Of a DNA stretch of 64,000 bases, positions 1-64,000 are shown piece after piece (within the stretch, counting starts at the first letter, position 1; the number at the start of each line of letters is the position of its first letter). The notes under the pieces are model-generated. The model was not told the origin of the DNA. It ran no database searches and saw only the letters and a list, made by a program, of their open reading frames with translations. This stretch comes from a virus. The translations under genes and the position numbers were made by a program. The stretch lies in IMG/VR virus record IMGVR_UViG_3300045988_161343. One strand, 5' to 3'.

Positions 1-1
1 T

Positions 2-748
2 CACGTTTTGGATAAACCGCATATCTTTTTAGATGAAATTATGCGACAGGCACAAGATAGTGAAATTATTAGATTATCTATGTGGGTACGAGAAGGTAAG
101 CCCCTTGGGCAATTCCCAGTAGCTAAAGAATAGGTCTAGATTTTAAGGCCATATGAATTAATTCCAGAAATGTATGATTGGGCAGATCAAACTTTATGTG
201 CTTCTAATAAAAGACGTATTGAAATTAATAATAAAGTTCGAGAGCGACAAGGACGAGGAGCTACTCCAGAAATAGGAGATAAAATCATAGGATTAACTAA
301 TCATTGGGATTTTACATCTACTGATGGATTATGGCCTTTAACTAATGGATGTATTGGAACAATTACTAATTATCAAATTATTCCATATAATTATCCAAGC
401 TTTATTTATAATAAACAACTCCAATATATGTTTACGGGGATGGATATACCTAATGGAAGATTTGAATCTATACCTATTGATTATGATGCTTTAATTACAG
501 GTACTCCAGCCTTTGATAATAAGCAAGCATTTAGAATGAATAGTTTTGCTAGAAAATCTGATGCATTAGAAGCTCCTTATTATTTTGCTTATGCTTATGC
601 AATAACTGTTTGGAAAGCTCAAGGTAGTGAATGGGATAAAGTGTTATTAATTGAAGAGGCCCATCCTTTTGACACATTAGAACATTAGAAATATTTATAT
701 ACTGGCATTACAAGAGCCAGTGAAAAATTAGTAGTTATAAGGAAATAA
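2..748 (+). CDS. SF1 helicase (RecD/Dda/Pif1-like), C-terminal part; gene starts upstream of window
   Basis: Frame of ORF 170..688 extended through 3 in-frame TAG; motifs AYAITVWKAQGSEWDKV (helicase motif V) and YTGITRASEKLVVI (motif VI) lie on both sides of a TAG; stops at TAA 746-748. Confidence 0.6.
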
Positions 749-751
749 TAT

Positions 752-1351
752 ATGAATGTATTAAGTATAGATTTTGATATTATTATGGCACCAAGTATTA
801 ACTTATATAATAGCATGGTACCATAGGCTCATTGGGAAGATTTATTAAAAAGTTTACCTAATCTTACTACTACTCCTGCTGATTTAAATATTTATTCTAA
901 TATACTTAGATATTTATTACGGACTATAGATAAAACAACTTCTATTTATATTTCTTATGGTCATAATAAAATAAAAGAATATTTACAATATGATTATGAT
1001 TTAAATATAACTAATATAGATCATCATCATGATATTTTTTATAATCCTAAAGACGCAGAAAATAAATTATGTGATTGTACTTGTGCTGATTGGGTTAAAT
1101 ATTTCTATGATTAGGATAAATTAAAAGATTATACTTGGGTTCACAATGACAATTCTTGTGATCCTAATTTTGAAGTAAATTTTAAATATAACAAAATACC
1201 ATTTAAGGAATTTAAATTTACTAATTCGTATGATAAATATTTTATCTGTTTATCTCCAGAATGGGTTCCACCTTATTATCATAGTTTATTTTATACTCTT
1301 TTGGACTGTTTAAATGAAAAAAATAATTATCATTTGGAGATTATAGAATAA
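752..1351 (+). CDS. hypothetical protein (about 199 aa, 2 internal TAG)
   Basis: RBS aaggaaataatatATG; single frame to TAA at 1349-1351 with in-frame TAG after MVP and after YFYD; not in standard-code ORF track because of TAG. Confidence 0.5.
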
Positions 1352-1542
1352 TGGAAATACAAAATTTACTTAATTAGTTAGGTCATGAGTTAGATCTACA
1401 ACAACAACAAAATCAAAACCAAATTAATTATTTACGCAATGAAAATCAAAAATTGAAAAATAATTTATCAATTTATAAACAAAATTTAATTGAATTAAGT
1501 AGCTTTATAAATAAAATAGCTAATGACATAGATGATTTTTAA
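1351..1542 (+). CDS. small Gln-rich coiled-coil-like protein (63 aa, 1 TAG)
   Basis: ATG overlaps upstream stop (taATGg); MEIQNLLN-TAG-LGHELDLQQQQNQNQ...; TAA at 1540-1542. Confidence 0.4.
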
Positions 1543-1611
1543 AATTGATTTTGATGAAATTTTATGATATAATATTTATAGAAAATAATAATAAATTAAG
1601 GAGGTAGGGAA

Positions 1612-1662
1612 TTGAATACTTATTTTGGTTGCCATAAGGACAATTTTATGCATTCCAAATAA
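1612..1662 (+). pseudogene. duplicated 5-prime fragment of the Pol III alpha gene (RBS AAGGAGG + TTG, 16 codons, LNTYFGCHKDNFMHSK)
   Basis: About 24 of 30 nt identical to the start of the polymerase gene at 2263 (MNTYFNCHNHTDYS); lies immediately upstream of the GIY-YIG endonuclease gene. Confidence 0.4.
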
Positions 1663-1696
1663 GTTGATTTCCATAATATAATGAGGAGGGATGCTT

Positions 1697-2266
1697 ATGT
1701 TTGGCATTTATAAAATAACAAATAAATAGAATAATAAAATTTATATAGGTAAATCTAAAGATATAGAAGATAGATGGATTTATCATACTTCTCATTATAA
1801 TGACTCCAAAGAATGGGATAAAAATTTATATAAAGCTTTTAGAAAATATGGTATAGATAATTTTAATTTTGAAATTATCGAGTCAATGGATGAAGAAACT
1901 TATAATAAATTTGGGAATAATAGAGAACAATACTGGATTATCTATTATGACTCTTTTAATAATGGGTATAATGAAACACCAGGCGGAGATGGCGGGTATA
2001 ATGTAAGTGCTGTAAAAACAAATTCTAAATTAACTAAAGAAGAAGTTATTCAAATTAGAACAATGTATAATAATTGTAATATCTGCGTATCTGATGCTTA
2101 TGAGCTATTTAAAGATAAAATTACAAAGAGAGGGTTTCAAGCAATATGGTTAGGTCAAAATCATAAAACTATTATGCCCGAAGTTTTTACTGAAGAAAAT
2201 AAAAAGAAACATAATTATTTAGAACGACAAAGAACAGGTAGGCTAAGGCAGGAAAGAAAAAAATGA
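1697..2266 (+). mobile_element. free-standing GIY-YIG homing endonuclease (189 aa, 1 TAG inside the GIY-YIG module)
   Basis: RBS gaggagggatgcttATG; GIYKITNK-TAG-NNKIYIGKS...R...H.. pattern typical of GIY-YIG (I-TevI-like); C-terminal part is ORF 1886..2266; TGA stop overlaps the polymerase ATG (ATGA). Confidence 0.75.
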
Positions 2267-5200
2267 ACACTTATTTTAATTGTCATAACCATACTGATTA
2301 TTCGAACCTCCGTTTACTGGATTGTATAAATAAACCAGAAACTTTAATTGATAAAGCTATTGAATTAGGACTTTCGGGAATTGCTATCACAGATCACGAA
2401 AGTCTTTCTGCTCATATGACAGTAAATCAATATGCTAAAAAAATCAAAGAAAAATATCCAAATTTTAAAATAGCATTAGGCAATGAAATTTATTTAACTG
2501 ATGATAGAAGCACAGGACAAAAGTATTACCATTTTATTTTAATTGCTAAAGATGCTATAGGATATCGAGCATTAAAAGAATTAAGCTCAATTGCTTGGCA
2601 AAATTTATATGTTGATAGAAAAATGGAACGTGTTCCACTTTTAAAGAATGAATTAAAATCAGTAGTAGAGAAATATAAAGGACATTTAATTGCCACTACT
2701 GCATGTATTGGTGGAGAATTAGGTACTTGCCTTTTAAAGGCTGTAGAATATAAAGAACAAGAGAATAATTATGAATTATATCAAATTTTAAAACAAATAG
2801 ATACTTTTCTTACCTTCTGTCAAGATTTATTTGGTGAAGATTTCTATTTAGAGATTGCTCCATCGACCGCGGCAGATCAAAAACTTGTAAACCATATGAT
2901 TTATAAAATCGGTCATAAATATGGAATTAAAGTAGAAGTTGCTACCGATAGTCATTATTTAACAAAAGAAGATAGACCAATCCATAAGGCTTATCTTAAT
3001 TCAAAAGATGGAGAACGAGAAGTTGACAAATTTTATGAATTTGCTCATTTAATGACTTATGATGAAGTCTTTAAATTAATTGAACCTTGTTTTATTTACT
3101 TAGATATTGAAGAACAACCAGAAGAAATCGCAAAAGAAATTTTAAATAATACTCTTGAAATCCAAAATAAAATTGAAGATTTTTCGCTTGAAAGAAAACA
3201 AATAATTCCAAAAGTAGAGGTAACTGATTATCCTCAATCATTAACTGGTTGGTATGGTGAGCGTGAAGAGAAATATCCTGTTTTATGTAGCTTATTAATG
3301 AGCAACAATCCTCAAGAACGTTATTGGGTTAATGAATGTTATATGTCTTTATTGGAAAAGATGTATAATAAAAGTATTTCAGATGATAAGTTAGAAATTT
3401 ATTTAAGTCGTCTTGAAACTGAAGCTGATATTATAAAAGATATTGGTGAAAAATTAGATGACTGCCTTTTTGCTTATTTTAATACTTTTAAACATTATAT
3501 TGATTTGTTTTGGAATTGTGGCTCGATAGTAGGTCCAGGACGTGGTTCGGCCACTGGCTTTTTATCTAATTATTTGTTAGGTATTACTCAGCTTGATCCT
3601 ATAAGATGGGGTCTTCCTTATTGGCGTTTCTTAAACAAAGAACGTGCTGAATTACCTGATATTGATATTGATTTGGCTCCTTCAAAACGTCCAGCAATTT
3701 TTGAAGCTATTCGTAAAGAGCGTGGAGAGTTAGGTTTAATTCAGGTCGCTACATTTGGTACTGAAACTACTAAATCTGCTATTCTTACTGCTTGTAGAGG
3801 TTATAGGTCTGATAAATATCCAAATGGTATTGATGTAGATGAAGCTCAATATATGTCCTCTCTTATTCCACAAGAACGTGGATTCTTATGGGAAATTAAT
3901 GATGTTATTTATGGTAATGAAGAAAAAGATAGAAAGCCTGTTAAAACATTTATTAATAAAGTAAATGAATATCCAGGGCTTCTTGATATAATTATTTACA
4001 TTGGTGGTATCGTTAATAAACGTTCTTCTCATGCTTCTGGTGTTATTCTTTATGGCGATGATCCATATGATACAGCGGCATTTATGAGAACGCCTAGTGG
4101 CAGTTTAATTACTTGTTGGGATTTACATCAAGCTGAAGCAGCAGGTGATACGAAATATGATTTCCTTGTTACTGAAGCTTCTGATAAAATTATCACTTGT
4201 TATGAATTATTATTAAAGGCAAAAGAAATTCCTAACTTATCCTTAAGAGATTTTTATAATCAATATATTCATCCAGAAGTAATAGATACAACTGATCAAA
4301 AAATTTGGGATCATCTTGCCGCCGGAGATGTATTAGACTGTTTTCAATTTTCTACTGGTGTAGGATTAGCCATTGCTAAAAAATTAAAGCCACAAGATCC
4401 TATGGAAATGACCGCGGCTAATGCTATGATGCGTCTTATGTCTGAAAAAGGTAAGGAATCACAGCAAGATAGATTTTATCGTATTCAGCATCAAGGTATT
4501 CAAGCATTTGATCAAGAAATGAAACAACATCATTTGCCGCAAGAGCTTATTGATAAATTCCATAAGCATTGTGATAAATATTATGGTTGTTGCCCTTTAC
4601 AAGAGCAAATGATGGAAATCCTTATGGACATAGCACACTTTACATTGGGAGAAGCGAATTCTGCCCGTAAAGTTGTTGCTAAAAAACAAATGGCTAAAAT
4701 TCCTCAATTAAAAGAACAGGTATTTAGCCGTTTTGATAATAAAAATGATGCAGAATATTTTTGGGAAACGGCAGTAGCACCACAATTAGGATATGCGTTT
4801 TCATTAAATCATAGTCTACCTTATAGTTTTGTGGCTATTCAAATGATTTATTTTGTTATTCATTATAATCCTATCTATTGGAATTGTGCTTGTTTGATTG
4901 TTAATAGCGGTTCTTTAGAAGATAATAGCGAAGAAGAAATCGTAGATATTTATGATCCTGAAGCAGATGATTTAGCCAATGGTGTTACTTTTGAAGATTT
5001 GCCAGATAAAAAATCAAAAGTAAGAAAAACTAATTCTACTGATTATGGAAAGATTGCTAAGGCTATTGGAGACATTCGTAAAGCTGGTATTCAAGTAAGT
5101 CTTGCTGATATTAATAAATCAGAATTTAGTTTTATTCCTGATGTTGAAAATAATCAAATCCTGTTTGGCTTAAAAGGTATGCTAAATGTTGGTGATGATG

Positions 5201-6267
5201 TAGTTAAAACTATTATTGAAAATAGACCTTATAAATCCCCAAGAGATTTTTTAAATAAAGTTAATCCTAATAAGCAAGCAATGATTTCACTTATTAAAGG
5301 TGGAGCATTTGATCATATGATGGATAGAAAACTTTGTATGGTCTGGTATATTTGGGAAACTTGTGATAAAAAGAAAAATCTTAATCTTCAAAATTTAGCT
5401 ACTTTAATGAAATTCAATCTTCTTCCTGCGGATACTCTTGAACGGCAGCAAGCTTTACACATTTATGAATTTACTCGTTATTTAAAACAAATTTGTAAAT
5501 ATGATAAAGTTTATTACAAATTAGATGATAGAGCTATTGATTTTTTACAAAAAATTGATAAAGATAGTTTAATCCAAAATAAAGATTCTAATTTTTATTT
5601 AAATATTAAAGATTGGAATGATAAGGTCTATCAAGGTTGGATGGATATTTATCGTGAACAAATTGCTGATAATAAAGAAGAAATCTTAAATAAATTAAAT
5701 GAAATTATATTTAAAGAAGACTGGAAAAAATATTGTCCTAAAGTAAATTATTCAGCTTGGGAAATGGAAGTATTATGCTTCTATTATCATGAACATGAAT
5801 TGGCTCAAGTCAATCAAAATAAATATGGGTTTGCCGATTTTTACAGTTTACCTGAAGATCCAGTAGTAGAAAGAAGTTTTGTTAAAGCTGGAAAAACAAT
5901 AAATATTTATTATTTATCTAAATTATGTGGTACTTGTATTGCTAAAAATAAAAATAAAAGTATTGTAACAATTCTTACTCCGACAGGAGTAGTAAATGTA
6001 AAATTCAGAAAAGAATATTTTACATTATTCGATAAACAAATTTCTCAAAAACAACCTGATGGAACTAAAAAAATTATTGAAAAATCTTGGTTTAATCGCG
6101 GTAATATGATTGTGGTTCAGGGTATTCGCTCAGGCGATGATTTTATTGCTAAAAAGTACGCCTCAACTTCTGGTCATCAACTTTATCATATTGATACTAT
6201 TCAATCAAATGGAGATTTAATTTTAAGAAGTGAACGATATCAAGGAGTAGCAGAAGATGAAGAATAA
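2263..6267 (+). CDS. dnaE: DNA polymerase III alpha subunit (DnaE-like, N-terminal PHP domain), 1334 aa, no TAG codons
   Basis: PHP-domain motifs at N-terminus (CHNHTDYS, ITDHESL), polymerase palm motif GPGRGSATGFLSNYLLGITQLDP; uninterrupted in standard code. Confidence 0.85.
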   Translation: MNTYFNCHNHTDYSNLRLLDCINKPETLIDKAIELGLSGIAITDHESLSAHMTVNQYAKKIKEKYPNFKIALGNEIYLTDDRSTGQKYYHFILIAKDAIGYRALKELSSIAWQNLYVDRKMERVPLLKNELKSVVEKYKGHLIATTACIGGELGTCLLKAVEYKEQENNYELYQILKQIDTFLTFCQDLFGEDFYLEIAPSTAADQKLVNHMIYKIGHKYGIKVEVATDSHYLTKEDRPIHKAYLNSKDGEREVDKFYEFAHLMTYDEVFKLIEPCFIYLDIEEQPEEIAKEILNNTLEIQNKIEDFSLERKQIIPKVEVTDYPQSLTGWYGEREEKYPVLCSLLMSNNPQERYWVNECYMSLLEKMYNKSISDDKLEIYLSRLETEADIIKDIGEKLDDCLFAYFNTFKHYIDLFWNCGSIVGPGRGSATGFLSNYLLGITQLDPIRWGLPYWRFLNKERAELPDIDIDLAPSKRPAIFEAIRKERGELGLIQVATFGTETTKSAILTACRGYRSDKYPNGIDVDEAQYMSSLIPQERGFLWEINDVIYGNEEKDRKPVKTFINKVNEYPGLLDIIIYIGGIVNKRSSHASGVILYGDDPYDTAAFMRTPSGSLITCWDLHQAEAAGDTKYDFLVTEASDKIITCYELLLKAKEIPNLSLRDFYNQYIHPEVIDTTDQKIWDHLAAGDVLDCFQFSTGVGLAIAKKLKPQDPMEMTAANAMMRLMSEKGKESQQDRFYRIQHQGIQAFDQEMKQHHLPQELIDKFHKHCDKYYGCCPLQEQMMEILMDIAHFTLGEANSARKVVAKKQMAKIPQLKEQVFSRFDNKNDAEYFWETAVAPQLGYAFSLNHSLPYSFVAIQMIYFVIHYNPIYWNCACLIVNSGSLEDNSEEEIVDIYDPEADDLANGVTFEDLPDKKSKVRKTNSTDYGKIAKAIGDIRKAGIQVSLADINKSEFSFIPDVENNQILFGLKGMLNVGDDVVKTIIENRPYKSPRDFLNKVNPNKQAMISLIKGGAFDHMMDRKLCMVWYIWETCDKKKNLNLQNLATLMKFNLLPADTLERQQALHIYEFTRYLKQICKYDKVYYKLDDRAIDFLQKIDKDSLIQNKDSNFYLNIKDWNDKVYQGWMDIYREQIADNKEEILNKLNEIIFKEDWKKYCPKVNYSAWEMEVLCFYYHEHELAQVNQNKYGFADFYSLPEDPVVERSFVKAGKTINIYYLSKLCGTCIAKNKNKSIVTILTPTGVVNVKFRKEYFTLFDKQISQKQPDGTKKIIEKSWFNRGNMIVVQGIRSGDDFIAKKYASTSGHQLYHIDTIQSNGDLILRSERYQGVAEDEE

Positions 6268-6520
6268 AATTGATTATGATGAATTATAGGATTTGTTAAA
6301 AACCCATCAACATATTGAAATTAGAGGAACAATTTTAATTAAATTTGAATAGACTCCTTATCTTAGAGTAATTATAAGAGAGTTAAATGGAAATGATTAT
6401 TGGATGGTAGATACTCCAGATATCTTATGCCTTTTAACATAGTTTTTAGGATCGTGTTCTTATAATTGTTGTAATGGTAAATATTGTTTTTAGTCTTTTA
6501 ATAGAAGGAATAATAAATGA
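6257..6520 (+). CDS. hypothetical small protein (about 87 aa, 4 TAG)
   Basis: ATG overlapping the polymerase 3-prime end; frame closed by TGA overlapping the ATG of the next gene (ATGA at 6517); Cys-rich C-terminus. Confidence 0.35.
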
Positions 6521-7086
6521 ATAATAAAAAATATCAATTAGTCGCACTCATAGGTAAAGCCGGTTCAGGCAAAGATACTATTTTAAAAGATGTAGTAAAA
6601 GCTTATGAACTACCTATGAATATTGTTGTTTCTTATACAACTCGTCCAATGCGTGAAGGAGAGACAGAAGGAAAAGAATATCATTTTATATCTGAAGAAG
6701 ATTTTAAGCAAATGATAAATAATAATCAAATGCTTGAATATGTTCAATTTAATAATTGGTGGTATGGAACTGGCATTAAATGTTTAGCTGATGATAAAAT
6801 TAATATAGGTATTTTTAATCCTTCTGGAATTAGATCATTAATCAATTTTCCAGAAATTGATTTACGGATATATTATATTCATGCTTCTGACAAACAACGT
6901 TTCCTTCGTCAATTAAATAGAGAGGAATACCCTGATATTAAAGAAATTATTAGACGTTATTCTGCTGATGAAGAAGATTTTAAAAATATAAATTTTGATA
7001 ATATGCAAATTTTATTTAATGAAACGGAAAGAGATAGATTAAAATGCTGTGATATAATTACAGATTATGATTGGTTTTGGTACTAA
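6517..7086 (+). CDS. guanylate kinase-like / deoxynucleoside monophosphate kinase (189 aa, no TAG)
   Basis: P-loop GKAGSGKDT and TTRPMREGETEGKEYHF resemble the guanylate kinase family. Confidence 0.6.
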   Translation: MNNKKYQLVALIGKAGSGKDTILKDVVKAYELPMNIVVSYTTRPMREGETEGKEYHFISEEDFKQMINNNQMLEYVQFNNWWYGTGIKCLADDKINIGIFNPSGIRSLINFPEIDLRIYYIHASDKQRFLRQLNREEYPDIKEIIRRYSADEEDFKNINFDNMQILFNETERDRLKCCDIITDYDWFWY

Positions 7087-7177
7087 ATCTTAACCCAAAG
7101 TAGATAATGAATTAATAATAAACACTAAATATAGTATAAGTTCAAAAATTTATACTATATTTAGTGCGGAGGTTAAA

Positions 7178-9445
7178 ATGTATATAATTAAACGTGATGG
7201 TACAGTTGTATTATTTGATAAAAATAAAATAATTAATGCTATTAATAAGGCATTTATAGAAGTCGATGGATAGTTATATGAAAATGATACAGCTACTGAT
7301 ATTGCCAATGATATTGAATCTTGGATGAATAAATGTCCAGATGGTAGTATTGAAGTAGAAGATATCCAAGATATAATTGAAGATTATTTAATGTAGTCAG
7401 AACGACGTGATGTTGCTCGTGCTTATATTAGATATAGATATAAAAAAGAAGTAGCTCGATAGAAAAAAGATGATTTTATTCAAGCTATTAGAAAAAAATT
7501 AGATGGTAAAGATATTAAAAATCAAAATGCTAATGTAGATGAAGCATCATTCGGTGGCCGCATTGGTGAAGCTAGTAGTGTTGTAACGAAACAATTAGCT
7601 TTAGATTATATTGTATCTCCTATGACACGCAAAAATCATTTAGAAAATATAATTTATACTCATGATTTAGATGCTTATTATGTTGGTTCTCATAATTGTT
7701 TAAGTGTACCTTTTGATGATTTACTTGCTAAAGGATTTAATACACGCTAGACAGATGTACGTCCAGCAGGTTCAGTAAATACAGCTTTTTAGTTAGTAGC
7801 TGTTATTTTCCAGATTCAAAGTCTTTCTCAATTTGGCGGTGTAAGTGCTACTCATCTTGATTGGACTATGGTTCCTTATGTTCGTAAATCTTTTTATAAG
7901 CATTATCGTGATGGTATGAAATACTTATGTAATTGTAATTGGAATTTAGATAACTATTTAGAAGATAGCGATACCTATAAAAAAATCATAGATATTCCAA
8001 TTAATGATTATTCAGCTTATCTAAATGAAGCAGATGATGTTGGAGATTTTGATAAAGTATATCAATATGCTATGGATATGACTTTAAAAGAAGTTCATCA
8101 AGCAGTTGAAGGTATGTATCATAATCTTAACACATTACAATCACGTTCTGGTAATCAATTACCTTTCACATCTATTAATTATGGTACTTGTACTCTTCCA
8201 GAAGGAAGAATGATTACTAAAGCACTTTTAGATGTATCTATTGAAGGTATTGGCAAATTACATAAAACATCTATTTTCCCTTGTGGTATTTTCCAATGCA
8301 TGAAAGGAGTTAACCGTGAACCAGGTGACCCAAATTACGATTTGTTTAAACTCGCACTATAGTCCACCGCCCAAAGATTATATCCCAACTATGCAAATGT
8401 TGATTGGTCAGGGAACGCTGGATATGACATCAATGACCCCCGCACCTATTTTTCTACAATGGGATGCAGAACAGCCAATGGATACGATATTAACGGTTTC
8501 GGTTAGTTAAAAGATGGCCGTGGTAATATTTGTCCAGTAACTATTATTCTTCCTACTTTAGCTATGATTGCTAAAAAAGAATGCGAAGAAGAAGGGCAAG
8601 AAGAAGATATTATTCCAGTATTTATGGCTTTATTAAATAGAAAAATTAATGAAGCTCGCATTCAATTAATGGAGCGTTTTGATTGGATTTGCTCTCAAGA
8701 TCCTAAGTCTGCTAAATTTATGTATGAAAATAATTTAATGGCTGGTTATATTCCAGAAGAAGGAATTAGAAGTGCCCTTAAGCATGGCACATTAGCCATT
8801 GGACAAATTGGTTTAGCAGAAACTCTTTAGATTCTTATTGGTAAAGACCATACAACTAAAGAAGGTATGGAATTAGCAAAACGAATTGAACAAATGTTTA
8901 AAGATTACTGTGCAAAAGCAAAAGAACAATTTAAACTTAATTTTGGAGTTTATTACACTCCTGCTGAAAATTTATGCTATACGGCAATGACTAAATTCAA
9001 AGAGAAATATGGTATTATCCCTAATGTCTCTGATAAAGAATTTTTTACTAACAGTATTCATGTTCCCGTTTGGAAAAAAATGTCACCTTTTGATAAAATT
9101 GACATTGAGAGCCAATTGACTGGTTATTCTTCTGCTGGATGTATTACCTATGTAGAATTAGACTCTACTGTAAAGCATAATATTGATGCTCTTGAACAAA
9201 TTGTTAATTATGCAATGGATAAGGATATTCCTTATTTTGCAGTAAATGTGCCTAATGATACTTGCCTTGACTGCGGATATTGTGATGAATTTAATGATAA
9301 GTGCCTTGAATGTGGCAGTACTAATATTCAATAGCTACGTCGTGTAACTGGCTATTTAACTGGAAATTATAAAACTGCTTTTAATTATGGTAAACAGAAA
9401 GAAGTAGAAGCACGAGTAAAGCATACGGGGTAGATGGAATGATAT
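7178..9445 (+). CDS. nrdD: anaerobic ribonucleoside-triphosphate reductase NrdD (about 755 aa, 9 in-frame TAG)
   Basis: ATP-cone start MYIIKRDGTVVLFDKNKI; conserved PGDPNYDLFKLAL, STMGCRT, DGRGNICPVTI, glycyl-radical RRVTGYL near C-terminus. Fragments 7868..8362, 8564..8830, 8867..9334 are one frame joined through TAG; ends at TGA. Confidence 0.85.
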
Positions 9446-9475
9446 AGTTAATTTATGATTTAGTGAATTATTTTA

Positions 9476-9510
9476 ATTAGCAACAAGGAAGAAAATATCC
9501 TTGTTCTAAT
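9476..9510 (+). terminator. hairpin after nrdD (aacaagga...tccttgtt)
   Basis: Inverted repeat with 9-nt loop directly downstream of nrdD stop; weak T tract. Confidence 0.35.
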
Positions 9511-9782
9511 TAGATAGTAGTATGTGCTTATATAACTGATAATTCACAAGAAATTTATAATTATTTAAATAAAAATAATATCATACCAATAAAAGTATCA
9601 AAAACTCGTATAGAATGGCAAGAAAATAATGAGCGATGGATATGGTTACCTATAACCTAGAATACTAGAGGTTATAGATTTAATAAAGTAAAAATATCTA
9701 AAAACTATAATAATGAGGAAATATTAAAAACAATAATTATTCCTTATTGTAGTTTATATTGTTGCTCTTGGGAGGTTATGGA

Positions 9783-10460
9783 ATGAATTATTCTAAAAAA
9801 CCTTTAAGAAAGCATTAGAAAATAAAAGATAAATTAGAAAAAGCTACTGAAGTATTAAATAAAAAAATTGACTCGGAATTAGAAGCAATTATAAAAATAA
9901 TATTTTCTTGGATAGCTAATGATGAAAAAATTAATACAAAAGAGCATCGAGCTACTCTAATAAATTTATTTTATAAGGCATTAGAAAATCTTTATTCTGA
10001 AATTAATATATAGTTAGGAAAGATTTATAAAACAGTCGCTCCTTTTAATTTAAAAGATATAACAGACTTAACTTTTCAAGAAGATGGAAAAACATTAGAT
10101 GAACGAATTACTAAATATTTAGATGATTTAGAAGAAAAAAGATTATCTGGCGATTTTCCAGATAATTTAAAAAACTTCGGCGCAAATATGTATTCTCGTC
10201 TATTAAATAATGAAGGTAAATATTTATTTACTCATTTAATGGAAATGAAAATAAAACCTGTAGCTTCAATACTTGTAATTGAAACAGGAACTTGCGATGA
10301 TCTATGCGGTGAATGGGCTGGAGAATACCCCGTAGGAGAAGATGTTCCTCTTCCTCCTTACCATACTAATTGTTAGTGTTCTGCTTATTATATTGAAACT
10401 GATGATGAAGATGATGTTAATGATTTAGATTTAGAAGTGGAGGAAATAAAGGATACATGA
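9783..10460 (+). CDS. hypothetical protein with C-terminal PPYHTNC-TAG-C motif resembling the phage Mu F / SPP1 gp7 head-morphogenesis family (about 225 aa, 3 TAG)
   Basis: Single frame ATG 9783 to TGA overlapping nrdG ATG; includes ORF 10188..10376; the HxNCxC motif is recalled from memory of that family, so low confidence. Confidence 0.4.
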
Positions 10461-10945
10461 GATACGCAGGAATTATAAAAAATGATATTGCCGCAGCTCC
10501 GGGAGTATGTGTCTCCTTTTTCACCCAAGGTTGCCCACATCATTGTTTTGGATGTCATAATCCTGAAACTTGGGATTTTGAAAAAGGTAAAGAATTTACC
10601 AATGAGACTTTTGGAGAAATATTTCAAGCACTTCAAGCTAATGGCATTCATAGAGATTTTTGTATAATGGGTGGTGAACCATTATGTGAACAAAATCAAT
10701 TACTCACTCTACTTCTTATTAATACAATTAAAGAAAAACTTCCTGATACTAAAATTTATGTTTGGACTGGATATTATTATGACGATTTAATTAAGCAAAT
10801 TACTAATGGTAAGCTTCAAGAAATTCTTAAAAAAGCTGATGTATTAATTGACGGTCCATATATTCAGTCTCAAAGAGATATTACACTATCAATGAGAGGT
10901 AGTAAAAATCAAAATATCATAAATTTAAAGGAGATTAATAAATGA
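10457..10945 (+). CDS. nrdG: anaerobic RNR activating protein NrdG (radical SAM), no TAG
   Basis: CPHHCFGC radical-SAM cysteine motif; small size; adjacent to nrdD. Confidence 0.8.
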   Translation: MRYAGIIKNDIAAAPGVCVSFFTQGCPHHCFGCHNPETWDFEKGKEFTNETFGEIFQALQANGIHRDFCIMGGEPLCEQNQLLTLLLINTIKEKLPDTKIYVWTGYYYDDLIKQITNGKLQEILKKADVLIDGPYIQSQRDITLSMRGSKNQNIINLKEINK

Positions 10946-10962
10946 GATATAGAGGAAAAATT

Positions 10963-11457
10963 GCCACTTTAGAAGAAGCAGTATAGAAAGAACCACGAGT
11001 AGGAGATGTATTTTATAATACAACTGATACTCATAATTATGTTTGGTCTGGAACTGAATGGAATGTTCTAACTGATGGTGTTGATTTTAAAATGAGCAAT
11101 TATGAATTAAATAAATGCGTAATTGGCCAAATGAAAGAACTTACTCCAGAAGAAATAGATAAGAAATTAGAAATTATTGATAGCTATGTTCAAGAAAGTA
11201 ATAATAAATATTTTATGCTTTTATGCAATGAATTAAATTATTATACAGTATTTGAAACTAATAGTTTAAGCAATGATGATCCTTATCTTAATATGAGTTC
11301 CGCCGTTTATGACATTATTAAGAACTTAGGTCAAATTAAAGATATTAATGATAGCGGTTCTGGAGCAATTGAAATTTGGATTACAAATAATGATGAAACT
11401 TATTGCTATCATTTATTTGATTATGATGCTGGCATTGTTCCAGTAATAGGGAGATAA
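10963..11457 (+). CDS. hypothetical protein (about 164 aa, 1 TAG)
   Basis: ATG 10963 joined through TAG to ORF 11092..11457. Confidence 0.5.
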
Positions 11458-11458
11458 T

Positions 11459-11720
11459 TATGTTATTTACTTATTTTGATTTATTTAATACAACACAAAT
11501 TATTTATTACCAAGGTCCGAATGATAAAAAGCCTATTATGGTTTGCACTTGCCGTCTTGATAATCTTAGCGATACTTTAACTAAATTATCAGAACAATAT
11601 AAAGATAGTGATATTCATCTTTATGGCAATTAGACTTATGGCGAAGGACTTAAAGAAACTATTGAAAACTCTTTAATTACTAAATATAGTAATAACAATA
11701 TTAAAATTTATGTAAATTAA
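11459..11720 (+). CDS. hypothetical protein (about 86 aa, 1 TAG)
   Basis: ATG immediately after previous stop; frame closed by TAA. Confidence 0.4.
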
Positions 11721-11731
11721 TAGGAGAAACT

Positions 11732-12006
11732 ATGTTTGAATATTTAATTAATACCACTGAAGTATATAGAGTAGATACAGAAAAAGAAGCGGCTGAACTT
11801 ATTAACAAGGCTAAATAGGATAGAGAATATGATTTAGCTAAATATTCTTCTACAAAGAAAGAACGTAAATAGAAGGGTGAAATTATTGATGAATGGTATC
11901 AAGTAACTCTTGTAAAAAAATTTAATGATGAAAAAGAACCGACAGATCATATTTCCCTTTGTTATACAACCAGAACTAATTTTGATGGGGAGACTACAAT
12001 TAACTA
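11732..12006 (+). CDS. hypothetical protein (about 90 aa, 2 TAG)
   Basis: RBS ggagaaactATG; ends TAA overlapping dUTPase start. Confidence 0.4.
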
Positions 12007-12555
12007 ATGAGTATTTATTTTGAAAAAGTAAGTAAATATAATGATTGGGATTTACCAATACCAGAACGAAAAACGAAATATAGTGCAGGTTATGACTTTG
12101 CATCTGCTGAAGATGTTGTAATTCCTTCATATACGCATATTATAGAAGCTTTTAAAAATGGAGCAGCCACTAATGATATTATTTCATTAAATGATATGGC
12201 TAAAATTACTAAAGAGCTTAAGTTAAAACCTACACTTGTTCCTACTGGAATGAAATGCCATATGGAAGATGGTCAATTTCTTGAGTTATCTGTTCGTTCT
12301 TCTTTACCTTTAAAACATTGGATTATTCTTGCTAATGGAGTTGGCATTATTGATGCTGATTATTATAACAATCCTGATAATGAAGGACATATTTATTTCC
12401 AATTAATTAATCTTTCTCCTTTTGATATTGAAATTGCCAAAGGAGATATTATCGGTCAGGGTGTTATTCGAAACTACCTTATTACAGATGATGATAAGGC
12501 TGAAGGCACAAGAATTGGTGGATTTGGTTCAACCAGTAAGGACGTTAATAATTAA
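12007..12555 (+). CDS. dut: dUTP diphosphatase (dUTPase), no TAG
   Basis: Motifs AGYDF, GIIDADYYNNPDNEG, RIGGFGSTSK. Confidence 0.85.
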   Translation: MSIYFEKVSKYNDWDLPIPERKTKYSAGYDFASAEDVVIPSYTHIIEAFKNGAATNDIISLNDMAKITKELKLKPTLVPTGMKCHMEDGQFLELSVRSSLPLKHWIILANGVGIIDADYYNNPDNEGHIYFQLINLSPFDIEIAKGDIIGQGVIRNYLITDDDKAEGTRIGGFGSTSKDVNN

Positions 12556-12597
12556 TCAATAAATAATAATCTCCTTCTATAATAGGAGGAGATTTAT

Positions 12598-13080
12598 ATG
12601 AATTTTTTATTTTTAGACTTATCCACTAAATCTACTGGATATGCTATATCAGATGATAAAGGTAAATTAATTACTTATGGTTTACTTACTGCCTCTTCTT
12701 CTAATAATATAAGTCGTATCCAAAAGATACAAAGTGGAATTATAGAATTAGTAAAACAATATAATATAGAAAAATTAATTGCTGAAGATGTTCATCCAGA
12801 AGCTTATGGTTATTCAGATACTGCTCGATTACTTATGTGGCTTCAAGGGTCTATAGTTCTTGGTGCTCATAGTGTAAATAATAATATAAACTCCAAAAGC
12901 ATAGAATTTATGCAAGCTAGTGAATGGCGAAAAAATTTAGGAATTAAAACAGGCCGCGGCATTAAACGTGAAAATCTTAAACCTCTTGACATAAAATATG
13001 TAAAAGATACATATGGTATTGAAGCAAATGATGATGTCTGTGATGCTATATGTTTATATACTGCATATTTTAAATCATAG
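12598..13080 (+). CDS. RuvC-like Holliday-junction resolvase, no TAG
   Basis: N-terminal FLFLDLSTKSTGYAI and C-terminal DDVCDAICL resemble RuvC catalytic Asp motifs. Confidence 0.7.
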   Translation: MNFLFLDLSTKSTGYAISDDKGKLITYGLLTASSSNNISRIQKIQSGIIELVKQYNIEKLIAEDVHPEAYGYSDTARLLMWLQGSIVLGAHSVNNNINSKSIEFMQASEWRKNLGIKTGRGIKRENLKPLDIKYVKDTYGIEANDDVCDAICLYTAYFKS

Positions 13081-13188
13081 TAGGATGAATTAAATTGGGA
13101 ATGACGGGCAATTTTATACAATTATATAATTCTTTCTTTCATTTATAATGAGAAAGAGCGACAAATTCATGTCGGGAGGATTATATAA

Positions 13189-13626
13189 ATGTTAGAATTT
13201 ATCACAACACATCTGCTTGAAATCATTTTTGGACTAATTTCTGCAGGTGCCTTAGCCTTCTGTAAATGTCTTTATGGTAAAATGAAAACTTATAAAAAGC
13301 TAGTTGAAGAAAAAGAAAATAATACTTTAGACACCACAATTGAAACTCATATTGAACCAATTCGCCAAGAAATTGAAGAACTGCGAAAGTATGTATTAGA
13401 AAGTAACACTGTCGCTAATAAACATATGAATTTAATTTTAACTTCTTATCGTTTTAGATTAACTCAATTGTGTAAAGCCTATATTCAGCAAGGATTTATG
13501 ACAAACACTGAATATGAACAATTAGTAGAATTTTATAAGGTTTACGCTGGCTTAGGCGGAAATGGTCAAGCAAAAACTTATTATGAACGGGCGGTTCAAT
13601 TACCTGTCCATAATGCACAACAATAA
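13189..13626 (+). CDS. hypothetical protein with N-terminal transmembrane segment
   Basis: Intact ORF; hydrophobic N-terminus LLEIIFGLISAGALAF. Confidence 0.5.
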   Translation: MLEFITTHLLEIIFGLISAGALAFCKCLYGKMKTYKKLVEEKENNTLDTTIETHIEPIRQEIEELRKYVLESNTVANKHMNLILTSYRFRLTQLCKAYIQQGFMTNTEYEQLVEFYKVYAGLGGNGQAKTYYERAVQLPVHNAQQ

Positions 13627-13634
13627 AAAAAAAT

Positions 13635-13658
13635 AAAGGGAAGCAATTGCTTCCCTTT
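13635..13658. terminator. bidirectional rho-independent terminator between the convergent plus and minus modules
   Basis: aaagggaagcaattgcttcccttt flanked by A-run and T-run. Confidence 0.6.
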
Positions 13659-13669
13659 ATTTGTTATTC

Positions 13670-14164
13670 TTATACAATTTTTGTAGCTAATGTGGCTATC
13701 TTTCTTTGTAATAATTGTTTTTCTTCAGGAGTAGCATCCTGAATCATTTCTAAAAGATCAGAAGTTAGAACTTGGGCATAATCTTCTAACTCTCTCATCT
13801 ATTGGGCCTAGTCCATATGGTGTTCCTTACTTTCAATGTAGGATTTACGCTTCATAGGGCTATGGCCCATTTTTTTACTATCATCATTCATTCCGCCTGT
13901 GCCTGTATAATTATAACCATTATATCCACCATCATAATCCTTATTATAATGTTTATCTCCATAATAATCATTATTTACATAATAAGGATATGGATTTTTG
14001 CGTTTACGAGGATCTTTCATCATACCGATGTCATAAATTTCTTCTTCCTTGCTCTCTAACATAGCATCTACAATTGATCCATAATAACAAGCTTCGGCCA
14101 AATCTTTAATCATATCAATAACTTCTCCCATTTCATGGGTATCTGCTTGTTGAGGATTAGCCAT
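13670..14164 (-). CDS. Tyr/Gly/Asn-rich protein (about 164 aa, 2 TAG), last gene of the minus-strand block
   Basis: ORF 13808..14164 continues through 2 TAG to TAA; low-complexity NPYPYYVNNDYYGDKHYNKDYDGGYNGYNYTGTGG. Confidence 0.45.
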
Positions 14165-14223
14165 TTGCTATTCAACTAAAGTTATTAAACTATTTTTAAT
14201 CTAACATAATTTTTCCATCATAG

Positions 14224-14643
14224 TCAAGCCACCCTTTCTATAATAAGACTGGCATTTTCAACACTGATGGCAGAAGCACTGGTATTCTCAACACTTATCT
14301 ATTGGCAACATCCACGTGGAACATTTAAAAATAGAGCACGAGAAATACTATTAAACTATTCTACTGCGGTTGGAGTTGAAATCATTGTAGTTTCTGCAAC
14401 AGGCTCCCCATTAATAGCTATTGCCAAAGAAATAGGAGCTACAGTTGCACCAGTTGGAAGAGCTACATTAGCTCCAAAAGTAACCTTAAATCTGGCTCTA
14501 CATTGATTAGTTATGCCTCGTAAAGTTACTAATCCGCTACCTTCACGATGAACCATGGCGCAACTGCCTGGAACAGCGGTATTAGTAAACACTACATTAC
14601 CATTGGCATTTACCGTTTGTAAAGCATTAGCTGTTATTTCCAT
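14224..14643 (-). CDS. hypothetical protein (about 139 aa, 2 TAG), repeated ISVENxSA motif
   Basis: ORF 14356..14643 continues through TAG to TGA. Confidence 0.45.
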
Positions 14644-14663
14644 TTTTTAACCTCTTTTCTTTA

Positions 14664-15515
14664 TTAAGCAGTATACTAGCATCCGCATCCAGTATAATTA
14701 GTCCCTGCATAAGGATTTTGAACAACATAAGCTGGGATAGGAGCTTTGCTGCTTAATTGGTCTATTAAATAAGCATTCTGTAAGTTTTGAGAAATCTGAC
14801 CTTTAAGAGTAGCATTTTCAGCAGTAAGAGTTTCAATCTTATCTTGAACAAGGAAGTCAAGGATAGAACGCATACTAGCATTAGTATTATCAATAATATC
14901 TCTTACTCCTTCATTAACTACTTGACGATTTTGACAAGCTTGACTTGCTAAATTATAGTTTAGATCAGCGAAGCTTGATGTAATAAGATTCTTATTCTCG
15001 CAGCAGCAATGAGCATTTGTTGCTGCCATATTATTTAATTGCTGAGAAAGAGCGTTTGTGTTCTACATATTAGCAATAGTATCAGCATTAATAGCTTGAG
15101 TAATACCAAAAGTATTCTACATAGCATTCATGCCTAAATTACTAATATCAGATTGCAAAGTACGAGCATTTCCATTTAAAGTTTCAGTAACGCCTGCAAA
15201 GCCAGTTAATAAATTATTATTAACGCCAGCAAAACCATTACATAAACCTGTCTGTAAAGAATTAATACCAGACTTAATGTCGCTTACATCAAAGCCATAA
15301 GTTAATTCTTCTCTTGTTGTAGTTCCCTGATATCCAGAACCATTGGTGCCATTACCCCAGCCATTTCCGCCCCAACCATTGAAGCAGAAAAGGAAGAGAA
15401 TAATTATCCATCATGCACCGTTACCCCACATGCCATCATCACCATTACGGTATCCATTACCGCCTGTGGCTGCGGCAATATCAGCTAAACTATAACCATT
15501 ACTTGTGTTGAACAT
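14664..15515 (-). CDS. Gly/Trp-rich membrane protein (about 283 aa) containing an in-frame TGA at codon 35 and 3 TAG
   Basis: RBS aaaggaggacatttatATG; MFNTSNGYSLADIAAATGGNGYRNGDDGMWGNGA-TGA-WIIILFLFCFNGWGGNGWGNG... continues in frame into ORF 14676..15029 and ends TAA; no alternative start for the downstream part. Confidence 0.35.
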
Positions 15516-15541
15516 ATAAATGTCCTCCTTTAATAAAAATA

Positions 15542-15778
15542 TTATTTAATCCCAAGCTATTGCTTAAAGGAATTAAATTCTTTATCAAAGTCTAACCCTT
15601 TCTATGCACATATATTACGTGCTATTTGTTCTATTCCACTGGTATTTCCATTCTATGCCATCTATAGTAAATTATTTGCTATTGGATTATTCTATTGCTA
15701 TAAAAATGACATTATTAACTATTGAGGATTAGACCCACCTTTTATCATTTGAATAATCTACATAGGATTCATTTGCAT
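15542..15778 (-). CDS. small Gln-rich protein (about 79 aa, 8 TAG)
   Basis: RBS cttaaggagtaataaattATG; TAA stop. Confidence 0.35.
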
Positions 15779-15791
15779 AATTTATTACTCC

Positions 15792-16223
15792 TTAAAAATT
15801 AATTTGCTATTTAGGCTATTCTTCTACTTTTGGCTATTGTTTCTATTGCTAAGTCTACTAAGCTATCATATTTAATGCACCTTTAATATCATTTAATGTT
15901 TCATCAAATTCCTAACGAGTAACAAAATTAGATGAATTAAAAGCTTCAGTAGGAACTTCTTTATACTCATACATATTCATAGATGCTGTTCCATCTAAAT
16001 TAATTTGCTTAGTATAAATCCTTTTATTAGCCAAATCAGGAAAGAAAAATACAGAACCATCAAAATCAATAGCAGCAGCTCTTGCTTCTTCTAATGAAGA
16101 AACTGGACGGCCTTTTAATCCAATAAAAGCAGGCTATGGCTACTAACTCGGAGGTATTATTGTATTGGTCCTTTGCGGTTGATAATAACTTTGATTATTT
16201 CCAAAACCTTGATATAAATTCAT
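15792..16223 (-). CDS. hypothetical protein (about 143 aa, 10 TAG) with Gln-rich C-terminus
   Basis: ATG to TAA frame; TAG alternates with CAA (tag tag act tag caa tag aaa caa tag). Confidence 0.4.
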
Positions 16224-16355
16224 AACTAAAATCCTTTCTTATTTATTCTTTCTATACTTATATAAAAAATATTGTCAAATAATTTCCCAATTTTGTCAAA
16301 ATTTTTGGGAAAAAATTTAGGGCATTTTAGTACAATAAATAAGCATAAAAAAAAA

Positions 16356-16380
16356 TGGGAGAACCATATCGGTTCTCCCA
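16356..16380. terminator. rho-independent terminator after the membrane-protein gene (bidirectional)
   Basis: tgggagaaccatatcggttctccca flanked by A9 and T-rich run. Confidence 0.55.
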
Positions 16381-16385
16381 TTTTA

Positions 16386-16793
16386 TTATTTTGTTTCTGT
16401 TGGAGTAATTTTATTTGTACTAACTTCTTTTTCAATTTTAGAAGAAATATATTCATTGAGATCTCCAACAGCAGAATTCAAATATTCAATAGCATCTTGA
16501 CCTAAAATAGCAATTACTTTATTATAAACATCAGTAAATGCTTTTTTCTGCGCTTCGCCATCAAATTTTCCTTGCTGTTTTAATGAATTAACATAAGTCT
16601 AATTCATTGCAATAACACAATCAGTAATTGTATTATCAAGCATATCTAAATATTTTTTAGCTAATTCGCTATCTGTTTGTTGCTTTAAAGCATCTTTTTT
16701 AGATTTAATCCAAGCAACTAAGAATGTCGTTAAAATTCCAAGTAAAGGAATAATACAAATTTGAAATATTTGCGCAATTAATTGAGCATCCAT
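16386..16793 (-). CDS. small membrane protein, possible holin-like (about 135 aa, 1 TAG)
   Basis: ORF 16599..16793 with N-terminal TM (IIPLLGILTTFLVAWI) continues through TAG to TAA; position next to tail-fibre genes. Confidence 0.4.
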
Positions 16794-16806
16794 TTAAAAT
16801 TCCTCC

Positions 16807-19704
16807 TTAATCTAAATAATCTGTAATATAAACATTTTGCCCAAAAACATAAGGAGAAGAATCTGGATATTTTTCACTTATGACTTCAATAGATATATCA
16901 TTCTTTAAGTTAAATTCATAAGTTACTTCAGCATATCCCCATAATCCTTCTGACGGAGCAACCTAACATTTAGCAGATTCTTTCATCAACGTATTATTAT
17001 AAAAAATTTTACTAGTTATTTCTCCTATTTCCGTTGTAGATTTATTTCTACTAAGTGTATGAATTGTTATTTTATCTCCTTCTTTAGCTGTAAATTTTGG
17101 AATATTTGTTTTTGAGATTCCATCAATAGATATTGAAGTATCTACAAGATTTTTTGTAGTAATTCCAATCCATTTATTCCAAACTAAATTATTGTTTAAA
17201 TATTGAGTATCTAAATACCAACTAGAATAAGCAGTTTTTTTACTAATTTCTTGCTAAGGATTCTATTGTATTGAAATAATAGAATCCTGGCTGTTACCTG
17301 AAACAGATATTAAATCCCAATTATTTTGAATATAAAGTCCCCAATAACTGCTAGTTAATGTAGGATTATAAAAATTAATAAGAATTACTTCTCCACTGTC
17401 AGAATTAATTGTTAAATCAGGCAAATTAGCCCCAGCATTATCTCCAAAATTAATTATTAACTATGGAGTGCTACTACCTGCATTTTTTATTGCTTCTTGA
17501 TTTAATTTAGTTCCATTTAATATTTGTTTGATAATAAATTCTAATCCATCATTAACATGATCTACATAATATGTTTTTAAAATATTGTAATTAAAAATAT
17601 AATCATTATTACCATTGCCCTCAGAACCTTCATAAACAATATTATTTGATAAATGTTCTACAGCAGTTATATTAATAATTTTTTTAGCTAATGGGATTCC
17701 AGGCAAACCAGTTAAAGTACCAATTTTTTCCCAATTATCAAATAAAAACTCCTAATCTTCTAATGATTGGACTGGATCTTTTTTATACTAAAAAATATGT
17801 CCACGTGTAGAATCACTTAAATTATCTGTAATATTAATAAATAAATCATTTTTAGAAAGAATAGGACCAATATAACTCTCTTTATTACCTATTACTTTTT
17901 CAATATTATTATTAATTGTATCTATAGAAACAGTTAATCCAGAATTTTTAGGAGTAAGGATATGGATAGGCAAAGGAGTTTCTAAATCGATTTGTTCCAT
18001 ATTTTTACTTATGGGTTTTATATTAGATACTTTATAAGTCTATTCATTTTTAACATTTATAGTTTTTATTGATATATCAGGATATTTAGGAATGGAAAAA
18101 TTAAAAATTTCCTAATAAGTACCAATATTATCTTCTTCTAAAATACTACTTTCAACTACAATCTAATTTTTAATGTAACTATTATCTTTATCTTTAATAA
18201 AAGAATCAACTAATTCTGTTTTAGCTAATGGAGCCGGTGCTGTAATAGCCCCTAAATAAATGCCAGTAATCTAAGAAGAAGTTATCTCATATAAGCTATA
18301 AATTTTCCCAGTTGGCTCATTTATATAGAAATCAGCTTTATAGCCATTATTAGTTATATCATAAAAATGATCTCCTAATGTAGCATATTCAGCTAATATT
18401 GATAAACAATAATTAGCTATACTACTATTTTCAAAATAATATACAGAACTAATGTCATCTTTTTTATTATTATTTATTAACTTTAATAAAATATTAAATA
18501 AAGAATATATTATTTGATCAACCTAAATCAAAGATCTAGGATACATATCATTAAATAAATAAAATAAATTCTATTGGCTACTTGGATTATATTCTGAATC
18601 TATCCAGTACCATTCATATTCTAACTCATTTTTAATTTGCTATAATTTAAAATTATCAACTAAATAAGTATATAATTGCTAAGATAATTTAGTTATTTTT
18701 AAATTATTTTGAGGATTAAATAAAACTCTTTCATCAGGCTAAGTATATATTGCATTTAAATTATTATTGAAAAAATGTTTATTATCAATAATATTCCCAT
18801 TTTCATCATATATTATTTTATCTTCTTTTAGGATATGTAATAAATAATACGAAATTCGTGATAGTATAGAAACCTAATTTTCCCGAATTGTATATTTATA
18901 ATCATAATTTTGATATCCATAAGTTTTATAATTACCCATATTATGAAAATAAGATAATGGTCCTAATCCAAATAAAGAACCAGAAAAAAATGTTGGAGCT
19001 TTAGGCAAATCAAAAGTTAATTGAGGCCTAGTTAATGTTGCTGTCTTAATATTTCCATTTTTATCAAAATAAGTTCCTTCAGTTTTAAAATAAACATTTG
19101 GATCTTCCTAAGAGCCAACTATATTTTTATATACTTCTTCAATACGCTATCCACGTTGTAAATAAAATTTAATTTTAGGAGTATCAGGATTGGTTAAATC
19201 TAAAGTAACATAAGGATCTCCATCTTCAATATCTATAGTCTAATGAAATACTTGAATACGAGGAGTAACGCCAGTTACGCAAGCAATTAAACGATATCCA
19301 AAACCAAAACATTCTTCACTTTCTAAATCAGATACTTCATGAAGAGATTCTCCATATTCTTCTTTATTATCTTCTTCTAAATTTAAGAAAATATAAATAT
19401 TATTATCATTCTAAGGAAAATCTGGAGAAACTGTTAAATTTCTATCTACATAGATTTTCTACCACAATGAATTAGTATATGATTTTCCGCTATCTTTTAA
19501 ATCTATCTGAAGATTAATATTATAGTTGGAGGTTTCTTCATTCATATAAGATGGATCACCATAATTAATAAAAACATAATCTCCAACATTTACAGGAGAA
19601 GTCCATCTTGCTTTTAAATCTCCAACCATGTCAATAGCACGATTGGCAAATATTCGTGTTATTTTAAAGTCTTGCCCTTTTTGTCCACCATAAAAGCTAT
19701 ACAT
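16807..19704 (-). CDS. large tail fibre / receptor-binding-type structural protein (about 965 aa, many TAG)
   Basis: Frame from ATG 19704 joins ORFs 19459..19704, 17788..18000, 17461..17706 (same phase) through TAG only; ends TAA. Confidence 0.45.
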
Positions 19705-19707
19705 TTA

Positions 19708-20409
19708 TTAGTCTCCTCCTTCATATGTTTCATAAGTAAAGTCTATAATTATATTATATAAATCTACAATAGTTGGATCAGGTACATATACTCCTGCTTT
19801 ACCTTTTAAATAAATTCCTAAACCGCTTTTATACTAAGTTATATAATTTTGATGAGCATTATTATATTCAGTCCAATATTCTGAACCAGCTTCAGTGCGA
19901 TCAGGAGCCTAACCTAATGTTTTTTCTAAGTCATTAATTTTCTATAAAAATGTATCTCTTGCTACTTTCATTATTCCAGTTCCAGTAGCCTATAGCTATT
20001 GACTCAATTCTTTATTTATAATATAATTCTAAGGACGTTGAAATCTTAAATAATTAATTACAATATCATCATTAAGTTCATAAATACCAGTACGTCCAAC
20101 CATAATCCATTCTCCAGTATCTTGCGTAGTTGCTTTATTAAAAGTGAATTTAGTACCAGGGGGCGCCTAAATACCTATTTTTTTTACATTATTGAAGCCT
20201 TTTAAAATATTAACTCCAAAAATATCTATTTTTTTATTTTCATAATCTGTTTCATCATTGGTAGTAGTTTCAGTAGAATCATTTAAATTATTCTGATATA
20301 CAGCACTATATACTAATTCAGATAAATCTCCCTATTTAGTAGAAACTAATCCACCAGAACCACCATAGTCCTCTAAATTATAAACAATTTGTTTAAATTG
20401 AATTCCCAT
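19708..20409 (-). CDS. tail/baseplate-associated protein (about 233 aa, about 9 TAG)
   Basis: RBS ggaggtaaataATG; closed by tandem TAA TAA overlapping next start. Confidence 0.4.
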
Positions 20410-20420
20410 TATTTACCTCC

Positions 20421-23400
20421 TTATACTCTTGTTAAAGCTTCATTTGTTGTAATCGACATATTTCCATTATAAGTTAAAGGAAGAGTATATTGAGTTATAA
20501 CAAATTCCCCTTGTATATTACTTTTTCTATCATTTATATAAATTAAATTATTAGGTTCTAAATAATATCTTGGCGCACAGTTAATAGTAACAGTTAAATT
20601 ATAAATTAAATACTAATATAACATTTCTCTTATATAATCAAATGCCGTACTTCCTGTTCCGCTAGAACTAAATAATTTCATTTGCCCCGGTTTTAAAGCA
20701 CAATAAGCCTAACCTTTTAATGTATAATCTTCTATCTTTTGAATTAAATCTGCTTCCCCAGTATTTTCAAAAAATATGATATCAGGCACTTCTAATTTAT
20801 ATAAAAGACTCATATTAGTTTTAGTCAATGCTTTAGTACGCCGACCTATTTTATTAACTGAATATCTAGATACTAACTAATCTACATCAATAAAATCTAA
20901 CCAATATGTTATTAAGCTAGGATCAAGATAAATAGCAGGATTCCATCCAATCCAAGTATCAGGTATGATTTCTTCATTTTGATTTTTTTCAGAAGAATTT
21001 TTTGATTCAATCTAATCAATTTGATTCCGCCATTCTTCATGCCAAGTTTCATTCTAAGGATTAAATATTTGTTTACGCCACAGATATTCACCATCTATTT
21101 TAGCTAATAATTCATCATCATAGTCTCCTTTCTGAGTGCCATTTTCATTATTTAATAAAGCTTGTCTAAATAATTCTTCACGCCATTCATTACAAGGAGT
21201 ACCAATTAAAGTAAAATAAAAATTATCTTCATAATCAAAAGGAGGTTCTTTAGGAGTATATGTAATAATTTTAATTTTATTATTATCATTAATAGTAGAA
21301 AAATCAAGAATATTAGAATTATAAGCTTTAGTAATTTCTTCAATAATTTCATTTAATGAATAATTACCATCATCACGCAAAATAAAAATTTTTTTTATTA
21401 TATATTCCTAATCACCTAAGATTTTTAACTAATCTTTTTTACCATCTACTGGATCTAAGAATGGTAACAATAAATTACTTCCTCCAGATGTATTTCCATT
21501 TGATGTATTATCTTTATTATTATTCTCTTCATTGGGTTTTAATGTAAAACCTGGATCTAAAACATCTAAAGGCATAATTCCATAATTTGGATCTCTAGGA
21601 GTAGGACCAGGTATATTATTATCTTCTGAATTGCCAGGTTTATTTGGTTTAGATGAATCATCTTTAGGAATTTCTTCCATATTTTTATAACTATAAATTA
21701 GTTCAATATCTGAAGTTAAATCATCTTTATTTGTTTTATAATATTCTAATAATTTTTTAACTAAATCGTTGTGTTCTTCTTCAGTAATAACAGTTTCATT
21801 ATTTTTATTTTTTATTACTGGATAATTATTAGGAAATACATAACTATATTCTGTCTTCTTTTTAGATTCATTGTAACTAATTAATTTATAACTAACAACA
21901 ATAGTATTATTTATGGAAATTAAATTATTAGAATCAATAAAACTAAAATCATAATCCTTATTTTTTTCATCAAAATTTATATCTTTAATAATTTTAATAT
22001 AATAATTAATTTTAATAGTATTTAAAAAATTTTCTATATTTCTTAATGAAAGTTCTTCAGTTAATTCGTAAACCTAAATCCACTAGCCTTCGCTATCATA
22101 ATAGCCTAAAATATTTTTATTATCTATATTTTTTATTATAGTTAAATAATATTCTTTAGATTTATTAATCGTTGTATTATTATTATTATCATCAGACTTA
22201 TCATTAGAAGAATTATTATTTTTATTTGCATTATTTTCTTGATCTGGTGGTAACATAAAATCTGGATCTAACACTGTAGAACCTAGCTCTGGTACCATAA
22301 AACCTGGATCTAATTCTTTTGTATTAGATATTAGCATAATGCCGTAATTTTCTAAATCTCCAGTCCCTTGGCCTTTACGCCACCAAGAGGCAGGAATACT
22401 AAAACCCGGATCTAATGTGTCATCATCTTTATAATTGTCATTTTTATTATTATTATTATTATTTTCATTAGAAGAATTATTATTACTTGGCCAACTATCA
22501 GTAGCATCTTTTTTAGGATAAACACCAAGAGCTAAATGAGTAAAGTCAATAATATCAGTTAAATCTTCAAGATATTGAAATCCTATAATTTCTCCATCTA
22601 ATAAAGTAATTTTATAATATCTTATCTAATTTAAAAATATTATTTTATAATATAAAATAAACTAATCGCCAGTGTAAAAAGAATAATTCTTTAAAATATT
22701 TTCAATTATATCTTCTTTAATGTTAGATTCAATTACTTCATCCGCCATTTCTTCATGATTAACAGAATAAATAATTTCTAAAGCTTTTTTATCAGGTGTC
22801 TAATTATAATTACTTTTTTTATACTCGAATAAATAAAAAGCATGGTCACCATTACCTCGAACTACATCCCACATATATTGATTAGCTAAATCAATTTGAG
22901 GTTTTTCATCTATAGCTAAATGATACTATATAGTTTTAGTGACTCCATTACTATTAGTTTTATCACCCCATACAATAAAATCATTTTTTATATTTTCATA
23001 CTTAGGGCTATTATAATATGATAATGCGTCTTTAGCATTTGCAAAAGTATAATAATATTTACTATCTGAAAATGCTTTTATATAATAAGTATCATTTATT
23101 TCTGTAATGGGAGTATAATAGTAATTTAAATAATTCTTTTTCTACTAGAATACAAAATGACCGTCTAAATCATAAAAATATTCATAATTTCCTAAAGATT
23201 CAATAATTTTATCAAGAACAGAAGTTACTGTGTCTCCTGCAGAAAATACTAATTCTCCTGGATAAGTAAAATCTGTTTCTTGATATCCTACATCTTGTCC
23301 ATAAATAAATTTATGCTATAAAAAATTTTCATCTTCAGGAGCATTTTCACTAATTACAAAACTTTTATAATCTTTAGAAAACCATATAGGATTTTGGCCC

Positions 23401-24047
23401 ATATACTTTGTACTAAGTTTAGCTGTCATATCTACATCATTAATTATAACATTCTACTCTGGTTCTTTGCCAAAATGTGTTACACATTCTTTAATAACCG
23501 TAAATATAGGCACTTGCTCAATTGTAATATCTCCATTTTCATCTTCATATTGTGTTTCATGAAAGGTAACTGCTGAAGGTAATGTACCTCCACAAGTACC
23601 ATCAAGCATACACATTTTATCCTTACCTGAAATAGAAATATTTGCAGCAGAAGCTGTAGTAGAAGAAGTAGCTTGATTAATTACAAATGTTCCAAGAGGA
23701 AACCAAATAATATCTCCATAGTTTTTATAATCTTCAAATGGATTTTCAAGTCCTACCTCTACTTTTACTTTTTTATTAATTGAAATTATATTTTCAATAT
23801 TATTAATGTCATTTTCATTTTCTACACCGCTAATTGTTAGACTAATCGTGCGGCGCAAGGCGGCAGACCCATTAACTGTAATAGAGCCTGCCGTTGCTAT
23901 ACCCTATACTTCTCGTATGGGTTTTTCATCAACAAAAGATAAAATGGTAAGTTTGATATAATGTTTTTTTATACGCATTTCATCTAATGCAGTTAAAAAC
24001 TCACTATCTTTTAGATATTCTCTCATTCCGTTTTCTCCTATGATTCA
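20421..24047 (-). CDS. large tail structural protein (about 1200 aa) with Asn-rich linkers and repeated LDPGF motifs; start uncertain
   Basis: Same phase links ORFs 23454..23858, 22083..22337, 21429..21680, 21054..21380 through TAG to TAA near 20421. The best RBS/ATG near 24025 is in another frame and stops after 10 codons, so a frameshift or indel near 23990-24047 is possible. Confidence 0.4.
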
Positions 24048-27000
24048 TCTTTTTCTTTCTGCTTACCTTTTTTAACTTCCAAAGATGAAACAGATTTATA
24101 ATTAACTATTGCATAAGTAGGTCTAACAAATTCTACTTTAACAATCTCATCTTTCAAAGGATTTAAAATTAATTTATTAGTAGGTCCAATACGTACATGA
24201 GTACCAGGAGAACTAATATGATAATTACCAGTAGTTGCATCAAGATCATACTCTCTATAAAAAACTAAATCTGTATTAGCATCTGCTTCAATTTCGATAC
24301 TATCAATACCAGTAAAATTATATATAATTAATTGATCTGAACCATTCATCCAAGCATCAGTCTATTTATTTAAAGTTAATCCAGACAAAGGTCTATAATT
24401 TTCTAATAACTATGTACCAGTTATTAATAATTCTTCAATAGACTCTGTATCATCTTTAACTCTATTTAAAAATTCATTTATATCATTATACAATAAATCA
24501 AAAGTAGATTCAAGTTTTTCATCACTATAATTATTTAAAATAGAAGTATGTACTTTTTCTTTTATTATATCCATTAAATTTAATGTAGAATATAATCCAT
24601 AATTATATTTTTCATTAACTATCTAAGTATCATCATTTCTAAAGAACTAATGATTATCAAGAATATCTTGAGTATCAGTAAATACTCCACCAAGCTATCC
24701 CCATTGTGCAAATTCACGCTTAGCAACAGTCACCATTTTTAAGAAATCTTCTTCCTCTAAATCAACTATATAATTAATTAAAATAGGGCGAGTAAATTTT
24801 AAATACATACTATCAATAATGGCATCATCCAAATGATAAATACGACTGGGCATCATAGAAATTTCTTTACCATTTATTATCATAGTAATAATATTAGTCT
24901 AATTTTTTTCATATTCCTATAAAAGCTATTTACATCTTAATAATTCAACTGCATTAGTTAACTGACCTATCATAGTTGAACTAGTTTTATTTTTTAAATA
25001 TTCTATTTTATTTTTAAGATTTAGTTTAGGATACTATTCTACCCAAATCGCTTTTATTCTTCTTACTCGATATTTTCTATCTTCACTTATTTCTTGTTCT
25101 TCTTGAAGTTTTATTGCGTTACAAATGTTATCATAAGTAAGATTAAATTTATTATTATCAACTATAGATAATTTATTATTAGTAATTTCCTGTGCATATT
25201 TTCCATTAAATGTTCGAGCTACTTGCCCAATAACTGTTTTAGTTTTTGTACTAGCATTCTAAATTGCTAATTTAGAATTATTAGACAAAGTAGTTAATGG
25301 ATTTATCTAATATAAGATAATATTTTCTGGGGTACAATCAGCTACTTCATAAGCTGTTGAATTAAAATCATAAATCATACGATATAAAGAAGCTTGAGGA
25401 GTCCAAGTAACATTAGTTAAAGTAACTATATGATTTCCTTCAGTTGGTGACTTAAATAATTTATAACCACCATCATTTAAAAATTCTTCTACCCAATGTC
25501 TATATATACGTTCCATATATATATTATCATTAGTTGGATTAGTATTAAATGTAGAAGCATTTTGAATATTATATTGTCTTATATTATAATCATTGTTATA
25601 TGGATTCTATAAATCACGTTCAAAAGTTTTAATATATTTATCTTTTGAAATAACTATATCTCCATACCAACTATGATAATAACCACCTTTAGCATCATTA
25701 CGCATTAAAAAAGAAGAATCAATATCACTTAATAAAGAAATTTTTGCACCTAACTAAAATTCTGCATAATGTGCCAATCCATTACGCAAAATAATCGGAT
25801 ATTTAGAATTCAAGCTATCTTGCTTTTGGAATAAAGTAGTATGCTTATAACTATTCATTTTGCAATCAAAATCTAAACGAACTTGAATACCATTATTATA
25901 AATATAACTATACTAAAAATTAGACCAATGCGCTGGTGATGAATCAATATCATCACTTTCATATTTAGGGGCACTTCTTAATCCTACAGCATTCTATTTC
26001 TATAAAGCATATTTATATTTAACTCCACTTTCAACAGTAAAATCTTCATATAATAAAGTTAACTTATCATCATAATTAGTTTCATTATACCAATCAAATT
26101 GAGCTATATCTTTCCATTGAGTATAATTATCAGTTTCACAAGCTCTTGATAAAATAAAAGTACCATCAAGAGATTGATATTTTTCTACATCTATTTCACG
26201 TTCTACTTTTTCACCAGTAATAGTAGTAATAGTTATTTTTTCTTTTACTTCATAAGGATTATTTTTAATATAAATTTCTAAGCTGCCATTTTCATCAGCT
26301 CGCAAATTATGACTAAAATCTTCAATTGCTTTTATTCTAGTAATTTTACTTAATACATGAGTTTCTATATTATCTTCATTAATATTACCAGTTTGATAAA
26401 TTATATCTCCCGCATTATACCCATCTACATCATCATAATAACCTTTAATAAATTTAGGAGCCTATCCTTTTAATCCAAAATATTCCTTATACATCTAAAA
26501 AGCAACTTGATTTGCTCCGGCTATTTTATTTAATAATATGGTAGATTCAGTATTATCTTTTACTGTAAATACTAAAGTCTATAACTATTTTAAATAATTT
26601 TCAGTAATAGTAAAATTATAATATTCAGAAGATTTTTGATAATTATTCATTGTAATAACATCAAAAATCAATGAATACATTTTTGTTCCAGTCTAATCTA
26701 ATTGTCTATTAAAACTATAAGAGACTAAAGCACTATATTTATCTTTCCCTCCACCATTATACTATAGCCAATCGCTCTATAAATATGGCTCAGAACTTGG
26801 AGGATTCTTTGAATTAAAACTGCCTTCGTATAATCTAAAACGATATTTATCCAATGGTTCAGTATCGCTTTGATATCCTCCCTCAAATTTAGGGAAACGG
26901 CTATCTTCTACGTTATTACTTGATATTAAAATAAATCCTACATCTAATGAAGAAATATCTTTATTATTTAATATTTCTACAATTGGATCATCAATTGCTT

Positions 27001-27451
27001 TAGTAATTATAACATTGGACCATTCTGAAAAAGCTTCAGCTACAGTCTAAGATTTTTTCCATTTAAAAAATGAAATTTTATCTGTATAATCTATTTTCCC
27101 ATAGCCAAAACGTATCTAAATTTTATAATAAGTATTAGAAACCCAACCTATTGTATCTCCTAATTTAATATCTGAACTATTTACAGTAACTGTATATATT
27201 TCATTATCAGTAGAGGTAGTTGGCTTTTCCATATAAATAATACCATCCCAATATTTATCAGTATTAATTATACTTTTATTATTGGATTGCTATACAAATT
27301 TAATTGAGATATTCTTTACATCCTCATAATTTAATGATTTAGGTAAAGAAAAATTTATATTAATAGAGGCCGCAGTTGCTAAAAATGCTGGTATTGAACT
27401 ATCTACAATAGGCGGATATACTCTATTTATATTTATTGTGGACGCTGCCAT
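24023..27451 (-). CDS. large tail structural protein (about 1140 aa, many TAG)
   Basis: ATG 27451; ORFs 26000..26305, 25307..25516, 24695..24883, 24038..24349 share one phase; ends TGA overlapping the next start. Confidence 0.45.
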
Positions 27452-27536
27452 TTATTGACCTCCTTTAACTCTTATTTCTATTTATTTTTAAAAATTATAT
27501 ATTGTAAACATACTATTTTGGTCCAAATAAAAAAAA

Positions 27537-27564
27537 AGAATGATGGATAAAAATCCATCATTCT
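27537..27564. terminator. strong rho-independent terminator after the 1098-aa tail gene
   Basis: agaatgatggataaaaatccatcattct with A9 on the plus strand and T9 on the minus strand; the TGA stop lies in the stem. Confidence 0.6.
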
Positions 27565-30500
27565 TCAATATACCAATCACGTAATTTTATATTTTTAGGA
27601 GCAATATAATCAGATAACTATTGTTTTAAATCAGCATTTGTAGCTATCTCATTTAGCAATTTAGCTACTGTTAAAATATTAGTCACACTTTCTTCTTTTA
27701 ACTAAATAGAACCATCAACATTAAAACATAAAGCATCTCCTGCTAATTTTACAACTCCATCAGAACGCAAAATATTGGTAGGAATACCATCTATATCATA
27801 TTGATATAATCCTGAAACAAACCCTGAACTATCTAATTCTTCCGCTGGTTCTTCTTCAGCGTCTAAACTTAATGTCTAAATTTCTAAATCTTTTCCTGGA
27901 TCTTCGATAGGCAAGGTATATTTTCTACGTTTATTTTCCCACAAAGAACCTACATAAGTTTTACCTTCATCTCGTGCCCAAGGCCTACCATGAGAAAACC
28001 CTGGATCAAGAGGCTTTTCAGATTCTACATTATCTTCATCAAGTACAGGTATATTAGTACCATCATTATCTTCATCTGTTATAATAGTAATATCTTTATT
28101 ATTAAGCATTACTATTGGATAAAATAAACTACCTTTATTATCTGGCAAAAAAATCTATAATGCACCCATAGGAACTGTTTTTACTTGGTCAGTGGATTTA
28201 GCAAAATAAGCCCCTGGATAATTTTCTTGTGGTCTAAGGTATTGCTATTTTACATTATCAGAATTAGTAGAATTAACTATAATTATATAATCAGTAAGAG
28301 ACACTGGATTAGTAACCTATAATAAATCAATAAATTTTTTACCATCATATTTATACATAAAAGAAATCTATTTATTTATTAAAGAAGGAGTTCCCTTTTC
28401 ATTATAAGTAATTTTAGAAGGTATATTAATATTACCAATGCTATTAACTACAAAATTAGTACTAACCATTATAGGCTTGTAATAATATAAAGTCTAATTT
28501 GTAATAGCTTTATTCTCTAACCCTATAGTTACTTTAAATTTTATAAAATACTAACCCTTACAATCTTCAACTGGATTTGAAATTTTAAATACATTTTTTT
28601 CTTTATTTACTTTTTCACAATCTAAATTGATAGGATCTGCTTCAACAGTTATTTTATATTTATCTGTGACATTACCAACAGCATCCTAATAAGCAGAGCC
28701 ATTTATTATTTTATTACCATTATATCTTACTTCTGGCATGAGATAAATTGGTTCATAATCAGACCCACTTTTTTTATTAATAGGTTTAGTGTCAAGTTCA
28801 CTGCCATCAGCATTGCAATCTTTAATAATTAATTGATAATCTAAACCACTAACTGTTGAATCACCTGGCTTAATAAAAACAATACTTTTATTAAACTTAA
28901 ATTCTTTATCAGCTAATGTTATTACTTTTAATGATAAGGTATTATTAGTATAAGTATCTACATATTTAGGTTTAATATAATAATGTAAAGCATTATTAGT
29001 TTTATCTATCCAAAGCTTTGAAAGCATTGAATTAGTAATTTTAGTAGTAGGATATTCTAAAAGTTCTCCTCCATCGGGTGAATACCAAGTAACACTTTTA
29101 ACTCCTATATTTTCTTTATCTACGCTAATAGTTGGAGTAATAATTATTTCTTTATTTGCCTAATCTAAAGAAATACTACCATTGTCATCATACTAAAAAG
29201 TATCTGTCCCACTAAATACTACTCGCACAGGCGATTCTTGTTTATAAGTAATTAATTTATATTCACAAGGTACATAATCACCAGTATCTAATTTACTAAC
29301 ACTATAAAATATTACATTGCCATATTCTAAAAACTAACTTACATCGATCTAACTAACTCCAGTAGATAAAGGTAAATAAGATCCATCCATTAAATCAACA
29401 TACCAGTCTGCTTCATTAATAGTTTCTAATGAATCTACAATAGATAATTTAACTTCATTTTCACTAATAAATTGCGGAATTATAGTAAATCGTTCATTAT
29501 AATATTTAACTACTCTAACATCTTTATATAAAGTAACATTAGAATTATATACTACTACTAATTTATACCGCATCTATTGATATACATCTTTACCTGAAAT
29601 AGTTAATTCATTAAATCTTACATTAGGACTATCATTAATACATTCCCACCCAGGGCCGCCTATCTAATCATATTTTTCACTACCAGACAGAACTGCCGGA
29701 TTCTATTTATACCAATAACATTTGCAAGTTTTTTCTTCTAATATATTTTTATTAGCATAATAAAAAACACCTATTAATTTTATTTTATCGGTATCTTGAA
29801 TTAATGATAAACCCTATGGCGCGCTAATACCTACATAATATAAATCTTTAGTAGAATCTTGGACATCAACAAAACTAAGTTTTATATTTTTGACAAAAAG
29901 ATTAGGTTCTTTATCATAAACCGCAGTTATCTCACCTTTACCGTTAAAAACAGTATCATATCTTAAAAATCTTTCTTGAAAAAATGTAATTTTTTTTATG
30001 CCAATTAAATTAATTCCAGTTAAATCATAAATTACATACTATGGTGAAAATACTTCATAATCGTAAATACTACCAGAGAAATTTATAATATCTAATCTAC
30101 GACTAAAAACAATACCTGTATCTTTTTCTACAAAATCAATTTTTAATCCATAATTACCAGCCATCATTGTTCCATAAAACTATGTTCTAAAATCGGCCTA
30201 AATCATAATACGAGGATAAGTAGTTAATAAACTGGTAAAAATTACATCTACAGTGAGATTATCATTTTCATAAATTACCTATTCATAATATTTACTTTTA
30301 TCTTCTTCCTCTTCTATCGGTTCTTTACTATCTTCAGCCTAAGTATTAGTTGCAGTACCTTCTTTTGTATCATTTGATGAATTATCTTTATCATCTTTTG
30401 GAGTTTCTTCTTCTTCCTTTTTAGGTTCTGGGGCATAAGCTAAGATACCATATTCATTACCATTACTATATATTTCACTTATTTCAACTACTTGCTAAGA

Positions 30501-30854
30501 TAAATCGCTATATTCTTCTTCTGTATAAGAAGTAGCAGATGCTTTGCCTTCAATAGTTTTTTTCTAAGTAAAATCACCGCCTGGTACTTTTACATATACA
30601 TTAGTTCCTTTAGAATATACATAAGTTAATGTAGCTGGGGCATAAGCACGGAATTTACCTTTTTGATATTCAACAAAATACTCTCCAGTACTGGCATCAT
30701 TTAGACTTATAACTTCAGCAATTATAGTTTTATCAAAAGACAACTCAGCATCACGTGCCCGTGCTATATAATCTATAGTCTCTAATAAGGCATCTGTTAT
30801 TTCTTTTGGCTTTTTTATAGTAGCTAAATATTCTTCTTTTCTATTATAAGCCAT
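27558..30854 (-). CDS. tail protein (1098 aa, about 30 TAG), first gene after the tape measure (distal-tail / tail-tip candidate)
   Basis: ATG 30854 with RBS; ORFs 30564..30854, 29349..29573, 28686..29027, 27876..28148 share one phase; TGA stop at 27558-27560. Confidence 0.45.
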
Positions 30855-30877
30855 ATTAACTCCTTTCTCTCTTCAAA

Positions 30878-30905
30878 AATGAGGAGGAAATTAATCCTCC
30901 TCATT
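30878..30905. terminator. hairpin between the tape-measure gene and the next tail gene
   Basis: aatgaggaggaaattaatcctcctcatt, then RBS and ATG of next gene. Confidence 0.4.
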
Positions 30906-33900
30906 TAGATTTATTTGCACTTATATATTGAGCCGCATTATTACTAAGATTAGACAATGCTTCTTCAATTTCATAATGATCAGTAACTCCTGGGAAGTCT
31001 GCTTGAATAGTAACTTCTTGCTTAATTGGCTAAGTTTCATAAACAGGTGGAGTAGTTTTATCAATTAAATTACCCAACTTTATCTATCCAAAATTAATCA
31101 TTGATTGCACTTGTTTATCAACCCAATCATTCATATTACGAACAATATCAACTGCACGAAGTATATTAGAAGTATCTTTTTGGTTAAGAATTAATTCTTT
31201 AGGATGGACTTTAATAATTTTACCATTATCAAGTCCAAAACCTTGTCCTTTAGCCCAATTACCAGTATAAGCACCAGAAGCAGCACCATTTCCGTTTAAA
31301 ATATCATCTAACCATTTTTCATCTTTTTCGCTAGTAATCTATTTCATTTCGTCTTTAGTCCAATAATCAGTACTAGAATCATTCTTTAATTCTTGACCCT
31401 CATTACGCATATTATCTAATTTTTCATTACGGGCTGTAACTACATCATCAATACTCGTCCAAACGTTACCATTTTTATCAACAACAGTACTTTCCCCATT
31501 CTTCATACGAATAGCAATAGCACTTAAATCAACACCAACTAAATTTCTAGCACCACTTCCGCCGCCACTACTGCCAAAGTTACCATCAATATACTATTCA
31601 TTCTTAGCTAACTCTTCATCAGTCCGCTTAGAATATTTCTATTCCCAATCAAGAACCATTCCAATAGACTAAGAAATATAGCCCATTAATACATTAACAA
31701 GCTCTTCAATTTCATCACACAATTTTTGAATATGTTCTTCAAGACTATCAAGAGTACCGCCCATATCAGAACCAAAGTTTTCCCAAGATGTACCAGCAAC
31801 ATTCATTGCTGCTTCAACAACTTTTTGCCAATCTTTATAATTGGTTTGTAATTCACTAATTGTAGTATTAGAATTATTAACAAATAACATATAAGCATCA
31901 TTATAATCATACAAATCAGTCATTTGGCCGTAGAGAGTATCATGGAATGTTAATCCACTATTTACAACACCTTTATTTAATTCATCAAGTAAATATCTTT
32001 GTCTTTCAACATAATATTCTTGTAATGATAATAACTAATTTGAATAATCAGCAGAATTCTTGTCAAGATCTTGTAATGCTTCTTTAAAATCAATTTGATT
32101 CTAAATTAACTATTCACTTACATCATTAATATAATCTTTGCTAAGCTATCCTAATTCATGAACAGCATCTTCATATTTCTATGTAGCATCTTCAATTTTT
32201 TCTTCATCTGCATCATAAGCATAAGTCCAGTTGCCTGCGGCATCACGCACTAAACGCATTGAAGTTTTGGAATTTTGTTGCTCCATAAGAGCTATTTCAG
32301 CAAGTTGTAAGTCATATTTCTTCTACAAATACTCAAGGTCATATTGGCTCATCTGGACGCCATCGGCCTGAAGATCGTGAATCTCTTGCTAAATGTCTCT
32401 AAGTTTTTGTTTAGCTAAAAGGTCATTAGTATCAGCCAGCTATAAATTTAGCTAACGATTTAATTTATTTAATTCATATAAGCGTTCGGCATCATCAAGA
32501 TATTCTTCATTGATAGTTTTTGCTTTTTCGTATTTGTCTTGGAAATCTTCAAGAGTTTCAAATGGTGATAATGCATTACTTAATACATTAACGGCCATTT
32601 CAACACGCATTTCAAATAAATCTTGAGCAGCTTCAAGTGTTTCTTCCCAAGAAGCTAAAAATTCGTCAGAAGCTTTTTCAGTTTCTTGTTTTAATACTTC
32701 AACTTGATTCTCCCAGAATTTAACAGAAGATGTATCACCATCAGCCTGACGATCAGCAAGTGCAGCCTATGCCTCTTTAGTTGCTTTAGCCAAACCATCC
32801 ATTTGTGCTTTTAAGGATTTCATTTTGCCTAACATTGTTTCTACCTTAGTAGCGCCAATCTAAGTTTTTAATCCCATATCAAGCATTGAACGGCCAGACA
32901 AATCAATAATATTATTAAGATGGTCAAGCATTGATGTATAAGTATCAAGACGTTCTATCTACTTATCAATTTCATCAAGGGCTAAGTCTAGAACATTCTA
33001 AACTAAATCTTCAATATCATTACGCAAGTCTAGAATAGCTTCATTAACATCTATCAAATCACTTTGATATTCAAGTATCTATTCATCGAACATTTGTTCA
33101 TAACCTGGATACTTAGCTTTCGCGGCGTTCAACTAATCAATACCCTAACGTAATGTAGCACCTTTATCAAAGAGCTATAACATTTCTTGCTCTTGGTAAG
33201 CAAATCCTTCAAGCATTGCTTCAATAGTTTGTTTATTACCATGGGCCTATTTAAGAAGTTTTTCTTGATAATAATTAAGACGTTTAATCTAATAATCAAT
33301 CTATTTAACTTTCCAATCAATAGCTTTTGTAATGGCTTCGAGTTCAAGTTCAGCAGCTTCTTTTTCTTTCTGAGCGATAAGAGCGACATTTTCATCAATG
33401 TTCTATTGAATACCCATAGGACCATCAAGACTATCTTTGATTTTAGTAAACCATTCATTCAGGTCTTCTTCACTCATGCCATCTTCAAGATTTTTTTGAT
33501 ACTAAGCCCAAACTTTACCCCATAGCTCAGAAGCATTAGCAATTTCACCATCATCAGTAAGTTTTATTTCAAACTCTGGATGCTCTTTATTAAATTCTTC
33601 TACTTTAAGTTTTAATAATTTTTTCCAAGATTTAATCTAATCTTCAAGAATATCTTGCTCTTCTTTTAATAATTTTATTTCTTCTTGAATATATTTAGCA
33701 GAGTCTTCAGGATTAGCTCCATCACGTAAAGCTTCAAGACGATCACGCTTCTTTTCTTTGGTTTTTAATAGTTCATCTTGAATTTCTTTACCAATATCAT
33801 TAGCGGATTTAGATTCAGAGCCGCCTCCGCCTCCTCCACCGCCTTTACTACCATCTTCAGTAGTTAAATATTTTCCACCGTCTCCTTGAGTGACAATAGA

Positions 33901-36900
33901 ATTTTCAGAAGCAACAGAAACTATATCACCAATTTGACTCTTTAAATTTCTTAATTTAGCAGCGTCATCAGATGTAAGTTCACTAATATCTTTACCACCC
34001 ATAATATCAGCCATCTGAGCAAAACATTCTAATAATTGCTATAGCTAATCAGTAGTGAAATGAATGCCTACTTGGCCCATAGCATTAATCCATCCGCACA
34101 TTTCTTCTAAAGAACCACTGATAGGAGTTATGGCAGCTAAAGCCTAAGAACCATCTGCTGTAATTCTACCATTAACTACAAATCCATCGTTCTAAGATAA
34201 AAGATTAGTTATTTCAGTTAATTTAGATTGAGCTTCAGTATATAATGTTGAAAAATCTAATTTTCCCGCAGATTCATTTATTTTTTCGATTAAACCACTA
34301 TCTACCTGAGAAAACATATCTAAGACTTGACCAGCTAAAGCTGCTTCATCATCATTACCCCATAAAAATTTTTCTATTAATGGTTGATTCATCTAATAAT
34401 CTGATTCAGAAAAATTAAATAAATCTTTTACTTTTTGTTTTAAATCAGCTTCTACTTCAGCAGTATCTTCACCTTCATCACGCAGCTCTTTATATTTTGT
34501 TTTTAATTCACTAATTTCTTTGGTAGCTTCTTTTATTTCATTATTACGTAAAGCATTATATAAATTATTAATAGCTTTTTGGGCGGCATTAGCATTATCT
34601 CCAGCCTACTCCATTTCATAATTATACTAATTTAAAGCTTCAGTATTACCTTCAATATCTTGATTTTTAGCAGCCCAACTTACTAAACCTTGCTAGCTAG
34701 CCTCATCCCCTAAATTAAAGCCTGTCATTTGATTCATTTCTTTTACTGAATTAGCATCAGTATAAGCATTAGTTCTTAATAAATCAGCATTATATGATCC
34801 ATCAATATTAGCCATATAAGCATCTATTATTCCTTGAATAATACCAGCCTAAGTAGCTGAGTCCTAACGTTTATAAAAATCTAAATCATAATTACCGGTT
34901 TCATCAGTACCAACTAATTTTGCTATTTCTTCAGGACTACCAAAAATATCTAGCATTTGCTACATATAACGGCCTCGAATATCTGTAAAATCTCCTGCAG
35001 CCATAGCTTCTAAGTTATTAGCATAATCATGTCCATTAATACCAATTCTAGTACCTAAATTAAACTAATTATTCCAATTTTCCTAAGCAGTTTCTGCAAC
35101 ATTATGCTATTCCTCAGCTCTATCTATTCCAGCCTAAGTTAAAGCATTTTTAGCAGCAGTATCAAAATCTTTAATTTTTACATAGGTATCCGGGCCAGTC
35201 TAAACATAATAATCTTCAGGATTTAATCCAGCAGCTTTAAAACCTTTAGTAATTTCATCATATTTTTCTTGAGTAATAGAACTACCAACTTCTTGACCCA
35301 TCAAATTAAAGATTTCAATTAACAAATCTCTAAAAGTAGTAAAATCTTCTATAGGCAATTTATTATTAGCAGTTTCTTGCATCATATCATAGAAGCCTTT
35401 CCAAGCTCCTTCATCATCTGATACAACAATACCTAAATCTTCTAGAGTATCAATAAATTCTTCCCAAGTTCCAGAAGACCAATCAAAATCAGCTATTTTA
35501 TTTAGCTAATCAAAAGTCAAATCTTTTCCTGCTGCATTAATAGCTTCAGTGAATGCTGCTACTCCATCTTTACCAGCTACTTTAAATATATCTTCAGCAA
35601 TCTAAGAAATACGAGATTTTAATGAAACACTGTATCCCTCAAATTCATCTATTGCCTTTGATATATCATCTTTATCTTCCAGACTTAATATATATTTAAA
35701 AGCTTTTTTATTACTTATATCTTCAATATTAGTAATCTAATGCGATGCTTCTTCTACTATAGCTTCACCTAATTCTTTACCGCTAGTTACGCCTAATTCT
35801 TTCATCATATTAGACATATATGATTTTACAGTTTCTTGCTATTCAGGCTCTAATATATTAAAATCTTTACCAAATAAACTCTATCCAATTAAATTCTATA
35901 AATCTTCATCTTCAAAGCCTTTTTCTATATTTGTTTTTAACTATTTAAGCTAATCTTGAGTAAAATTACTTAAATCACCATCATTGCCAAAAAATTCTAA
36001 AATACCTTGACCTATAATTCCTTGATTACTCATACCAGTCTAGAATTTTTGAGCCATAGCATAAGTAGTCTAAAGTTCTTCTCCCATAGCCTACATAGTA
36101 GCTATTTCAGTAGCAACTTTTGAGAATGATATAGTTTTTCCATTCTCTAATTGGAATGACCTATTCTAACCTTTACCAATTACAGAATTTTTCTAGTCTA
36201 ATTTATATTCGCTATCATTTTTATCAATTTTAGCTGCCTCTAAATAAGCATCCCATAAATTGCGTAAAGCTTGATCTCCTTTGCCAGCTCCACCAGCATT
36301 TTCATCGTGAGTTCCTATTTCTCGGTCTTTACCAGTGCCGTCATTCCAACTAATAGTTCCATTGTCATTATAAAAGCTATTTTTAATAGCTTCAATATTA
36401 GCATCTACTAAAGCAGTAGTTATTTTAGCATCTTCAGTAGACATAGTATCTAATCCAAGAGCCTATTGGACTGAAGCTTCTTTCGTAACCTATAATGTAG
36501 CATCAGTATTTGCTTGTATTACTTTTGAGACATTAGATATAGCAGCTTGAACATCATCAGTATTAAATTTATCTGCGATTTTCTAAGCATAATCATTTAA
36601 AGTCGTATTGTCATTGAGAGTTTCAAATCCGTTATTTTTTAATGCCTATTCGATAATACTAACTTGTTCTTCCTAACTTTTATTCTATAAATTTTCCTAA
36701 TTATTCAAAATTAAATCTGCTATACCTGGCATTACTGAAGTATATTGTCCATTTTTTGTTAATCCTCCAGTTGTAGTGCCACTCTAAATATTAAGAACAC
36801 CCTAAAGATTACTTGTTAAGTTCTATTTAGCTTTTTCAATATTTAAGTCTTCTAAATTGCTTTGTTCATTAGCTAGAGCATATTGCTATTGAAGAATCTA

Positions 36901-39900
36901 TTTATCATAAATAGACTATAATTTATCAACAGCACTTTGGTCTATCCAAATTTCACCAGTATCTTTCTTACCCCAAGCACCTTCCATATTCTTTAGCTCA
37001 GGATAAGTATTTAAAATATTAAGAGCTTCTTCATTAGCTTTAGTTAACTATGCACGCCATTCTTTAGTACCAACAGTACATTCATCTAAAGCAGATTTAA
37101 CAGAGCTATAACTATCAAATACTGATTTTAACTATTCAGCTTTATTCTTTGTTTCTTCTAACTAACTTTTAAAACTCTCAACAGCCTATTCAGAACGTTC
37201 AATTTGTTTTTCTATAGTAAAAGACTAAGCTGTATTATATACTTTAACCAATACAGCAATGGCAGCAACTACTGCTCCAATTATTAAAGCATATTTACCC
37301 AAAACAAGTAAAGATTTAGTAAACATTGCATGAGTTGCCGCACCACTAGCCGCTAATTGCTATTCAGCAGTTCCTGCAGAACCAGCAGCTACTCCTAATT
37401 CTTTAAGCTTGGCGGTATAAGCATCAAGACCAGTTTGCATAATTTTAGCTCTAAATCCAGAGCTATTCTCTATCTTTGTCTTTAAAGCTGCCTATAAATC
37501 AGAACCCTATAAAGACCCTCCTAAACCAGTCATTATTGATAAAATATTAGTACCTAGTCCCTTCCAATTAGTTCCAATTTCTTTTAATCCACTAGCTAAC
37601 TAATTTACTCCATTAATTAAAGAAGGAATAGCAAAACTGGCCGAAGTAATACTCTAAGTTAATTTTTCTCCAAAATCTAATTCGCTATTATTTAAAGTAT
37701 CAAACATTCCTTTTAAGCTATTAATTCCAATGCCTAATTGAGAAATACCCTAAAAACTAGAAACTAATCCTTGAGAAAAACTATATATAGATCCTTGACT
37801 AGCTTTTAATTCTGCGTTAAAAGCTTCAATAGCACTCTCATATTTTTCAACCGCTCCTTTGTTCTACAAAAGAGCCTCTTTCTCATTTACGTAATCTGTA
37901 AGACACTATCTTAAAGCATTAGACTAAGCTTTTGTTAATTTTTCTGCTTTAATTTTCTAATTAACATAATTATCAATTTCAAGATTAACGTCTCTTAAAT
38001 TATTAACTTCAGCTAATATATCTTTTCTAAGAGTACCTTTAGCACCATTACTTAGATTAGAATTGTTACCCTATTGAATTAACTAATTTAATTTACTATA
38101 TCTTTGATTATTTAAATCTAATTGACCAAATTGAGAAATAAAATCTTTAAAAGAACCATTTGAATTAATTTTTAAAGACTTTAAATCTTGCATTGTTTTA
38201 TCATTATAAAAATTATCAACAATCTTTTGGCCTTTTTTTAAGTTATTGTCAAAATAAATTACGCCCTTATCTCCACCAAATTTTTTATTATTATCTTCAA
38301 AAATTGTATTGCGAGCATTACGTAAATTGTTATTACTCTAAGTTTGTTGAGCTTCTATGCTTTTTTTAGATTCTATAGCTATTTGTCCATAAGCCTAAGA
38401 AATTTTTAATAATGTCTATAATCTTAATTTATCTGTTTCATTTAACTAATTATTTGCTAGCTATAAATCATAAGAAGCCTCTGCAGCTTTAACCATTGTA
38501 GTTGTTTCTAATTCAACTGAGCCCTATTTTGTTAAATCAGGTTTTTCTTCATAAGTTGTAAAGGTCTTTAAAACATTTATCATCTACTGCTTCATAACCG
38601 CAGCCTAATTTTCAGCAGCTCCGCTGTCAATAAACAAATTGGAAGCCATACGCTGCATATTATTTACAATATCAGGACCGAAGCTTTTTAGCATTAAAGT
38701 AGAAATAACACTTAATACACCAGGCAATCCGCCTAATGAATCAATCAATTTGCTTGTAATATTTAATGTATCACTTAATGTATCATTTAATCCGATAAAA
38801 AATTTATCACTAACTAATTGCTTATAAATTTCTTCAAGAGAAGCTTGTACTCGCTTTTTAGAAGCTTCCCAACTTTCAGCATAAATATCAGCTTGTTCTT
38901 GTAAAGTACCTTCAGAATTTTTAGCCACTCCAACTAGCTCTTTAAAATAATCTTTATTCTCCATAAGATTAACTAATTGAGTGTATTGACGAACACCACC
39001 AACAGTCTATGCAAGAGCCACTTGTTCAGCACGACTTAAACTATCCCACTTATTCATCATTTCATCAAGGATAGTATTCATATCTTTTAACTCACCCTAT
39101 TGATCTTTAATACTAATACCAACTTTTTCAAGGGCTTTAGAATATTTATTTAAATCAGTACCATCTTCAAGAGTTTCTCCAAGAGTCAGACCCTAAATAC
39201 GTGCAAATAAGGTTTTAAGGCTATTACCTACTGTATTCGCACTTTCACGTGTTTTAGCAGTTAATGTAGCTAATGCAGATGTAGCATATTCATAACTAAG
39301 ACCAATAGTATTAGCAACAGATGCGAATTTCTATATACCTTCTGAAATTTCATCAGTACTAGAAGCAGTATACGCACCAAGTTTAGTCATTACATCTGCA
39401 TAATACTCCAGAGATTTGCTACCATCATAGAAGTTATTCCAAACAGCAGTTAACTAATCAGATACTTTAGAAGCACTTTCACCTGCGGCGTTAGCCATTT
39501 TAATAGTAACTTCAGTACGATCAGTAACTTCTTTATCACTTAAACCCTATTGATAATAAATTAAAGAAGCATTAGTATAATTAGTAGTAGTTGTACTTAA
39601 TGCTTGAGCAGCCTTATTAGCTTTTTCAGCAAACTCAGCCATCTAATCATTATTCTATCCAGTAACTATACGAATATCATTTAATGATCTATTTAAATCT
39701 TCTGCATAATAGTAAGCTTTCTATAAAGAACCCTATACTCCATGCATTAAGTTAGATGAAATTTGCCATTTGGCTGTATTAGCTAATGTCTTTTTAAAAT
39801 TATCTAATATAGCGTTAGTTCTTTTTAAAGGAACTTCAGCATTAATAACAGACTATGCTAATGCAACAAATGCTTTATCACCTGTTGGGCCTAGATTCTC

Positions 39901-40212
39901 TAAGTGTGTAGCAAAATCCTAAAGAGTATAACCACTCTAGCTTAAACTCTTTGAAAATTTTGATAAATCTAAACGCCCAGTATTAACATTAGTCGCCTAA
40001 TCTAAAGCAATTTTTAACTCCTAAACTGCTGCCGAGGCTTCATCTATTTCTTTTTTAGTGGCATTAACATCAAAAAATTTAATATTTTTTGTTGCTATCT
40101 AATTCATTAAAGTATCTAATGAACTTTGTAAATCTCGTAATTGCTATTTAGCTTGACCTGTATCAGCTGTAAATCGCATATTAACATTATAATTAGCACT
40201 GTTATTAGCCAT
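30901..40212 (-). CDS. tail tape measure protein, about 3103 aa, about 96 in-frame TAG, no TAA/TGA
   Basis: RBS aaaggagctattttATG at 40212; one phase links ORFs 38605..38964, 36193..36444, 35200..35385, 34192..34392, 33637..34014, 31669..31923 to TGA at 30901-30903; TMP-like N-terminal motif WDSLSRAEQVALA-TAG-TVGGVRQY; Gly-run GGGGGGGG. Confidence 0.65.
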
Positions 40213-40256
40213 AAAATAGCTCCTTTCTCTCATTATAAATTTCTATATATATAAAG

Positions 40257-40289
40257 AAAAGGCGAGAGGAACAAAGCCTCTCGCCTTTT
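40257..40289. terminator. rho-independent terminator upstream of the tape-measure gene (bidirectional)
   Basis: aaaaggcgagaggaacaaagcctctcgcctttt. Confidence 0.6.
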
Positions 40290-40327
40290 AATATTCCTAT
40301 TTAAATTAGAAATTAATTATAATATTT

Positions 40328-40854
40328 TAACCCATCTTGGTTAAAATATCTTTTACTAAAGATAGACTCTCAGGATTAGAAATCTTATCTTGCAGTTCAT
40401 TAACATCTAAGTTTAAATTAGAATAATTCTGATTCATAGCATCCATAATTCCATAAACACTATTATGATATTTATAATATCCATTAAGTGTTTTATAAGT
40501 ATAGACTTCTAAATCATCAGTTTGATTACAATCTACTTGCTTCTTCAATTCTTTCATAAACCCTGATCCAACAAGTAAATCATAAAGTTTATACAAATCT
40601 TCTTTTTGCTTATCAGTAAAAGATAAATTTGTATAATTAAATACTATTGCTAAATCCATATACATATGGAAAGCAAATTCATTCAAAAATTCATTATTAA
40701 AATCAATGACTTGTTGAATGACCAACTAAGCAATATCCATTCTTTCCTTAATAGACAAATACTGCTTTACTTCAATAGATTGCTCATTAAAACTCCATTC
40801 TTTTACCTAAGAGTTTTTTTGAAGTGTAAGCTTGGAAAATGCCAATTTTGCCAT
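40328..40854 (-). CDS. small tail protein before the tape measure (tail-assembly-chaperone position), about 175 aa, 2 TAG
   Basis: RBS gaaggaggcgaggtaATG; ORF 40327..40725 extended upstream through TAG. Confidence 0.3.
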
Positions 40855-40967
40855 TACCTCGCCTCCTTCTTTATTATATTTTAAAAAAATTACCTAGGTA
40901 AATTTTTTAATTTTCATTATCTTACAAATATATTATAACAAAAAAATTTTTCAAAGTCAAAAAAATT
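40855..40967. promoter_or_regulatory. intergenic element: three CAAAAAATTTTT-like A5-T5 repeats plus 12-bp palindrome ttacctaggtaa
   Basis: Read directly in the 113-nt gap between two tail genes. Confidence 0.3.
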
Positions 40968-42287
40968 TTACTAATCCTCAAAAATTTTTTCAAAATTCAT
41001 ACTAATAGGACTATATAGAGCTTGTTCCATGGACATTCTTCTTTTATCATTTTCTAAAATACTTTTAGATCCCTATTTTTTATTAAAATATAAATTCATT
41101 TCTATATCTTTTGCCAATTTAGCTGTTGATAAAACTTTTAAGAATCCTTCTTTTTTAGGATTATTAATAACTAAAAATTTAGTACGACCAATATCATTAA
41201 TAAAATTTGCCATTACATTCTAATAAGCATACTTAGTATCTCCAACTCTTTGCTTAGCCCCTGTTAATTCATAAATAGCTCTAATTCTAAAAAACATTTT
41301 AGGTACATCATTATGCTCGGCCATTTTAGAATGCCTTGCCATACAATTTAACATACGAGCATATCTATATAACTTATAACTTGTATCTCCATCGGCTACG
41401 GTTAAAAAAACACGATAAGGATTAGTATGGCCTAAACCTATAAAACTATTTGATAAATAGTTTTTATCACTAAAAGTAGCTAATAATAAAGCATTAACTA
41501 CTCGTTCTAACATTGTTGCGGTAGCTGTTATTGAAATATTATAATTTAATCCTGTATTATCAGCTTTTATCTATTTACTCTAAATAGCACCGACTTTACC
41601 ATTTTCTTTAATTTGAGTATAAATAGTAACAGCTTTTAAATTATTTTTTTGACGTTCTGTTGTAGTATTACCTGAATCTTTTTTTTCCTGCCCAATTTTA
41701 TAAGCTAGCCTAGAGAAATAATTTATGGCAGTTTTTGTTGCACTATCTATGACTCCATCACCAGCATTAATAATTAAATTTTTCATATTAATACTATCAA
41801 CTAACTGACCAGAACGATGTGTTTGAGGTAAAGGACCATAAGGCATTTCTATATTCTAAAAAGCATAGTCAATAGTAGTAATAAATTCATTCATAAAATT
41901 TTCTAATAAAGCACCACGTTCAGAACTATTAGCTCCTTTTTTCACCAATCCTCCATTAGTAAATAAATTAGGATTTACCATATATAACTAATTAAATAAT
42001 TCGGCTAAAGCCTAATCCTAAACTATTTTTACTAAAGACTCGGTAGTGAAAGACATTTTTTTACTATAATTATTTTGTATCTATTTAATTCCATTTAAAA
42101 CTTCTTCTAATAATTTAGCGTCCTGAACTTCTTTATTAGTAATCATATCATTTGGTCGAGCTGCTGCTCTATATGTTTCCAAAAGACTATTTAAATAAGT
42201 AGGAGTATTTACTTCATTTTTATATGAAACTCCCTTTTGTTTATAATAAACTAACTAATTTTTCTAGGCATTTGTTAATTTTGCCAT
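40968..42287 (-). CDS. tail structural protein (about 439 aa, about 13 TAG)
   Basis: ATG 42287; ORFs 41580..41846 and 41220..41513 in the same phase; ends TAA. Confidence 0.4.
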
Positions 42288-42317
42288 ATCTTTTTCTCTC
42301 CTTTTTCACAAAATAAA

Positions 42318-42345
42318 AAAAGGAGAGGGATTAACCCTCTCCTTT
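42318..42345. terminator. rho-independent terminator after the major tail protein gene
   Basis: aaaaaaaggagagggattaaccctctccttt. Confidence 0.6.
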
Positions 42346-42497
42346 AATAATCTTTTCAATAAGTTCATCCTCTGTGAGAGGAGCTTTATTTTCTTTTTGT
42401 TGAGAAATTTTATTTTCTTTTTTCGACTTTTTAATTACGACTTTTTCTACTTCAGACGCTTTAATAGGCCGTGGAGCATTAGAGCTAATAATCATAA

Positions 42498-43583
42498 TTA
42501 AATATCAAAATAGCTGTCGTGCATCGGATCATGGATAGTTTGAGTACGATAGACACTATCATTGTCAATATCTTCAATGATCTGAATTGCAGCAAGTACT
42601 TTCTTAGTAGGATTGAAACGAGTAGTTCCTGGGAAAGCATCAAGCGTGAAAGTGAAAGTCGCAGGATCGCCAGTCGCGGCCATGCTGAAAGTAAAGTTAG
42701 ACTGAATCTTGCAGTTAGGGATTATAAATTCTGCTGGAAGATCAACGCCGTCTTGAGTACGGAATAGAGTAGAAGCTTCAAGATAGAAGTTGCCACCAAA
42801 AGATTCAGCAGTAATTTCAATTTGACAAGTCTTGCTGGCTTTCTCAATATAATAATCAAGAAGAACAACAGAGCCTTCAAAGAGTTCTAACTTATGTTCT
42901 GCACCGGCTTCAGTTTCATCGACGATTTTGTAAGTAGAAGTGATTTCCTTAATTTGAAGACCATAATAAATCTAAGTACCAGCTTTGGCTTTAGTATCAG
43001 CTTCTTCATCAGTGCAGGTCTTATACTTCATTTCAGTTTCATCAAAATAGAACTTTTGAGGTTTTGTTGGCGCCTCTGCCTAACGAATAACTGTAGGAAG
43101 ATAAGGTTCAGTTACTGGCTCATCATTGTCAACTCGCATAGCATAAATATAGAATTCACCCTTATGCGCACCAGTAGTAGTATCAACTTGTTCATATGGT
43201 AAGTTCTTAACAAAAATTTGTACACTCTTTTTATCCTCAGAGAGAGCGACAGCAGTTGTTTTTTCAGTTACATGCTGTTTAATCGTATTCTATTTAGAAG
43301 CATCAATAAGACCTGCTCCAGCAAGAATCATGAAACCTTCAGCAGAAATAAGAGCATCTTCCATAGTGAATGTTAAAGTACGGTCGCCATCCCAAGCTAC
43401 TAAACGAGCATTGCCGCGTCCGCCTTGTGCATATACGGTTGTAGAAGCACCTTCAAGGCTAGAAGTTTTTAATGTATCGAAATAAAGAACTGGTTCGTTC
43501 GCATAGAAAACTTTATTACCAACCTTCATAGGAGCACGAGCTTTTAATACGACATCGCATATCTCACGAACACCAAATTTCAT
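42498..43583 (-). CDS. putative major tail protein (about 361 aa, only 3 TAG, GC-richer)
   Basis: ORFs 43290..43583 and 42498..42683 joined through TAG; RBS aaggaggaaataaccATG; followed by a strong terminator, like an abundant structural gene. Confidence 0.5.
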
Positions 43584-43663
43584 AGGTTATTTCCTCCTTA
43601 ATAAAATTTAAATTTTATTTATATAACTCGCTACAAAAATTAGTAAAGCGATTTATACAAAAT

Positions 43664-44399
43664 TAATGAATGTTTTTCATCCAATTGTCAGGTTTTTTAT
43701 CTGACTTAGCTCCTGCTAATCTACTCTTTACATCAATATCCCAATTAGTGTAAAGAGAAAATCTTTCTATTAAATCGTATAACTAATACAATGTTAAATT
43801 CATACAATCTTCTAATGACATTGAATCTAATCCAATAGTCAATGTGGAAACGTATTGGCTCAAAATGCTTGAATCGGTAACCCCTTTAAGTTCAGCGACT
43901 CTTTGACGCCCTTTCATTAATTTATTAGCTATTTCTTGAGCTTTCTTATTAGCAGGATTATAATTATCTTGCCCATTTTTATTAGTATCAAAACAAAAAA
44001 TTTGTCTTGCTACCGACTAAAATAATTCAAAGTTATCATCATCAATATTAATCTAAATATCACTCTCATTATACTAAATAACAATAGATCTAGGAGTAAA
44101 TGTAGACTTTGAATTTGGGAATAGTAATGATAGAACCTATTGCGCGGCTTTACGTCGTTTAACATTATCTTTCTATAGCATTACCATCATAAATATCTAA
44201 AAATTGGTAGTAGTATCCAAATCATTCTTGTCCTGATTTGTTATACTATTTTTATTAATACAAAGACACTGAGCACCAGTAAAAAATTCTTTTTCGCCAA
44301 TCAATGCTATTTCCTTTATCTTAGGCTAATGAAGAGTCAATGGAATTTCTGGAACAGGTAAATCTGTTCCGCACATTAAACTAAGTTTATAATCCATTA
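43664..44399 (-). CDS. hypothetical tail-module protein (about 245 aa, about 8 TAG)
   Basis: ATG overlapping upstream stop (TAATG); ends TAA. Confidence 0.35.
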
Positions 44400-44987
44400 G
44401 TTCATTTTAGGCATTTTAAAATAATCCTCGATAAACATTTGTTCATCAGCAGGATTTGGCATATATTTTTTATCTTCTCCTCCGTGTATTGTATCATATA
44501 ATAAACAAAGTCCAGCAAATTCATCAGTTAATATAATTTGCTATGCTCCGACGAAATTAAGTTGCCCAATTCCAGTTAAATGTTTTTTATCTAACATACT
44601 ATCAAGTTCAGCAGCAATTCTATAAGGTCTTAACTAAAATGAATCAGCTAACTGCCACTAATTATAATGACAAATAATATCAAATTCAATAGTATTATCT
44701 CTAAATTCAGGATTATCTCCATTAGGAGTGAAATTATCAAAACTAATAACGATATAATTTAAAACATCTTTATCTATATATAATTTTGGTAAATTCCTTA
44801 TATTCTTGCCAAACATTTTTACAAAATTCTAATCACTTACTTCTGGTTTTTTTAACGCATCAGGAGTAGTGTAATAAAGTAATTTACGCAAACGTTGATT
44901 CGCGGCCATACGATCAACTATAATTCTCATATCTTTCTCTTGGGCCAAAAATGCTGACTCTGGATTTTTTACATTATCAATTTTCAT
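44398..44987 (-). CDS. hypothetical tail-module protein (about 196 aa, 4 TAG)
   Basis: RBS ggagaaatcggagaATG; ends TAA. Confidence 0.35.
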
Positions 44988-45008
44988 TCTCCGATTTCTC
45001 CTTCATCT

Positions 45009-46004
45009 TTAAAATAAAGATTCAACTACAATGGTTTTACATTCTGGCCCATAGAATAAATCAAACTAACCACAATATGTAGTTTCCCATCGTAATTTTA
45101 AAGTATTTGTTTCTTCATTTACTTTAACTGTTAATGGTAATTTTTTATCCCAAGTCCATTCGCCAGAGTTAATTCCATCATATTTATATTCATATACTAC
45201 TTTAGGCTTAATAAAAGTATCCCCTATAATGCCATTCTCTTTACCCGAATTAGGATCTTGAACCGGCTATATTAAACCATTGACAATACCATTATCAATA
45301 TCATCAGCAGTTTCATTAGAATAATACTCGACAGCGTTAATTTCAATTATTCCAGGAGTAGAATACAAATCAGTAGCTTCAATACGCCAACATGTTTTAT
45401 TAGGGTCATTCTATAAATAAAATTTATTATAACGCTAACATAATTTTACATTATCATCATTATAAGGTAATAATATATTTAAAGAATGATTAGGGGTATC
45501 TATACTAATTTCATGCTTTTGAATATAATTAATTTTAGTTTCAACAGGACCACGCAAAGCAACATAAGTTTTATGATAATTTTTATTTTCATCTTCCCAG
45601 GCAATTTCATAAGAACAACGTCTTATATTACCACGAAAATAAGCCAATTCAGTTAAATCCTGTAAATAAATTAACCAATAAGTATTTGTACCTAACCACT
45701 AAAAAATATCCCCAGTTTTAAAATTACTTTCAAAACCAATTGAAATAATTTTTTCATCGTAATCCTATTTTATTTTATCAGGATTAATTAATGCACGACG
45801 TTCAATAGTATCTTTATCATCATATAATTTTTTTACCAAGGCAGCTTGATAAGAATAAAGTAAAGCTCTACTTAATGTTTTACGTTTATCTCTTATCATT
45901 CGTTCTTGCTGTCCTGTTACTCCATCGCCATATAAATATCTTGTAAGCATATTGGCTTTTGGAATACGGCTATACATTGCATCTAAATATTCATTTTTAT
46001 TCAA
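45009..46004 (-). CDS. hypothetical head-tail joining module protein (about 331 aa, about 6 TAG)
   Basis: ORFs 45765..46004 and 45435..45647 in one phase joined through TAG; ends TAA. Confidence 0.35.
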
Positions 46005-46290
46005 TGTGAAGCCCCCTTAATAAAGTAATAGCTTCAAACACTGTCTTTCTATAAATAGGAAATTCAATTTCAATATTTTTTAGTCCTTCTAATTTACTTA
46101 AAAGAATTAAATACTAACTATCATTAAAAATTTCCCCAAGACCAGTTAATTCAATAATTACAGTATTTAACTAAGATAACCAATCTTCTTCATTTTCACG
46201 CATAGGAATTAATTTCCATATCTAATTAGTTAATCTATTAATATTAATATTAATTAAATCATTATCTATATTAAAATTATATTTAGTCAT
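45997..46290 (-). CDS. small head-tail joining protein (about 97 aa, 3 TAG)
   Basis: ATG overlaps upstream TAA (ATGACTAA). Confidence 0.3.
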
Positions 46291-46894
46291 CAAGGGCACT
46301 TACCTCCCTTAGAACAGACCAGTTAGATTTAATATATCCATTATCATCAGTTTTACGACGCTTATATAATCTCTGCATATGAAAGGCCTAACGTCTTACT
46401 TCTGTTCTCAATGATAACAATTTCTACATATGATTTGCCTATGAAGTAAATTTAAAATCTGTACCAGAATATTTCATTCTTGTTACTTCAATAGATGCCA
46501 ATTGACGTTCTACCCAAGCTTCAACCATAATTAAAGCCAAGATATTAATTTCTTCATCATCCAAATCGGCATTAAAATAGGAGGTATTCTCCTTTGAGAA
46601 TATCTCCTAAAAAGCATCATCTATATCAATGTTACTGCCAGCTACTTCTTCAGATAAATCTCCGCCTAATGGTATATCAATATTTCCGCCATCAATTTCC
46701 CCTTTTATAAAATCAGGAGCATCTTCATCAACTAAAACATAATCTAATTTTTTACGCGGAAATTCAAATCCAGGGATGCTATCAACAAGCAATTGACGTA
46801 AATCTAAAAATGTATCATGAGGAGTAAGTTCTAAATACATATCATCTGTTACTTTGCCTAAAAAGCGTTCATAAATCTTATAAAAATATGTCAT
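46291..46894 (-). CDS. putative head-tail connector/adaptor (about 200 aa, 5 TAG)
   Basis: ORF 46607..46894 extended through TAG; DLDDEEINILALIMVEAWVERQ resembles the gp6/gp15 connector family motif. Confidence 0.45.
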
Positions 46895-46916
46895 ATAAAA
46901 CCCTCCTTATTTATAA

Positions 46917-47483
46917 TTAACCTTCTTTTACAACGTTATAACGAGGAGTAGTTCTACGACCAGGAGGCGTTGTGGGCTTAGTTTCGGTCTTTACTCTACG
47001 TTCAGGAGCTTTTGGAGTAATTTGTTCATCCTCTGCAGCTTCAGCTTCCTTATTGGCTAATGCTCGATCAAGGTCAAATCCAGTTTTATCCTTAAGAGCC
47101 TTACGCTTATTGTAATCACTCATAGGAAGAGATACAGCATAACTCTTAATCATATCAATAACTCCAATAGGAGCAAAATCAAGGCAGTCAAGGAATTCAT
47201 CAAGAGTTCCTTCGGTAAGAAGCTTAATAACTCCAGCGTCGTCTAAATAATATTCAGGTTCTGTATGAATACCTAATTCTTCTGTAGTTTCAGTATCCAC
47301 AATCTTTAAGAAATTTTCCATTAAAGTGCGGCCTCCGCTAAGATAGGCAAGTTTCTCTAATTCCTCAAAAGGAATTTTCTTAGTTTCTCCAGGGGTAAAT
47401 TCTCTGCGGATACCTTCTTCAGGAATAGTATAAACAACCATTCCAGCACTTCTATTAGTAACTATTAAAATTTTTTTACTCAT
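46917..47483 (-). CDS. structural protein downstream of the capsid gene (about 188 aa, no TAG)
   Basis: RBS aaaaggagaataaaaaaaATG at 47483 inside ORF 46917..47540. Confidence 0.4.
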   Translation of the reverse strand: MSKKILIVTNRSAGMVVYTIPEEGIRREFTPGETKKIPFEELEKLAYLSGGRTLMENFLKIVDTETTEELGIHTEPEYYLDDAGVIKLLTEGTLDEFLDCLDFAPIGVIDMIKSYAVSLPMSDYNKRKALKDKTGFDLDRALANKEAEAAEDEQITPKAPERRVKTETKPTTPPGRRTTPRYNVVKEG

Positions 47484-47516
47484 TTTTTTTATTCTCCTTT
47501 TACTCATAAAACAAAA

Positions 47517-47548
47517 TAGGGGAGAAGGGGATTTCCCCATTCTCCCCT
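47517..47548 (-). terminator. imperfect hairpin terminator/attenuator after the major capsid gene
   Basis: ggggagaatgggg...ccccttctcccc followed by attttgtttt on the minus strand. Confidence 0.5.
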
Positions 47549-47583
47549 AAAAATATTATATATTAATTTTTAGTTAATATCAA

Positions 47584-48720
47584 TTACGGCTTATCTTCAT
47601 TACCGCCATCAATAGTATCATGAGAACCAGTAATCTGACCAGCATAGTCACGGACCTTACCAGTTACGCCATCAAGATGCCATGTCTTCATATCACCAAG
47701 AAGTTCAGTATCACAATAGCAGCAGATGTTATTAGCTAACATAGCAATAACGCCGACTTTCTTATAAACCTGAATTTCACGGCTACGATCATAATTGGTA
47801 TATTCATCAACAATGGTATTGCCTTCCATAGCAACCTTTACAGGCTTACTATCAGCCCCAGTAGGAATAATCCAAGCATAACCTGGGTCAATGACTTTCT
47901 TTTCATTAGTAGCATCTTCAAAGCCCTGCTCAAGAATAACTACTTTATAGCCCTTATAGGAAGCAAGACGGCCAGTATTCCAAAGCTCATTTTTCATAGC
48001 TTCAGTATAACGCCAAGCATCCTTCGGAATCATACGAACAGCAAATTCATAAGTGCAATAAATAGTAGGAGTACCATAAGCAGAAGCAATCATAAGTAAC
48101 TTATCAAAACCGGGTTCATCAAAACCATTAGCAACTAAACGGTTAGCAGGAGGTAACTGGTTAACAGAAGCCTTTAAAGCACCAGCAATCTCTTTATAGA
48201 TAAGTTCATCCATACCTTCCATGACGATCTGGGTAACAACACCAAAATCGACACGGCCATCAAGGAATTCCTCAAAGCCAATTTGAGTAGCTCCGCCGAT
48301 AGCGCTTGTACGGACTTCAAAGCTTTCTTCAGTCTTACCAAGCTTGAATACTTCATAGATACCAGCTAGGCCGACACGAGTGATGAATTGCTTTGCACGA
48401 GTATTGTTGCTGAACTTTCTACGGAAAATAGGCTTGTCACCCTGTTTAAATGTCTTAACTTCAGCAAACTGATTATATTGCTCTTCAACTTTCTTAGGAA
48501 GAACTTCATCAATAGTTTCCTCAATCATTGAGAAAATAAGGTTCTTATTATCACGATATAAAGAATAAGTTCCAGCAAGTTCATTTAATTCTCTGCGGAG
48601 AGTTTCATTAAGAGCATCATAAGAAAGGCTTTCGCCATTAAAGCTGTAAGCAGTAGGAGTAGAAGGATCAGCCTTAGCGACAGTCTTCATTAATTGAACA
48701 AGATTTTTTCTATCTAACAT
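47584..48720 (-). CDS. putative major capsid protein (378 aa, no TAG, GC-richer)
   Basis: Intact standard-code ORF in the head module between scaffold-like and connector genes, followed by attenuator hairpin; HK97-like assignment is inference. Confidence 0.55.
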   Translation of the reverse strand: MLDRKNLVQLMKTVAKADPSTPTAYSFNGESLSYDALNETLRRELNELAGTYSLYRDNKNLIFSMIEETIDEVLPKKVEEQYNQFAEVKTFKQGDKPIFRRKFSNNTRAKQFITRVGLAGIYEVFKLGKTEESFEVRTSAIGGATQIGFEEFLDGRVDFGVVTQIVMEGMDELIYKEIAGALKASVNQLPPANRLVANGFDEPGFDKLLMIASAYGTPTIYCTYEFAVRMIPKDAWRYTEAMKNELWNTGRLASYKGYKVVILEQGFEDATNEKKVIDPGYAWIIPTGADSKPVKVAMEGNTIVDEYTNYDRSREIQVYKKVGVIAMLANNICCYCDTELLGDMKTWHLDGVTGKVRDYAGQITGSHDTIDGGNEDKP

Positions 48721-48736
48721 TTTTCTTCTCTCCTTT

Positions 48737-49514
48737 CTTACGCGATTCGCATAATCTTAACGCCCTTCTGATGATCAGGCATTTCATAAACCTTGACAAC
48801 CTACCATTGGATAGAGCTATCACCAGATTTAGAAAGCATACCATCAGCAGCACGAGGACTTAAAACATCGCCAACTACAAGAGTAGCTTCGGCAATAGTA
48901 TTAGTCGTAAAAATATCACCAACATTGGTCTTGAAAACACGAGGAACCATATTAGTGCCGGCAGGCATTCTACGGGCCTCATAAGGACCATCAAAATGTA
49001 AAGGATCTTCTTCATAGAAGAGTTCACGAATATCAGGACCAGCAGTAACATCATCATACTCATAAGTATGTTGTACACCCTGACTATCTGTAATAGTCAT
49101 AGAAGTATTACCTTCGGCATCCTTGCCGTTTAAATAGCGAGCCTGACGTGTACCAATTTCCTGCTTGCCATCATAGGGGCTGTAATAACGAGCCTGATAA
49201 TCGTCTTTGCGCATAGCAAATTCGCAATCAGCTTGTTCCTCACGATAAAGTTTAATTTCATTATAAACTAACATCCATTCGCCCTTGCCAGTGAAATCAA
49301 CTTCACCAAGGTCACCAGCAGCATAGTCATACTTAACAAACTGGCCATTTTCAAGAAGCTGGATATTTTTGTTAGCAGGTAATTGAGCGTAAATCTGACC
49401 AGTGCGCTGAGCACTTAAATGATTAGGCTCAACCTGACCATAGCCATATTCAACGTAGCCGCCCTTAACAGCAGATACGCCGCTTAGGTCTTTAAGCATA
49501 TCTTTTAAAAGCAT
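48737..49514 (-). CDS. head protein (about 259 aa, 1 TAG), decoration/auxiliary capsid candidate
   Basis: ORF 48801..49514 continues through one TAG to TAA; immediately upstream of the capsid gene. Confidence 0.4.
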
Positions 49515-49562
49515 TAGGTTTTCCTCCTTAAAAATTTATTATTCCATAGTTTTCGCAACATC

Positions 49563-51106
49563 CTATACTGCCTTAATCCAAGCAGGAATGCTATCGTCAT
49601 TTACATCATTATTAATATTATATGTAAGTGGGTCATTTTCTTTCTTTTCATTGGTATCGAAATTGACCTTATTGCGAACACAGATAATAGAAAGCTTTGC
49701 TTCAATATCATCTAATGAATAAGTATCAATATTAGCAACAACATCTTTCTTATCATCATCAGATAACATATAGAAACTATTAATCATTTCTTGCTTCTTT
49801 TCTCTTTCAGCCTCAGTTTTGAACTGAGTTAAAGAAGCAAGTTCTTGTTCGAGCTGTGTTTTCTTTTCAACTAATTCATTATATTTAGTTTCAAGTGCAG
49901 CATACTCATCTTTTAATAAACCATATTCAACTACATCTTCCAAAGAGTACTTAGCTTTCTTTTTCTTTTTTTTCTCTTCGTCATCCTCAGTTGGTTCTTC
50001 TTCTTCTTCATCAGAAGTATCAGTTGGTTTATTTTCGGGAGTGTCCTTCTTTTCACCATCTTTTGGCTGATCTTTAGAAGGATCTTCCTTATTATTATCA
50101 TTATTCTCTTTATTGTCTTTATCTTTTTCGTCCTTTTTTTTCTTCGCAAATTCTGCGACTTTTTCAGGATCGAATTGAGGGTTATCAGAAACAGAATAAT
50201 CAGTTAATTCAGAAACTTCACCAGGAGTGAAAGTATCATTCTCCATAGAAAAATCTAAACGAACGAACTTATCATCTTCCTTGACAATAGCAAATAAATT
50301 ACCATTGTCTTCACAAACTTCTTCAATCATTGCATTACCTGCTCCGAAGCCCTTAATGTAAGAATAAAGAGAAGTCCAAATGGAATCACCAATCTCCACA
50401 CTATATCTTGTGAACACTTTTGTTCCTCCTTTACCTTCTAATAATTCTTTTAAATCTTTCATCATAGAGAATAATTGCTCATTAAATTTATCACTAAATG
50501 AGAAATGCATCGTAGGTGCAGTAATATTAGCTCCTTCGAAGCAAGGTTCACAATCTTCTCCAAGAATACAAAGTTTCTTAATTATTGCTTCATTTATAAT
50601 AAAAAATTCGGGCATTCCATTCTTATCTTTCGACCAATACGCATTAATTTTTTCATCATCTAATTCCATAGATTGATTATTGCCTTTTTCAATAATACGT
50701 TTACTTTCTGGATAAATGTCTGTCCAGATATAGCCTTCAGTCATTAAATATTCATGCTCGTTTTTTCCATCATCTAAAAATTTCTAAAACCATACTTTAG
50801 CTCCCAAGTCTACAAAACCATAAGGAACAGTAGTATCTTTAATATCAAATTTACCATTAGAAATATCAATAACACGATTATGTTCTTCATAATCCCCATT
50901 GGCTTCATTAAAATAACCAACGATAGGACTACCTGGTAAACTTTGTGCTAAATCTTTAGCAACCTCTTTTGTTATAACACTTCTATTGCGATTTGGTTTA
51001 TCACCAACATAACAAACTTTAATCTAACATTTAGAAATTAAAGGATTTATTTTAGTGATATTAATAAACTCAACAGGAGTATCTAACTTAACACTTGTAT
51101 GTCTCA
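49563..51106 (-). CDS. putative scaffolding protein, possibly with N-terminal protease-like domain (about 514 aa, 2 TAG)
   Basis: GTG start after RBS aaggaggatttata; ORF 49563..50744 extended upstream through 2 TAG; charged low-complexity region then coiled-coil C-terminus; between portal and capsid genes. Confidence 0.45.
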
Positions 51107-51119
51107 CTATAAATCCTCC

Positions 51120-52811
51120 TTATTTGCCAGCCGCTTGACGATTAGCGATTGTTTTTTCACTCTTTTCATCATTAGCTTTTTCTGGTCGGCCACCCTCTTT
51201 AGTTTCTGTTTTTACAGTAGTAGTGGTATTTCCACTTGTTTTATTTTGAGAAGTGTTAGAACTATTCTAATCTTTTTTACCCAAAATATCTTCACCATTT
51301 AATGTAGAACTCATAAGAGGCGGTATCATAACTTCGCTTAAATGTAGAACTTCATTTTCAAAATGAGCCGTATTAAGAATAAAACTCTATGATTGTCCAA
51401 GAGCAATCTAAGGTAACATTTTAGAGAAACCAATCTGAGTTTGCTCTTTATACATTTTAGATAAATCTTTATAATTATATTGTGTAGTTTCTAACATATA
51501 GAATTTATAATTATATTTTTTCTAAACATTCAGGACTGATAATATTCTATCAAAAAATATGTTGAATTGCAAAATTAAATTACGCATGGTAGATTCATCA
51601 TCTAAAATAGACTTTTCTAGGGCGATATTACCATCTGTATTAAACAAATTGCGCGAAACGCCAAATGCATTATATACAGTTCGTTCAACACGCTCTAATT
51701 CATCTGTAGTGGCAGAAGTATTTTTGTCAGAAGTATCAATAGCATCTACATCAGCAAAAGTAGTTAATACATCAACACCTACTGCTCTACGAAGCATTTC
51801 AACAGCATTATTATGAATATCACGAGCTTCATCAATATCAAAAATCAAATCACCATTTTTATCAAGCGGTAATTTCTAAACTAAAATTTTTAACAATTTC
51901 TGCATTTGTTTGCGGCGGTCCAAATCTTGTGCAGCATCCAAATCTAAAATCGCAGGAATAGCATTTACAAATAATGGAATATCATTAGTACCATTTAGAG
52001 CAAACTTAATAGTGCTTTGTAGATCTAACAAATACCAACTACCAGTATTATCACCAGCTACATCAGGTAAAAGTTTACCAGCTTTATAGAGACGATAACC
52101 TATTGTAAATTCATCAGGAAATAATTTTAATACTCTATTACGGTAATTAGTATCCACAAAAGTATCAAAGTATCTCATATCAAATTCAATAGCAGGTAAA
52201 TTACCTACTGAATATCTTGAACGGCAATACTCAATAGGAAGCTGCTATAAAATTAAGCCAGTGCTTGAGGGAACAATATAGGCATAATAAGCTCCACATT
52301 TGATAACTTCAAGAGCCATATCGCCACAAATTTTCTTAATATAAGAATTATCTAAATAATTTAAAATTCGCCAGAAATCTTTTACTGCTTTTATTTCATT
52401 AATATCTTTAACAGCAGAACCATCAGTATTATTAGACTAAATAGCAATAGCCCAATCATAACGATACATATTTGCAAAATAATTACATACTCTTTGATAA
52501 ATACCACTTACTCTAAAAAAGAAACGTGATATTCTTCGCAGTTCTTGAATATCATTACGAATTAAAGCATCCATAACCATAGGTTTTGTATAAATACGTT
52601 CACGGCTATATTTTTCACTACGGCGACCGTAAGTGTCCCATCTAAAAGATCCAAGATTTAAGACAGCATCATCTAATGTCTTAACCCCGACTTTAATCTT
52701 CTTATACTCATTTGGGCCAACGGCAGAATACTCACGTACTCCTCCAGTTATGTCAAAACCTTTTTTATGTATCTATTCATTTCTGGTTAATTCTTCCTTT
52801 TCTAATTCCAT
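51120..52811 (-). CDS. putative portal protein (about 563 aa, about 9 TAG)
   Basis: RBS gaaagaaggtgaagtATG; one phase links ORFs 51876..52178 and 51522..51848 through TAG; position after terminase. Confidence 0.6.
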
Positions 52812-52828
52812 ACTTCACCTTCTTTCAA

Positions 52829-53185
52829 TTAATATCCAGCTTTTCGCATTATATAATCATAAGAAATTAAATTTTCTTCTGTATAAGGAATTTCTATTAA
52901 ATGTAAATCATGTAAAGCACAGAATCTACGTTTTTGATTATCATTATATTGCTATTGATATAATCCACGTTTTCCGCCAAATTTATTACTAGCTTCATAA
53001 TGCTATTTCCCTTGATATTCAATTAAAAAATCAATATTATTATCATCATCAAATATGACAAAATCAAAACGTAAAGGACGACCATTATGTGTTTTTAAAT
53101 CTGGAAATATATATTCCATCTTAAAATTCAGGCCGGCTTCCTCTAAGATTTCTCTAATCTTAATCTCCGCACGACTGGCATCCAT
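52829..53185 (-). mobile_element. small PD-(D/E)xK nuclease, DUF559/Vsr-like (about 118 aa, 2 TAG), free-standing endonuclease candidate between terL and portal
   Basis: ORF 53003..53185 extended through TAG; FDFVIFDDDNNIDFLIEYQGK-TAG-H fits D..E.K nuclease core. Confidence 0.45.
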
Positions 53186-53273
53186 ATATTAAGTCTCCTT
53201 TCTTATCTACAAATAAATTCCTCTTATTATTCTTTTAAAAATTAATTTAAAAGAATAATAAGAGTTGCCCGGC

Positions 53274-55024
53274 TTAATTCATAAACATCCAATCAGCAGC
53301 CCGGAATTTTTTCTTCTTTTTATCTTCTTCTACTTTTTTTATATAATATAATCCATACTCTAATGCAGAGAATTTATCTTTTTTAATACTTTTATTAGCT
53401 TGTTTTAAAATTATATTTAAACCTTCATTTTCTTCACGCAGATTCATAATCTCTTCACGCAATGAAGTAGTTAAACTGAATGGTCTTAAATAATCAGATC
53501 GCGCTTCTGTGGTCATATTCTAACCCACTTTAGTAGTTAATAATTTCTATTTAGCAGTTCGTTCATCAATTAAAAATTTAATCTTACCAGAATTTAATAC
53601 TGACTAAGTAATACTATGTGCTTCAGTATTAATTGGTGCATTAGCTTTCATTAAGTATAAAACATCTAATTCTGTACTATTGGTTTTATATTTTTTATAT
53701 TCTTGAACTGCATCATCCTGAGTTCCACCATAAACTCCAAAATCAGGAATTACTTCAGAAGTTTCAGGATTAATCTATGGCTTAACCATAAAATCTACTA
53801 AACCAACACCAAGTCCATTAGCATCTATTACAATTCTGCGAGCTTTATATTTATAATATAATTTTTTAAGTTTAATAGCCTAATCTTCAAAATGTGTATC
53901 ATTCATAGTGTAAATATTAACTAAACTTTTAATTGGCTCACCATGCGGTTGTGGTGTTACTTTAAATATACAAACAACAGTATCGCATCCTTTGCGGCCT
54001 ACATCAACGCTTAATACATAATAAGATAATTTACTTGAACGGCCAGAAGCTTCATACTCAGGCTAATTCAATATTCTATTTCTATTAAATATTTCGGCAT
54101 TAAAGAAAGCATCTTCAACAGTACCAGACCAGATTGATTCATATTCACGTTCAAAAGAAGCTTCATTATAAGTTCCTTCATTTTTCTGGTCAGTAATAAA
54201 TGTTTTTTGCTGTAATCCGACAGCAACAGGAGTTCGCCAAGTTCCGCCTAATACCATACATCTATCAGGCTATGTAATCATACGAACCAATAAACCAATT
54301 AATCTATCATAAGGATAAGTATTTTTATAGCCAGCAGTAGTAATATAAATCTATGATTTATTTACTGCTTCTTCTTCATGAGTTGTACCATCTTTAGCTC
54401 TACGAGGAATAGCCATAACTGGTATAATAACTTCACGCAAAATCTAATCATCAATACCTACACATTCTTCCATTAGACCGCCATGACGACGCTGACCACG
54501 AGTACTTTCTCTCGCAGCTAAGTTATCAAGGACAGAGCCATTCTTAAATACATAACGTACTTTATCTTTACTCTCTTGGCTCTTACCTCGACCCCAATCA
54601 ATTTCACGTTTAAAGCTCGGTATTAAATCACAAATTTCATTAACTTTGTCATGTAGAATACTTGCGCCTTGTTCTTTACCTCCAGAAGTAACAAATAAAT
54701 GAACACCAGGATAAAGAATACATCTAACCATTAATGCCATAACTGATAAGAATGATTTAGAATAAGCACGAGGGAAAACTGCATAAACATATTGATAGCG
54801 CATTACACATCTTAAAAAAACACGCTAATAGAAGAAAAATTTAAATTCTCCTTCTTTCTATTCTGTACGTGTTCCTCGTACTAAAAAATCAACAAATAAA
54901 TCTGGATATTCGCGCCAAAAGGCAGTGTATTTACGAATGACTGGCATTACGGCATTAATACGTTCTTCAGAAAGACCTATTTTTTTTCGGCTTGTAGATA
55001 GGTCAAGTAAATCTTGTAACGCCA
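53274..55024 (-). CDS. terminase large subunit (about 583 aa, about 9 TAG)
   Basis: ATG overlaps upstream TGA; one phase links ORFs 54444..54803, 54063..54257, 53274..53516; nuclease-domain motif LSVDVGRKGCDTVVCIF. Confidence 0.7.
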
Positions 55025-56240
55025 TTAATCTTCTCTATCAGAGAAAGCATCTATATCTAACTCTGTCTCATTATCTAAAAATTCACTAAAGTCTTCAATA
55101 TCTTTATCTTCTAAAGTTTTTTCAATGTCTTCAATAGACATATCAACATCATCAACAATTGTATCTTCGACGTTTTCTTTAGCCTATTCATCTTCTTTAG
55201 CGTTTTGTTTTAATGCCTAATCAATCATATTGCCAAGATTAGTTTCTCGTTCAATTAAAGTACGGGTATATTTTTGCATATCTTTAATTGTAAAATCTAC
55301 TTTATCATTTGGAGTATCAATATAATATCTTTCGATATAGCCTTGTTTCTCACACATTTCTATTAATTCACCAACAGAGTCAATGAAGTCGCCAGATTCT
55401 TCTTTATTCTAGGCAGCAGTAAATTTGCCCGATTTCATTAAAGAATCATACATTTTAATCATCTTTTGAGCGCCGTCTACATCACCTATATCTAATAACT
55501 AATTAGATTTTAATGATGTCTTACAGGCAAGTTTTAATGTATCAATATGACCCGCAGACTGAATATCGTAAGACTGCATCATTTCATTAAATAACTGCTC
55601 TAAGCGCACCCATTCATCAGGGCTATAACCTTTTCCCCATTTTAAATAAAGATACCGTTTATCTTCGTCTGTCAACTCTGCACCTAAATCAGGAACATCA
55701 AAATCTAATTTATCTTTAAAATAATCTTCTGCAGAATTCCCAAAATCTAGGGGAGGAGGGGCAGGAGGAGGCGGTTCTTTTAATTCTTCTGATGGCAAAG
55801 CAAATGAAGCACGTTGAATGGCCATAGTAATATCTTGAACATCATATCCCTATTGCTTCATTGTTTCTTCTATTTTTTTATTTTGTAAGTCTTGCAAGAA
55901 TTGACTATCTTTCCATCTATAATCTTTCCATTGATTTAATTTCATTGCAGAGAGATAGCGACCTAATATTGTCATTCCAGTGACTTTCGCTCTATCCTTC
56001 GCAAATTTACCCATTAACTAATTCCACTAATCAGGAATGTAAGGAACATCACATTCTTGCAATATCCATAGATAAGTATCCGGATTCCAATTATCTACAT
56101 GCATTGTTATACATTTTTTACATTTTGGTAATTTACCATCATTAGGATATTTATCTAAATTATTAGATGTATAAAACTAAGTTCCATCCATAGTTTTATT
56201 ACATTTTTCACAGTAATATTGTTTACCTTCGCTGGACAAT
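55010..56240 (-). CDS. putative terminase small subunit / DNA-packaging protein with N-terminal Zn-ribbon (about 410 aa, about 8 TAG)
   Basis: Frame from about 56240 (CEKCNKT...CKKC Zn-ribbon) through ORF 55499..55825 to TGA overlapping terL start; assignment by position only. Confidence 0.35.
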
Positions 56241-56257
56241 CAATATTTCTCCTTTCT

Positions 56258-57323
56258 TTAGGATTTCATTTTTTCTTTACGAGAACTATTTCGGCATTTT
56301 TTGCATATACTATAAAATCCATCTTTACTTGTTTTATTATAGGAAAAATATTTATTGTGAGCCAATTTAATTTGCCCACATCGACTGCACTTTTTGTATT
56401 TACCTTTTTTTTGAGTTGTGTAATACCATTCTAAATATTTATCAACAGCTTTATCAGCAATAAGCTTTGGTATTTTATTGCGAAATAAACTTGATATATA
56501 TTCTAAACTGTGGGTAATATTAAATTCTTCTTGTAAAATTTTTTGAATTTCTATATTTTGTAATCCATCAATTTTACATTCTACAATACGCATTAACATA
56601 GGATAATCAGCCAAGGCTTCATCGCAAATATTTTCAAAATCATAAATAAGATACCAAGTATCATCTTCAAAACGATCCCAACTATCTTCTTTTAATCGAG
56701 AATAGTTACATAAGATACAAGAGCAAATTTCAGGAATCATTAATGAAATTCCTTCTGGAATTGGATATCCATCATCATCAAATATTTTTACATCTTCATC
56801 TAATTTAATTTTATATTTAGATCGTGTAAGCTTTACTGGTACTATTGGTTTCCGATAAGCATTTTTAATAACATATTGGTCTTTGCGCATTTCTATTAAT
56901 GCTTTTTTTATAGTGAAAGCATCTTTACCACTCACTACTTTCATTTTTGCTTCCCAAGTTGTAATAGCGTCTTTTAATTGTTTTAAGCTAGGAATTTCTT
57001 CTAAATCTTTTTTTGTAATTGTAACTTTTGGCTAAAATATCATATTTTTATCACTATTAATTAAATTATATATACCATCTTCACCATTCTCTAACTGGGA
57101 AACAAGTCCTTCGAAAGAAGTTTCACGTTTATTAACTGTCATTAATCTATTATCAGTTAATATTTTCTTTTCTTTTTTTTCTTGTTTCTCCATACATAGA
57201 ATTAGATAATCTGCGAGGATTTCTAAATACTTTTCATTAGGATTTGGATTTTCCTCTAAAATTTTTTTTACTAATTCATTTCGTTCTTCAGGAGTTTCAA
57301 GAGTATAATCTAATTTTATCAAG
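56258..57323 (-). CDS. first gene of the minus-strand block: protein with C-terminal Zn-ribbon (about 355 aa, 1 TAG)
   Basis: TTG start after RBS ggaggt; fragment 57032..57379 joins ORF 56258..56944 through TAG; CSRCGQ...CKKC. Confidence 0.4.
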
Positions 57324-57350
57324 ATTAATACCTCCAATCCTTCTAAAAAA

Positions 57351-57379
57351 ATTATAACACAAAAAATTTGCAAAGTCAA
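57351..57379 (-). promoter_or_regulatory. sigma70-like promoter for the minus-strand morphogenesis block (TTGACT-17-TATAAT on minus strand)
   Basis: Reverse complement of 57351-57379 reads ttgactttgcaaattttttgtgttataat. Confidence 0.5.
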
Positions 57380-57433
57380 CCATGGCCAAAAATTTTTATA
57401 GTATTTAGTAAAAAAATTATGTAAAATGTAAAA

Positions 57434-57462
57434 TTGACAATTATAAAAATTTTTTATATAAT
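57434..57462 (+). promoter_or_regulatory. consensus sigma70 promoter TTGACA-17-TATAAT for plus-strand genes
   Basis: ttgacaattataaaaattttttatataat, about 30 nt upstream of ATG 57492. Confidence 0.5.
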
Positions 57463-57491
57463 ATTTATATAAAATTAAAGGAGATAATTTT

Positions 57492-57647
57492 ATGAGAAAA
57501 CCTCGTGGTATTTTAGGTAGTATGGCTTCTAAAGCTAAACGTAGAGCAACTAATAGTGCAACTAGAGCTATTTATCAGCTTATGTGGGGTGAAAACCCTA
57601 AACAGCAAGGAGCTTATAATCCTATTAAAGAACGTAAGAAAAAGTAA
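57492..57647 (+). CDS. small basic (Lys/Arg-rich) protein, 51 aa
   Basis: RBS aaaggagataattttATG; intact ORF. Confidence 0.45.
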   Translation: MRKPRGILGSMASKAKRRATNSATRAIYQLMWGENPKQQGAYNPIKERKKK

Positions 57648-57682
57648 ATATATTATATTTAAAAATTGAAGGAAGTGATTTA

Positions 57683-58120
57683 ATGAAGTTTGTCCATGGG
57701 CTTCTTTTAGGTACTGGGGCGGCATTTGGTTTAGGATGTGCAGCCAGATTTATTTATGATAAAATTATTGAAGCAAAAATCTATAAAGATTATACTAAAG
57801 CGCTTGAAGATTTTATGAATTTTAAAAGCGATAAAAAATATATTGAATATAATAAAGGGCTAGAAGAAAAATATATTGGGCCTGGAATAGTCCATGTCAT
57901 TAAAAATAAAAAAGATTTAATGTCTATTGATTTATCTAAATACGAAGAAGAGGGTGATCCAATCGGCATTACTCTTGGTTCTAAAATTGTAGATAAGGAA
58001 GACCAATATATTATACCTGAAGTAGAAGTTTATAAATTTAAAAATGGATATACTAATTATCGATTCCATCAAGAACGAGGAGTAATTGATCCTAATGAAG
58101 GCATTGTTCCTTTTGACTAA
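57683..58120 (+). CDS. membrane-anchored protein (145 aa)
   Basis: RBS gaaggaagtgatttaATG; N-terminal hydrophobic GLLLGTGAAFGLGCAA. Confidence 0.5.
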   Translation: MKFVHGLLLGTGAAFGLGCAARFIYDKIIEAKIYKDYTKALEDFMNFKSDKKYIEYNKGLEEKYIGPGIVHVIKNKKDLMSIDLSKYEEEGDPIGITLGSKIVDKEDQYIIPEVEVYKFKNGYTNYRFHQERGVIDPNEGIVPFD

Positions 58121-58225
58121 TTTATGAAAAAATTTTTGACATGAGATAAAAAATTTTGTAAAATAAATTATAAAATTTGTGGGATGGCTCGCACTCTCCC
58201 AATTAAAAAGAAAGGAGTGAGTTGA

Positions 58226-58453
58226 ATGCTGAAAACAGCTTATACAAGAAAACTCGATACAGTTGGACGTTTAATGATTCCTTCTAAGCTTCGTGAAGAA
58301 TTGCATATGGTAAATGGTCATAATTATGAATTTTATATTGACGAAGTAGATGGTAAAACTTTTTTATGTATTGAATGTCCTGAAGCTAGTGATGCCGTAG
58401 CTCTTGCAAAAGAAACGTTGGAATAGAATGGGTATCGAGTAATTAAGGAATAA
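58226..58453 (+). CDS. AbrB/SpoVT-family (swapped-hairpin) transcriptional regulator (about 75 aa, 1 TAG near C-terminus)
   Basis: RKLDTVGRLMIPSKLREEL matches the AbrB N-domain GRVVIP.ELR signature; RBS gaaaggagtgagttgaATG; ORF 58226..58426 reads through TAG to TAA. Confidence 0.65.
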
Positions 58454-58459
58454 AATTAA

Positions 58460-58499
58460 AGCGGGAAAATATTTTCCCGCTTATTTTTTTTTATTTTTT
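58460..58499 (+). terminator. strong rho-independent terminator
   Basis: agcgggaaaatattttcccgct followed by T-rich run. Confidence 0.7.
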
Positions 58500-58627
58500 G
58501 AAATATCGTTATTTAAAATTTAAATTATTTTCCGTTTTCTGAAATTAAAAATGAGTTTAGAAATTATTTTGCCAGGTAGGAAGATTTATCCATTTTTTCC
58601 ATTTTTTTTACACGAAACCCTGCCCCC

Positions 58628-58692
58628 CCGCTTCACTTGACTAAAGTGTTAAAGTCTATTGTCTTACTTTACTTGAGTGAAGCAAGTTAGAT
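58628..58692. repeat. inverted repeat gcttcacttgac...cttgagtgaagc flanked by C-runs
   Basis: Read directly; sits at the compositional boundary. Confidence 0.3.
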
Positions 58693-58737
58693 ACGACTAA
58701 CCCCCAAAAAAAATATTTCGATTTTTGAAAAAAAGTA

Positions 58738-58771
58738 GTTGACATTTTCGGGCATAGGTGCTATTCTATAA
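58738..58771 (+). promoter_or_regulatory. sigma70-like promoter copy 1 (TTGACA then tgcTATTCTATAAT) with A-tract upstream element
   Basis: gtagttgacattttcgggcataggtgctattctataat. Confidence 0.4.
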
Positions 58772-58848
58772 TCAGAAATTGACCACAGGACAACGCAAGC
58801 AAGGCAAAACGCCAAGCGAAAAAAATTCAAGAAATTTTGAAAAAAGTT

Positions 58849-58877
58849 CTTGACAAGCCGGAAGTCCTATGGTACAA
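58849..58877 (+). promoter_or_regulatory. sigma70 promoter copy 2: TTGACA-17-TGgTACAAT (extended -10) with similar A-tract upstream element
   Basis: gttcttgacaagccggaagtcctatggtacaat; upstream attttgaaaaaagttc repeats the element before copy 1. Confidence 0.5.
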
Positions 58878-58883
58878 TGAGTA

Positions 58884-59138
58884 CAACGAAGCAAGGGAAA
58901 CACAAACAACGCAAGCCCTTGCAAGTGTAGTAGAATGACCGGAAACAGGCCGAAGCACCGAGCGGCGTTGAACATTGACAAGTGAATCTAAGCCGAGCGT
59001 CTGCACCACATAGCGGACGCAATGGTAGAGCATAGAAAGTGTGGTGCAAGCGGTAGGGCAATCCAACGCCTACGGCAGATAGTAACACGGATAGGTGACA
59101 ACTAACAGTCGAATAATATGTAAAGGATTGGTAAAATC
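58884..59138 (+). ncRNA. about 255-nt GC-rich structured leader or candidate ncRNA, no plus-strand ORF
   Basis: Hairpins gcaaggg...cccttgc and tgcaccaca...tgtggtgca; repeated acaacgcaagc motifs; only antisense spurious ORFs in the track. Confidence 0.25.
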
Positions 59139-59273
59139 ATGGTATATGCAATTAAAACAAGCGAACAGGACAAACAGAAAGCAATCAAGATAGAGTTAGC
59201 AGAGCAAGCTGACGATATCGTAAAATATGTCAAACAGTACCATATGTAAGGCAATAGCTTCGACTATGATGGT

Positions 59274-59543
59274 ATGCTGGACAAGTATCATGAGTATGCG
59301 GCGAAGAATATTCAGCAATGGGATAACCTTACATGGGCTATTCATAGTGCTGAATATGACTTGGAGCATACCGACTATAATATGGATATGGAAGCCGGCA
59401 ACCCATGTGTCGCATATGAGGCCGCATATGAGAAGCTGACGGACTTGCAAGATGAGGCCGAGGAATGGGCGGATATCTTTGAGCATATGCTCGAAGACTT
59501 CTTCTACAAACTGCACGACTTGCTATATGGTGAAGAAGCATAA
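59274..59543 (+). CDS. hypothetical acidic protein (89 aa)
   Basis: Intact ORF, TAA stop. Confidence 0.5.
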   Translation: MLDKYHEYAAKNIQQWDNLTWAIHSAEYDLEHTDYNMDMEAGNPCVAYEAAYEKLTDLQDEAEEWADIFEHMLEDFFYKLHDLLYGEEA

Positions 59544-59599
59544 GCTTCTTCACCCATCCACCAACCAACCAACTAACAATATATGGAGGTATAATTATT

Positions 59600-59935
59600 A
59601 TGACCAGAACCAATAGAAGAGCTATCCGTAAGGACGCTATGCAGAACACTATCATCCGCATTAACAATGCCATGGGCAAGGTCAATTTCTCTGACCCTAA
59701 TGGCAAGGCCACCTTTCATAAACTGATGGACCAGAAAGACTATATCGCACAACAGATCGCCGAAGCAAGCTACACCGAATACTCGATGAAAAGTGACCAT
59801 CGGGAGCTGAAGCGTATTTTCGCTCATATGGATGAAGGTGGTTGTGCTGACTGGGTCAAGTGGGATATCGAGCAGCTGGCAGCAAGTCGGCGTCGCTGGT
59901 CTATCGCAACAAGCAAGCAAATCTGGTTGGGCTAA
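59600..59935 (+). CDS. hypothetical protein (111 aa)
   Basis: RBS tatggaggtataattattATG; intact ORF. Confidence 0.5.
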   Translation: MTRTNRRAIRKDAMQNTIIRINNAMGKVNFSDPNGKATFHKLMDQKDYIAQQIAEASYTEYSMKSDHRELKRIFAHMDEGGCADWVKWDIEQLAASRRRWSIATSKQIWLG

Positions 59936-59968
59936 TTGCCCAACCAGACCACAGAAAGGGGATAACAT

Positions 59969-60158
59969 TATGTACACTATCTATAATCACACGACTGGCC
60001 AGTATGGCATTATCTACCATAGCCTTATCGCAGCACGGTCTATGGCTCATGCTTACAGCCTATGGGCAAAGAATGACAGAGATGTCATTGATATGCAAAC
60101 TGGTGAAGTCATGAGCACATTCGAGAAAGGCAAAGAAACTTACAGAGCCAAGGGTTAA
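59969..60158 (+). CDS. hypothetical small protein (63 aa)
   Basis: RBS aaaggggataacattATG inside ORF 59832..60158; followed by hairpin ccaagggttaaaacccttgg. Confidence 0.45.
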
Positions 60159-60192
60159 AACCCTTGGCTCCCAATAGAAAGGATGATACAAT

Positions 60193-60492
60193 ATGGCAAC
60201 TGCACGAAATCCCTATGCTGAAATCCGTTTTCTTGATAAGAACAATGTTCAAACTGATTATTGCAGATGGCAATTATCCAGCACATTCAACTGCCCTTGG
60301 CAGCCTGCCTTCTACCGCGAACTTGAAGAAAAGCTCTACATCATGCAGGAACTGGAAATCGTAGGGTTTGGCAGTCGGTCTGCGGTATTTACTTCTGGTC
60401 TGCTAACTACCTACCATTTTACAAGCTATCAGATTGTACAGGCAATCGAGCATACAGCCGACCACCTGACGTTAGTGGTGAGGGACATTTGA
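60193..60492 (+). CDS. hypothetical protein (99 aa)
   Basis: RBS aaaggatgatacaatATG; TGA stop. Confidence 0.5.
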   Translation: MATARNPYAEIRFLDKNNVQTDYCRWQLSSTFNCPWQPAFYRELEEKLYIMQELEIVGFGSRSAVFTSGLLTTYHFTSYQIVQAIEHTADHLTLVVRDI

Positions 60493-60560
60493 GTCCCTCT
60501 ACCGCTTTCTGACAATTCAACCGAGCACATGAATCCAAAAGTCGAAAGGAAAATTTCAAA

Positions 60561-60713
60561 ATGAAAAATCTCAAACTCGCGTTAACATTATCTGGCATAA
60601 TTATTATGCTCTGGATTTCTGTTTCATTTTGTCAGGTGGTCCGCCATAATAATCCTGCTGGCGGCAGACCTGAATACAGTAGTTGGAATTTCTTCGTGAT
60701 GATGGAGGATTAA
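60561..60713 (+). CDS. small membrane protein (50 aa)
   Basis: RBS gaaaggaaaatttcaaaATG; LTLSGIIIMLWISVSF hydrophobic. Confidence 0.4.
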   Translation: MKNLKLALTLSGIIIMLWISVSFCQVVRHNNPAGGRPEYSSWNFFVMMED

Positions 60714-60714
60714 A

Positions 60715-60900
60715 ATGAAAAATCAACATAGCGAAGTCATTAAAATGTTCAATGACCATACTCAGGAGATTATAGAGGAGGCGTTCGATGACCCTATTGA
60801 CGCCGACTACTATGAATACCATTTGGATTTACTTGAGATCCACTACCAGAGATACAGCCGCGGCGAGCTGCTGTACGAAGAAAATAAACCGGAGGGCTGA
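60715..60900 (+). CDS. hypothetical acidic protein (61 aa)
   Basis: Intact ORF; TGA stop inside terminator hairpin ggagggctgaaaagccctcc (60891-60910). Confidence 0.5.
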   Translation: MKNQHSEVIKMFNDHTQEIIEEAFDDPIDADYYEYHLDLLEIHYQRYSRGELLYEENKPEG

Positions 60901-60933
60901 AAAGCCCTCCACCAATAGAAAGGAATTGATAAT

Positions 60934-61245
60934 ATGATAAACATTCGCACAATCAAGAAACTGGCTGACGGCGATGGTCTGACACTCAAAAATGGAAAAA
61001 TCAAGAGGTACAAGAGTGGCTATCAGGTAGCTACTAATGGCGTCGAGGTCATCAGTCCTGAAATGGCAATACAGGCAGTTCGAGAATTCAAAGGCACTTG
61101 CGGCATTTGGCTTGAAAATGGCAGATACTACATTGACATTTCTAAACGAGTCAGCACAAAACGCGAAGCAGTTGAAATTGGCAAGAAATGTAATCAACTT
61201 TCAATTTACAGATGGCGTGGAAATCCTACATGTCTTTACATTTAA
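60934..61245 (+). CDS. hypothetical protein, paralog A (103 aa)
   Basis: MINIRTIKKLADGDGLTLKNGKIKRYKSGYQV...; RBS aaaggaattgataatATG. Confidence 0.5.
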   Translation: MINIRTIKKLADGDGLTLKNGKIKRYKSGYQVATNGVEVISPEMAIQAVREFKGTCGIWLENGRYYIDISKRVSTKREAVEIGKKCNQLSIYRWRGNPTCLYI

Positions 61246-61267
61246 TATTTGAGAGGAGAAATAAAAA

Positions 61268-61588
61268 ATGATTAACGTGAGAACTATTCGGAAAATGCAG
61301 GACGGCGATACCCTGAACCTTAAGAACGGCAATATCAAAAAGTACAAGGGCGGTTTTCAAGTGAATACCGCCACAGTTATCCTTGACACTCCAGAAAAAG
61401 CAATCGAATGGATGAAACGTTTGACTCGGAATTTTGGAAAGAGCTGCCAGATTCGTTTCAAAGATGAAAAGTATTATGTCAGCCTGACCGAGCATACCTA
61501 CACGCGGCGGCAGGCAAGAGAAGTTGCAAGCGAACATCTTCAGGGCATTATTTACGATTGGAATAATCTGGCACACCAGGCAGTTTAA
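61268..61588 (+). CDS. hypothetical protein, paralog B (106 aa)
   Basis: MINVRTIRKMQDGDTLNLKNGNIKKYKGGFQV...; same N-terminal architecture as the gene 23 nt upstream. Confidence 0.5.
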   Translation: MINVRTIRKMQDGDTLNLKNGNIKKYKGGFQVNTATVILDTPEKAIEWMKRLTRNFGKSCQIRFKDEKYYVSLTEHTYTRRQAREVASEHLQGIIYDWNNLAHQAV

Positions 61589-61591
61589 TCC

Positions 61592-61734
61592 CGAAATCCC
61601 AGGAGTTGGTAATCCCAATTCCTGGGATGAATATTTATTCATTTTCTTTAATTCATTATCCCTTTAATCAAATGAATTGCCTCGCCGGGGCGTGGCGAAA
61701 TTGATATATCCGCAGCAAGCTCGCCACGCCCCGC
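61592..61734 (+). terminator. two tandem hairpin terminators (tcccagga...tcctggga and gccggggcgtggcga...tcgccacgccccgc)
   Basis: Read directly downstream of paralog B. Confidence 0.5.
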
Positions 61735-61892
61735 ATTTTCCATTTAATACCAATTCTGAATATTTCCAGCCAAATTCTACCATATCTGGTATTATGTTCC
61801 ATTTCCCATATCCTACCAGCTTATGGTATATAATTCCATACTAAATGTTTCCAGAATCTTTGTGCATATTGACGAATAAAAAAATTTGACTT

Positions 61893-61926
61893 TTCTATTG
61901 ACATTTACCATAGGGTGTGCTATTAT
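61893..61926 (+). promoter_or_regulatory. sigma70-like promoter TTGACA-17-TATTAT(ATAAT)
   Basis: ttgacatttaccatagggtgtgctattatataat. Confidence 0.45.
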
Positions 61927-61974
61927 ATAATTGTTCCAAGGGAACAGATAAAAAATGAAATGGAGATACAAAAA

Positions 61975-62139
61975 ATGACTACTGAAAAAATCGCTGAACT
62001 GCTGAACGAATGGATTGATAATGACCATGATTTCAGTACGGAATCCATCAATGATTTCTGCAATACATATGCCCGCAATTATGACGAGTATATGGGTCTG
62101 TGGTACACAGTCTGCGGTTGCATCGAGGAGGAGGGTTAA
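61975..62139 (+). CDS. hypothetical small protein (about 54 aa; alternative start 61960)
   Basis: RBS ggagatacaaaaaATG inside ORF 61915..62139. Confidence 0.4.
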   Translation: MTTEKIAELLNEWIDNDHDFSTESINDFCNTYARNYDEYMGLWYTVCGCIEEEG

Positions 62140-62143
62140 CATC

Positions 62144-62284
62144 ATGTATGAGTTCGAAATGTATAATGTCAACACGAAAGAAATTGAAACTGCATATGGC
62201 TACTCCCTAGCAGACGCTAGGGAGAGAAGCCCAAAGTATAACAGCCGTGAATGGGTTTGTCTAATGTCTACTTATATTGATTAA
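62144..62284 (+). CDS. hypothetical small protein (46 aa)
   Basis: RBS gaggagggttaacatcATG; TAA stop. Confidence 0.4.
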   Translation: MYEFEMYNVNTKEIETAYGYSLADARERSPKYNSREWVCLMSTYID

Positions 62285-62486
62285 GGAGGAAATGAAAATG
62301 AAAATGTCTGAATTTGCAAATAACATTCTTGATAAGAAAATGCTGATTGAACTTATCAAACACCTTCCTTCTTGTAAAGCCTGTCCTTTCCAGAAGGCTT
62401 GTGAGAAAGCGGTTATTGATAATCCGGATGAATCTTGCGAACAGTTTCTGAACCGTTGGATTGAAGATGATAGGAACGAGGGCTGA
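62277..62486 (+). CDS. hypothetical Cys-containing small protein (69 aa)
   Basis: RBS ttaaggaggaaatgaaaATG; CKACPFQKAC; TGA stop inside hairpin gagggctgaaaagccctc (62479-62496). Confidence 0.45.
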   Translation: MIKEEMKMKMSEFANNILDKKMLIELIKHLPSCKACPFQKACEKAVIDNPDESCEQFLNRWIEDDRNEG

Positions 62487-62516
62487 AAAGCCCTCTTCCA
62501 AAAGGAGGAAATTAAA

Positions 62517-62840
62517 ATGGATATTACAAAATTGCAAGTCAGTCAGCATATCAAGGAAGACCGCTTGGATAGATATGTTGAAATTCAAATGAACACCGGA
62601 CTTGGCGAACCTGTTGCAAAATTCAAATATGAGGACAAATGGCAGATTATTACAAGTACAGGAGTGATTTTGATTACAGATAGCCGGATGGAATTTCTAA
62701 TCACATTGTATTATGTCAACATGGACAAAGCAACTGCAATTTTCAGACGAAATGGGCAGATAAAAATGCCGAAAGTAGTATATGACGCAATTCAGAAGAA
62801 CATGGCGAAAAAGCTAATCAAACATAGAAAGGAAAAATAA
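62517..62840 (+). CDS. hypothetical protein (107 aa)
   Basis: RBS aaaaggaggaaattaaaATG. Confidence 0.5.
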   Translation: MDITKLQVSQHIKEDRLDRYVEIQMNTGLGEPVAKFKYEDKWQIITSTGVILITDSRMEFLITLYYVNMDKATAIFRRNGQIKMPKVVYDAIQKNMAKKLIKHRKEK

Positions 62841-62842
62841 AA

Positions 62843-63070
62843 ATGAAAATCGAATATGAAAAGCCCAGACAGGTTATCCACTTCGCAGCTCTGGATGTTG
62901 GAACTGTATTCCGCGACCCGTCCGATGATATAATTTATATGAAAACTGAATATATTGATAATGACGGTGATGAAATCAATTCGATTGATTTAGCCACTGG
63001 AAACCTTGAGTGTCTTCATAATGACGCAAAAGTCTATCCCGTAGATGCTACATTATATGTTAAGGAGTGA
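62843..63070 (+). CDS. hypothetical protein (75 aa)
   Basis: Intact ORF directly after previous stop. Confidence 0.5.
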   Translation: MKIEYEKPRQVIHFAALDVGTVFRDPSDDIIYMKTEYIDNDGDEINSIDLATGNLECLHNDAKVYPVDATLYVKE

Positions 63071-63076
63071 TAAAAA

Positions 63077-63289
63077 ATGGAAGGATATAAAACATGGAAG
63101 TATCTGGTAATTAACTTCCTCCCTACAAAAGACTGGCCGCGACTGTTTTTTGTAGAAGCTTCGTGTCGCTCGGAAGCTGAATCTTATATTCGGAAGCACT
63201 GTGGGCAAGACTATATGTTGGTGGATAAATACGATGAATTTGTCGCAAAAATTCTTGATTATCCCGAAATTCCGCATTATAAATTCTGA
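63077..63289 (+). CDS. hypothetical protein (70 aa)
   Basis: RBS ttaaggagtgataaaaaATG. Confidence 0.5.
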   Translation: MEGYKTWKYLVINFLPTKDWPRLFFVEASCRSEAESYIRKHCGQDYMLVDKYDEFVAKILDYPEIPHYKF

Positions 63290-63299
63290 TTTCTATTTG

Positions 63300-63328
63300 A
63301 ATTTCCTCCCATATTTTGGGAGGAAATT
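63300..63328 (+). terminator. rho-independent terminator
   Basis: aatttcctcccatattttgggaggaaatt followed by T-rich tract. Confidence 0.55.
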
Positions 63329-63617
63329 TCTATTTGAAAATTATAGAAAAAAATAATATAATTTTTATATAAAAAAATAATTTTTATTTCTATTTTAATT
63401 TTATAATTTTCCAGTTAAAAAATCAAATGCGGCAAATTTGGCAATCCCATAATTTAGAAGGGGGATTCAAGCCGGTCGCGATCCAACGCCGCGACCGGAA
63501 TTTCGCGAATTAAAGTGCTAACGTAAAAAAGTTTTCCAAATCCTTCCAGCCCAGCCCTTGGAAAATTTTCCCAAAACATTTGTGTAATTTGACGAAAGCA
63601 TTTTCCATTTTATGTCT

Positions 63618-63652
63618 TGACATTTGGCTTGCCCTGTGTTATACTATAAACA
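63618..63652 (+). promoter_or_regulatory. sigma70-like promoter TTGACA-17-TATACT; a 9-bp stem hairpin ccggtcgcg...cgcgaccgg lies upstream at 63471-63498
   Basis: ttgacatttggcttgccctgtgttatactat. Confidence 0.45.
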
Positions 63653-63678
63653 ATCCAAGAGGAAAGGAACTGATTAAA

Positions 63679-63846
63679 ATGACTGACCGCGAAGCCCTCG
63701 ACCAAATTCTGGAACATCTGAATGGAAATTTGCAATCCATTGTCAAGGATGAAGCAACATATGTTGAAATTGAAAATTACTCCTATGGCGAAGATATTGT
63801 ATTTGAATTTGATGAAAATGGAAATATTTTATCAGTCTATTCTTGA
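63679..63846 (+). CDS. hypothetical small acidic protein (55 aa)
   Basis: RBS gaggaaaggaactgattaaaATG inside ORF 63580..63846. Confidence 0.45.
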   Translation: MTDREALDQILEHLNGNLQSIVKDEATYVEIENYSYGEDIVFEFDENGNILSVYS

Positions 63847-63860
63847 AAGGGGAATATAAA

Positions 63861-64000
63861 ATGAAAATCTATATGGCTGGGGCGTTCTTCCGCCCTGAAA
63901 CAAAATCAAGAATTGATTCATATGCGGCTGATTTCCGGCGGCTTGGGCATGATGTATATGTGCCGCAAGAACATACAGTCCCGAACGCTTGGGATATGTC
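63861..64000 (+). CDS. nucleoside 2-deoxyribosyltransferase-like protein, N-terminal part (runs off window)
   Basis: MKIYMAGAFFRPE start resembles the MKIYLAGP(L)F signature of that family; RBS aaaggggaatataaaATG. Confidence 0.35.
   Translation, partial: MKIYMAGAFFRPETKSRIDSYAADFRRLGHDVYVPQEHTVPNAWDM

What the first reader, a model, noticed from the sequence alone, without database searches (positions are those of the whole stretch)
1..58500. TAG is read as a sense codon throughout this phage segment
Only TAG interrupts the fragmented standard-code ORFs, and neighbouring fragments always share a phase. One 9.3-kb minus-strand frame (40212 to 30901) has about 96 TAG and no TAA or TGA; in about 28% GC DNA a chance TAA-free frame of 3100 codons is essentially impossible. 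TAG also sits inside conserved motifs of NrdD, a helicase, the GIY-YIG module, portal and terminase. All genes here end in TAA or TGA and none in TAG. The standard code gives an artificially gene-poor minus strand.
Basis: partly seen in the sequence, partly recalled or inferred. Interest (0 to 1): 0.9.

Follow-up and report, generated by a model that had tools for sequence, protein, structure and literature searches.

The report
Gut phage reads TAG as glutamine
This 64-kb piece of a roughly 185-kb gut phage genome uses the stop codon TAG as a glutamine codon in most of its genes; the code change is real, but this kind of change is already well documented in gut phages.

Summary
The observation and the interpretation both hold. 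Over window 1-58,500, the same simple gene caller covers 40% of the DNA under code 11, 41% with TGA as sense and 95% with TAG as sense. The minus-strand late region rises from 30% to 96%.

38 of 45 genes carry 349 in-frame TAGs, and all 45 end in TAA or TGA. The 9.3-kb ORF is a tape measure protein with 113 TAGs and no TAA or TGA (chance about 1e-150).

TAG means glutamine. In 22 relatives that have no in-frame TAG at all, the window's TAG sites align to Gln in 55.6% of cells. Genuine CAA/CAG sites align to Gln in 57.9%.

TAG use is graded:
- none in the short early genes at 57.6-64 kb;
- 19% of Gln codons in replication genes;
- 45% in lysis and virion genes;
- none in the major capsid protein or the DnaE polymerase.

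This matches the published model for code-15 gut phages (Borges et al.; the phAss-1 group).

The decoding machinery was not found. There is no tRNA in the window or in about 118 kb of this clade's genome. Recoded relatives of the 77%-MCP subclade all carry one tRNA(CUA).

Verdict: a new member of a known kind.

The parts
1..13626 (+). Replication and nucleotide-metabolism module. It holds a UvrD-like helicase C-terminus, GIY-YIG endonuclease, DnaE-type polymerase, guanylate kinase, NrdD, NrdG, dUTPase and a RuvC-like resolvase. TAG use is sparse: 33 TAGs in 4,347 codons, 19% of Gln-type codons, and 11 of 16 genes carry a TAG.
2263..6267 (+). DnaE-type DNA polymerase III alpha, 1,334 codons with no TAG (50 CAA, 7 CAG). 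It can be read under the standard code.
7178..9442 (+). NrdD, anaerobic ribonucleotide reductase, 754 residues with 10 in-frame TAGs. Homology runs through all of them.
   Evidence: Pfam NRDD positions 2-562 of 562, E = 1e-141. PDB 8p23 aligns over residues 3-752. Database orthologs are 754 residues long.
13670..57193 (-). Late module: lysis, tail, tape measure, head, portal, TerL and a sigma factor. TAG use is dense: 316 TAGs in 13,847 codons (22.8 per 1,000), 45% of Gln-type codons, and 27 of 29 genes carry a TAG. All genes end in TAA or TGA.
15542..16223 (-). Two small genes next to the holin gene (16,386-16,793) with the highest TAG density in the window: 8 TAGs in 78 codons and 11 in 143.
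30901..40233 (-). Tape measure protein, 3,110 residues with 113 in-frame TAGs (51% of its Gln-type codons) and no TAA or TGA. It ends in TGA.
   Evidence: Pfam PhageMin_Tail positions 1-201 of 201, E = 3e-27.
46917..50744 (-). Capsid cluster, including the major capsid protein at 47,584-48,720. It is nearly TAG-free (0, 0, 1 and 1 TAG in its four genes). It has higher GC3 (0.26 against 0.18) and prefers CAG over CAA.
51120..52811 (-). Portal protein, 563 residues with 8 TAGs.
   Evidence: phrog_2739, E = 1e-73.
53274..55025 (-). Large terminase, 583 residues with 11 TAGs.
   Evidence: Matches phrog_2 terminase large subunit, plus two 'unknown' PHROG families covering its two halves. It is called as a 583-residue protein in the ENA contig.
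57683..64000 (+). Block of about 16 short genes (36-145 residues), each preceded by a Shine-Dalgarno site. GC is about 40%. No in-frame TAG in 1,248 codons, so it can be read under either code. Presumably early genes.
58226..58453 (+). AbrB/MraZ-like small gene whose first stop is TAG (58,424-58,426). Reading through adds 9 codons up to TAA. A terminator hairpin follows at 58,449-58,492. This is the only candidate in the window for TAG used as a true stop.
   Evidence: Different public gene calls give it 66 or 75 residues.

Best explanation
The window is positions 76,300-140,299 of a 184,981-bp contig of a tailed gut phage with a long tape measure protein. This phage translates TAG as glutamine (NCBI translation table 15).

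What is shown:
- TAG is an ordinary in-frame codon in 38 of the 45 genes in 1-57.2 kb.
- TAG never terminates those genes.
- In evolution it exchanges with CAA and CAG exactly as a Gln codon does.
- Its use rises from zero in the short early genes, to 19% of Gln codons in replication genes, to 45% in lysis and virion genes.

What is inferred:
- Decoding is done by a phage-encoded amber-suppressor tRNA(CUA) charged with Gln. It would be made during infection of a standard-code host and would compete with host release factor 1.
- Early genes can therefore be read by the naive host, while late genes give full-length protein only once the suppressor is present.
- The most highly expressed proteins, and some proteins needed early, avoid TAG.

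The tRNA itself was not located for this clade.
For: **Coding density.** 40% under code 11 against 95% with TAG as sense; TGA as sense does not help.

**The 3,129-codon frame.** 114 TAGs and no TAA or TGA, chance about 1e-150.

**Homology across TAGs.** Full-length matches for NrdD, portal and TerL, and the tape measure protein.

**Stop codons.** 34 TAA, 11 TGA, 0 TAG.

**Codon-level comparison with 80 IMG/VR relatives.**
- At 108 window TAG sites, relatives carry CAA at 68 sites and CAG at 47, and never TAA or TGA.
- The replacement spectrum fits the Gln model at -2.13 nats per cell, against -3.24 for Glu, the next best.
- In the 22 relatives with no in-frame TAG, 55.6% of cells at window TAG sites are Gln. 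The window's own CAA/CAG sites give 57.9%.

**Context of sense TAGs.** They are spread uniformly along genes, and the base that follows looks like sense-codon context, not stop context.

**Gradient by module.** Fisher p = 3e-11 between the replication and late modules. This matches the published pattern.

**Suppressor in relatives.**
- Every tRNA-array locus of the 77%-MCP recoded subclade has exactly one tRNA(CUA), 16 of 16. Across the wider group it is present in 43 array loci.
- The long-arm form is homologous to a phAss-1 suppressor.
- None of the standard-code relatives' contigs was hit by the two complete suppressor scans.
Against: **No tRNA found for this clade.**
- There is no tRNA or tRNA-like element in the window.
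- There is none in about 29 kb upstream or about 25 kb downstream, read from the same contig or from 92-100% identical relatives.
- Two complete IMG/VR scans for the family's long-arm tRNA(CUA) missed all eight contigs of the window's own clade, including a 188-kb one.

**No other code-change genes.** No release factor or aminoacyl-tRNA synthetase was recognised in the regions examined.

**No direct evidence.** There is no peptide evidence, so the inserted residue and the timing model rest on comparative inference. The host is unknown, and MAG binning hints are weak.
Confidence: 0.9

Rival explanations
1. TAG is a sense codon but encodes something other than glutamine (Tyr, Ser, Leu, Lys, Glu, Trp or pyrrolysine), or it is decoded ambiguously.
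For: - The family's most common tRNA(CUA) has a long variable arm, an architecture otherwise seen in bacterial Ser, Leu and Tyr tRNAs (the comparison with those tRNA classes is from general knowledge).
- Distant NrdD structures show K, E, S, N, V or A at the TAG positions.
- ARAGORN labels CUA tRNAs 'Pyl' by default.
Against: - In standard-code relatives, TAG sites are Gln in 55.6% of cells, about the same as true Gln sites (57.9%). Ser is 3%, and Tyr and Leu are lower still.
- The likelihood ranking puts Gln far ahead of all 19 others.
- CAA, two mutations away from TAG, is the commonest alternative codon.
- No pyrrolysine synthesis genes were seen in the annotated genes.
Confidence: 0.04
2. 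The TAGs are real stops or artefacts. Either this is a decaying prophage full of nonsense mutations, or CAG is systematically miscalled as TAG.
For: Under the standard code the late genes are fragmented. TAG and CAG differ by a single C-to-T change.
Against: - Only TAG interrupts the frames. No TAA or TGA occurs in any of the 45 genes.
- The open tape-measure frame has a chance of about 1e-150.
- The same TAG sites recur in independent assemblies from IMG/VR, ENA and Logan. 107 of 108 sites have TAG in at least one relative.
- 80 in-frame CAG codons coexist with the TAGs.
- Proteins are conserved across TAGs at about 60% identity to standard-code relatives.
- Many near-identical copies exist in metagenomes.
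Confidence: 0.01
3. TAG is read as Gln, but not through a recognisable phage-encoded suppressor of the family's type. This clade would rely on a divergent or novel tRNA, on a host-encoded suppressor, or on another route such as modifying a host tRNA or inactivating RF1.
For: - No tRNA was found in about 118 of about 185 kb.
- Complete scans for the canonical long-arm suppressor missed the whole clade.
- The suppressor gene is visibly replaceable within the family. Four loci carry an unrelated short CUA tRNA at that place.
- Borges et al. detected TAG suppressors in only 40% of TAG-recoded genomes.
Against: - About 67 kb of the genome was not examined. By the relatives' geometry, that is where the tRNA array is expected: 62-72 kb beyond the capsid gene.
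- My probes were sequence-specific and would miss a replaced suppressor.
- All 16 array loci of the recoded 77%-MCP subclade have a CUA tRNA.
Confidence: 0.12
4. This rival concerns purpose, not decoding. The gradient in TAG use would not be a timing switch. It would come from AT-biased mutation turning CAG into the now-synonymous TAG, together with selection against a poorly decoded codon in highly expressed genes.
For: - The TAG-free or nearly TAG-free genes include the most abundant virion proteins (major capsid protein and its neighbours). These also have raised GC3 and prefer CAG.
- TAGs show no enrichment at the N-terminus (KS p = 0.27).
- The holin has only one TAG.
- Replication genes are a mix of TAG-free and TAG-bearing genes.
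Against: - The early block has no TAG at all in 1,248 codons, although it uses 43 Gln codons.
- The module difference is strong (p = 3e-11).
- The densest TAG use sits in two small genes beside the holin.
- The same bias toward late and lysis genes recurs in unrelated recoded clades.
Confidence: 0.35

Closest known systems
TAG-to-Gln (code 15) recoded gut phages: Lak, crAss-like, Garnet, Amethyst, Jade and Sapphire clades (Borges et al., bioRxiv 10.1101/2021.08.26.457843)
   Same: - Low-GC gut phage with in-frame TAG that aligns to Gln.
- Recoding is concentrated in structural and lysis genes, variable in replication genes and absent from early genes.
- Recoded and standard-code members occur within one family.
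- Relatives carry suppressor tRNA(CUA).
- Genome size (about 185 kb) is in the range given for the larger clades.
   Different: I could not assign the phage to one of the named clades, because no reference sequences were available to me. 84% of genes in 1-57.2 kb carry TAG, which is above the published clade means of 26-71%. No suppressor, release factor or synthetase was located for this clade.
phAss-1 / proposed Phassvirus group (Babkin et al. 2023, PMC10607447; GenBank OQ749652, filed by NCBI under 'Caudoviricetes code 15 clade')
   Same: - Human-gut origin and TAG-to-Gln recoding.
- A very long tape measure protein: 3,149 residues there, 3,110 here.
- An nrdD-nrdG and dUTPase module, with opposed replication and structural modules.
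- The long-arm tRNA(CUA) of phAss-1 is homologous to the one in this family's 77%-MCP subclade.
   Different: - Only 48.8% capsid protein identity, and no nucleotide-level match.
- The genome is about 185 kb against 133-138 kb.
- phAss-1 has two suppressor tRNAs immediately upstream of nrdD. Here that gap holds two palindromic boxes and no tRNA.
- This is a distant relative, not a member of that genus.
crAss-like phages with code 15 confirmed by metaproteomics (Peters et al. 2022, PMC9523058)
   Same: The same reassignment, TAG to Gln. Those phages provide the only direct peptide-level proof that gut phages do this (abstract seen).
   Different: A different phage lineage. This phage has a 3,110-residue tape measure protein and a DnaE-type polymerase. 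No proteomic data exist for it.
Classical amber suppression by tRNA(CUA), such as the E. coli supE tRNA-Gln (from general knowledge, not tested here)
   Same: The proposed mechanism is the same: a tRNA with a CUA anticodon competes with release factor 1 at UAG and inserts Gln.
   Different: In the laboratory cases suppression is partial and UAG remains a stop codon for the genome. Here TAG has been removed from all gene ends in the recoded region and is used 349 times as a sense codon.

Membership tests
Code-15 (TAG to Gln) recoded Caudoviricetes | Coding density is much higher with TAG as sense than under code 11, and is not rescued by other reassignments. | tested here: met
   40% under code 11, 41% under code 4 and 94.6% with TAG as sense on window 1-58,500. 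For the whole window: 26%, 32% and 87%.
Code-15 (TAG to Gln) recoded Caudoviricetes | In-frame TAG inside conserved phage genes, with homology continuing across the TAGs. | tested here: met
   NrdD, TerL, portal and tape measure protein match their families end to end.
Code-15 (TAG to Gln) recoded Caudoviricetes | TAG positions align with glutamine in homologs. | tested here: met
   55.6% Gln at TAG sites against 57.9% at true Gln sites, in 22 standard-code relatives. Likelihood ranking puts Gln first.
Code-15 (TAG to Gln) recoded Caudoviricetes | TAG is not used to terminate genes in the recoded region. | tested here: met
   34 TAA, 11 TGA and 0 TAG among 45 genes. One ambiguous small early gene lies outside the recoded modules.
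Code-15 (TAG to Gln) recoded Caudoviricetes | A phage-encoded suppressor tRNA with a CUA anticodon. This is frequent but not universal: it was detected in 40% of such genomes. | tested here: inconclusive
   None in the window or in about 54 kb of flanks. It is present in 16 of 16 array loci of the recoded 77%-MCP subclade.
Code-15 (TAG to Gln) recoded Caudoviricetes | Peptide evidence for Gln at TAG positions. | not testable with these tools
   This needs LC-MS/MS of virions or of the source faecal sample.
Phassvirus genus (phAss-1 group) | Genome-wide nucleotide similarity at genus level, and a genome of about 133-138 kb. | tested here: not met
   No megablast match of window 40,000-58,500 to any deposited phage. 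Capsid protein is 48.8% identical. The contig is 184,981 bp.
Phassvirus genus (phAss-1 group) | Two tRNA-Sup(CTA) genes directly upstream of nrdD. | tested here: not met
   The 91-nt gap at window 7,087-7,177 contains no tRNA. In phAss-1 the tRNAs are at 62,445-62,610, next to nrdD.
Wider monophyletic group around phAss-1 (siphovirus-type, very long tape measure protein) | Shared capsid, tape measure and nrdDG gene content, plus a homologous long-arm tRNA(CUA). | tested here: inconclusive
   The capsid homology and the tape measure protein of about 3,100 residues are shared. The homologous tRNA was found only in the sister 77%-MCP subclade, not in the window's own clade. No phylogeny was built.

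The most novel reading that the evidence does not exclude
The window's own clade would be heavily TAG-recoded while having lost the family's canonical suppressor tRNA. It would then decode TAG through something current tRNA finders and my probes do not recognise: a strongly divergent tRNA, a host-derived factor, or a mechanism that does not use a tRNA. Because standard-code sister lineages sit at about 60% proteome identity, this family would be a compact system for reconstructing how a code change is gained, maintained and re-engineered.
Probability: 0.12. Interest if true: 0.6.

Novelty: new member of a known kind. Interest (0 to 1): 0.3.

Why it matters
**Practical.** Under the default bacterial code this phage looks gene-poor, and its terminase, portal, tail and tape measure genes appear shattered. 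The correct table restores 47 genes and 95% coding density. The problem propagates into reference resources. Two PHROG families of 'unknown function' match the two halves of the terminase, and the GenBank record of the related phage phAss-1 still carries fragmented ORFs.

**Biological.** The window adds a well-resolved example to the known code-15 gut phages. It has an unusually clean three-step gradient of TAG use, from early to replication to late genes. It also has standard-code relatives close enough to read the meaning of TAG directly. None of this changes the current understanding of phage recoding.

Tried and rejected
**Other reassignments.** TGA as sense gives no gain. TAA as sense merely opens random frames in AT-rich DNA.

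**The database residue 'Q'.** Public orthologs of NrdD carry Q at all TAG positions. I rejected this as evidence, because it only reflects the gene caller's translation table.

**Distant NrdD structures.** The TAG positions fall at variable surface sites, so they are uninformative about the residue.

**The 'ORF-free' GC-rich 58.5-64 kb region.**
- I first suspected non-coding RNA, a tRNA array or a host flank.
- Rfam and ARAGORN were negative.
- It turned out to be short plus-strand genes with Shine-Dalgarno sites, which my long-ORF caller had mis-assigned to the minus strand.

**The hunt for the suppressor tRNA.**
- I walked about 29 kb upstream and about 25 kb downstream.
- I ran three IMG/VR pattern scans, an anchor search with the AAA ATPase embedded in the relatives' arrays, and one metagenome scan with the subclade's tRNA-Phe.
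- These found the array and its tRNA(CUA) in relatives, but never in the window's own clade.

**The nrdD upstream gap.** This is the suppressor site in phAss-1. Here it contains no tRNA.

**Host identification.** The genome collection only returned phage contigs binned into 'Mollicutes', 'Clostridium' and 'Muribaculaceae' MAGs. Binning alone is not host evidence.

**Correction to my notebook.** It says 37 kb was walked upstream. The correct figure from the contig coordinates is about 29 kb.


Full report
**1. What the window is**

The last 10.3 kb of the window is 100% identical to ENA contig ERZ27250463:k119_68296 (184,981 bp). The window therefore corresponds to positions 76,300-140,299 of that contig.

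Near-identical and related contigs of 160-200 kb are abundant in IMG/VR, ENA and Logan assemblies. The gene content is that of a tailed phage.

- Plus strand, 1-13.6 kb: a UvrD-like helicase end, a GIY-YIG endonuclease, a DnaE-type polymerase, guanylate kinase, NrdD/NrdG, dUTPase and a RuvC-like resolvase.
- Minus strand, 13.7-57.2 kb: a holin, tail proteins, a 3,110-residue tape measure protein (Pfam PhageMin_Tail), virion proteins, the major capsid protein, portal, a homing endonuclease, TerL and a sigma factor.
- Plus strand, 57.6-64 kb: about 16 short genes with Shine-Dalgarno sites, at about 40% GC.

**2. Checking the observation**

Stop-to-stop ORFs of at least 150 codons cover 26% of the window under the standard code. 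The figures are 87% with TAG as sense and 32% with TGA as sense.

The same greedy gene caller on 1-58,500 gives these results:

| Code | Genes | Coverage | Median length (codons) |
|---|---|---|---|
| Code 11 | 52 | 40% | 106 |
| TGA sense (code 4) | 53 | 41% | 109 |
| TAG sense (code 15) | 47 | 94.6% | 200 |

On the minus strand of the late region, coverage rises from 30% to 96%.

The long frame runs from 40,287 to 30,901. It has 3,129 codons, 114 TAGs and no TAA or TGA. Out-of-frame TAA+TGA frequency there is 0.105 per codon, so the chance of such an open frame is about 1e-150.

All 45 genes in 1-57.2 kb end in TAA (34) or TGA (11).

Homology runs through the TAGs:
- NrdD matches its Pfam model over positions 2-562 of 562 despite 10 TAGs. 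It also aligns to a solved NrdD over residues 3-752.
- TerL (11 TAGs), portal (8) and the tape measure domain behave the same way.

**3. What TAG encodes**

Public orthologs of NrdD carry Q at the TAG positions. That only reflects the translation table their gene caller used, so I did not count it as evidence.

For an independent test I compared codons with 80 related IMG/VR loci covering the structural module.

- At 108 aligned window TAG sites, relatives carry TAG at 107 sites, CAA at 68 and CAG at 47. Lys and Glu codons are far behind, and TAA or TGA never occurs.
- The replacement spectrum at TAG sites fits the empirical Gln spectrum best: -2.13 nats per cell, against -3.24 for Glu.

The cleanest evidence came from an unexpected result. 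22 of the 80 relatives have essentially no in-frame TAG in the same genes, and they use TAG as a terminator in 15 of 231 gene ends. These are standard-code members of the same family (74-82% capsid identity, about 60% identity over all aligned proteins).

In these genomes the window's TAG sites are Gln in 55.6% of 1,202 cells, and Gln is the majority residue at 41 of 84 sites. The window's own CAA/CAG sites are Gln in 57.9% of cells. Ser is at 3%, and Tyr and Leu are lower.

TAG therefore behaves as a Gln codon.

**4. How TAG is distributed**

| Module | TAGs / codons | TAG share of Gln-type codons | Genes with TAG |
|---|---|---|---|
| Early block (57.6-64 kb) | 0 / 1,248 | 0% of 43 | 0 of 16 |
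| Replication and nucleotide genes | 33 / 4,347 | 19% | 11 of 16 |
| Lysis and virion genes | 316 / 13,847 | 45% | 27 of 29 |

- The difference between the replication and late modules is strong (Fisher p = 3e-11).
- TAG-free genes include the DnaE polymerase (1,334 codons), guanylate kinase, NrdG, dUTPase, the major capsid protein and its neighbour.
- The capsid cluster also has higher GC3 and prefers CAG.
- The densest use is in two small genes next to the holin: 8 TAGs in 78 codons and 11 in 143.
- TAGs are spread evenly along genes (KS p = 0.27).
- The base after a sense TAG resembles ordinary sense context. By contrast, 53% of TAA stops are followed by T.

This is the pattern Borges et al. 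describe for recoded gut phages. Late structural and lysis genes are recoded, replication genes vary, and early genes stay readable by the host.

**5. The decoding machinery**

The window contains no tRNA by ARAGORN, and no tRNA-like hit in Rfam even at E up to 1.

In the distant relative phAss-1, two tRNA-Sup(CTA) genes sit just upstream of nrdD. The equivalent 91-nt gap here holds two palindromic boxes instead.

I walked outward from both window ends, using the same contig or 92-100% identical relatives:
- About 29 kb upstream: DnaB-like, primase-like, ligase, gyrase-like subunits, RNase H, a radical-SAM enzyme, PhoH-like, an endolysin and a holin-like gene.
- About 25 kb downstream: small genes, an RNA ligase, SAM synthetase and an AAA_33 kinase.

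No tRNA turned up in either direction.

Pattern scans built from the phAss-1 suppressors did find a tRNA array in this family's 77%-capsid-identity subclade. It contains a 90-nt long-variable-arm tRNA(CUA) homologous to phAss-1 sup1.

- All 16 array loci of that subclade have exactly one tRNA(CUA). In four of them it has been replaced by an unrelated short form.
- Two scans that ran to completion (21 and 45 hits) did not hit any of the eight contigs of the window's own clade. They also did not hit any standard-code relative.
- By the relatives' geometry, the array should lie 46-56 kb past the window end. That falls inside the roughly 67 kb I could not reach.

So the suppressor step is well supported for the family, but it is only inferred for this genome.

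**6. Rivals**

- **Real stops or artefact.** This is excluded by the exclusive use of TAG, the 1e-150 frame, recurrence of the same TAG sites in independent assemblies, coexisting CAG codons, and protein conservation across TAGs.
- **Another amino acid.** The standard-code comparison argues against it. The class-II-like shape of the common tRNA(CUA) is a loose end.
- **A non-canonical decoding route in this clade.** This remains possible, at about 0.12.
- **Timing switch or efficiency.** Whether the TAG gradient is a timing switch or a by-product of AT pressure plus selection for efficient translation cannot be decided from sequence. The TAG-free, GC3-rich capsid genes and the lack of N-terminal enrichment favour efficiency. 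The TAG-free early block and the TAG-dense genes beside the holin favour timing.

**7. Comparison with what is known, and verdict**

TAG-to-Gln recoding in gut phages is established computationally (Borges et al.; Babkin et al. 2023, PMC10607447). It has also been confirmed by metaproteomics in crAss-like phages (Peters et al. 2022, PMC9523058).

NCBI taxonomy already has a 'Caudoviricetes code 15 clade', and public pipelines already translate this phage's genes with Q at TAG.

The phage is not a member of the Phassvirus genus. It shares only 48.8% capsid identity, has no nucleotide match and has a larger genome. It does share that group's very long tape measure protein and, through its sister subclade, the same suppressor tRNA lineage.

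The finding is real and correctly interpreted. It is a new member of a known kind, of moderate-to-low interest.

Noticed in passing
L008-L024, L070-L072, L074, L075 (IMG/VR relatives), compared with window 37,600-58,700: 22 of the 80 relatives (74-82% capsid identity) have essentially no in-frame TAG in the same structural genes, and they use TAG as a terminator. So standard-code and recoded members coexist in one family. Some recoded and some standard-code relatives share the same 81% capsid identity to the window.
   Followed up: yes
L256 7965-8054; L265 9078-9167; phAss-1 L162 12442-12532: The conserved tRNA(CUA) of this group is 89-93 nt long and has a long variable arm. No ordinary tRNA-Gln looks like that. 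Its acceptor end (U1 opposite U72, or A1-U72, with G73) looks Gln-like from memory. Which amino acid it carries has not been tested.
   Followed up: partly
L342 6473-6545, L345 7688-7760, L348 15138-15210, L347 6666-6737: In four array loci of the 77%-MCP subclade, the single tRNA(CUA) is an unrelated short form of 72-73 nt rather than the long-arm form. The suppressor gene has been swapped within a close group.
   Followed up: partly
L265 7726-7805 (also L346 and L348): ARAGORN calls a tRNA with a UCA anticodon, which would read TGA, in TAG-recoded relatives. The fold looks poor, so it may be a false call or a second suppressor.
   Followed up: no
window 7122-7167: Two 16-nt near-palindromic boxes, ACACTAAATATAGTAT and ATACTATATTTAGTGC, lie 30 nt apart just upstream of nrdD. 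From memory they resemble tandem NrdR repressor boxes. If so, the host NrdR would control the phage nrdDG genes.
   Followed up: partly
window 58226-58492: An AbrB/MraZ-like early gene reaches TAG as its first stop. Read-through adds 9 codons before a TAA that lies inside a strong terminator hairpin. Public gene calls disagree (66 or 75 residues). This is the only candidate in the window for TAG as a true stop.
   Followed up: partly
window 57683-64000: An early-gene block of short plus-strand genes at about 40% GC, against 25-34% elsewhere. It includes a tandem paralog pair at 60934-61245 and 61268-61588. Here CAG outnumbers CAA, the reverse of the rest of the window.
   Followed up: yes
window 46917-50744: The capsid cluster is nearly TAG-free, has GC3 of 0.26 against 0.18 for other late genes, and prefers CAG to CAA. 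This could reflect selection for efficient translation or acquisition of the module from a standard-code phage.
   Followed up: partly
window 15542-16223: Two small genes of unknown function beside the holin have the highest TAG density in the window (101 and 76 per 1,000 codons). One ends in a tail very rich in Q and TAG.
   Followed up: partly
window 53274-55025; phAss-1 record OQ749652: PHROG families phrog_15503 and phrog_24618, both labelled 'unknown function', match the N- and C-terminal halves of this terminase. They were probably built from TerL fragments cut at TAG. The phAss-1 GenBank record is likewise annotated with fragmented standard-code ORFs.
   Followed up: partly
window 1691-2266 and 52829-53185: A GIY-YIG endonuclease lies between the helicase and the polymerase. 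An HNH-type homing endonuclease lies between portal and TerL. Both carry in-frame TAGs (1 and 2), so these mobile-element genes are themselves adapted to the recoded setting.
   Followed up: no
window 50745-51119 and 57194-57571: The open frames of the gene at 49539-50744 and of the sigma-factor gene continue for about 125 codons upstream of their first ATG. Their true starts may be non-ATG codons, or the genes may be longer than I called them.
   Followed up: no
L420 10459-20279 (about 17-25 kb past the window end, in a relative whose anchor protein is 92% identical): An RNA ligase, a SAM synthetase and an AAA_33 kinase lie downstream of the early block. RNA ligase plus kinase is reminiscent of phage tRNA-repair modules, yet no tRNA gene is nearby.
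   Followed up: no
L415-L419 (genome collection): Contigs of this phage family were binned into MAGs labelled uncultured Mollicutes, Clostridium sp. and Muribaculaceae. This is probably composition-driven mis-binning, and at best a weak hint of a low-GC Bacillota-type host.
   Followed up: no

What the first reader, a model, noticed from the sequence alone, without database searches (positions are those of the whole stretch)
1597..2266. GIY-YIG homing endonuclease inserted at the 5-prime end of the Pol III alpha gene, with a duplicated gene-start remnant
A 189-aa GIY-YIG gene ends with TGA overlapping the polymerase ATG. Just upstream, behind a consensus RBS, is a 16-codon ORF (LNTYFGCHKDNFMHSK) about 80% nucleotide-identical to the true polymerase start (MNTYFNCHNHTDYS). 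Such a duplicated target segment is the footprint expected from endonuclease-driven insertion.
Basis: partly seen in the sequence, partly recalled or inferred. Interest (0 to 1): 0.6.

Follow-up and report, generated by a model that had tools for sequence, protein, structure and literature searches.

The report
Homing endonuclease cassette replacing polymerase gene start
A selfish endonuclease gene sits inside the first few codons of this phage's DNA polymerase gene and carries its own replacement gene start, leaving the original start stranded upstream as a dead 16-codon stub; close relatives without the insert show the empty site.

Summary
An I-TevI-like GIY-YIG gene (1697-2266) ends in an ATGA overlap with Pol III alpha (2263-6267). 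Upstream, behind AAGGAGG, lies a 16-codon stub (1612-1662).

Near-identical IMG/VR phages (L001, L003, L004; 94-99% identical in the flanks for L004) lack exactly 651 nt (1638-2288). Their polymerase starts with TTG at the sequence that forms the window's stub, with 26/26 bases identical. So the stub is the displaced original start. The polymerase now uses a diverged ATG start brought in with the endonuclease.

This is not a transposon-style target-site duplication. The same layout (stub, a conserved motif at the left end of the insert, the endonuclease (HEG), a new start) occurs in every homologue context examined at 56-69% protein identity. A second occupied/empty pair (L170 vs L008/L010) has the same junction. 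An unrelated endonuclease in L063 uses the same design.

The likely mechanism is intronless homing, with a break near codons 9-10, in the HxH motif of the PHP domain. This is inferred, not shown.

This is a new variant of a known kind, of moderate interest. Seen in passing: some relatives need an RF2-like CTT TGA C +1 frameshift about 30 nt downstream.

The parts
1545..1573 (+). Promoter of the polymerase transcription unit (TTGATT, 17-nt spacer, TG-n-TATAAT). In this allele it now also drives the stub and the endonuclease.
   Evidence: Best sigma-70-like match in 1200-2500: 10/12 with an extended -10. It is nearly invariant in endonuclease-free relatives. No promoter of comparable quality and no + strand terminator lies between it and the polymerase.
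1598..1604 (+). Original strong ribosome-binding site (AAGGAGG) of the polymerase gene, now serving the stub.
   Evidence: Read directly from the sequence. It is identical and identically placed in front of the TTG polymerase start in L001, L003 and L004.
1612..1637 (+). Displaced original start of the polymerase gene (TTG plus codons 2-8 and 2 further bases: L N T Y F G C H).
   Evidence: 26/26 identical to the real polymerase start of endonuclease-free L003/L004 and 25/26 to L001. It is 21/27 identical to the window's working start.
1638..1660 (+). Left-end motif of the cassette, GGACAATTTTATGCATTCCAAAT. It is probably a decayed continuation of the old polymerase 5' end (compare ..ACA ATG TAT TCG AAC, codons 11-15, with about 5 extra bases).
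   Evidence: The motif GGRCRAWWYTATGYAW occurs only in endonuclease-carrying loci: 18 of 178 loci held, always 50-65 nt before the endonuclease start. It is aligned across 7-8 lineages with a mean pairwise identity of 79%. That it represents decayed polymerase codons is an inference.
1612..1662 (+). The 16-codon stub ORF (LNTYFGCHKDNFMHSK, stop TAA). It is probably translated but has no conserved product.
   Evidence: The reading frame after the junction differs between lineages: window K-D-N-F-M-H-S-K, L086 D-G-Q-N-Y-V-F-H-F-F. In L173, L175, L082 and L178 the stub is internally deleted or has lost its start.
1638..2288 (+). The 651-nt insertion relative to endonuclease-free relatives: left-end motif, spacer, endonuclease gene and the first 26 nt of the replacement polymerase start.
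   Evidence: It is the only long indel in a 7.2-kb global alignment with L004; the other gaps are 18 nt (3376-3393) and the alignment end. L004 is 94-99% identical in most 400-nt blocks, with dips to 84% and 76%. The same gap appears against L003 and L001. The aligner placed it at 1633-2283, which is equivalent because CATAA is repeated at both ends.
1683..1690 (+). The endonuclease's own ribosome-binding site (GAGGAGGG), 6-7 nt before the ATG at 1697.
   Evidence: Read directly from the sequence. Purine-rich sites lie at the same place in the other lineages (alignment).
1697..2266 (+). Free-standing GIY-YIG homing endonuclease gene of the I-TevI type: 189 aa if TAG is read as sense; alternative ATG at 1691.
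   Evidence: Pfam PF01541 E 8e-8. PHROG 7168 'homing endonuclease' E 7e-26. A profile of the family hits the I-TevI catalytic domain 1mk0 at E 5e-16. An AF2 model of P0001, a 98%-identical cluster representative, has pLDDT 87; residues 1-97 superpose on 1mk0 with target-normalised TM 0.89 and rmsd 2.0 A. Motif residues G3 I4 Y5, Y16 I17 G18, R26, H30, E77 and N92 are invariant in 32 homologues.
1727..1729 (+). In-frame TAG (codon 11) inside the endonuclease gene.
   Evidence: It is also present in L002. L170 and L171 have three in-frame TAGs each, and four other lineages have none. TAG is read as sense across the window.
2250..2256 (+). Purine-rich stretch (AGGAAAG) in the Lys/Arg/Glu-rich tail of the endonuclease. 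It is the only Shine-Dalgarno-like element in front of the new polymerase start.
   Evidence: Read directly from the sequence. Equivalent AAAGG or AGAGGA stretches lie in the endonuclease 3' ends of all other lineages. A role in translation is inferred.
2263..2298 (+). Replacement polymerase start carried by the cassette (ATG, M N T Y F N C H N H T D). It overlaps the endonuclease stop (ATGA).
   Evidence: It differs from L004 at 10 of the first 36 nt (positions 1, 6, 16-17, 21, 27, 33-36) and is close to identical from about nt 37 over the stretch aligned. Six of seven endonuclease-linked starts read TTTAATTGTCAT (N-C), against 20 of 77 endonuclease-free alleles. Stop/start overlap or near-abutment is conserved in all lineages.
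2263..6267 (+). DNA polymerase III alpha-type gene, the host gene of the insertion. It is intact, with no in-frame TAG.
   Evidence: Pfam PHP (residues 7-199), DNA_pol3_alpha, finger and HHH_6. There are 0 TAG codons among 1334. The insertion point falls in the codons for the H-x-H metal-binding motif at the start of the PHP domain.

Best explanation
A free-standing I-TevI-type GIY-YIG homing endonuclease gene has invaded the polymerase gene itself, after about codon 8-9, as a 651-nt cassette that repairs its own damage. At its right end the cassette carries a substitute polymerase start: an ATG plus about 26-36 nt of diverged 5' coding sequence. The stop of the endonuclease overlaps this ATG, so the polymerase is re-created directly behind the endonuclease.

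The old promoter, strong RBS, TTG start and first eight codons remain upstream. They now read into cassette DNA and end after 16 codons: a dead stub.

Inferred spread: the enzyme cuts endonuclease-free alleles near codons 9-10 (CAT^AAT CAT, the H-x-H motif of the PHP domain). The break is repaired from an occupied genome during co-infection. The left end pairs with promoter, RBS and stub; the right end pairs with the polymerase body. The cassette is copied in between. This explains why the stub always matches the local recipient lineage while the new start travels with the endonuclease.

The occupied genome would be safe from its own enzyme because the stub copy is scrambled just after codon 8 and the working copy has different flanking bases. 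This point is also inferred.
For: Shown:
1. Empty and occupied alleles exist in otherwise near-identical phages. A single 651-nt indel separates them, and the stub is 26/26 identical to the real start in the empty allele.
2. A second, independent pair (L170 vs L008/L010) has the same junction. It is identical to the empty allele through nt 24 on the left and from about nt 31 on the right.
3. All eight endonuclease homologues at 56-69% identity whose contexts were looked up (P0002, P0004, P0007, P0017, P0020, P0030, P0035, P0048) sit directly in front of Pol III alpha. Seven of the eight show a stub or stub fragment, the left-end motif, the endonuclease, and an intact start overlapping or abutting the stop. 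L178 (P0035) keeps only the 3' part of the motif, with no stub.
4. The endonuclease is intact and I-TevI-like by sequence, conserved catalytic residues and fold.
5. There is no intron: no Rfam hit at E<=1 in 1-8000 and none at gathering score in the whole window. Only about 80 nt of the insert is non-coding.
6. An unrelated endonuclease in L063 shows the same displaced-start plus new-start design, with its left flank identical to the insert-free L059 through nt 44.

Suggestive: intact stubs have Gly at codon 6 (4/4), and endonuclease-linked working starts never do (0/7; Fisher p=0.003 without phylogenetic correction).
Against: - No cleavage, homing or expression data exist. The break position is inferred only from where recipient-type sequence stops and resumes in two pairs.
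- L002, also occupied, keeps CATAATCATAC intact in its working copy. Self-immunity therefore cannot rest on that core alone.
- The direction of events is not proven. Empty alleles could be secondary losses by recombination between the two 26-nt repeats. L001 looks like such a hybrid: a stub-type 5' part followed by ACTGATTAT, as in the window's working copy.
- More distant homologues (L091 59%, L092 52%) lie upstream of the polymerase with no visible stub. The design is therefore not universal in the family.
- The allele statistics ignore shared ancestry.
Confidence: 0.8

Rival explanations
1. The 651-nt insert is a group I intron that carries the endonuclease. Splicing would join the upstream TTG start (1612-1637) to nt 2289 onward and restore the polymerase behind its strong RBS. 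The downstream ATG copy would then be incidental.
For: Removing 1638-2288 would restore exactly the reading frame and sequence of the empty allele. GIY-YIG enzymes of this type are often intron-encoded. Two homologues carry the JGI label 'group I intron endonuclease', and some distant homologues (L093, L095-L097) lie in structured, intron-like flanks.
Against: - No Rfam intron match even at E<=1 and none at gathering score in the window.
- Only about 59 nt lie before the endonuclease ORF and 22 nt after it, too little for a ribozyme core.
- No conserved secondary structure is found in the leader across 7 lineages.
- In L173, L175, L082 and L178 the upstream start is internally deleted or gone, while the downstream start with its stop/start overlap is always intact. 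The downstream start is therefore the one under selection.
Confidence: 0.04
2. The stub and the conserved motif at the left end of the cassette are kept because they do something. One option is a binding site (operator or decoy) for the endonuclease's DNA-binding domain that limits its own expression, as the I-TevI operator does. Another is a short upstream ORF that sets how many ribosomes reach the endonuclease and polymerase.
For: - The 23-nt motif is present in every occupied lineage examined and in no empty one.
- Its mean pairwise identity (79%) is slightly above that of the endonuclease coding sequence (64-79%, mostly about 72%), although it is non-coding.
- The spacer that follows the motif aligns poorly.
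- The motif resembles polymerase nt 30-48, part of the presumed recognition region.
- The strong RBS and start are retained in four lineages.
- I-TevI autorepression through a homing-site-like operator is established (own knowledge).
Against: - The peptide is not conserved and its frame differs between lineages. Three to four lineages have lost the start or RBS.
- A 7-point excess in identity over 23 nt is within noise.
- No conserved RNA fold is found.
- Shared descent of the cassette explains the motif without any function.
Confidence: 0.15
3. The occupied form is ancestral in this phage group. The empty alleles arose by deletion through recombination between the two 26-nt direct repeats, and the endonuclease is no longer mobile.
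For: Direct repeats of 21/27 identity flank the insert and offer a route to clean loss. L001's start looks like a repeat-recombinant hybrid. The layout is old, being shared by homologues at 56-69% identity.
Against: - Only 1 of 80 IMG/VR relatives carries this endonuclease. Occupied lineages are scattered among empty ones.
- Each stub matches its own lineage's empty allele exactly: 26/26 for the window vs L004, and the whole 24 nt for L170 vs L008. That pattern is expected from repeated invasion, not from ancient residence.
- The catalytic residues are intact.
- Loss and gain are not mutually exclusive in a homing cycle.
Confidence: 0.1
4. The resemblance between the short ORF and the polymerase start is a chance match in AT-rich DNA.
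For: The match is short (27 nt) and the window is 30% GC.
Against: It is the best match in 128 kb of searched sequence, with p about 0.002 per kb. It is 26/26 identical to the true start of relatives, with a collinear promoter and RBS.
Confidence: 0.01

Closest known systems
Intronless homing by free-standing GIY-YIG endonucleases of T-even phages (SegF, SegG and other Seg proteins)
   Same: A free-standing GIY-YIG gene lies next to a conserved essential gene. Closely related phages differ by its presence or absence. Short tracts of flanking sequence differ on the side of the insert (co-conversion-like). There is no intron. (The family description is from my own knowledge; the features here are.)
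   Different: Seg genes lie between genes. This one lies inside the coding sequence, after about codon 8, and brings a substitute 5' end for the invaded gene, leaving the old start as a stub. I found no description of such a layout for Seg or Mob genes (literature searches).
T4 mobA plus gene 60 cassette (endonuclease inserted into topoisomerase gene 39, with the 50-nt bypass element)
   Same: An endonuclease invaded an essential replication-related gene. The mobile unit includes extra sequence that keeps the host gene working and is thought to protect against cleavage (PMC5009743).
   Different: In T4 the gene was split in two and the protective insert is bypassed by ribosomes. Here the gene stays whole and only its first 26-36 nt are replaced. 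Possible recoding sites (+1 shift, 8-nt insert) occur in relatives but not in this window.
Fungal mitochondrial endonuclease ORFs accompanied by partial gene duplications (atp6 and cob C-terminal duplications; Allomyces atp6 from my own knowledge)
   Same: GIY-YIG or LAGLIDADG ORFs lie beside a partial duplicate of the invaded gene, with one working copy and one remnant (PMC6279837).
   Different: Those cases replace the 3' end and leave the remnant downstream, in mitochondria. This case replaces the 5' end together with the translation start, in a phage, and hijacks the gene's promoter and RBS.
I-TevI (phage T4 td intron endonuclease)
   Same: The catalytic domain is homologous: 33% identity, target-normalised TM 0.89. 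A flexible linker and a separate C-terminal helical domain are predicted. The conserved homing-site-like motif upstream of the gene recalls the I-TevI operator (own knowledge).
   Different: This gene is not in an intron. The C-terminal domain has no detectable match to the I-TevI DNA-binding domain. The protein is shorter (189 vs 245 aa). Its target is a polymerase gene, not thymidylate synthase.
Endonuclease genes clustering at DNA polymerase and other essential genes ('HEG islands', PMC10448857)
   Same: The polymerase 5' border is a hot spot. Relatives carry GIY-YIG, HNH or PD-(D/E)xK-like endonuclease genes at the same place, and others inside the polymerase gene.
   Different: In the passages I searched (term search only), that work describes endonuclease genes bracketing genes and exchange boundaries, not a cassette that supplies a new gene start and leaves a displaced one.

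Membership tests
GIY-YIG homing endonucleases (I-TevI type) | GIY-YIG catalytic domain above the curated score | tested here: met
   PF01541: E 8e-8, 32.9 bits against a cut-off of 22.6, covering residues 1-92. PHROG 7168/314/5123 'homing endonuclease'.
GIY-YIG homing endonucleases (I-TevI type) | Conserved catalytic residues (Tyr of GIY and of YIG, Arg, His, Glu, Asn) | tested here: met
   G3 I4 Y5, Y16 I17 G18, R26, H30, E77 and N92 are invariant in 32 homologues. Their equivalence to I-TevI R27, E75 and N90 is from my own knowledge plus the 1mk0 alignment.
GIY-YIG homing endonucleases (I-TevI type) | Fold of the I-TevI catalytic domain | tested here: met
   AF2 model of P0001 (98% identical to the window's protein), pLDDT 87. 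Foldseek against 1mk0: E 1.5e-6, target-normalised TM 0.89, rmsd 2.0 A.
GIY-YIG homing endonucleases (I-TevI type) | Separate DNA-binding domain joined by a linker | tested here: inconclusive
   The model shows a disordered stretch at 101-110 and a helical C-terminal half. No significant structural or Pfam match was found for that half.
GIY-YIG homing endonucleases (I-TevI type) | Site-specific cleavage of the endonuclease-free allele | not testable with these tools
   This needs enzyme and substrate. The predicted substrate is the L004-type sequence AAGGAGGTAGGGAATTGAATACTTATTTTGGTTGCCATAATCATACAATGTATTCGAACC.
Free-standing endonuclease spreading by intronless homing | Not embedded in an intron or intein | tested here: met
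   No Rfam hit. It is a separate ORF with its own RBS. Only about 80 nt of the 651-nt insert is non-coding.
Free-standing endonuclease spreading by intronless homing | Presence/absence polymorphism at one site among near-identical genomes | tested here: met
   Window and L002 are occupied. L001, L003, L004 and L005 are empty, and against L001, L003 and L004 the difference is a single 651-nt indel. Second pair: L170 vs L008/L010.
Free-standing endonuclease spreading by intronless homing | Donor-type sequence confined to a short tract next to the insert (co-conversion) | tested here: met
   Differences from the empty allele are confined to polymerase nt 1-36 (window vs L004) and nt 7-30 (L170 vs L010) within the aligned stretches. 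The left flank is recipient-type up to the junction.
Free-standing endonuclease spreading by intronless homing | Super-Mendelian inheritance in mixed infection | not testable with these tools
   Requires phage crosses.
Intron-encoded endonuclease (group I intron) | Ribozyme core flanking or embedding the ORF | tested here: not met
   no match; no conserved fold. There is too little non-coding sequence.
Transposon-type target-site duplication | Short identical direct repeats made from the target at each insertion | tested here: not met
   The repeats are only 21/27 identical. The upstream copy equals the recipient allele and the downstream copy is cassette-type. The arrangement is inherited across endonuclease lineages of 56-69% identity.
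Endonuclease ORF with partial duplication of the invaded gene (fungal mitochondrial type) | Endonuclease ORF flanked by one intact and one truncated copy of the same gene segment | tested here: met
   Stub at 1612-1662 and working start at 2263 onward on either side of the ORF. The precedent is in PMC6279837. The difference is that the 5' end, not the 3' end, is duplicated.

The most novel reading that the evidence does not exclude
The first ~60 nt of the polymerase gene is a battleground in which both sides use translation tricks.

(a) Endonuclease cassettes carry a substitute, cleavage-resistant gene start. They keep the displaced start and the conserved left-end motif as a decoy or operator for their own enzyme.

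(b) Some endonuclease-free relatives carry resistance indels about 30 nt downstream of the insertion site that are rescued by recoding:
- an RF2-type CTT TGA C +1 frameshift (10 of 80 loci);
- a TCT TAA C +1 site (L043);
- an 8-nt insert between two TCC codons, the first followed by TAG (L073), a miniature of the T4 gene 60 bypass.

If so, polymerase synthesis in those phages would also depend on RF2 activity, in phages that have reassigned TAG.
Probability: 0.15. Interest if true: 0.8.

Novelty: new variant of a known kind. Interest (0 to 1): 0.5.

Why it matters
- It is a clean natural example, with both empty and occupied alleles in hand, of how a homing endonuclease gene can settle inside an essential coding sequence without an intron or intein: it brings a spare gene start.
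- It gives a directly testable target. The predicted cut lies within nt 24-31 of the empty allele, in the codons for the metal-binding H-x-H motif.
- It shows that gene callers will annotate a meaningless 16-codon ORF, and a polymerase with a weak RBS, in such genomes.
- The same design with an unrelated endonuclease (L063), together with other endonuclease genes at the same border in relatives, marks the polymerase 5' end as a recurrent invasion site in this group of TAG-recoded phages.
- These cassettes rewire expression of the replication polymerase, from a strong RBS and TTG start to translation coupled to a selfish gene. That may carry a fitness cost worth measuring.

Tried and rejected
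- Rfam at E<=1 on 1-8000 and at gathering score on the whole window found nothing, so an intron or other known RNA was rejected.
- RNAalifold on the stub-to-endonuclease leader of 7 lineages gave 0 pairs, so a conserved hairpin masking the endonuclease RBS was rejected. A 7-bp pairing I saw by eye in the window (GCAUUCC/GGGAUGC) is not conserved.
- INPHARED phages (blastn) have no close relative; only 65-80% polymerase fragments of Enterococcus and Staphylococcus phages matched.
- An exact scan of IMG/VR for the left junction found only the L002 contig.
- A scan of all 80 polymerase loci for a second copy of their own start found only L002 and L063. The other hits were repeated early-promoter sequences.
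- No tRNA, and hence no suppressor tRNA, lies in the window.
It was rerun with P0001 (98% identical) as the first row.
- Pfam found nothing for the L063 endonuclease. PHROGs did.
- RNAalifold around the CTT TGA C site of relatives found no convincing stimulatory structure (-2.8 kcal/mol).
- Extra constraint on the left-end motif is not established: 79% identity against about 72% for the coding sequence is too small a difference over 23 nt.
- I saw no clear link between the frameshift alleles and the presence of an upstream endonuclease gene (informal tally).
Full report
**1. What is in the window**

Positions 1545-2300 read, in order:
- a promoter-like site, TTGATT, a 17-nt spacer, TG-n-TATAAT (1545-1573). 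It is the best match in 1200-2500, at 10/12 with an extended -10;
- a strong RBS, AAGGAGG (1598-1604);
- a 16-codon ORF starting with TTG (1612-1662, LNTYFGCHKDNFMHSK);
- a second RBS, GAGGAGGG (1683-1690);
- a 189-codon ORF (1697-2266) whose TGA overlaps, as ATGA, the ATG of a 1334-aa ORF (2263-6267).

The long ORF is a Pol III alpha-type polymerase with PHP, DNA_pol3_alpha, finger and HHH_6 domains. The PHP match starts at residue 7.

The 189-codon ORF is a GIY-YIG endonuclease:
- Pfam PF01541, E 8e-8, above its cut-off.
- PHROG 'homing endonuclease' families.
- A profile of the family hits the I-TevI catalytic domain 1mk0 at E 5e-16.
- A model of P0001, a cluster representative 98% identical to the window's protein, has pLDDT 87. 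Its residues 1-97 superpose on 1mk0 with target-normalised TM 0.89 and rmsd 2.0 A. A disordered linker (101-110) and a helical C-terminal half follow.
- The motif residues are invariant in 32 homologues.

This fits the genome. Reading TAG as sense more than doubles the ORF content, and the minus-strand late genes are full of TAG codons: 113 in one 3110-aa ORF. No suppressor tRNA lies in the window.

**2. Is the repeat real?**

The stub and the polymerase start share 21 of their first 27 nt.
- This is the best match to the polymerase start anywhere on either strand of the window; the next best is 18/27.
- Its local alignment score was reached by 4 of 2000 simulated 1-kb targets and by 0 of 116 real 1-kb chunks.

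On its own that is modest evidence. The comparative evidence settles the question.

**3. Relatives with and without the insert**

A search of IMG/VR with the polymerase N-terminus returned 285 related stretches, of which 80 were kept.
- L002 is the same occupied allele: endonuclease 99% identical.
- L001, L003 and L004 (polymerase N-terminus 96-97% identical) and L005 (89%) have no endonuclease there.
- In L003 and L004 the conserved promoter and AAGGAGGTAGGGAA are followed directly by TTGAATACTTATTTTGGTTGCCATAATCATAC.., the polymerase gene. Its first 26 nt are identical to window 1612-1637. L001 has the same layout with one base changed, and the more distant L005 differs at several bases.
- A global alignment of window 1-7200 with L004 shows one 651-nt gap (1633-2283, equivalent to 1638-2288 because CATAA is repeated). 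The only other gaps are 18 nt (3376-3393) and the alignment end. Identity is 94-99% in most 400-nt blocks, with dips to 84% and 76%. The same gap appears against L003 and L001.

So the stub is the original polymerase start, displaced by the insert.

After the insert, the window's working start differs from L004 at 10 of the first 36 nt. These changes include TTG to ATG, GGT TGC to AAT TGT, and AATG to TGAT. From about nt 37 the two are close to identical over the stretch aligned.

**4. The layout belongs to the cassette, not to one accident**

The endonuclease has 667 homologues at E<=0.001. One cluster is 98% identical and holds 113 member sequences. A subfamily of about 190 aa is 60-69% identical, and a group of about 250 aa has an extra C-terminal domain.

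I looked up the contexts of eight homologues: P0002, P0004, P0007, P0017, P0020, P0030, P0048 and P0035. All eight lie immediately upstream of Pol III alpha, with the stop overlapping or abutting the polymerase start.

Upstream of the endonuclease, seven of the eight show the promoter, then a polymerase-start stub, then the motif GGACAAWWYTATGYATTCCA. L178 (P0035) keeps only the 3' part of the motif.

The stubs compare as follows:
- Intact through codon 8 in the window, L086, L170 and L171, with the junction at the same place, after the first His codon.
- Internally deleted in L173, L175 and L082.
- Almost gone in L178.
- The reading frame after the junction differs between lineages, so no peptide is conserved.

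The motif occurs only in occupied loci: 18 of 178 loci held. It resembles polymerase nt 30-48 (ACA ATG TAT TCN AAY) with about 5 extra bases. In L176 the resemblance runs to about nt 49. The original duplication was therefore probably 45-50 nt, with its middle since scrambled. This last point is an inference.

A second occupied/empty pair confirms the junction. L170 is identical to L008/L010 through ATGAGATCATATTTCGGGATTCAC on the left and from CATACAATG onward on the right.

More distant homologues (L091 59%, L092 52%) lie upstream of the polymerase without a visible stub.

**5. Mechanism**

Shown:
- an intact I-TevI-like endonuclease gene lies inside the 5' end of an essential gene;
- empty and occupied alleles both exist;
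- recipient-type sequence runs up to nt 24-26, and again from nt 28-37, in two independent pairs;
- stop/start coupling is conserved;
- there is no intron.

Inferred:
- The enzyme breaks empty alleles within about nt 24-31 (CAT^AAT CAT, coding the H-x-H of the PHP domain).
- Repair from an occupied genome copies the cassette. The stub plus promoter serves as the left homology arm and the polymerase body as the right arm.
- This accounts for each stub matching its own lineage's empty allele while TTTAATTGTCAT (N-C) accompanies the endonuclease: 6 of 7 linked starts against 20 of 77 empty alleles, p=0.003. Intact stubs all have Gly at codon 6 and linked starts never do: 4/4 against 0/7, p=0.003. 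These tests are not corrected for phylogeny.

Expression consequence, also inferred: the polymerase has exchanged a strong RBS and TTG start for an ATG behind a weak purine-rich stretch (AGGAAAG, 2250-2256) inside the endonuclease tail. Its translation is probably coupled to translation of the endonuclease.

Homing itself does not make target duplications. The duplication is a standing component of the element. It also offers a route to clean loss by recombination between the repeats, and L001 looks like such a hybrid.

**6. Generality**

- In L063 an unrelated endonuclease is inserted after polymerase nt 44 with the same design. It matches PHROG 374 and 9084 ('HNH' and 'homing endonuclease', E 1e-48 and 1e-26) and has no Pfam match. 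A displaced start identical to insert-free L059 lies upstream, and a diverged working start lies downstream.
- Other relatives carry an HNH gene (L027) or genes of the L063 type (L037, L052, L071) directly in front of the polymerase.
- Several relatives have GIY-YIG hits inside the polymerase gene.

**7. Comparison with what is known**

The element works like the free-standing Seg and Mob endonucleases of T-even phages (intronless homing; own knowledge). It fits the reported clustering of endonuclease genes at polymerase genes (PMC10448857).

A mobile unit that also carries sequence to keep the invaded gene working recalls two cases:
- T4 mobA with the gene 60 bypass (PMC5009743);
- the partial C-terminal duplications beside endonuclease ORFs in fungal mitochondria (PMC6279837).

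My searches found no description of a phage endonuclease cassette that replaces a gene's 5' end and start codon and leaves the old start as a stub. The library is incomplete, so this is not proof of absence. I rate it a new variant of a known kind.

**8. Verdict**

Interest is moderate (0.5). The case is tidy, general within this phage group and directly testable, but it is not surprising in principle.

The most novel reading still open links the cassette to the recoding sites seen just downstream in relatives (see the items noticed in passing).

Noticed in passing
Related loci, not the window: L026 ~6000, L027, L033, L057, L051, L052 (~6000), L028 ~2917, L042 ~358, L044 and L068 ~6055: In 10 of 80 relatives the polymerase ORF stops at codon 20 in ..CGY TTR CTT TGA CTG.. 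and continues in the +1 frame (CTT_T GAC TGT = L D C I N, the conserved sequence). CTT TGA C is the heptamer of the bacterial RF2 (prfB) +1 programmed frameshift (own knowledge), and it decodes the same Leu-Asp. It occurs in four diverged lineages from different samples, so it is not a sequencing error. I found no upstream SD-like stimulator and no conserved downstream structure. The site lies about 30 nt downstream of the endonuclease insertion point. The window itself is in frame (CTG GAT, 2317-2322).
   Followed up: partly
L073 ~5990-6010 and L043 ~5975-5990 (related loci): L073 has 8 extra nt between two TCC codons, the first followed by TAG (CAT TAT TCC TAG GTAAG TCC AAT TTG). The polymerase continues only if ribosomes hop or shift, a small-scale likeness of the T4 gene 60 bypass. 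L043 needs a +1 shift at TCT TAA C. Both sites are in the same 5' region of the polymerase gene.
   Followed up: no
L063 4972-6000 (related locus): An unrelated endonuclease gene (PHROG 374/9084; Cys-rich repeats plus an ..FDF..IEYDG.. C-terminal domain) is inserted after polymerase nt 44. It has the same displaced-start plus replacement-start layout. The left flank is identical to insert-free L059.
   Followed up: yes
L027 5284-5949; L037 5174-5962; L052 5073-5876; L071 5172-5939 (related loci): Other free-standing endonuclease genes (an HNH type in L027, the L063 type in the others) sit directly in front of the polymerase start in relatives. No stub was detected for these.
   Followed up: partly
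L001 8703-9002; L032 3258-3548; L034 2888-3247; L042, L068, L070, L074 (related loci); L005 6001-7810: GIY-YIG homologues (32-41% identical) lie inside the polymerase gene of several relatives, at about codon 560 or 900. L005 has about 310 extra nt within the first 500 codons. These look like further endonuclease, intron or split-gene insertions in the same polymerase.
   Followed up: no
window, whole; e.g. 30901-40233 (-), 16807-19704 (-), 24023-27451 (-): The phage reads TAG as a sense codon. Late or structural genes on the minus strand carry many in-frame TAGs: 113 in a 3110-aa ORF, and 18-27 in several ORFs of about 1000-1200 aa. The 1334-codon polymerase has none. No tRNA gene lies in the window.
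   Followed up: partly
window 58500-64000: This is a compositionally distinct block: GC 36-46% against about 30% elsewhere. It holds short ORFs on the + strand almost free of TAG, including two paralogous ORFs of about 105 aa (60934-61245 and 61268-61588, both starting MINIRTI/MINVRTI). It may be a different module or an acquired region.
   Followed up: no
window 52829-53185 (-): A small ORF (118 aa, two in-frame TAGs) carries an ..LRFDFVIFD..FLIEYQGKQH.. motif. It resembles the C-terminal nuclease-like domain of the L063-type endonucleases. It may be a remnant or a stand-alone nuclease between late genes.
   Followed up: no
L008-L012, L028, L054, L064, L066 and others, about 2.6-3 kb upstream of the polymerase: The early promoter with its leader (AATATGGTATTATATAAATATAAATGAA) is repeated nearly exactly in front of other early genes in the same genomes. 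It is a shared early-promoter consensus, which produced spurious 'duplicate' hits in the stub scan.
   Followed up: no

What the first reader, a model, noticed from the sequence alone, without database searches (positions are those of the whole stretch)
2263..48720. TAG codons are strongly partitioned between genes
Pol III alpha (1334 codons), dUTPase, RuvC-like, NrdG, the kinase and the major capsid protein (378 codons) have no TAG. The major tail protein has 3 and the head protein at 48737-49514 has 1. The tape measure has about 96 (about 38 in its first 720 codons), and the 1000-1200 aa tail proteins have about 30 each. This fits the proposed model of recoding as a timing switch in which suppressor-dependent genes are made only once suppression is established, while the most abundant structural proteins stay TAG-free.
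Basis: partly seen in the sequence, partly recalled or inferred. Interest (0 to 1): 0.8.

Follow-up and report, generated by a model that had tools for sequence, protein, structure and literature searches.

The report
Uneven TAG-glutamine codons in a recoded phage
This gut phage reads the stop codon TAG as glutamine, and it keeps TAG out of its early genes, its DNA polymerase and its most abundant coat and tail-tube proteins while using it freely elsewhere, which is a clear new example of a behaviour already described in other phages.

Summary
With TAG read as a sense codon, the window holds 65 genes and 352 in-frame TAG codons, spread very unevenly (chi2 183 on 62 df; 0 of 5000 permutations reach it). 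TAG means glutamine: where recoded relatives have TAG, 22 standard-code relatives most often have Q.

In tail genes TAG makes up about 50% of Gln codons, which is what a neutral synonymous codon would reach under this genome's AT pressure. TAG is absent or rare in three groups:
- Small + strand genes behind near-consensus sigma-70 promoters: 0 of 99 Gln codons.
- Pol III alpha: 0 of 57 here, and 6 of 825 across 18 recoded relatives.
- Abundant virion proteins across 64 recoded relatives: capsid 6/758, tube 19/605, two head proteins 6/317 and 27/833.

Gene class explains this; GC3 and gene length add nothing once class is included.

The timing-switch reading is only partly supported. TAG share is graded rather than binary. 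NrdD has 10 TAG while NrdG has none. Capsid avoidance goes with general codon adaptation. No suppressor tRNA was found in about 107 kb of this clade, although relatives carry tRNA(CUA). I rate this a new member of a known kind, closest to phAss-1.

The parts
2263..6267 (+). DNA polymerase III alpha; 0 TAG in 57 Gln codons
   Evidence: Pfam PHP, DNA_pol3_alpha, finger and HHH_6 domains. Codon counts. Orthologues in 18 recoded relatives carry 6 TAG in 825 Gln codons. GC3 is 0.15 and the Leu TTR/CTR ratios match those of tail genes.
6517..7086 (+). Guanylate-kinase-like gene; 0 TAG in 7 Gln codons
   Evidence: Pfam Guanylate_kin. Family total 6/96.
7178..9442 (+). Anaerobic ribonucleotide reductase NrdD; 10 sense TAG in 33 Gln codons
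   Evidence: Pfam NRDD, ATP-cone and Gly_radical. The PDB alignment runs through the TAG positions. Family total 58/435.
10457..10945 (+). NrdG activase; 0 TAG in 10 Gln codons
   Evidence: Pfam Fer4_12 and Radical_SAM. Family total 10/126.
12007..12555 (+). dUTPase; 0 TAG in 3 Gln codons (not significant alone)
   Evidence: Pfam dUTPase on the identical contig gene. Family total 9/85.
12598..13104 (+). RuvC-like gene with two sense TAG codons (161-162 of 168)
Evidence: The conserved C-terminal NWE/DWS motif follows the TAGs, and strains show TAG/CAA-CAG polymorphism there. Family total 53/134.
16386..16793 (-). Holin with a single TAG (codon 65 of 135)
   Evidence: PHROG holin phrog_13712, E = 5e-29. 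TAG position.
16807..30854 (-). Five tail genes (965, 233, 1201, 1142 and 1098 aa) with 21, 8, 18, 27 and 25 TAG; TAG is 47-64% of their Gln codons
   Evidence: TAG/(TAG+CAG) = 0.92 matches TTG/(TTG+CTG) = 0.87 and TTA/(TTA+CTA) = 0.94.
30901..40212 (-). Tape measure protein, 3103 codons, 113 TAG spread evenly
   Evidence: Pfam PhageMin_Tail on the identical contig gene. Counts and positions.
42498..43583 (-). Tail tube protein (YomU_Tube); 3 TAG in 14 Gln codons
   Evidence: Pfam hit. Family total 19/605, with 49 of 60 recoded genomes at zero.
46917..47483 (-). 188-aa head-module protein; 0 TAG
   Evidence: Family total 6/317, with 60 of 64 recoded genomes at zero. A sigma-70-like site (11 of 12 matches) lies just upstream at 47583-47555.
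47584..48720 (-). Major capsid protein (YonB family); 0 TAG in 11 Gln codons
   Evidence: Pfam YonB. Family total 6/758, with 58 of 64 recoded genomes at zero. Conserved Gln columns stay CAG, one mutation from TAG.
48738..49514 (-). 258-aa head protein; 1 TAG (codon 238)
   Evidence: Family total 27/833.
51120..52811 (-). Portal protein; 8 TAG in 22 Gln codons
   Evidence: PHROG portal phrog_2739. Family share 39%.
53274..55025 (-). Large terminase; 11 TAG in 23 Gln codons
   Evidence: PHROG terminase large subunit. Family share 38%.
56258..57193 (-). Sigma-factor-like gene at the head of the minus-strand structural block; 1 TAG
   Evidence: PHROG sigma factor phrog_5767, E = 3e-45. All 52 recoded orthologues carry 1-7 TAG.
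57351..57462 (.). Divergent near-consensus sigma-70 promoters (minus strand 57379-57351, 11 of 12 with TG; plus strand 57434-57462, 12 of 12)
59274..63998 (+). Sixteen small probable early genes; 0 TAG in 43 Gln codons, GC3 0.29-0.59, all ending in TAA or TGA
   Evidence: Promoters at 58739, 58850, 61898, 63334 and 63617. The TAG-free run continues outside the window, 0/56 in L087 and almost none in L417.

Best explanation
The window comes from a phage of about 185 kb with SPbeta-type structural genes that reads TAG as glutamine.

In genes where nothing opposes it, TAG behaves as a neutral synonymous Gln codon. AT mutation pressure has carried it to about half of all Gln codons. This follows from the mutational path CAA <-> CAG <-> TAG: TAG:CAG then equals the T:C bias seen in Leu codons.

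Purifying selection removes TAG from two kinds of genes.
1. Genes that must be readable by the unmodified host translation system, before or independently of suppression. These are the host-promoter-driven early genes and Pol III alpha, and more weakly the kinase, NrdG, dUTPase and DnaB.
2. The virion proteins needed in the most copies: capsid, tail tube and two head proteins. Their whole codon usage is shifted toward that of the early genes. Here even slightly incomplete read-through, or a limited supply of suppressor tRNA, would be costly.

Every other late gene carries at least one TAG, including the holin, terminase, portal, a sigma-like factor, the tail genes and the tape measure. These cannot be made full-length until a tRNA(CUA) is active.

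Shown here: recoding, TAG = Gln, the graded partition, its independence from composition and length, and its conservation across the family.
Inferred: the temporal order, the existence of a suppressor tRNA in this phage, and the cost of incomplete suppression.
For: - Recoding and TAG = Gln. ORF coverage rises from 51% to 114% when TAG is sense. At TAG columns, the 22 standard-code relatives have Q in 36% of cases, then E 12% and K 10%.
- Neutral level in tail genes. TAG/(TAG+CAG) = 0.92, against TTG/(TTG+CTG) = 0.87 and TTA/(TTA+CTA) = 0.94. TAG (226) is about equal to CAA (195).
- Pol III has the same Leu and CAA/CAG ratios as the tail genes but 0 TAG.
- Gene class versus composition. Log-likelihood is -95.2 with class, -143.9 with GC3 plus log length, and -94.8 with both.
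- Family replication. Pol III 6/825 in 18 recoded genomes at 53-98% identity. In 64 recoded genomes: capsid 6/758, 188-aa protein 6/317, tube 19/605, 258-aa protein 27/833, against 22-56% for the other morphogenesis genes, with the 40327-40854 gene in between at 14%.
- Capsid Gln columns stay CAG in 50-81 of 86 sequences, and only 1-2 sequences have TAG at any of them.
- Early region. Near-consensus promoters cluster at 57.4-63.6 kb. There are 0 TAG in 99 Gln codons and no TAG stops.
- Among minus-strand genes, TAG share falls as early-like codon adaptation rises (Spearman -0.65, p = 0.001). Pol III is unadapted (index -0.28) yet TAG-free.
- Recoded relatives carry tRNA(CUA) in their tRNA arrays. 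phAss-1 has three.
- Published model and related cases: bioRxiv 10.1101/2021.08.26.457843; PMC10607447 lists TerL and the tape measure, but not the capsid or Pol III, as recoded.
Against: - There are no expression or proteomic data, so early and late classes are inferred from promoters, gene order and function.
- No tRNA(CUA), and no tRNA of any kind, was found in the window or in the roughly 107 kb of this clade that I could read.
- The replication block has no clear logic: NrdD 10 TAG against NrdG 0, RecJ-like 14/24, DnaB 2/19.
- The gene classes used in the regression were partly chosen after seeing the pattern. The family data are the independent check.
- The host and its genetic code are unknown. 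Hits in genome collections are phage contigs binned into MAGs of many phyla.
Confidence: 0.6

Rival explanations
1. Expression level alone, with no timing. Suppression is present throughout infection but is never complete, so TAG is purged from each gene in proportion to how much protein is needed. The early genes and Pol III are simply made in large amounts.
For: TAG share is graded rather than binary. Among minus-strand genes it falls as codon adaptation rises (rho = -0.65). The capsid, tube and head proteins show AAG>AAA and CAG>=CAA. A 2026 preprint on an unrelated crAss-like phage also reports a TAG-free capsid gene and attributes it to translational pressure (10.64898/2026.08.21.746148).
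Against: Pol III alpha is the most TAG-depleted gene in the family, yet it shows no codon adaptation (GC3 0.15, index -0.28), and a replicative polymerase is not normally an abundant protein. The tape measure tolerates 113 TAG. By my own arithmetic this needs about 99% read-through per codon for a 32% yield (0.99^113), and 95% would give 0.3%. Late suppression must therefore be nearly complete.
Confidence: 0.17
2. Mosaic origin. The TAG-free genes or modules were imported recently by recombination from the standard-code relatives that exist in the same family, and have not yet accumulated TAG.
For: 22 of 86 capsid loci come from relatives with no in-frame TAG at all, and code state is interspersed among clades. 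The early region differs sharply in composition (GC 37-46%, GC3 up to 0.66). TAG-free genes would move freely between the two codes.
Against: Avoidance is conserved gene by gene across 18 and 64 recoded genomes that are 45-60% diverged in most proteins, which a recent import cannot explain. Pol III has the same GC3 and Leu codon ratios as its TAG-bearing neighbours. Capsid Gln columns have remained CAG across the family.
Confidence: 0.08
3. Compositional artefact. TAG density only tracks AT content or gene length.
For: TAG share does correlate with GC3 (rho = -0.54) and with length (rho = +0.38) across genes.
Against: Adding GC3 and log length to gene class improves log-likelihood by only 0.4. 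Adding class to GC3 and length improves it by 49. Among the 34 genes with GC3 below 0.20, shares range from 0/57 to 25/39. Out-of-frame TAG density in Pol III (2.1 per 100) is the same as in tail genes (2.5-3.4).
Confidence: 0.02

Closest known systems
Code-15 (TAG to Gln) gut phages and the temporal code-switch model (Borges et al., bioRxiv 10.1101/2021.08.26.457843; earlier Ivanova et al. 2014, cited from my own knowledge)
   Same: TAG is read as Gln. Structural and lysis genes carry in-frame TAG. Early genes are compatible with the standard code. Use of the alternative code is variable in the replication machinery. Standard-code and recoded phages occur within one clade.
   Different: That paper treats genes as recoded or not recoded, and the word capsid does not occur in the preprint text. 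Here the share is graded, tail genes sit at the neutral level, and the abundant late proteins are TAG-poor. I did not test whether this family is one of their named clades; Jade and Sapphire are of similar size.
Phage phAss-1 and the proposed Phassvirus group (Babkin et al. 2023, PMC10607447; GenBank OQ749652)
   Same: It is the closest annotated record, at 49% capsid identity. It is a TAG-to-Gln human gut phage with Pol III alpha, NrdD/NrdG and a long tape measure. Of four signature proteins compared, the paper lists TerL and the tape measure, but not the capsid or Pol III, as carrying TAG.
   Different: Its genome is 136 kb, against about 185 kb here. It has two tRNA-Sup(CTA) genes directly upstream of nrdD and a third in a tRNA array. 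Here the nrdD upstream region has no tRNA, and none was found in about 107 kb. The record annotates nrdD as one full-length CDS, whereas this window's nrdD has 10 TAG.
Bacillus phage SPbeta structural module
   Same: Pfam families built on SPbeta proteins hit the capsid (YonB), tube (YomU), YomV, YomW, YonG and YonD homologues, in one co-oriented block.
   Different: SPbeta uses the standard code (my own knowledge). Capsid identity to SPbeta-like Staphylococcus phages is only about 26%.
Amber-reassigned crAss-like phage from Egypt (bioRxiv 10.64898/2026.08.21.746148)
   Same: It reports low-amber and high-amber genome domains and notes that the capsid gene shows no alternative codon usage.
   Different: It is an unrelated order (Crassvirales) and a single-genome remark. 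It offers no family-wide or codon-level test.

Membership tests
Code-15 (TAG to Gln) recoded phage | Conserved genes are broken by in-frame TAG under the standard code and become intact when TAG is sense | tested here: met
   ORF coverage 51% against 114%. NrdD, terminase, portal and tape measure are full-length only with TAG as sense.
Code-15 (TAG to Gln) recoded phage | TAG positions align with Gln in standard-code homologues | tested here: met
   Q at 36% of aligned residues in the 22 standard-code relatives, then E 12% and K 10%. CAA and CAG are the commonest alternative codons.
Code-15 (TAG to Gln) recoded phage | Phage-encoded suppressor tRNA with anticodon CUA | tested here: inconclusive
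   None in the window or from -17.9 to +89.6 kb around it in this clade. It is present in relatives at 75-77% capsid identity and in phAss-1. About 80 kb of the genome could not be read.
Code-15 (TAG to Gln) recoded phage | TAG is not used as a terminator | tested here: met
   All 65 genes end in TAA or TGA. The two candidate TAG stops are followed by conserved protein sequence. Standard-code relatives do end 25 of 381 ORFs in TAG.
Temporal code-switch model | Early genes read identically under both codes | tested here: met
   0 TAG in 99 Gln codons and no TAG stops in 32 small + strand genes behind near-consensus sigma-70 promoters. The early status itself is inferred.
Temporal code-switch model | Late structural and lysis genes require suppression | tested here: met
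   Holin 1 TAG, terminase 11, portal 8, tail genes 8-27, tape measure 113. Exceptions are the capsid, the 188-aa protein and a 54-aa ORF with 0 TAG.
Temporal code-switch model | Code-change machinery (suppressor tRNA, possibly a release factor or aaRS) is encoded in standard code and expressed before the recoded genes | not testable with these tools
Temporal code-switch model | TAG-containing proteins appear later than TAG-free ones | not testable with these tools
   This needs transcriptomics, ribosome profiling or proteomics of an infection. The host is unknown.
SPbeta-like phages | SPbeta-type virion module | tested here: met
   Pfam YonB, YomU_Tube, YomV_2nd, YomW, YonG_N and YonD_N on the identical contig genes.
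Proposed genus Phassvirus | High nucleotide identity and shared synteny with phAss-1 (its members are 80-86% identical to one another) | tested here: not met
   No megablast match to any phage record. Capsid protein identity is only 49%. This is a related group, not the same genus.

The most novel reading that the evidence does not exclude
In a recoded phage, each gene's TAG share of Gln codons, measured against the neutral level of about 50%, gives a quantitative record of two separate pressures. One is the need to be translated before suppression exists (Pol III alpha and the early genes). The other is the cost of imperfect read-through for mass-produced proteins (capsid, tube, head proteins). 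If so, expression timing and level could be inferred for uncultured recoded phages from sequence alone. A sharper version is also open: the TAG-bearing sigma-like gene at 56258-57193 has its own host-type promoter. It could be the step that makes the whole late regulon depend on the suppressor, including the TAG-free capsid gene.
Probability: 0.3. Interest if true: 0.55.

Novelty: new member of a known kind. Interest (0 to 1): 0.4.

Why it matters
Stop-codon recoding as a clock for phage gene expression is an attractive model that rests mostly on genome maps. This family offers a clean natural experiment. It has at least 64 recoded and 22 standard-code relatives, a measurable neutral level for TAG, and gene-by-gene departures from that level that are conserved over deep divergence. 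The data show that the partition is not a compositional artefact. They also show it is more than a two-state switch: the abundant late proteins avoid TAG too, which implies suppression carries a cost. In practice, annotation pipelines must use code 15 for these roughly 185-kb Bacillota-type phages, and TAG share could serve as a sequence-only proxy when no host is in culture.

Tried and rejected
**Search for the suppressor tRNA**
- ARAGORN on the window found nothing.
- Extensions of the same or 96-99% identical genomes also had none: L090, L136, L137, L087, L412 and L417.
- All 80 capsid loci and 42 Pol III loci that were scanned had none.
- A crude T-loop plus CTA regular expression on the clade's loci found nothing.
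- I ran three pattern scans of IMG/VR based on phAss-1 and family tRNA(CUA) sequences. The two specific ones found 24 and 9 contigs, none from the window's clade.
- I tried anchoring on a vWA-like protein that sits next to tRNA(CUA) in a 75% relative. The single-sequence query found only 3 close relatives, and the alignment-based query found no window-clade contig.
- All collection scan quotas are now used.

**Other checks that led nowhere**
- Rfam at gathering thresholds: no hit in the window.
- Megablast against GenBank phages: no match.
- Host inference from genome contigs: rejected, because the hits are phage contigs binned into MAGs of Mollicutes, Lachnospiraceae, Bacteroidales, Treponema, Methanobrevibacter and others.

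**Ideas rejected**
- That TAG-TAG in the RuvC-like gene and the TAG in the AbrB/MraZ-like gene (58226-58453) are true stops. In both cases conserved protein sequence follows the TAG.
- That sigma-70 promoters mark out the TAG-free genes inside the replication block. There are no near-consensus + strand sites there, and fewer matches than in shuffled sequence.


Full report
**What the window is**

The window is 30% GC and has no tRNA and no Rfam match. Under the standard code, ORFs of at least 100 codons cover 51% of it. With TAG as a sense codon they cover 114%, summed over both strands.

The capsid gene led to ENA and Logan contigs of 185-191 kb. One of them, ERZ27250463:k119_68296, is 100% identical to the window over 21 kb. 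Its gene calls were evidently made with TAG as sense, since they include a 3103-aa tape measure, and they match mine.

The virion genes hit Pfam families built on Bacillus phage SPbeta: YonB capsid, YomU tube, YomV, YomW, YonG and YonD.

The layout is as follows.
- A + strand replication and nucleotide-metabolism block runs from 1 to 13626. It holds a UvrD-like helicase fragment, a GIY-YIG endonuclease, Pol III alpha, guanylate kinase, NrdD, NrdG, dUTPase and a RuvC-like gene.
- A bidirectional terminator lies at 13631-13662.
- A minus-strand block runs from 13670 to 57322. It holds the holin, tail genes, tape measure, tube, head genes, portal, terminase and a sigma-like factor.
- From 57.4 kb onward there are many small + strand genes with near-consensus sigma-70 promoters and intrinsic terminators.

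**Checking the observation**

I called 65 genes covering 19,824 codons. They contain 352 in-frame TAG, 477 CAA and 106 CAG. Forty genes carry at least one TAG.

So are the counts of 3 for the tube and 1 for the 258-aa head protein.

Three points needed correction.
- The tape measure has 113 TAG, with 27 in its first 720 codons.
- The large tail proteins have 18-27 TAG each.
- The RuvC-like gene has two sense TAGs. The conserved C-terminal NWE/DWS motif follows them, and some strains carry TAG-CAA/CAG at that spot.

**What TAG encodes**

IMG/VR holds at least 80 related contigs, with capsid identity of 71-100%. I aligned 16 structural gene families across 86 loci. Sixty-four loci use in-frame TAG. 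Twenty-two have none at all in 2,565-4,898 aligned codons each (about 4,000-4,900 in all but one short locus).

At columns where a recoded genome has TAG, the standard-code relatives have Q in 36% of cases, E in 12% and K in 10%. In other recoded genomes the commonest alternative codons are CAA and CAG. TAG is therefore glutamine (code 15). The standard-code relatives do use TAG as a rare stop, at 25 of 381 ORF ends.

**Is the partition more than chance or composition?**

- The TAG share of Gln codons differs among genes with chi2 = 183 on 62 df, and 0 of 5000 permutations reach that value.
- TAG share does correlate with GC3 (rho = -0.54) and with length (rho = +0.38).
- A binomial model with gene class reaches log-likelihood -95.2, against -143.9 for GC3 plus log length. 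Adding GC3 and length to class gains only 0.4.
- In tail genes, TAG/(TAG+CAG) is 0.92. The purely synonymous T/C ratio at Leu first positions is almost the same: TTG/(TTG+CTG) = 0.87 and TTA/(TTA+CTA) = 0.94. TAG (226) is about equal to CAA (195).
- That is what mutational equilibrium predicts for a neutral codon reached by the path CAA <-> CAG <-> TAG. About 50% is therefore the neutral level.
- Pol III alpha has the same Leu ratios (0.82 and 0.97), the same CAA/CAG ratio and the same out-of-frame TAG density as the tail genes, yet 0 TAG in 57 Gln codons. That is a deficit of about 50 codons caused by selection.

**Family-wide replication**

In 18 recoded genomes with Pol III identity of 53-98%:

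| Gene | TAG / Gln codons |
|---|---|
| Pol III alpha | 6/825 |
| Kinase | 6/96 |
| NrdG | 10/126 |
| dUTPase | 9/85 |
| NrdD | 58/435 |
| RuvC-like | 53/134 |

In 64 recoded genomes:

| Gene | TAG / Gln codons |
|---|---|
| Capsid | 6/758 |
| 188-aa head protein | 6/317 |
| Tube | 19/605 |
| 258-aa head protein | 27/833 |
| Sigma-like factor | 155/691 |
| Portal | 617/1600 |
| Terminase | 432/1142 |
| Neck and tail genes | 36-56% |

Conserved capsid Gln columns are CAG in 50-81 of 86 sequences, and at most two sequences have TAG at any of them. CAG is one transition from TAG. It has therefore been held against the pressure that converted tail-gene CAG to TAG. These relatives are 40-55% diverged in most proteins, so recent import cannot explain the pattern.

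**Two kinds of TAG avoidance**

I built a codon index from synonymous usage, excluding Gln codons. It contrasts 16 early genes lying outside the window with the large tail genes.
- The window's early genes score +0.15 to +0.93.
- The capsid (+0.05), tube (+0.05), 258-aa (+0.02) and 188-aa (-0.04) proteins score highest among the late genes.
- Pol III (-0.28), the kinase (-0.40) and the tail genes (about -0.45) are unadapted.

Among minus-strand genes, TAG share falls as the index rises (rho = -0.65, p = 0.001). The capsid group also uses AAG more than AAA and CAG at least as often as CAA.

So the abundant virion proteins avoid TAG as part of a general translational optimisation. Pol III avoids TAG specifically.

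The early region has 0 TAG in 43 Gln codons inside the window and 0 in 56 in the next 10 kb. It stays almost TAG-free out to about 89.6 kb in window coordinates. None of the 32 early genes tabulated ends in TAG, so they read the same under both codes.

**How it most likely works**

My best explanation, at confidence 0.6, has two parts. Early genes and Pol III are written to be read by unmodified host translation. A tRNA(CUA) then makes TAG readable, and only then can the holin (1 TAG), terminase, portal, tail proteins and tape measure be completed.

The tape measure's 113 TAGs imply near-complete read-through late in infection. By my own arithmetic, 0.99^113 = 0.32 and 0.95^113 = 0.003. The residual avoidance in the capsid, tube and head proteins implies that read-through still costs something when hundreds of copies are needed.

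The temporal order and the suppressor are inferred, not shown. The graded shares and the inconsistencies within the replication block show that gene class by time is not the whole story. Those inconsistencies are NrdD 10 against NrdG 0, and RecJ-like 14/24 against DnaB 2/19.

**The suppressor tRNA**

I did not find it for this clade, despite reading about 107 kb (window coordinates -17.9 to +89.6 kb) across identical or 96-99% identical genomes.

Recoded relatives do carry tRNA(CUA).
- A form with a long variable arm sits in the tRNA arrays of the clades at 75% and 77% capsid identity.
- A 71-nt form occurs in another relative at 75% capsid identity.
- phAss-1 has three. Two lie directly upstream of nrdD.

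**Comparison with known work**

The phenomenon and the timing model are published. The closest annotated relative is phAss-1, at 49% capsid identity. Among the four signature proteins its authors compared, they list TerL and the tape measure, but not the capsid or Pol III, as carrying TAG. A 2026 preprint on an unrelated crAss-like phage remarks that its capsid gene has no TAG.

What I did not find in three full-text searches is a quantitative treatment of three points: the neutral 50% level, the graded depletion, and a family-wide test showing that abundant late proteins avoid the reassigned codon.

**Verdict**

The finding is a new member of a known kind, and I score its interest at 0.4.

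Noticed in passing
window 57351-64000, continuing in L087, L412 and L417 to about +89.6 kb: The probable early region has a very different composition: GC 37-46% and GC3 0.3-0.66, against 0.12-0.25 elsewhere. Near-consensus sigma-70 promoters lie at 57434, 58136, 58739, 58850, 61898, 63334 and 63617, with hairpin terminators between genes. Its codon usage may be matched to the host, while the AT-rich remainder may rely on phage tRNAs.
   Followed up: partly
window 58480-59270: Two strong promoters (58739 and 58850) are followed by about 300-400 nt with no convincing ORF before the first small gene. This may be a long leader or a small RNA. There is no Rfam match.
   Followed up: no
window 56258-57193 (-) and promoter 57379-57351 (-): A PHROG 'sigma factor' homologue (E = 3e-45) heads the structural block and has its own near-consensus host-type promoter. 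It carries 1 TAG here and 1-7 TAG in all 52 recoded orthologues, with no universally conserved TAG position.
   Followed up: partly
window 7178-9442 versus 10457-10945; L090 4425-6167: NrdD has 10 sense TAGs, while its partner NrdG has none. The RecJ-like gene sits at the neutral TAG level (14/24), while DnaB has 2/19. I found no functional logic for this.
   Followed up: partly
window 15542-15778 and 15792-16223 (-): Two small Gln-rich proteins of unknown function have the highest TAG density in the window, at 8 and 11 TAG (10% and 7.7% of codons).
   Followed up: no
TAG-poor genes across the window: In genes where TAG is below about 30% of Gln codons, the remaining TAGs cluster at the gene ends. 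Seventeen of 31 lie in the first 27% and 8 of 31 in the last 10% (binomial p = 0.01 for the last 10%). The 5' part of this result depends on start-codon calls.
   Followed up: partly
L097, L107, L111, L113, L114, L116, L121, L124 (Pol III loci): The Pol III alpha match is about 1.1 kb longer in several relatives, which suggests an inserted element such as an intein or homing endonuclease. The window itself has a GIY-YIG endonuclease gene directly upstream of Pol III (1691-2266), with paralogues in relatives' tRNA arrays.
   Followed up: no
L014-L030, L076-L078, L080, L081: Twenty-two of 86 related capsid loci have no in-frame TAG at all and use TAG as a rare stop (6.6% of ORF ends). They are interspersed with recoded clades at similar divergence, which implies repeated changes of code within one family.
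   Followed up: partly
L265 3842-4131; L150 2404-3090: In two phage contigs found through the tRNA pattern scans, tRNA(cta) has notable neighbours. In L265, which is not in my capsid or Pol III locus lists, it sits next to a tRNA with anticodon tta, a possible ochre suppressor. In L150, whose contig also appears in the Pol III list at 59% identity, it sits next to a phage-borne tmRNA with tag peptide AKPYRLAA.
   Followed up: no
L412 13085-14925 (-): Three AT-rich minus-strand genes, one of them GIY-YIG-like, lie inside the otherwise TAG-free early region of a 98% identical strain. They carry 7, 2 and 2 TAG, so TAG use follows the individual gene rather than the neighbourhood.
   Followed up: no
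L359-L410 (genome-contig hits): Contigs of this phage family have been binned into MAGs labelled Mollicutes, Lachnospiraceae, Bacteroidales, Treponema, Methanobrevibacter and others. This looks like composition-driven mis-binning in public MAG sets.
   Followed up: no

What the first reader, a model, noticed from the sequence alone, without database searches (positions are those of the whole stretch)
14664..15515. In-frame TGA inside a Gly/Trp-rich membrane protein gene
After a strong RBS, the frame reads 34 codons, then TGA, then continues about 245 codons (WIIILFLFCF TM segment, GWGGNGWGNG repeats, CCC motif) to TAA, with no alternative start for the downstream part. Elsewhere in the window TGA terminates genes at sensible positions, which argues against general TGA recoding.
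Basis: seen in the sequence. Interest (0 to 1): 0.5.

Follow-up and report, generated by a model that had tools for sequence, protein, structure and literature searches.

The report
Natural premature stop in phage gene
The in-frame TGA is real, but it is a naturally circulating premature stop at a normally invariant tryptophan codon of a dispensable gut-phage gene, not a new way of reading the genetic code.

Summary
On the minus strand an ATG at 15515 with an AAGGAGG ribosome-binding site is followed by 34 codons, TGA at 15413-15411, then 248 open codons to TAA at 14666-14664.

In all 112 full-length homologues the TGA position is TGG, the first Trp of an invariant Trp-Trp pair. TGA is a normal stop here. 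It ends 14 of 46 large ORFs, and the next gene's conserved C-terminus ends in TGA or TAA depending on the strain. No other TGA in the 64 kb has coding sequence on both sides.

It is not an assembly error. The same TGA occurs in other samples, on several haplotypes and in three clades. The gene also carries other independent disruptions:
- TGA at Trp53;
- a +1 frameshift;
- three different deletions;
- one allele with two stops.

Best reading: a recurrent nonsense allele of a non-essential late gene. Any full-length protein would need rare tRNA-Trp readthrough, which is inferred, not shown.

Side finding: in over 300 related contigs a group I intron with an HNH homing endonuclease sits 2 nt downstream of the mutated base. 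Interest is low to moderate.

The parts
15524..15530 (-). Shine-Dalgarno sequence AAGGAGG, 8 nt upstream of the start codon
   Evidence: Read directly from the sequence
15414..15515 (-). First 34 codons of the gene (MFNTSNGYSLADIAAATGGNGYRNGDDGMWGNGA). This is the only product if TGA terminates.
   Evidence: This exact 34-aa product is called on 13 public contigs.
15411..15413 (-). Premature opal codon TGA at codon 35. Orthologues have TGG (Trp), the first of an invariant Trp-Trp pair. The changed base is window 15411.
   Evidence: for TGG in orthologues. for the same TGA in other samples.
14667..15410 (-). Remaining 248 codons of the gene, intact. They include a hydrophobic anchor (WIIILFLFCF), a Gly/Trp/Asn-rich linker, long predicted helices, the CCC motif and a Cys-rich tail.
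   Evidence: AlphaFold model, low confidence: pLDDT 59
15117..15119 (-). In-frame TAG at codon 133, read as Gln. It is CAG in strain L122.
15063..15065 (-). In-frame TAG at codon 151, read as Gln. It aligns with Q in NMQNTNAL.
14676..14678 (-). In-frame TAG at codon 280. Public code-15 gene calls read it as Gln (…GCGCQYTA).
14664..14666 (-). True stop codon TAA, followed by a second TAA
15409..15410 (-). Empty insertion site of a group I intron that carries an HNH endonuclease, between T and GG of codon 36. It is occupied in many relatives. The mutated base lies 2 nt upstream of it.
14224..14643 (-). Next gene downstream (PHROG 20016). Its conserved end …LIIERVA is followed by TGA here and by TAA in many relatives, which shows TGA acts as a stop.
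16386..16793 (-). Holin-family gene three genes upstream in the same late-gene block
   Evidence: phrog_13712, E = 5e-29

Best explanation
The TGA is a genuine single-base substitution, TGG to TGA (G to A on the coding strand, window base 15411). It converts the first Trp of an invariant Trp-Trp pair into an opal stop.

The gene is a late, non-essential one of a roughly 185-kb TAG-to-Gln recoded gut phage. It belongs to PHROG 16490, has no known function, and is predicted to be membrane-anchored and largely helical.

In this phage TGA is an ordinary stop. Ribosomes therefore mostly terminate after 34 residues, and the allele is a knock-out or a strong knock-down. The downstream frame is still intact because the mutation is young.

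The gene is a hotspot for disruptive variants in natural populations. Within the first 120 codons, the five TGG codons are the only ones that a transition can turn into TAA or TGA.

Shown: the substitution, its reality, its recurrence, and TGA acting as a stop. Inferred: the gene is dispensable. Also inferred: any residual full-length protein comes from rare near-cognate decoding of UGA by tRNA-Trp, which would restore the wild-type sequence.
For: 1. Orthologues have TGG.
- 12 GenBank homologues.
- 29 IMG/VR relatives.
- 12 contigs at 95-98% gene identity.
- W35 and W36 are invariant in a 45-sequence alignment and in 112 of 112 full-length homologues.

2. TGA acts as a stop.
- It ends 14 of 46 ORFs of at least 120 aa.
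- The neighbouring gene ends …ERVA plus TGA in six strains (this window and five relatives) and plus TAA in 23 relatives.
- The long ORFs, bounded by TAA/TGA, hold 260 in-frame TAGs.
- This is the only TGA with coding-like sequence on both sides.

3. It is not an error.
- L121 (ENA ERZ27250463) is identical to the window.
- L122 (ERR11570017) and L124 (SRR31239973) carry the same TGA on diverged backgrounds.

4. The same gene is disrupted independently many times.
- TGA at the equivalent codon in a 76%-identity clade (L139 and L140).
- An intron-bearing allele, L145, with that TGA plus a CAA-to-TAA stop near codon 119.
- TGA at Trp53 in four contigs on at least two haplotypes.
- A +1 G frameshift in a G run.
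- Three different deletions.
- As controls, products truncated at nine non-Trp codons and at the Trp48 codon are absent from the collection.

5. No readthrough signal: the fold z-score is -0.46.

6. tRNA-Trp is the main near-cognate reader of UGA in E. coli (PMC11903333).
Against: - The downstream ORF shows no decay in the window. Two W35-TGA strains differ by 15 synonymous changes and 1 non-synonymous change. Two clade-2 TGA strains differ at 24 nt with a single amino-acid difference. This would also fit continued translation. Most of these differences, however, are standing variants shared with TGG strains, and private changes are too few to test.
- Among full-length genes no missense variant of W35 or W36 was seen, only TGG or TGA. 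A Trp-restoring leaky stop tolerated better than missense would give the same pattern.
- Dispensability is inferred from deletion and nonsense variants in assemblies. It has not been tested by growth.
- Read-level allele frequencies could not be examined.
Confidence: 0.68

Rival explanations
1. Functionally sufficient leaky stop. UGA35 is decoded as Trp by tRNA-Trp often enough to keep the protein working. TGG to TGA would then behave as a near-synonymous or expression-lowering change that selection tolerates or favours.
For: - Only TGG or TGA is ever seen at this codon; 112 of 112 full-length homologues keep WW.
- TGA recurs at W35 and W53 with intact downstream frames.
- Differences between TGA-bearing strains are almost all synonymous.
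- Trp is the main residue inserted at UGA by near-cognate decoding (PMC11903333).
Against: - The alleles are rare, roughly 1% of sampled genomes, and young, with 1-3 private changes each.
- L145 carries a second stop.
- Frameshift and deletion alleles show that loss of the gene is tolerated.
- The UGA-U context and the lack of a downstream structure give no sign of stimulated readthrough.
- In clade 2 the same mRNA ends in a functional TGA.
Confidence: 0.15
2. Escape from a homing endonuclease or intron. The G-to-A change lies 2 nt upstream of the insertion site of a widespread group I intron that encodes an HNH endonuclease. It would be selected because it makes the intron-less allele resistant to cleavage or invasion. 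Trp has no synonymous codon, so TGA would be the least damaging change available.
For: - The intron with its HNH_3 ORF occupies exactly this site in more than 300 contigs of close relatives.
- The joined exons equal the intron-less TGG allele, and the window differs only at position -2.
- The P1 guide sequence covaries with the exon.
- In phage PhiKZ, escape mutants to the PhiPA3 intron endonuclease changed the base 2 nt upstream of the insertion site or its 5' neighbour, within one conserved codon (bioRxiv 10.1101/2023.09.30.560319).
- A clade-2 deletion has its breakpoint inside this codon, and many contigs end there.
Against: - L145 carries both the intron and the TGA.
- TGA at W53, the frameshift and two other deletions are unrelated to the intron site.
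- W35 is one of only five transition-accessible nonsense sites in the first 120 codons, so coincidence is plausible.
- No copy of the intron or the endonuclease is in the window.
- Cleavage specificity is untested.
Confidence: 0.1
3. Sequencing or assembly error: the true sequence is TGG.
For: It is a single-base difference from all close relatives, and the reads cannot be inspected here.
Against: The identical TGA is found in independent assemblies made from different runs with different assemblers. It also lies on diverged backgrounds and in a second and a third clade.
Confidence: 0.02
4. General TGA-to-Trp reassignment, or a phage-encoded opal suppressor acting alongside the TAG-to-Gln recoding.
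For: The codon replaces Trp, as in genetic code 4. The phage already recodes TAG. About 110 kb of the genome outside the window and the fetched flanks was not searched for tRNAs.
Against: - TGA terminates 14 of 46 large ORFs, including late genes full of in-frame TAG.
- TGA and TAA alternate at a conserved C-terminus.
- There is one in-frame TGA against 260 in-frame TAGs in the long ORFs.
- No tRNA was found in the window or in about 40 related loci.
Confidence: 0.02
5. Two products by design. A 34-aa peptide is made, and a separately initiated downstream protein arises by re-initiation at a non-canonical codon just after the stop.
For: In-frame ATA and ATT codons follow the TGA immediately.
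Against: - There is no Shine-Dalgarno sequence and no ATG, GTG or TTG before codon 120.
- All orthologues are single uninterrupted genes.
- The arrangement is not conserved.
Confidence: 0.03

Closest known systems
Natural nonsense (opal) polymorphisms and pseudogenisation of accessory phage genes
   Same: A single G-to-A change turns a conserved TGG into TGA. It is rare in the population. It sits beside frameshift and deletion alleles of the same gene, and one allele (L145) has accumulated a second stop.
   Different: It recurs at the same codon in three clades and on several haplotypes. It lies in a phage where TAG is no longer a stop, so TGG codons are the main transition route to an early stop.
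TAG-to-Gln (genetic code 15) recoded gut phages (bioRxiv 10.1101/2021.08.26.457843; Peters et al. 2022, PMC9523058; abstracts only)
   Same: The window shows hundreds of in-frame TAGs in late structural genes, aligning with Gln or CAG in relatives. TAA and TGA remain stops.
   Different: That recoding concerns TAG. The TGA studied here is not part of it, and no suppressor tRNA lies inside this 64-kb window.
Near-cognate decoding of UGA by tRNA-Trp (E. coli data in PMC11903333; low-level UGA-to-Trp readthrough in Bacillus subtilis, recalled from memory)
   Same: If the stop leaks, the inserted residue would be Trp, which reproduces the wild-type protein exactly.
   Different: Nothing here indicates enhanced leakiness. 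There is no conserved context, no structure and no conservation of the stop. The efficiency in the unknown host is not known.
Escape mutations from intron-encoded homing endonucleases (PhiPA3 gp210 against PhiKZ, bioRxiv 10.1101/2023.09.30.560319)
   Same: A point change 2 nt upstream of a mobile-intron insertion site, within a highly conserved codon.
   Different: Resistance is untested here. One allele carries both the intron and the TGA, and similar TGA variants occur away from the intron site.
Phage group I introns with HNH nicking endonucleases, such as I-HmuI of SPO1 and I-BasI of Bastille (recalled from memory). This applies to the relatives' insertion, not to the window.
   Same: The 5' exon ends in U, which pairs with G of an internal guide. 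The intron ends in G. The paired core is conserved with compensatory changes. An HNH_3 ORF sits in a peripheral loop, and the insertion is at an invariant codon pair.
   Different: No Rfam model matches it. The host gene is a small protein of unknown function rather than a DNA-metabolism gene. The endonuclease ORF itself contains in-frame TAG codons.

Membership tests
Premature-stop (nonsense) allele of an otherwise intact gene | Orthologues carry a sense codon at the position and form one uninterrupted ORF | tested here: met
   TGG in every full-length homologue examined
Premature-stop (nonsense) allele of an otherwise intact gene | The codon functions as a terminator elsewhere in the same genome | tested here: met
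   TGA ends 14 of 46 ORFs of at least 120 aa. TGA and TAA alternate after the conserved …ERVA end of the neighbouring gene.
Premature-stop (nonsense) allele of an otherwise intact gene | The substitution is real in the DNA, not an artefact | tested here: met
   The same allele occurs in independent assemblies and on diverged backgrounds. Read-level support was not testable.
Premature-stop (nonsense) allele of an otherwise intact gene | Translation actually ends at the stop, giving a truncated product | not testable with these tools
   This needs proteomics or ribosome profiling.
Genetic code 4-type reassignment (TGA = Trp) | TGA is frequent in-frame at conserved Trp positions across many genes | tested here: not met
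   One coding-flanked TGA in 64 kb, against 132 TGG and 260 in-frame TAG in the 13 longest ORFs
Genetic code 4-type reassignment (TGA = Trp) | TGA is not used as a terminator | tested here: not met
Programmed stop-codon readthrough | The stop codon is conserved among orthologues | tested here: not met
   The stop is absent from more than 100 orthologues. It is present only as rare, young alleles.
Programmed stop-codon readthrough | A stimulatory 3' context or downstream RNA structure | tested here: not met
   The 111-nt fold around and downstream of the stop has z = -0.46 against shuffles. The context is UGA-U.
Selenocysteine insertion at UGA | A SECIS-like hairpin directly downstream, and Cys or Sec at the position in homologues | tested here: not met
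   Homologues have Trp. No significant hairpin and no Rfam hit.
Genetic code 15 phage (TAG = Gln); applies to the window as a whole | In-frame TAGs in conserved genes that align with Gln codons in relatives | tested here: met
   ORF coverage doubles when TAG is treated as sense. TAG133 is CAG in L122. TAG aligns with Q in homologues.
Genetic code 15 phage (TAG = Gln); applies to the window as a whole | A phage-encoded suppressor tRNA with a CUA anticodon | tested here: inconclusive
   None in the window or the fetched loci. About 110 kb of the genome was not examined.
PHROG 16490 (unknown function) | A significant profile match across the protein | tested here: met
   E = 6e-35, residues 6-133, spanning the TGA
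Group I intron (the insertion seen in relatives at this codon pair) | The 5' exon ends in U paired to G of an internal guide sequence, and the intron ends in G | tested here: met
   GCATGGT | intron …AATG | GGATAA. Guide GCCAUG pairs with exon CAUGGU, and guide GCCAAU pairs with exon AUUGGU in L117.
Group I intron (the insertion seen in relatives at this codon pair) | A conserved paired core supported by covariation | tested here: met
   RNAalifold consensus of 7 copies, with compensatory changes in the 3' hairpins. Helix naming was done by eye only.
Group I intron (the insertion seen in relatives at this codon pair) | A match to a curated group I covariance model | tested here: not met
   No Rfam hit at the gathering threshold or at E <= 10
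Group I intron (the insertion seen in relatives at this codon pair) | Self-splicing activity | not testable with these tools
   This needs in vitro splicing or RT-PCR.

The most novel reading that the evidence does not exclude
In a phage where TAG is already sense, TGG-to-TGA changes in this gene are not knock-outs. They would be Trp-restoring leaky stops that act as the only 'synonymous' option for the single-codon amino acid Trp. That would let the phage alter the DNA of an invariant Trp-Trp motif, which is the homing site of a very active HNH-endonuclease group I intron, or turn the protein's dose down, while still making wild-type protein.
Probability: 0.1. Interest if true: 0.6.

Novelty: already known. 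Interest (0 to 1): 0.27.

Why it matters
For genome scanning, the case shows how to tell a true recoding signal from a nonsense allele. Here TAG read as Gln is pervasive and conserved. The lone TGA is unique in the genome, absent from orthologues, and sits beside other knock-out alleles.

Biologically it marks this small late gene, near a holin, as conditionally dispensable and repeatedly inactivated in human-gut phage populations. That pattern is expected of genes under fluctuating selection, for example targets of host defence or of selfish elements.

The side finding is probably of more interest than the TGA itself. A highly prevalent group I intron with an HNH endonuclease targets the invariant Trp-Trp codons, and its endonuclease ORF can only be translated in the TAG-recoded state.

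Tried and rejected
- Frameshifting. The +1 and -1 frames around GCA-TGA-TGG both hit TAA within a few codons, and the downstream ORF is in the zero frame. Rejected.
- Other interrupted genes. Same-frame ORF pairs at 51120 and 57571 looked interrupted, but they simply start with GTG and TTG after good ribosome-binding sites.
- Rfam. Nothing at the gathering threshold for the window, L020 or L040. Only noise in E-value searches of the intron and of 57.5-64 kb.
- tRNA search. None found in the window or in about 40 related loci. I did not walk the remaining ~110 kb of the genome.
- Structure prediction. The model had low confidence (pLDDT 59, pTM 0.22), so I ran no fold search.
- Selection test on substitutions private to TGA alleles. 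The counts are tiny, and their non-synonymous share is no different from that of intact alleles. It has no power.
- Contig-end argument. My first idea was that contigs ending inside codon 35 prove within-sample TGG/TGA polymorphism. This rests on an ascertainment-biased look-up and I left it open. In clade 2 the ends coincide with a deletion breakpoint instead.
- Genome-collection scan. The exact 20-mer gave one match, in a Polaribacter genome, which I did not examine and assumed to be chance.
The 29-aa product that would indicate a stop at Trp30 is too short to look up.

Full report
**1. What is in the sequence**

The gene lies on the minus strand. AAGGAGG (15530-15524) is followed 8 nt later by ATG at 15515. 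Then come 34 codons, TGA at 15413-15411, and 248 further codons ending in TAA TAA at 14666-14661.

The first possible in-frame restart codons are TTG at codon 120 and ATG at codon 129.

**2. The window is a TAG-recoded phage**

- GC content is 30.5%.
- Treating TAG as sense raises coverage by ORFs of at least 100 aa from 0.51 to 1.13 of the window length. It also yields very long minus-strand late genes, for example a 3129-aa ORF with 114 TAGs.
- Within this gene, TAG133 and TAG151 align with Gln in homologues (…NMQNTNAL…). TAG133 is CAG in a near-identical strain.
- Public gene calls for close relatives are 283-aa proteins with Q at these positions.
- Ribosome-binding sites are of the GGAGG type. 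Relatives are 100-200-kb contigs encoding DNA polymerase III alpha, NrdD/NrdG and dUTPase. A neighbouring protein's fragment is filed in NCBI under a Clostridiales MAG.
- These points suggest a Firmicutes host; that is an inference.
- The window is identical to ENA ERZ27250463 contig k119_68296 wherever the two fetched loci overlap it. By their coordinates it corresponds to about nt 76300-140299 of that contig.

**3. What orthologues have at the TGA**

PHROG 16490 (unknown function) aligns across the stop. Every homologue examined reads Trp-Trp before the hydrophobic segment, and the window's TGA replaces the first TGG:
- 12 GenBank phage homologues;
- 29 IMG/VR relatives at 61-98% amino-acid identity;
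- 12 contigs at 95-98% nucleotide identity;
- the public protein collection.

W35 and W36 are invariant in a 45-sequence alignment and in 112 of 112 full-length homologues.

**4. TGA is a normal stop in this phage**

- The adjacent downstream gene (PHROG 20016) ends at the conserved …LIIERVA. This is followed by TGA in the window and five relatives, and by TAA in 23 others.
- Of 46 non-overlapping ORFs of at least 120 aa, 32 end in TAA and 14 in TGA. The TGA group includes the largest late genes.
- Only one TGA in the window has codon usage like that of real genes on both sides, and it is this one.
- No tRNA was found in the window or in the related loci.
- The RNA around and downstream of the stop folds no better than shuffled sequence (z = -0.46).

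General TGA recoding, selenocysteine insertion and structure-stimulated readthrough are therefore not supported.

**5. It is not an error, and it is not unique**

An exact look-up of the 34-aa product found 13 contigs.
- L121 is identical to the window.
- L122 (Logan ERR11570017) carries the same TGA but differs at 16 positions in the gene, 15 of them synonymous. Its tail-fibre region is very different.
- L124 (SRR31239973) carries the TGA on a background 4.3% diverged from the window. That background is closer to TGG-bearing strains.

In a second clade (76% amino-acid identity) L139 and L140 have GGA GCA TGA TGG ATT. They come from different samples and differ from each other by 24 nt. L139 is closer to a TGG-bearing relative (14 nt) than to L140.

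In a third clade L145 has the TGA together with the intron described below. It also has a second stop, CAA to TAA near codon 119.

**6. The gene is a hotspot for disruption**

- Four contigs on at least two haplotypes carry TGA at Trp53 (GGC TGA GGT) with the rest of the frame intact.
- Twenty-one contigs carry the 31-aa product. In the three complete ones examined it comes from a +1 G in the run TGGGGT at codons 30-31.
- Three different deletions remove the gene:
  - from codon 78 to the end of the next gene (L078 and P0168);
  - from codon 19 into the third gene downstream (P0166 and P0177);
  - a 1.5-kb deletion in clade 2 whose left breakpoint is GCAT|, inside the codon-35 equivalent. Four clade-2 contigs shown, each from a different sample, end at that very base.
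- As controls, products truncated at codons 30, 32, 33, 36, 37, 38, 40, 45 and 47 are absent from the collection.

In the first 120 codons there is no CAA, CGA or TAG. The five TGG codons are therefore the only places where a transition creates TAA or TGA (read from the sequence). This explains why early stops fall on Trp codons without invoking special decoding.

**7. Does the TGA allele still make protein?**

This cannot be settled here. Substitutions private to disrupted alleles are few: six distinct synonymous and three non-synonymous changes. Their non-synonymous share does not differ from that of intact alleles.

The intact downstream frame and the mostly synonymous differences between TGA strains largely reflect variation shared with TGG strains.

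If the stop leaks, tRNA-Trp is the expected decoder, and it would restore the wild-type residue (PMC11903333). The efficiency in this host is unknown.

**8. A mobile intron at the same codons**

In L020, L026 and L040 a roughly 229-nt insertion lies between T and GG of codon 36. In more than 300 contigs of close relatives the insertion is about 760 nt and encodes a 159-aa HNH_3 protein.

It has the hallmarks of a group I intron:
- the 5' exon ends in U;
- the intron ends in G;
- a guide sequence GCCAUG pairs with exon CAUGGU and changes to GCCAAU where the exon is AUUGGU;
- the paired core is conserved, with compensatory changes in the 3' hairpins.

Rfam does not recognise it. Copies of the family also interrupt other genes, including a topoisomerase-like gene.

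The joined exons are identical to the intron-less TGG allele. The window differs from that homing site only at position -2. Escape mutants of PhiKZ to an intron endonuclease changed the base 2 nt upstream of the insertion site or its 5' neighbour, so an escape role for the TGA is conceivable.

Three results weaken that idea:
- L145 has both the intron and the TGA;
- the W53 stops, the frameshift and two of the deletions are unrelated to the site;
- the window holds no copy of the intron or its enzyme.

**9. What the protein is**

It has a short N-terminal segment, an 11-residue hydrophobic stretch, a Gly/Trp/Asn-rich linker, two long predicted helices and a Cys-rich tail. The AlphaFold model has low confidence (pLDDT 59).

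The gene lies three genes downstream of a holin-family gene. Its function remains unknown. The many natural knock-outs imply an accessory role; that is an inference.

**10. Verdict**

The finding is a real, recurrent premature opal stop in a dispensable late gene of a TAG-recoded gut phage. It is ordinary in kind: a nonsense polymorphism. It is not a recoding event and not an artefact.

Two more interesting readings remain possible but unsupported: a Trp-restoring leaky stop, and escape from a homing endonuclease.

Noticed in passing
whole window, e.g. 16807-57571 (-): The window is a TAG-to-Gln (code 15) recoded phage. There are 260 in-frame TAGs in the 13 longest ORFs and 114 in one 3129-aa ORF (30901-40287). 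No tRNA gene lies in the 64 kb.
   Followed up: partly
L131-L138 around 3107-3870; L020, L026, L040 around 3107-3335; empty site in the window between 15410 and 15409: A group I intron sits between T and GG of the second Trp codon of this gene in more than 300 public contigs. The 760-nt form encodes a 159-aa HNH_3 endonuclease. Versions of 449 nt and 229 nt lack an intact endonuclease ORF. Rfam has no matching model.
   Followed up: partly
L131 3329-3808: The intron's HNH endonuclease ORF itself contains in-frame TAG codons (…TPQPNG…, …KTQVNH…, …SNQENR…). It can therefore only be made once TAG is being read as Gln.
   Followed up: no
L112, L113, L116, L118, L119 (IMG/VR contigs): The same intron family interrupts other phage genes, including one encoding …MRYPLIHGQ… (topoisomerase or gyrase-like). 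Two copies lie in one genome (IMGVR_UViG_3300013426_000017). The 5' guide sequence differs to match each exon.
   Followed up: partly
L150-L153 (codon 53 of the same gene): Independent TGG-to-TGA variants at Trp53 (GGC TGA GGT) occur in four contigs from different samples, on at least two haplotypes. The rest of the ORF is intact.
   Followed up: yes
L156-L158 (codons 30-31 of the same gene): A +1 G in the run TGGGGT shifts the frame. An upstream ATG in the new frame (MVMMVCGGNGAWW…) keeps a 260-aa ORF open, so a truncated product may still be made.
   Followed up: partly
L078; P0166, P0177 and P0168; L146; L141-L144: Three different natural deletions remove this gene and its neighbours. The clade-2 deletion starts exactly at GCAT| inside the codon-35 equivalent. 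Four clade-2 contigs examined, from different samples, end at that same base, and the product ending there is indexed in 54 blocks of the collection, which hints at DNA breakage or a rearrangement hotspot.
   Followed up: partly
L145 (Logan ERR13953492): An intron-containing allele in a third clade has TGA at the same Trp codon and also CAA to TAA near codon 119. It looks like a decaying pseudogene that still hosts the intron and endonuclease.
   Followed up: yes
window 58000-64000: GC rises to 37-41%, against about 30% elsewhere, and the strand switches. Under TAG-sense translation no ORF longer than about 235 codons is seen here. The best-looking candidates are small plus-strand ORFs read under the standard code, including two paralogues (60934-61245 and 61268-61588). 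It is probably an early-gene block.
   Followed up: partly
window 51119 and 57571 (-): Two genes that look N-terminally open start with GTG (after TAAGGAGGATTTATA) and TTG (after GGAGGTATTAATC). The first follows the preceding gene's TAA in the same frame.
   Followed up: yes
window 14224-14226 (-) and relatives: The stop codon of the PHROG 20016 gene alternates between TGA and TAA among close strains. In clade 2 the studied gene itself normally ends in TGA.
   Followed up: yes
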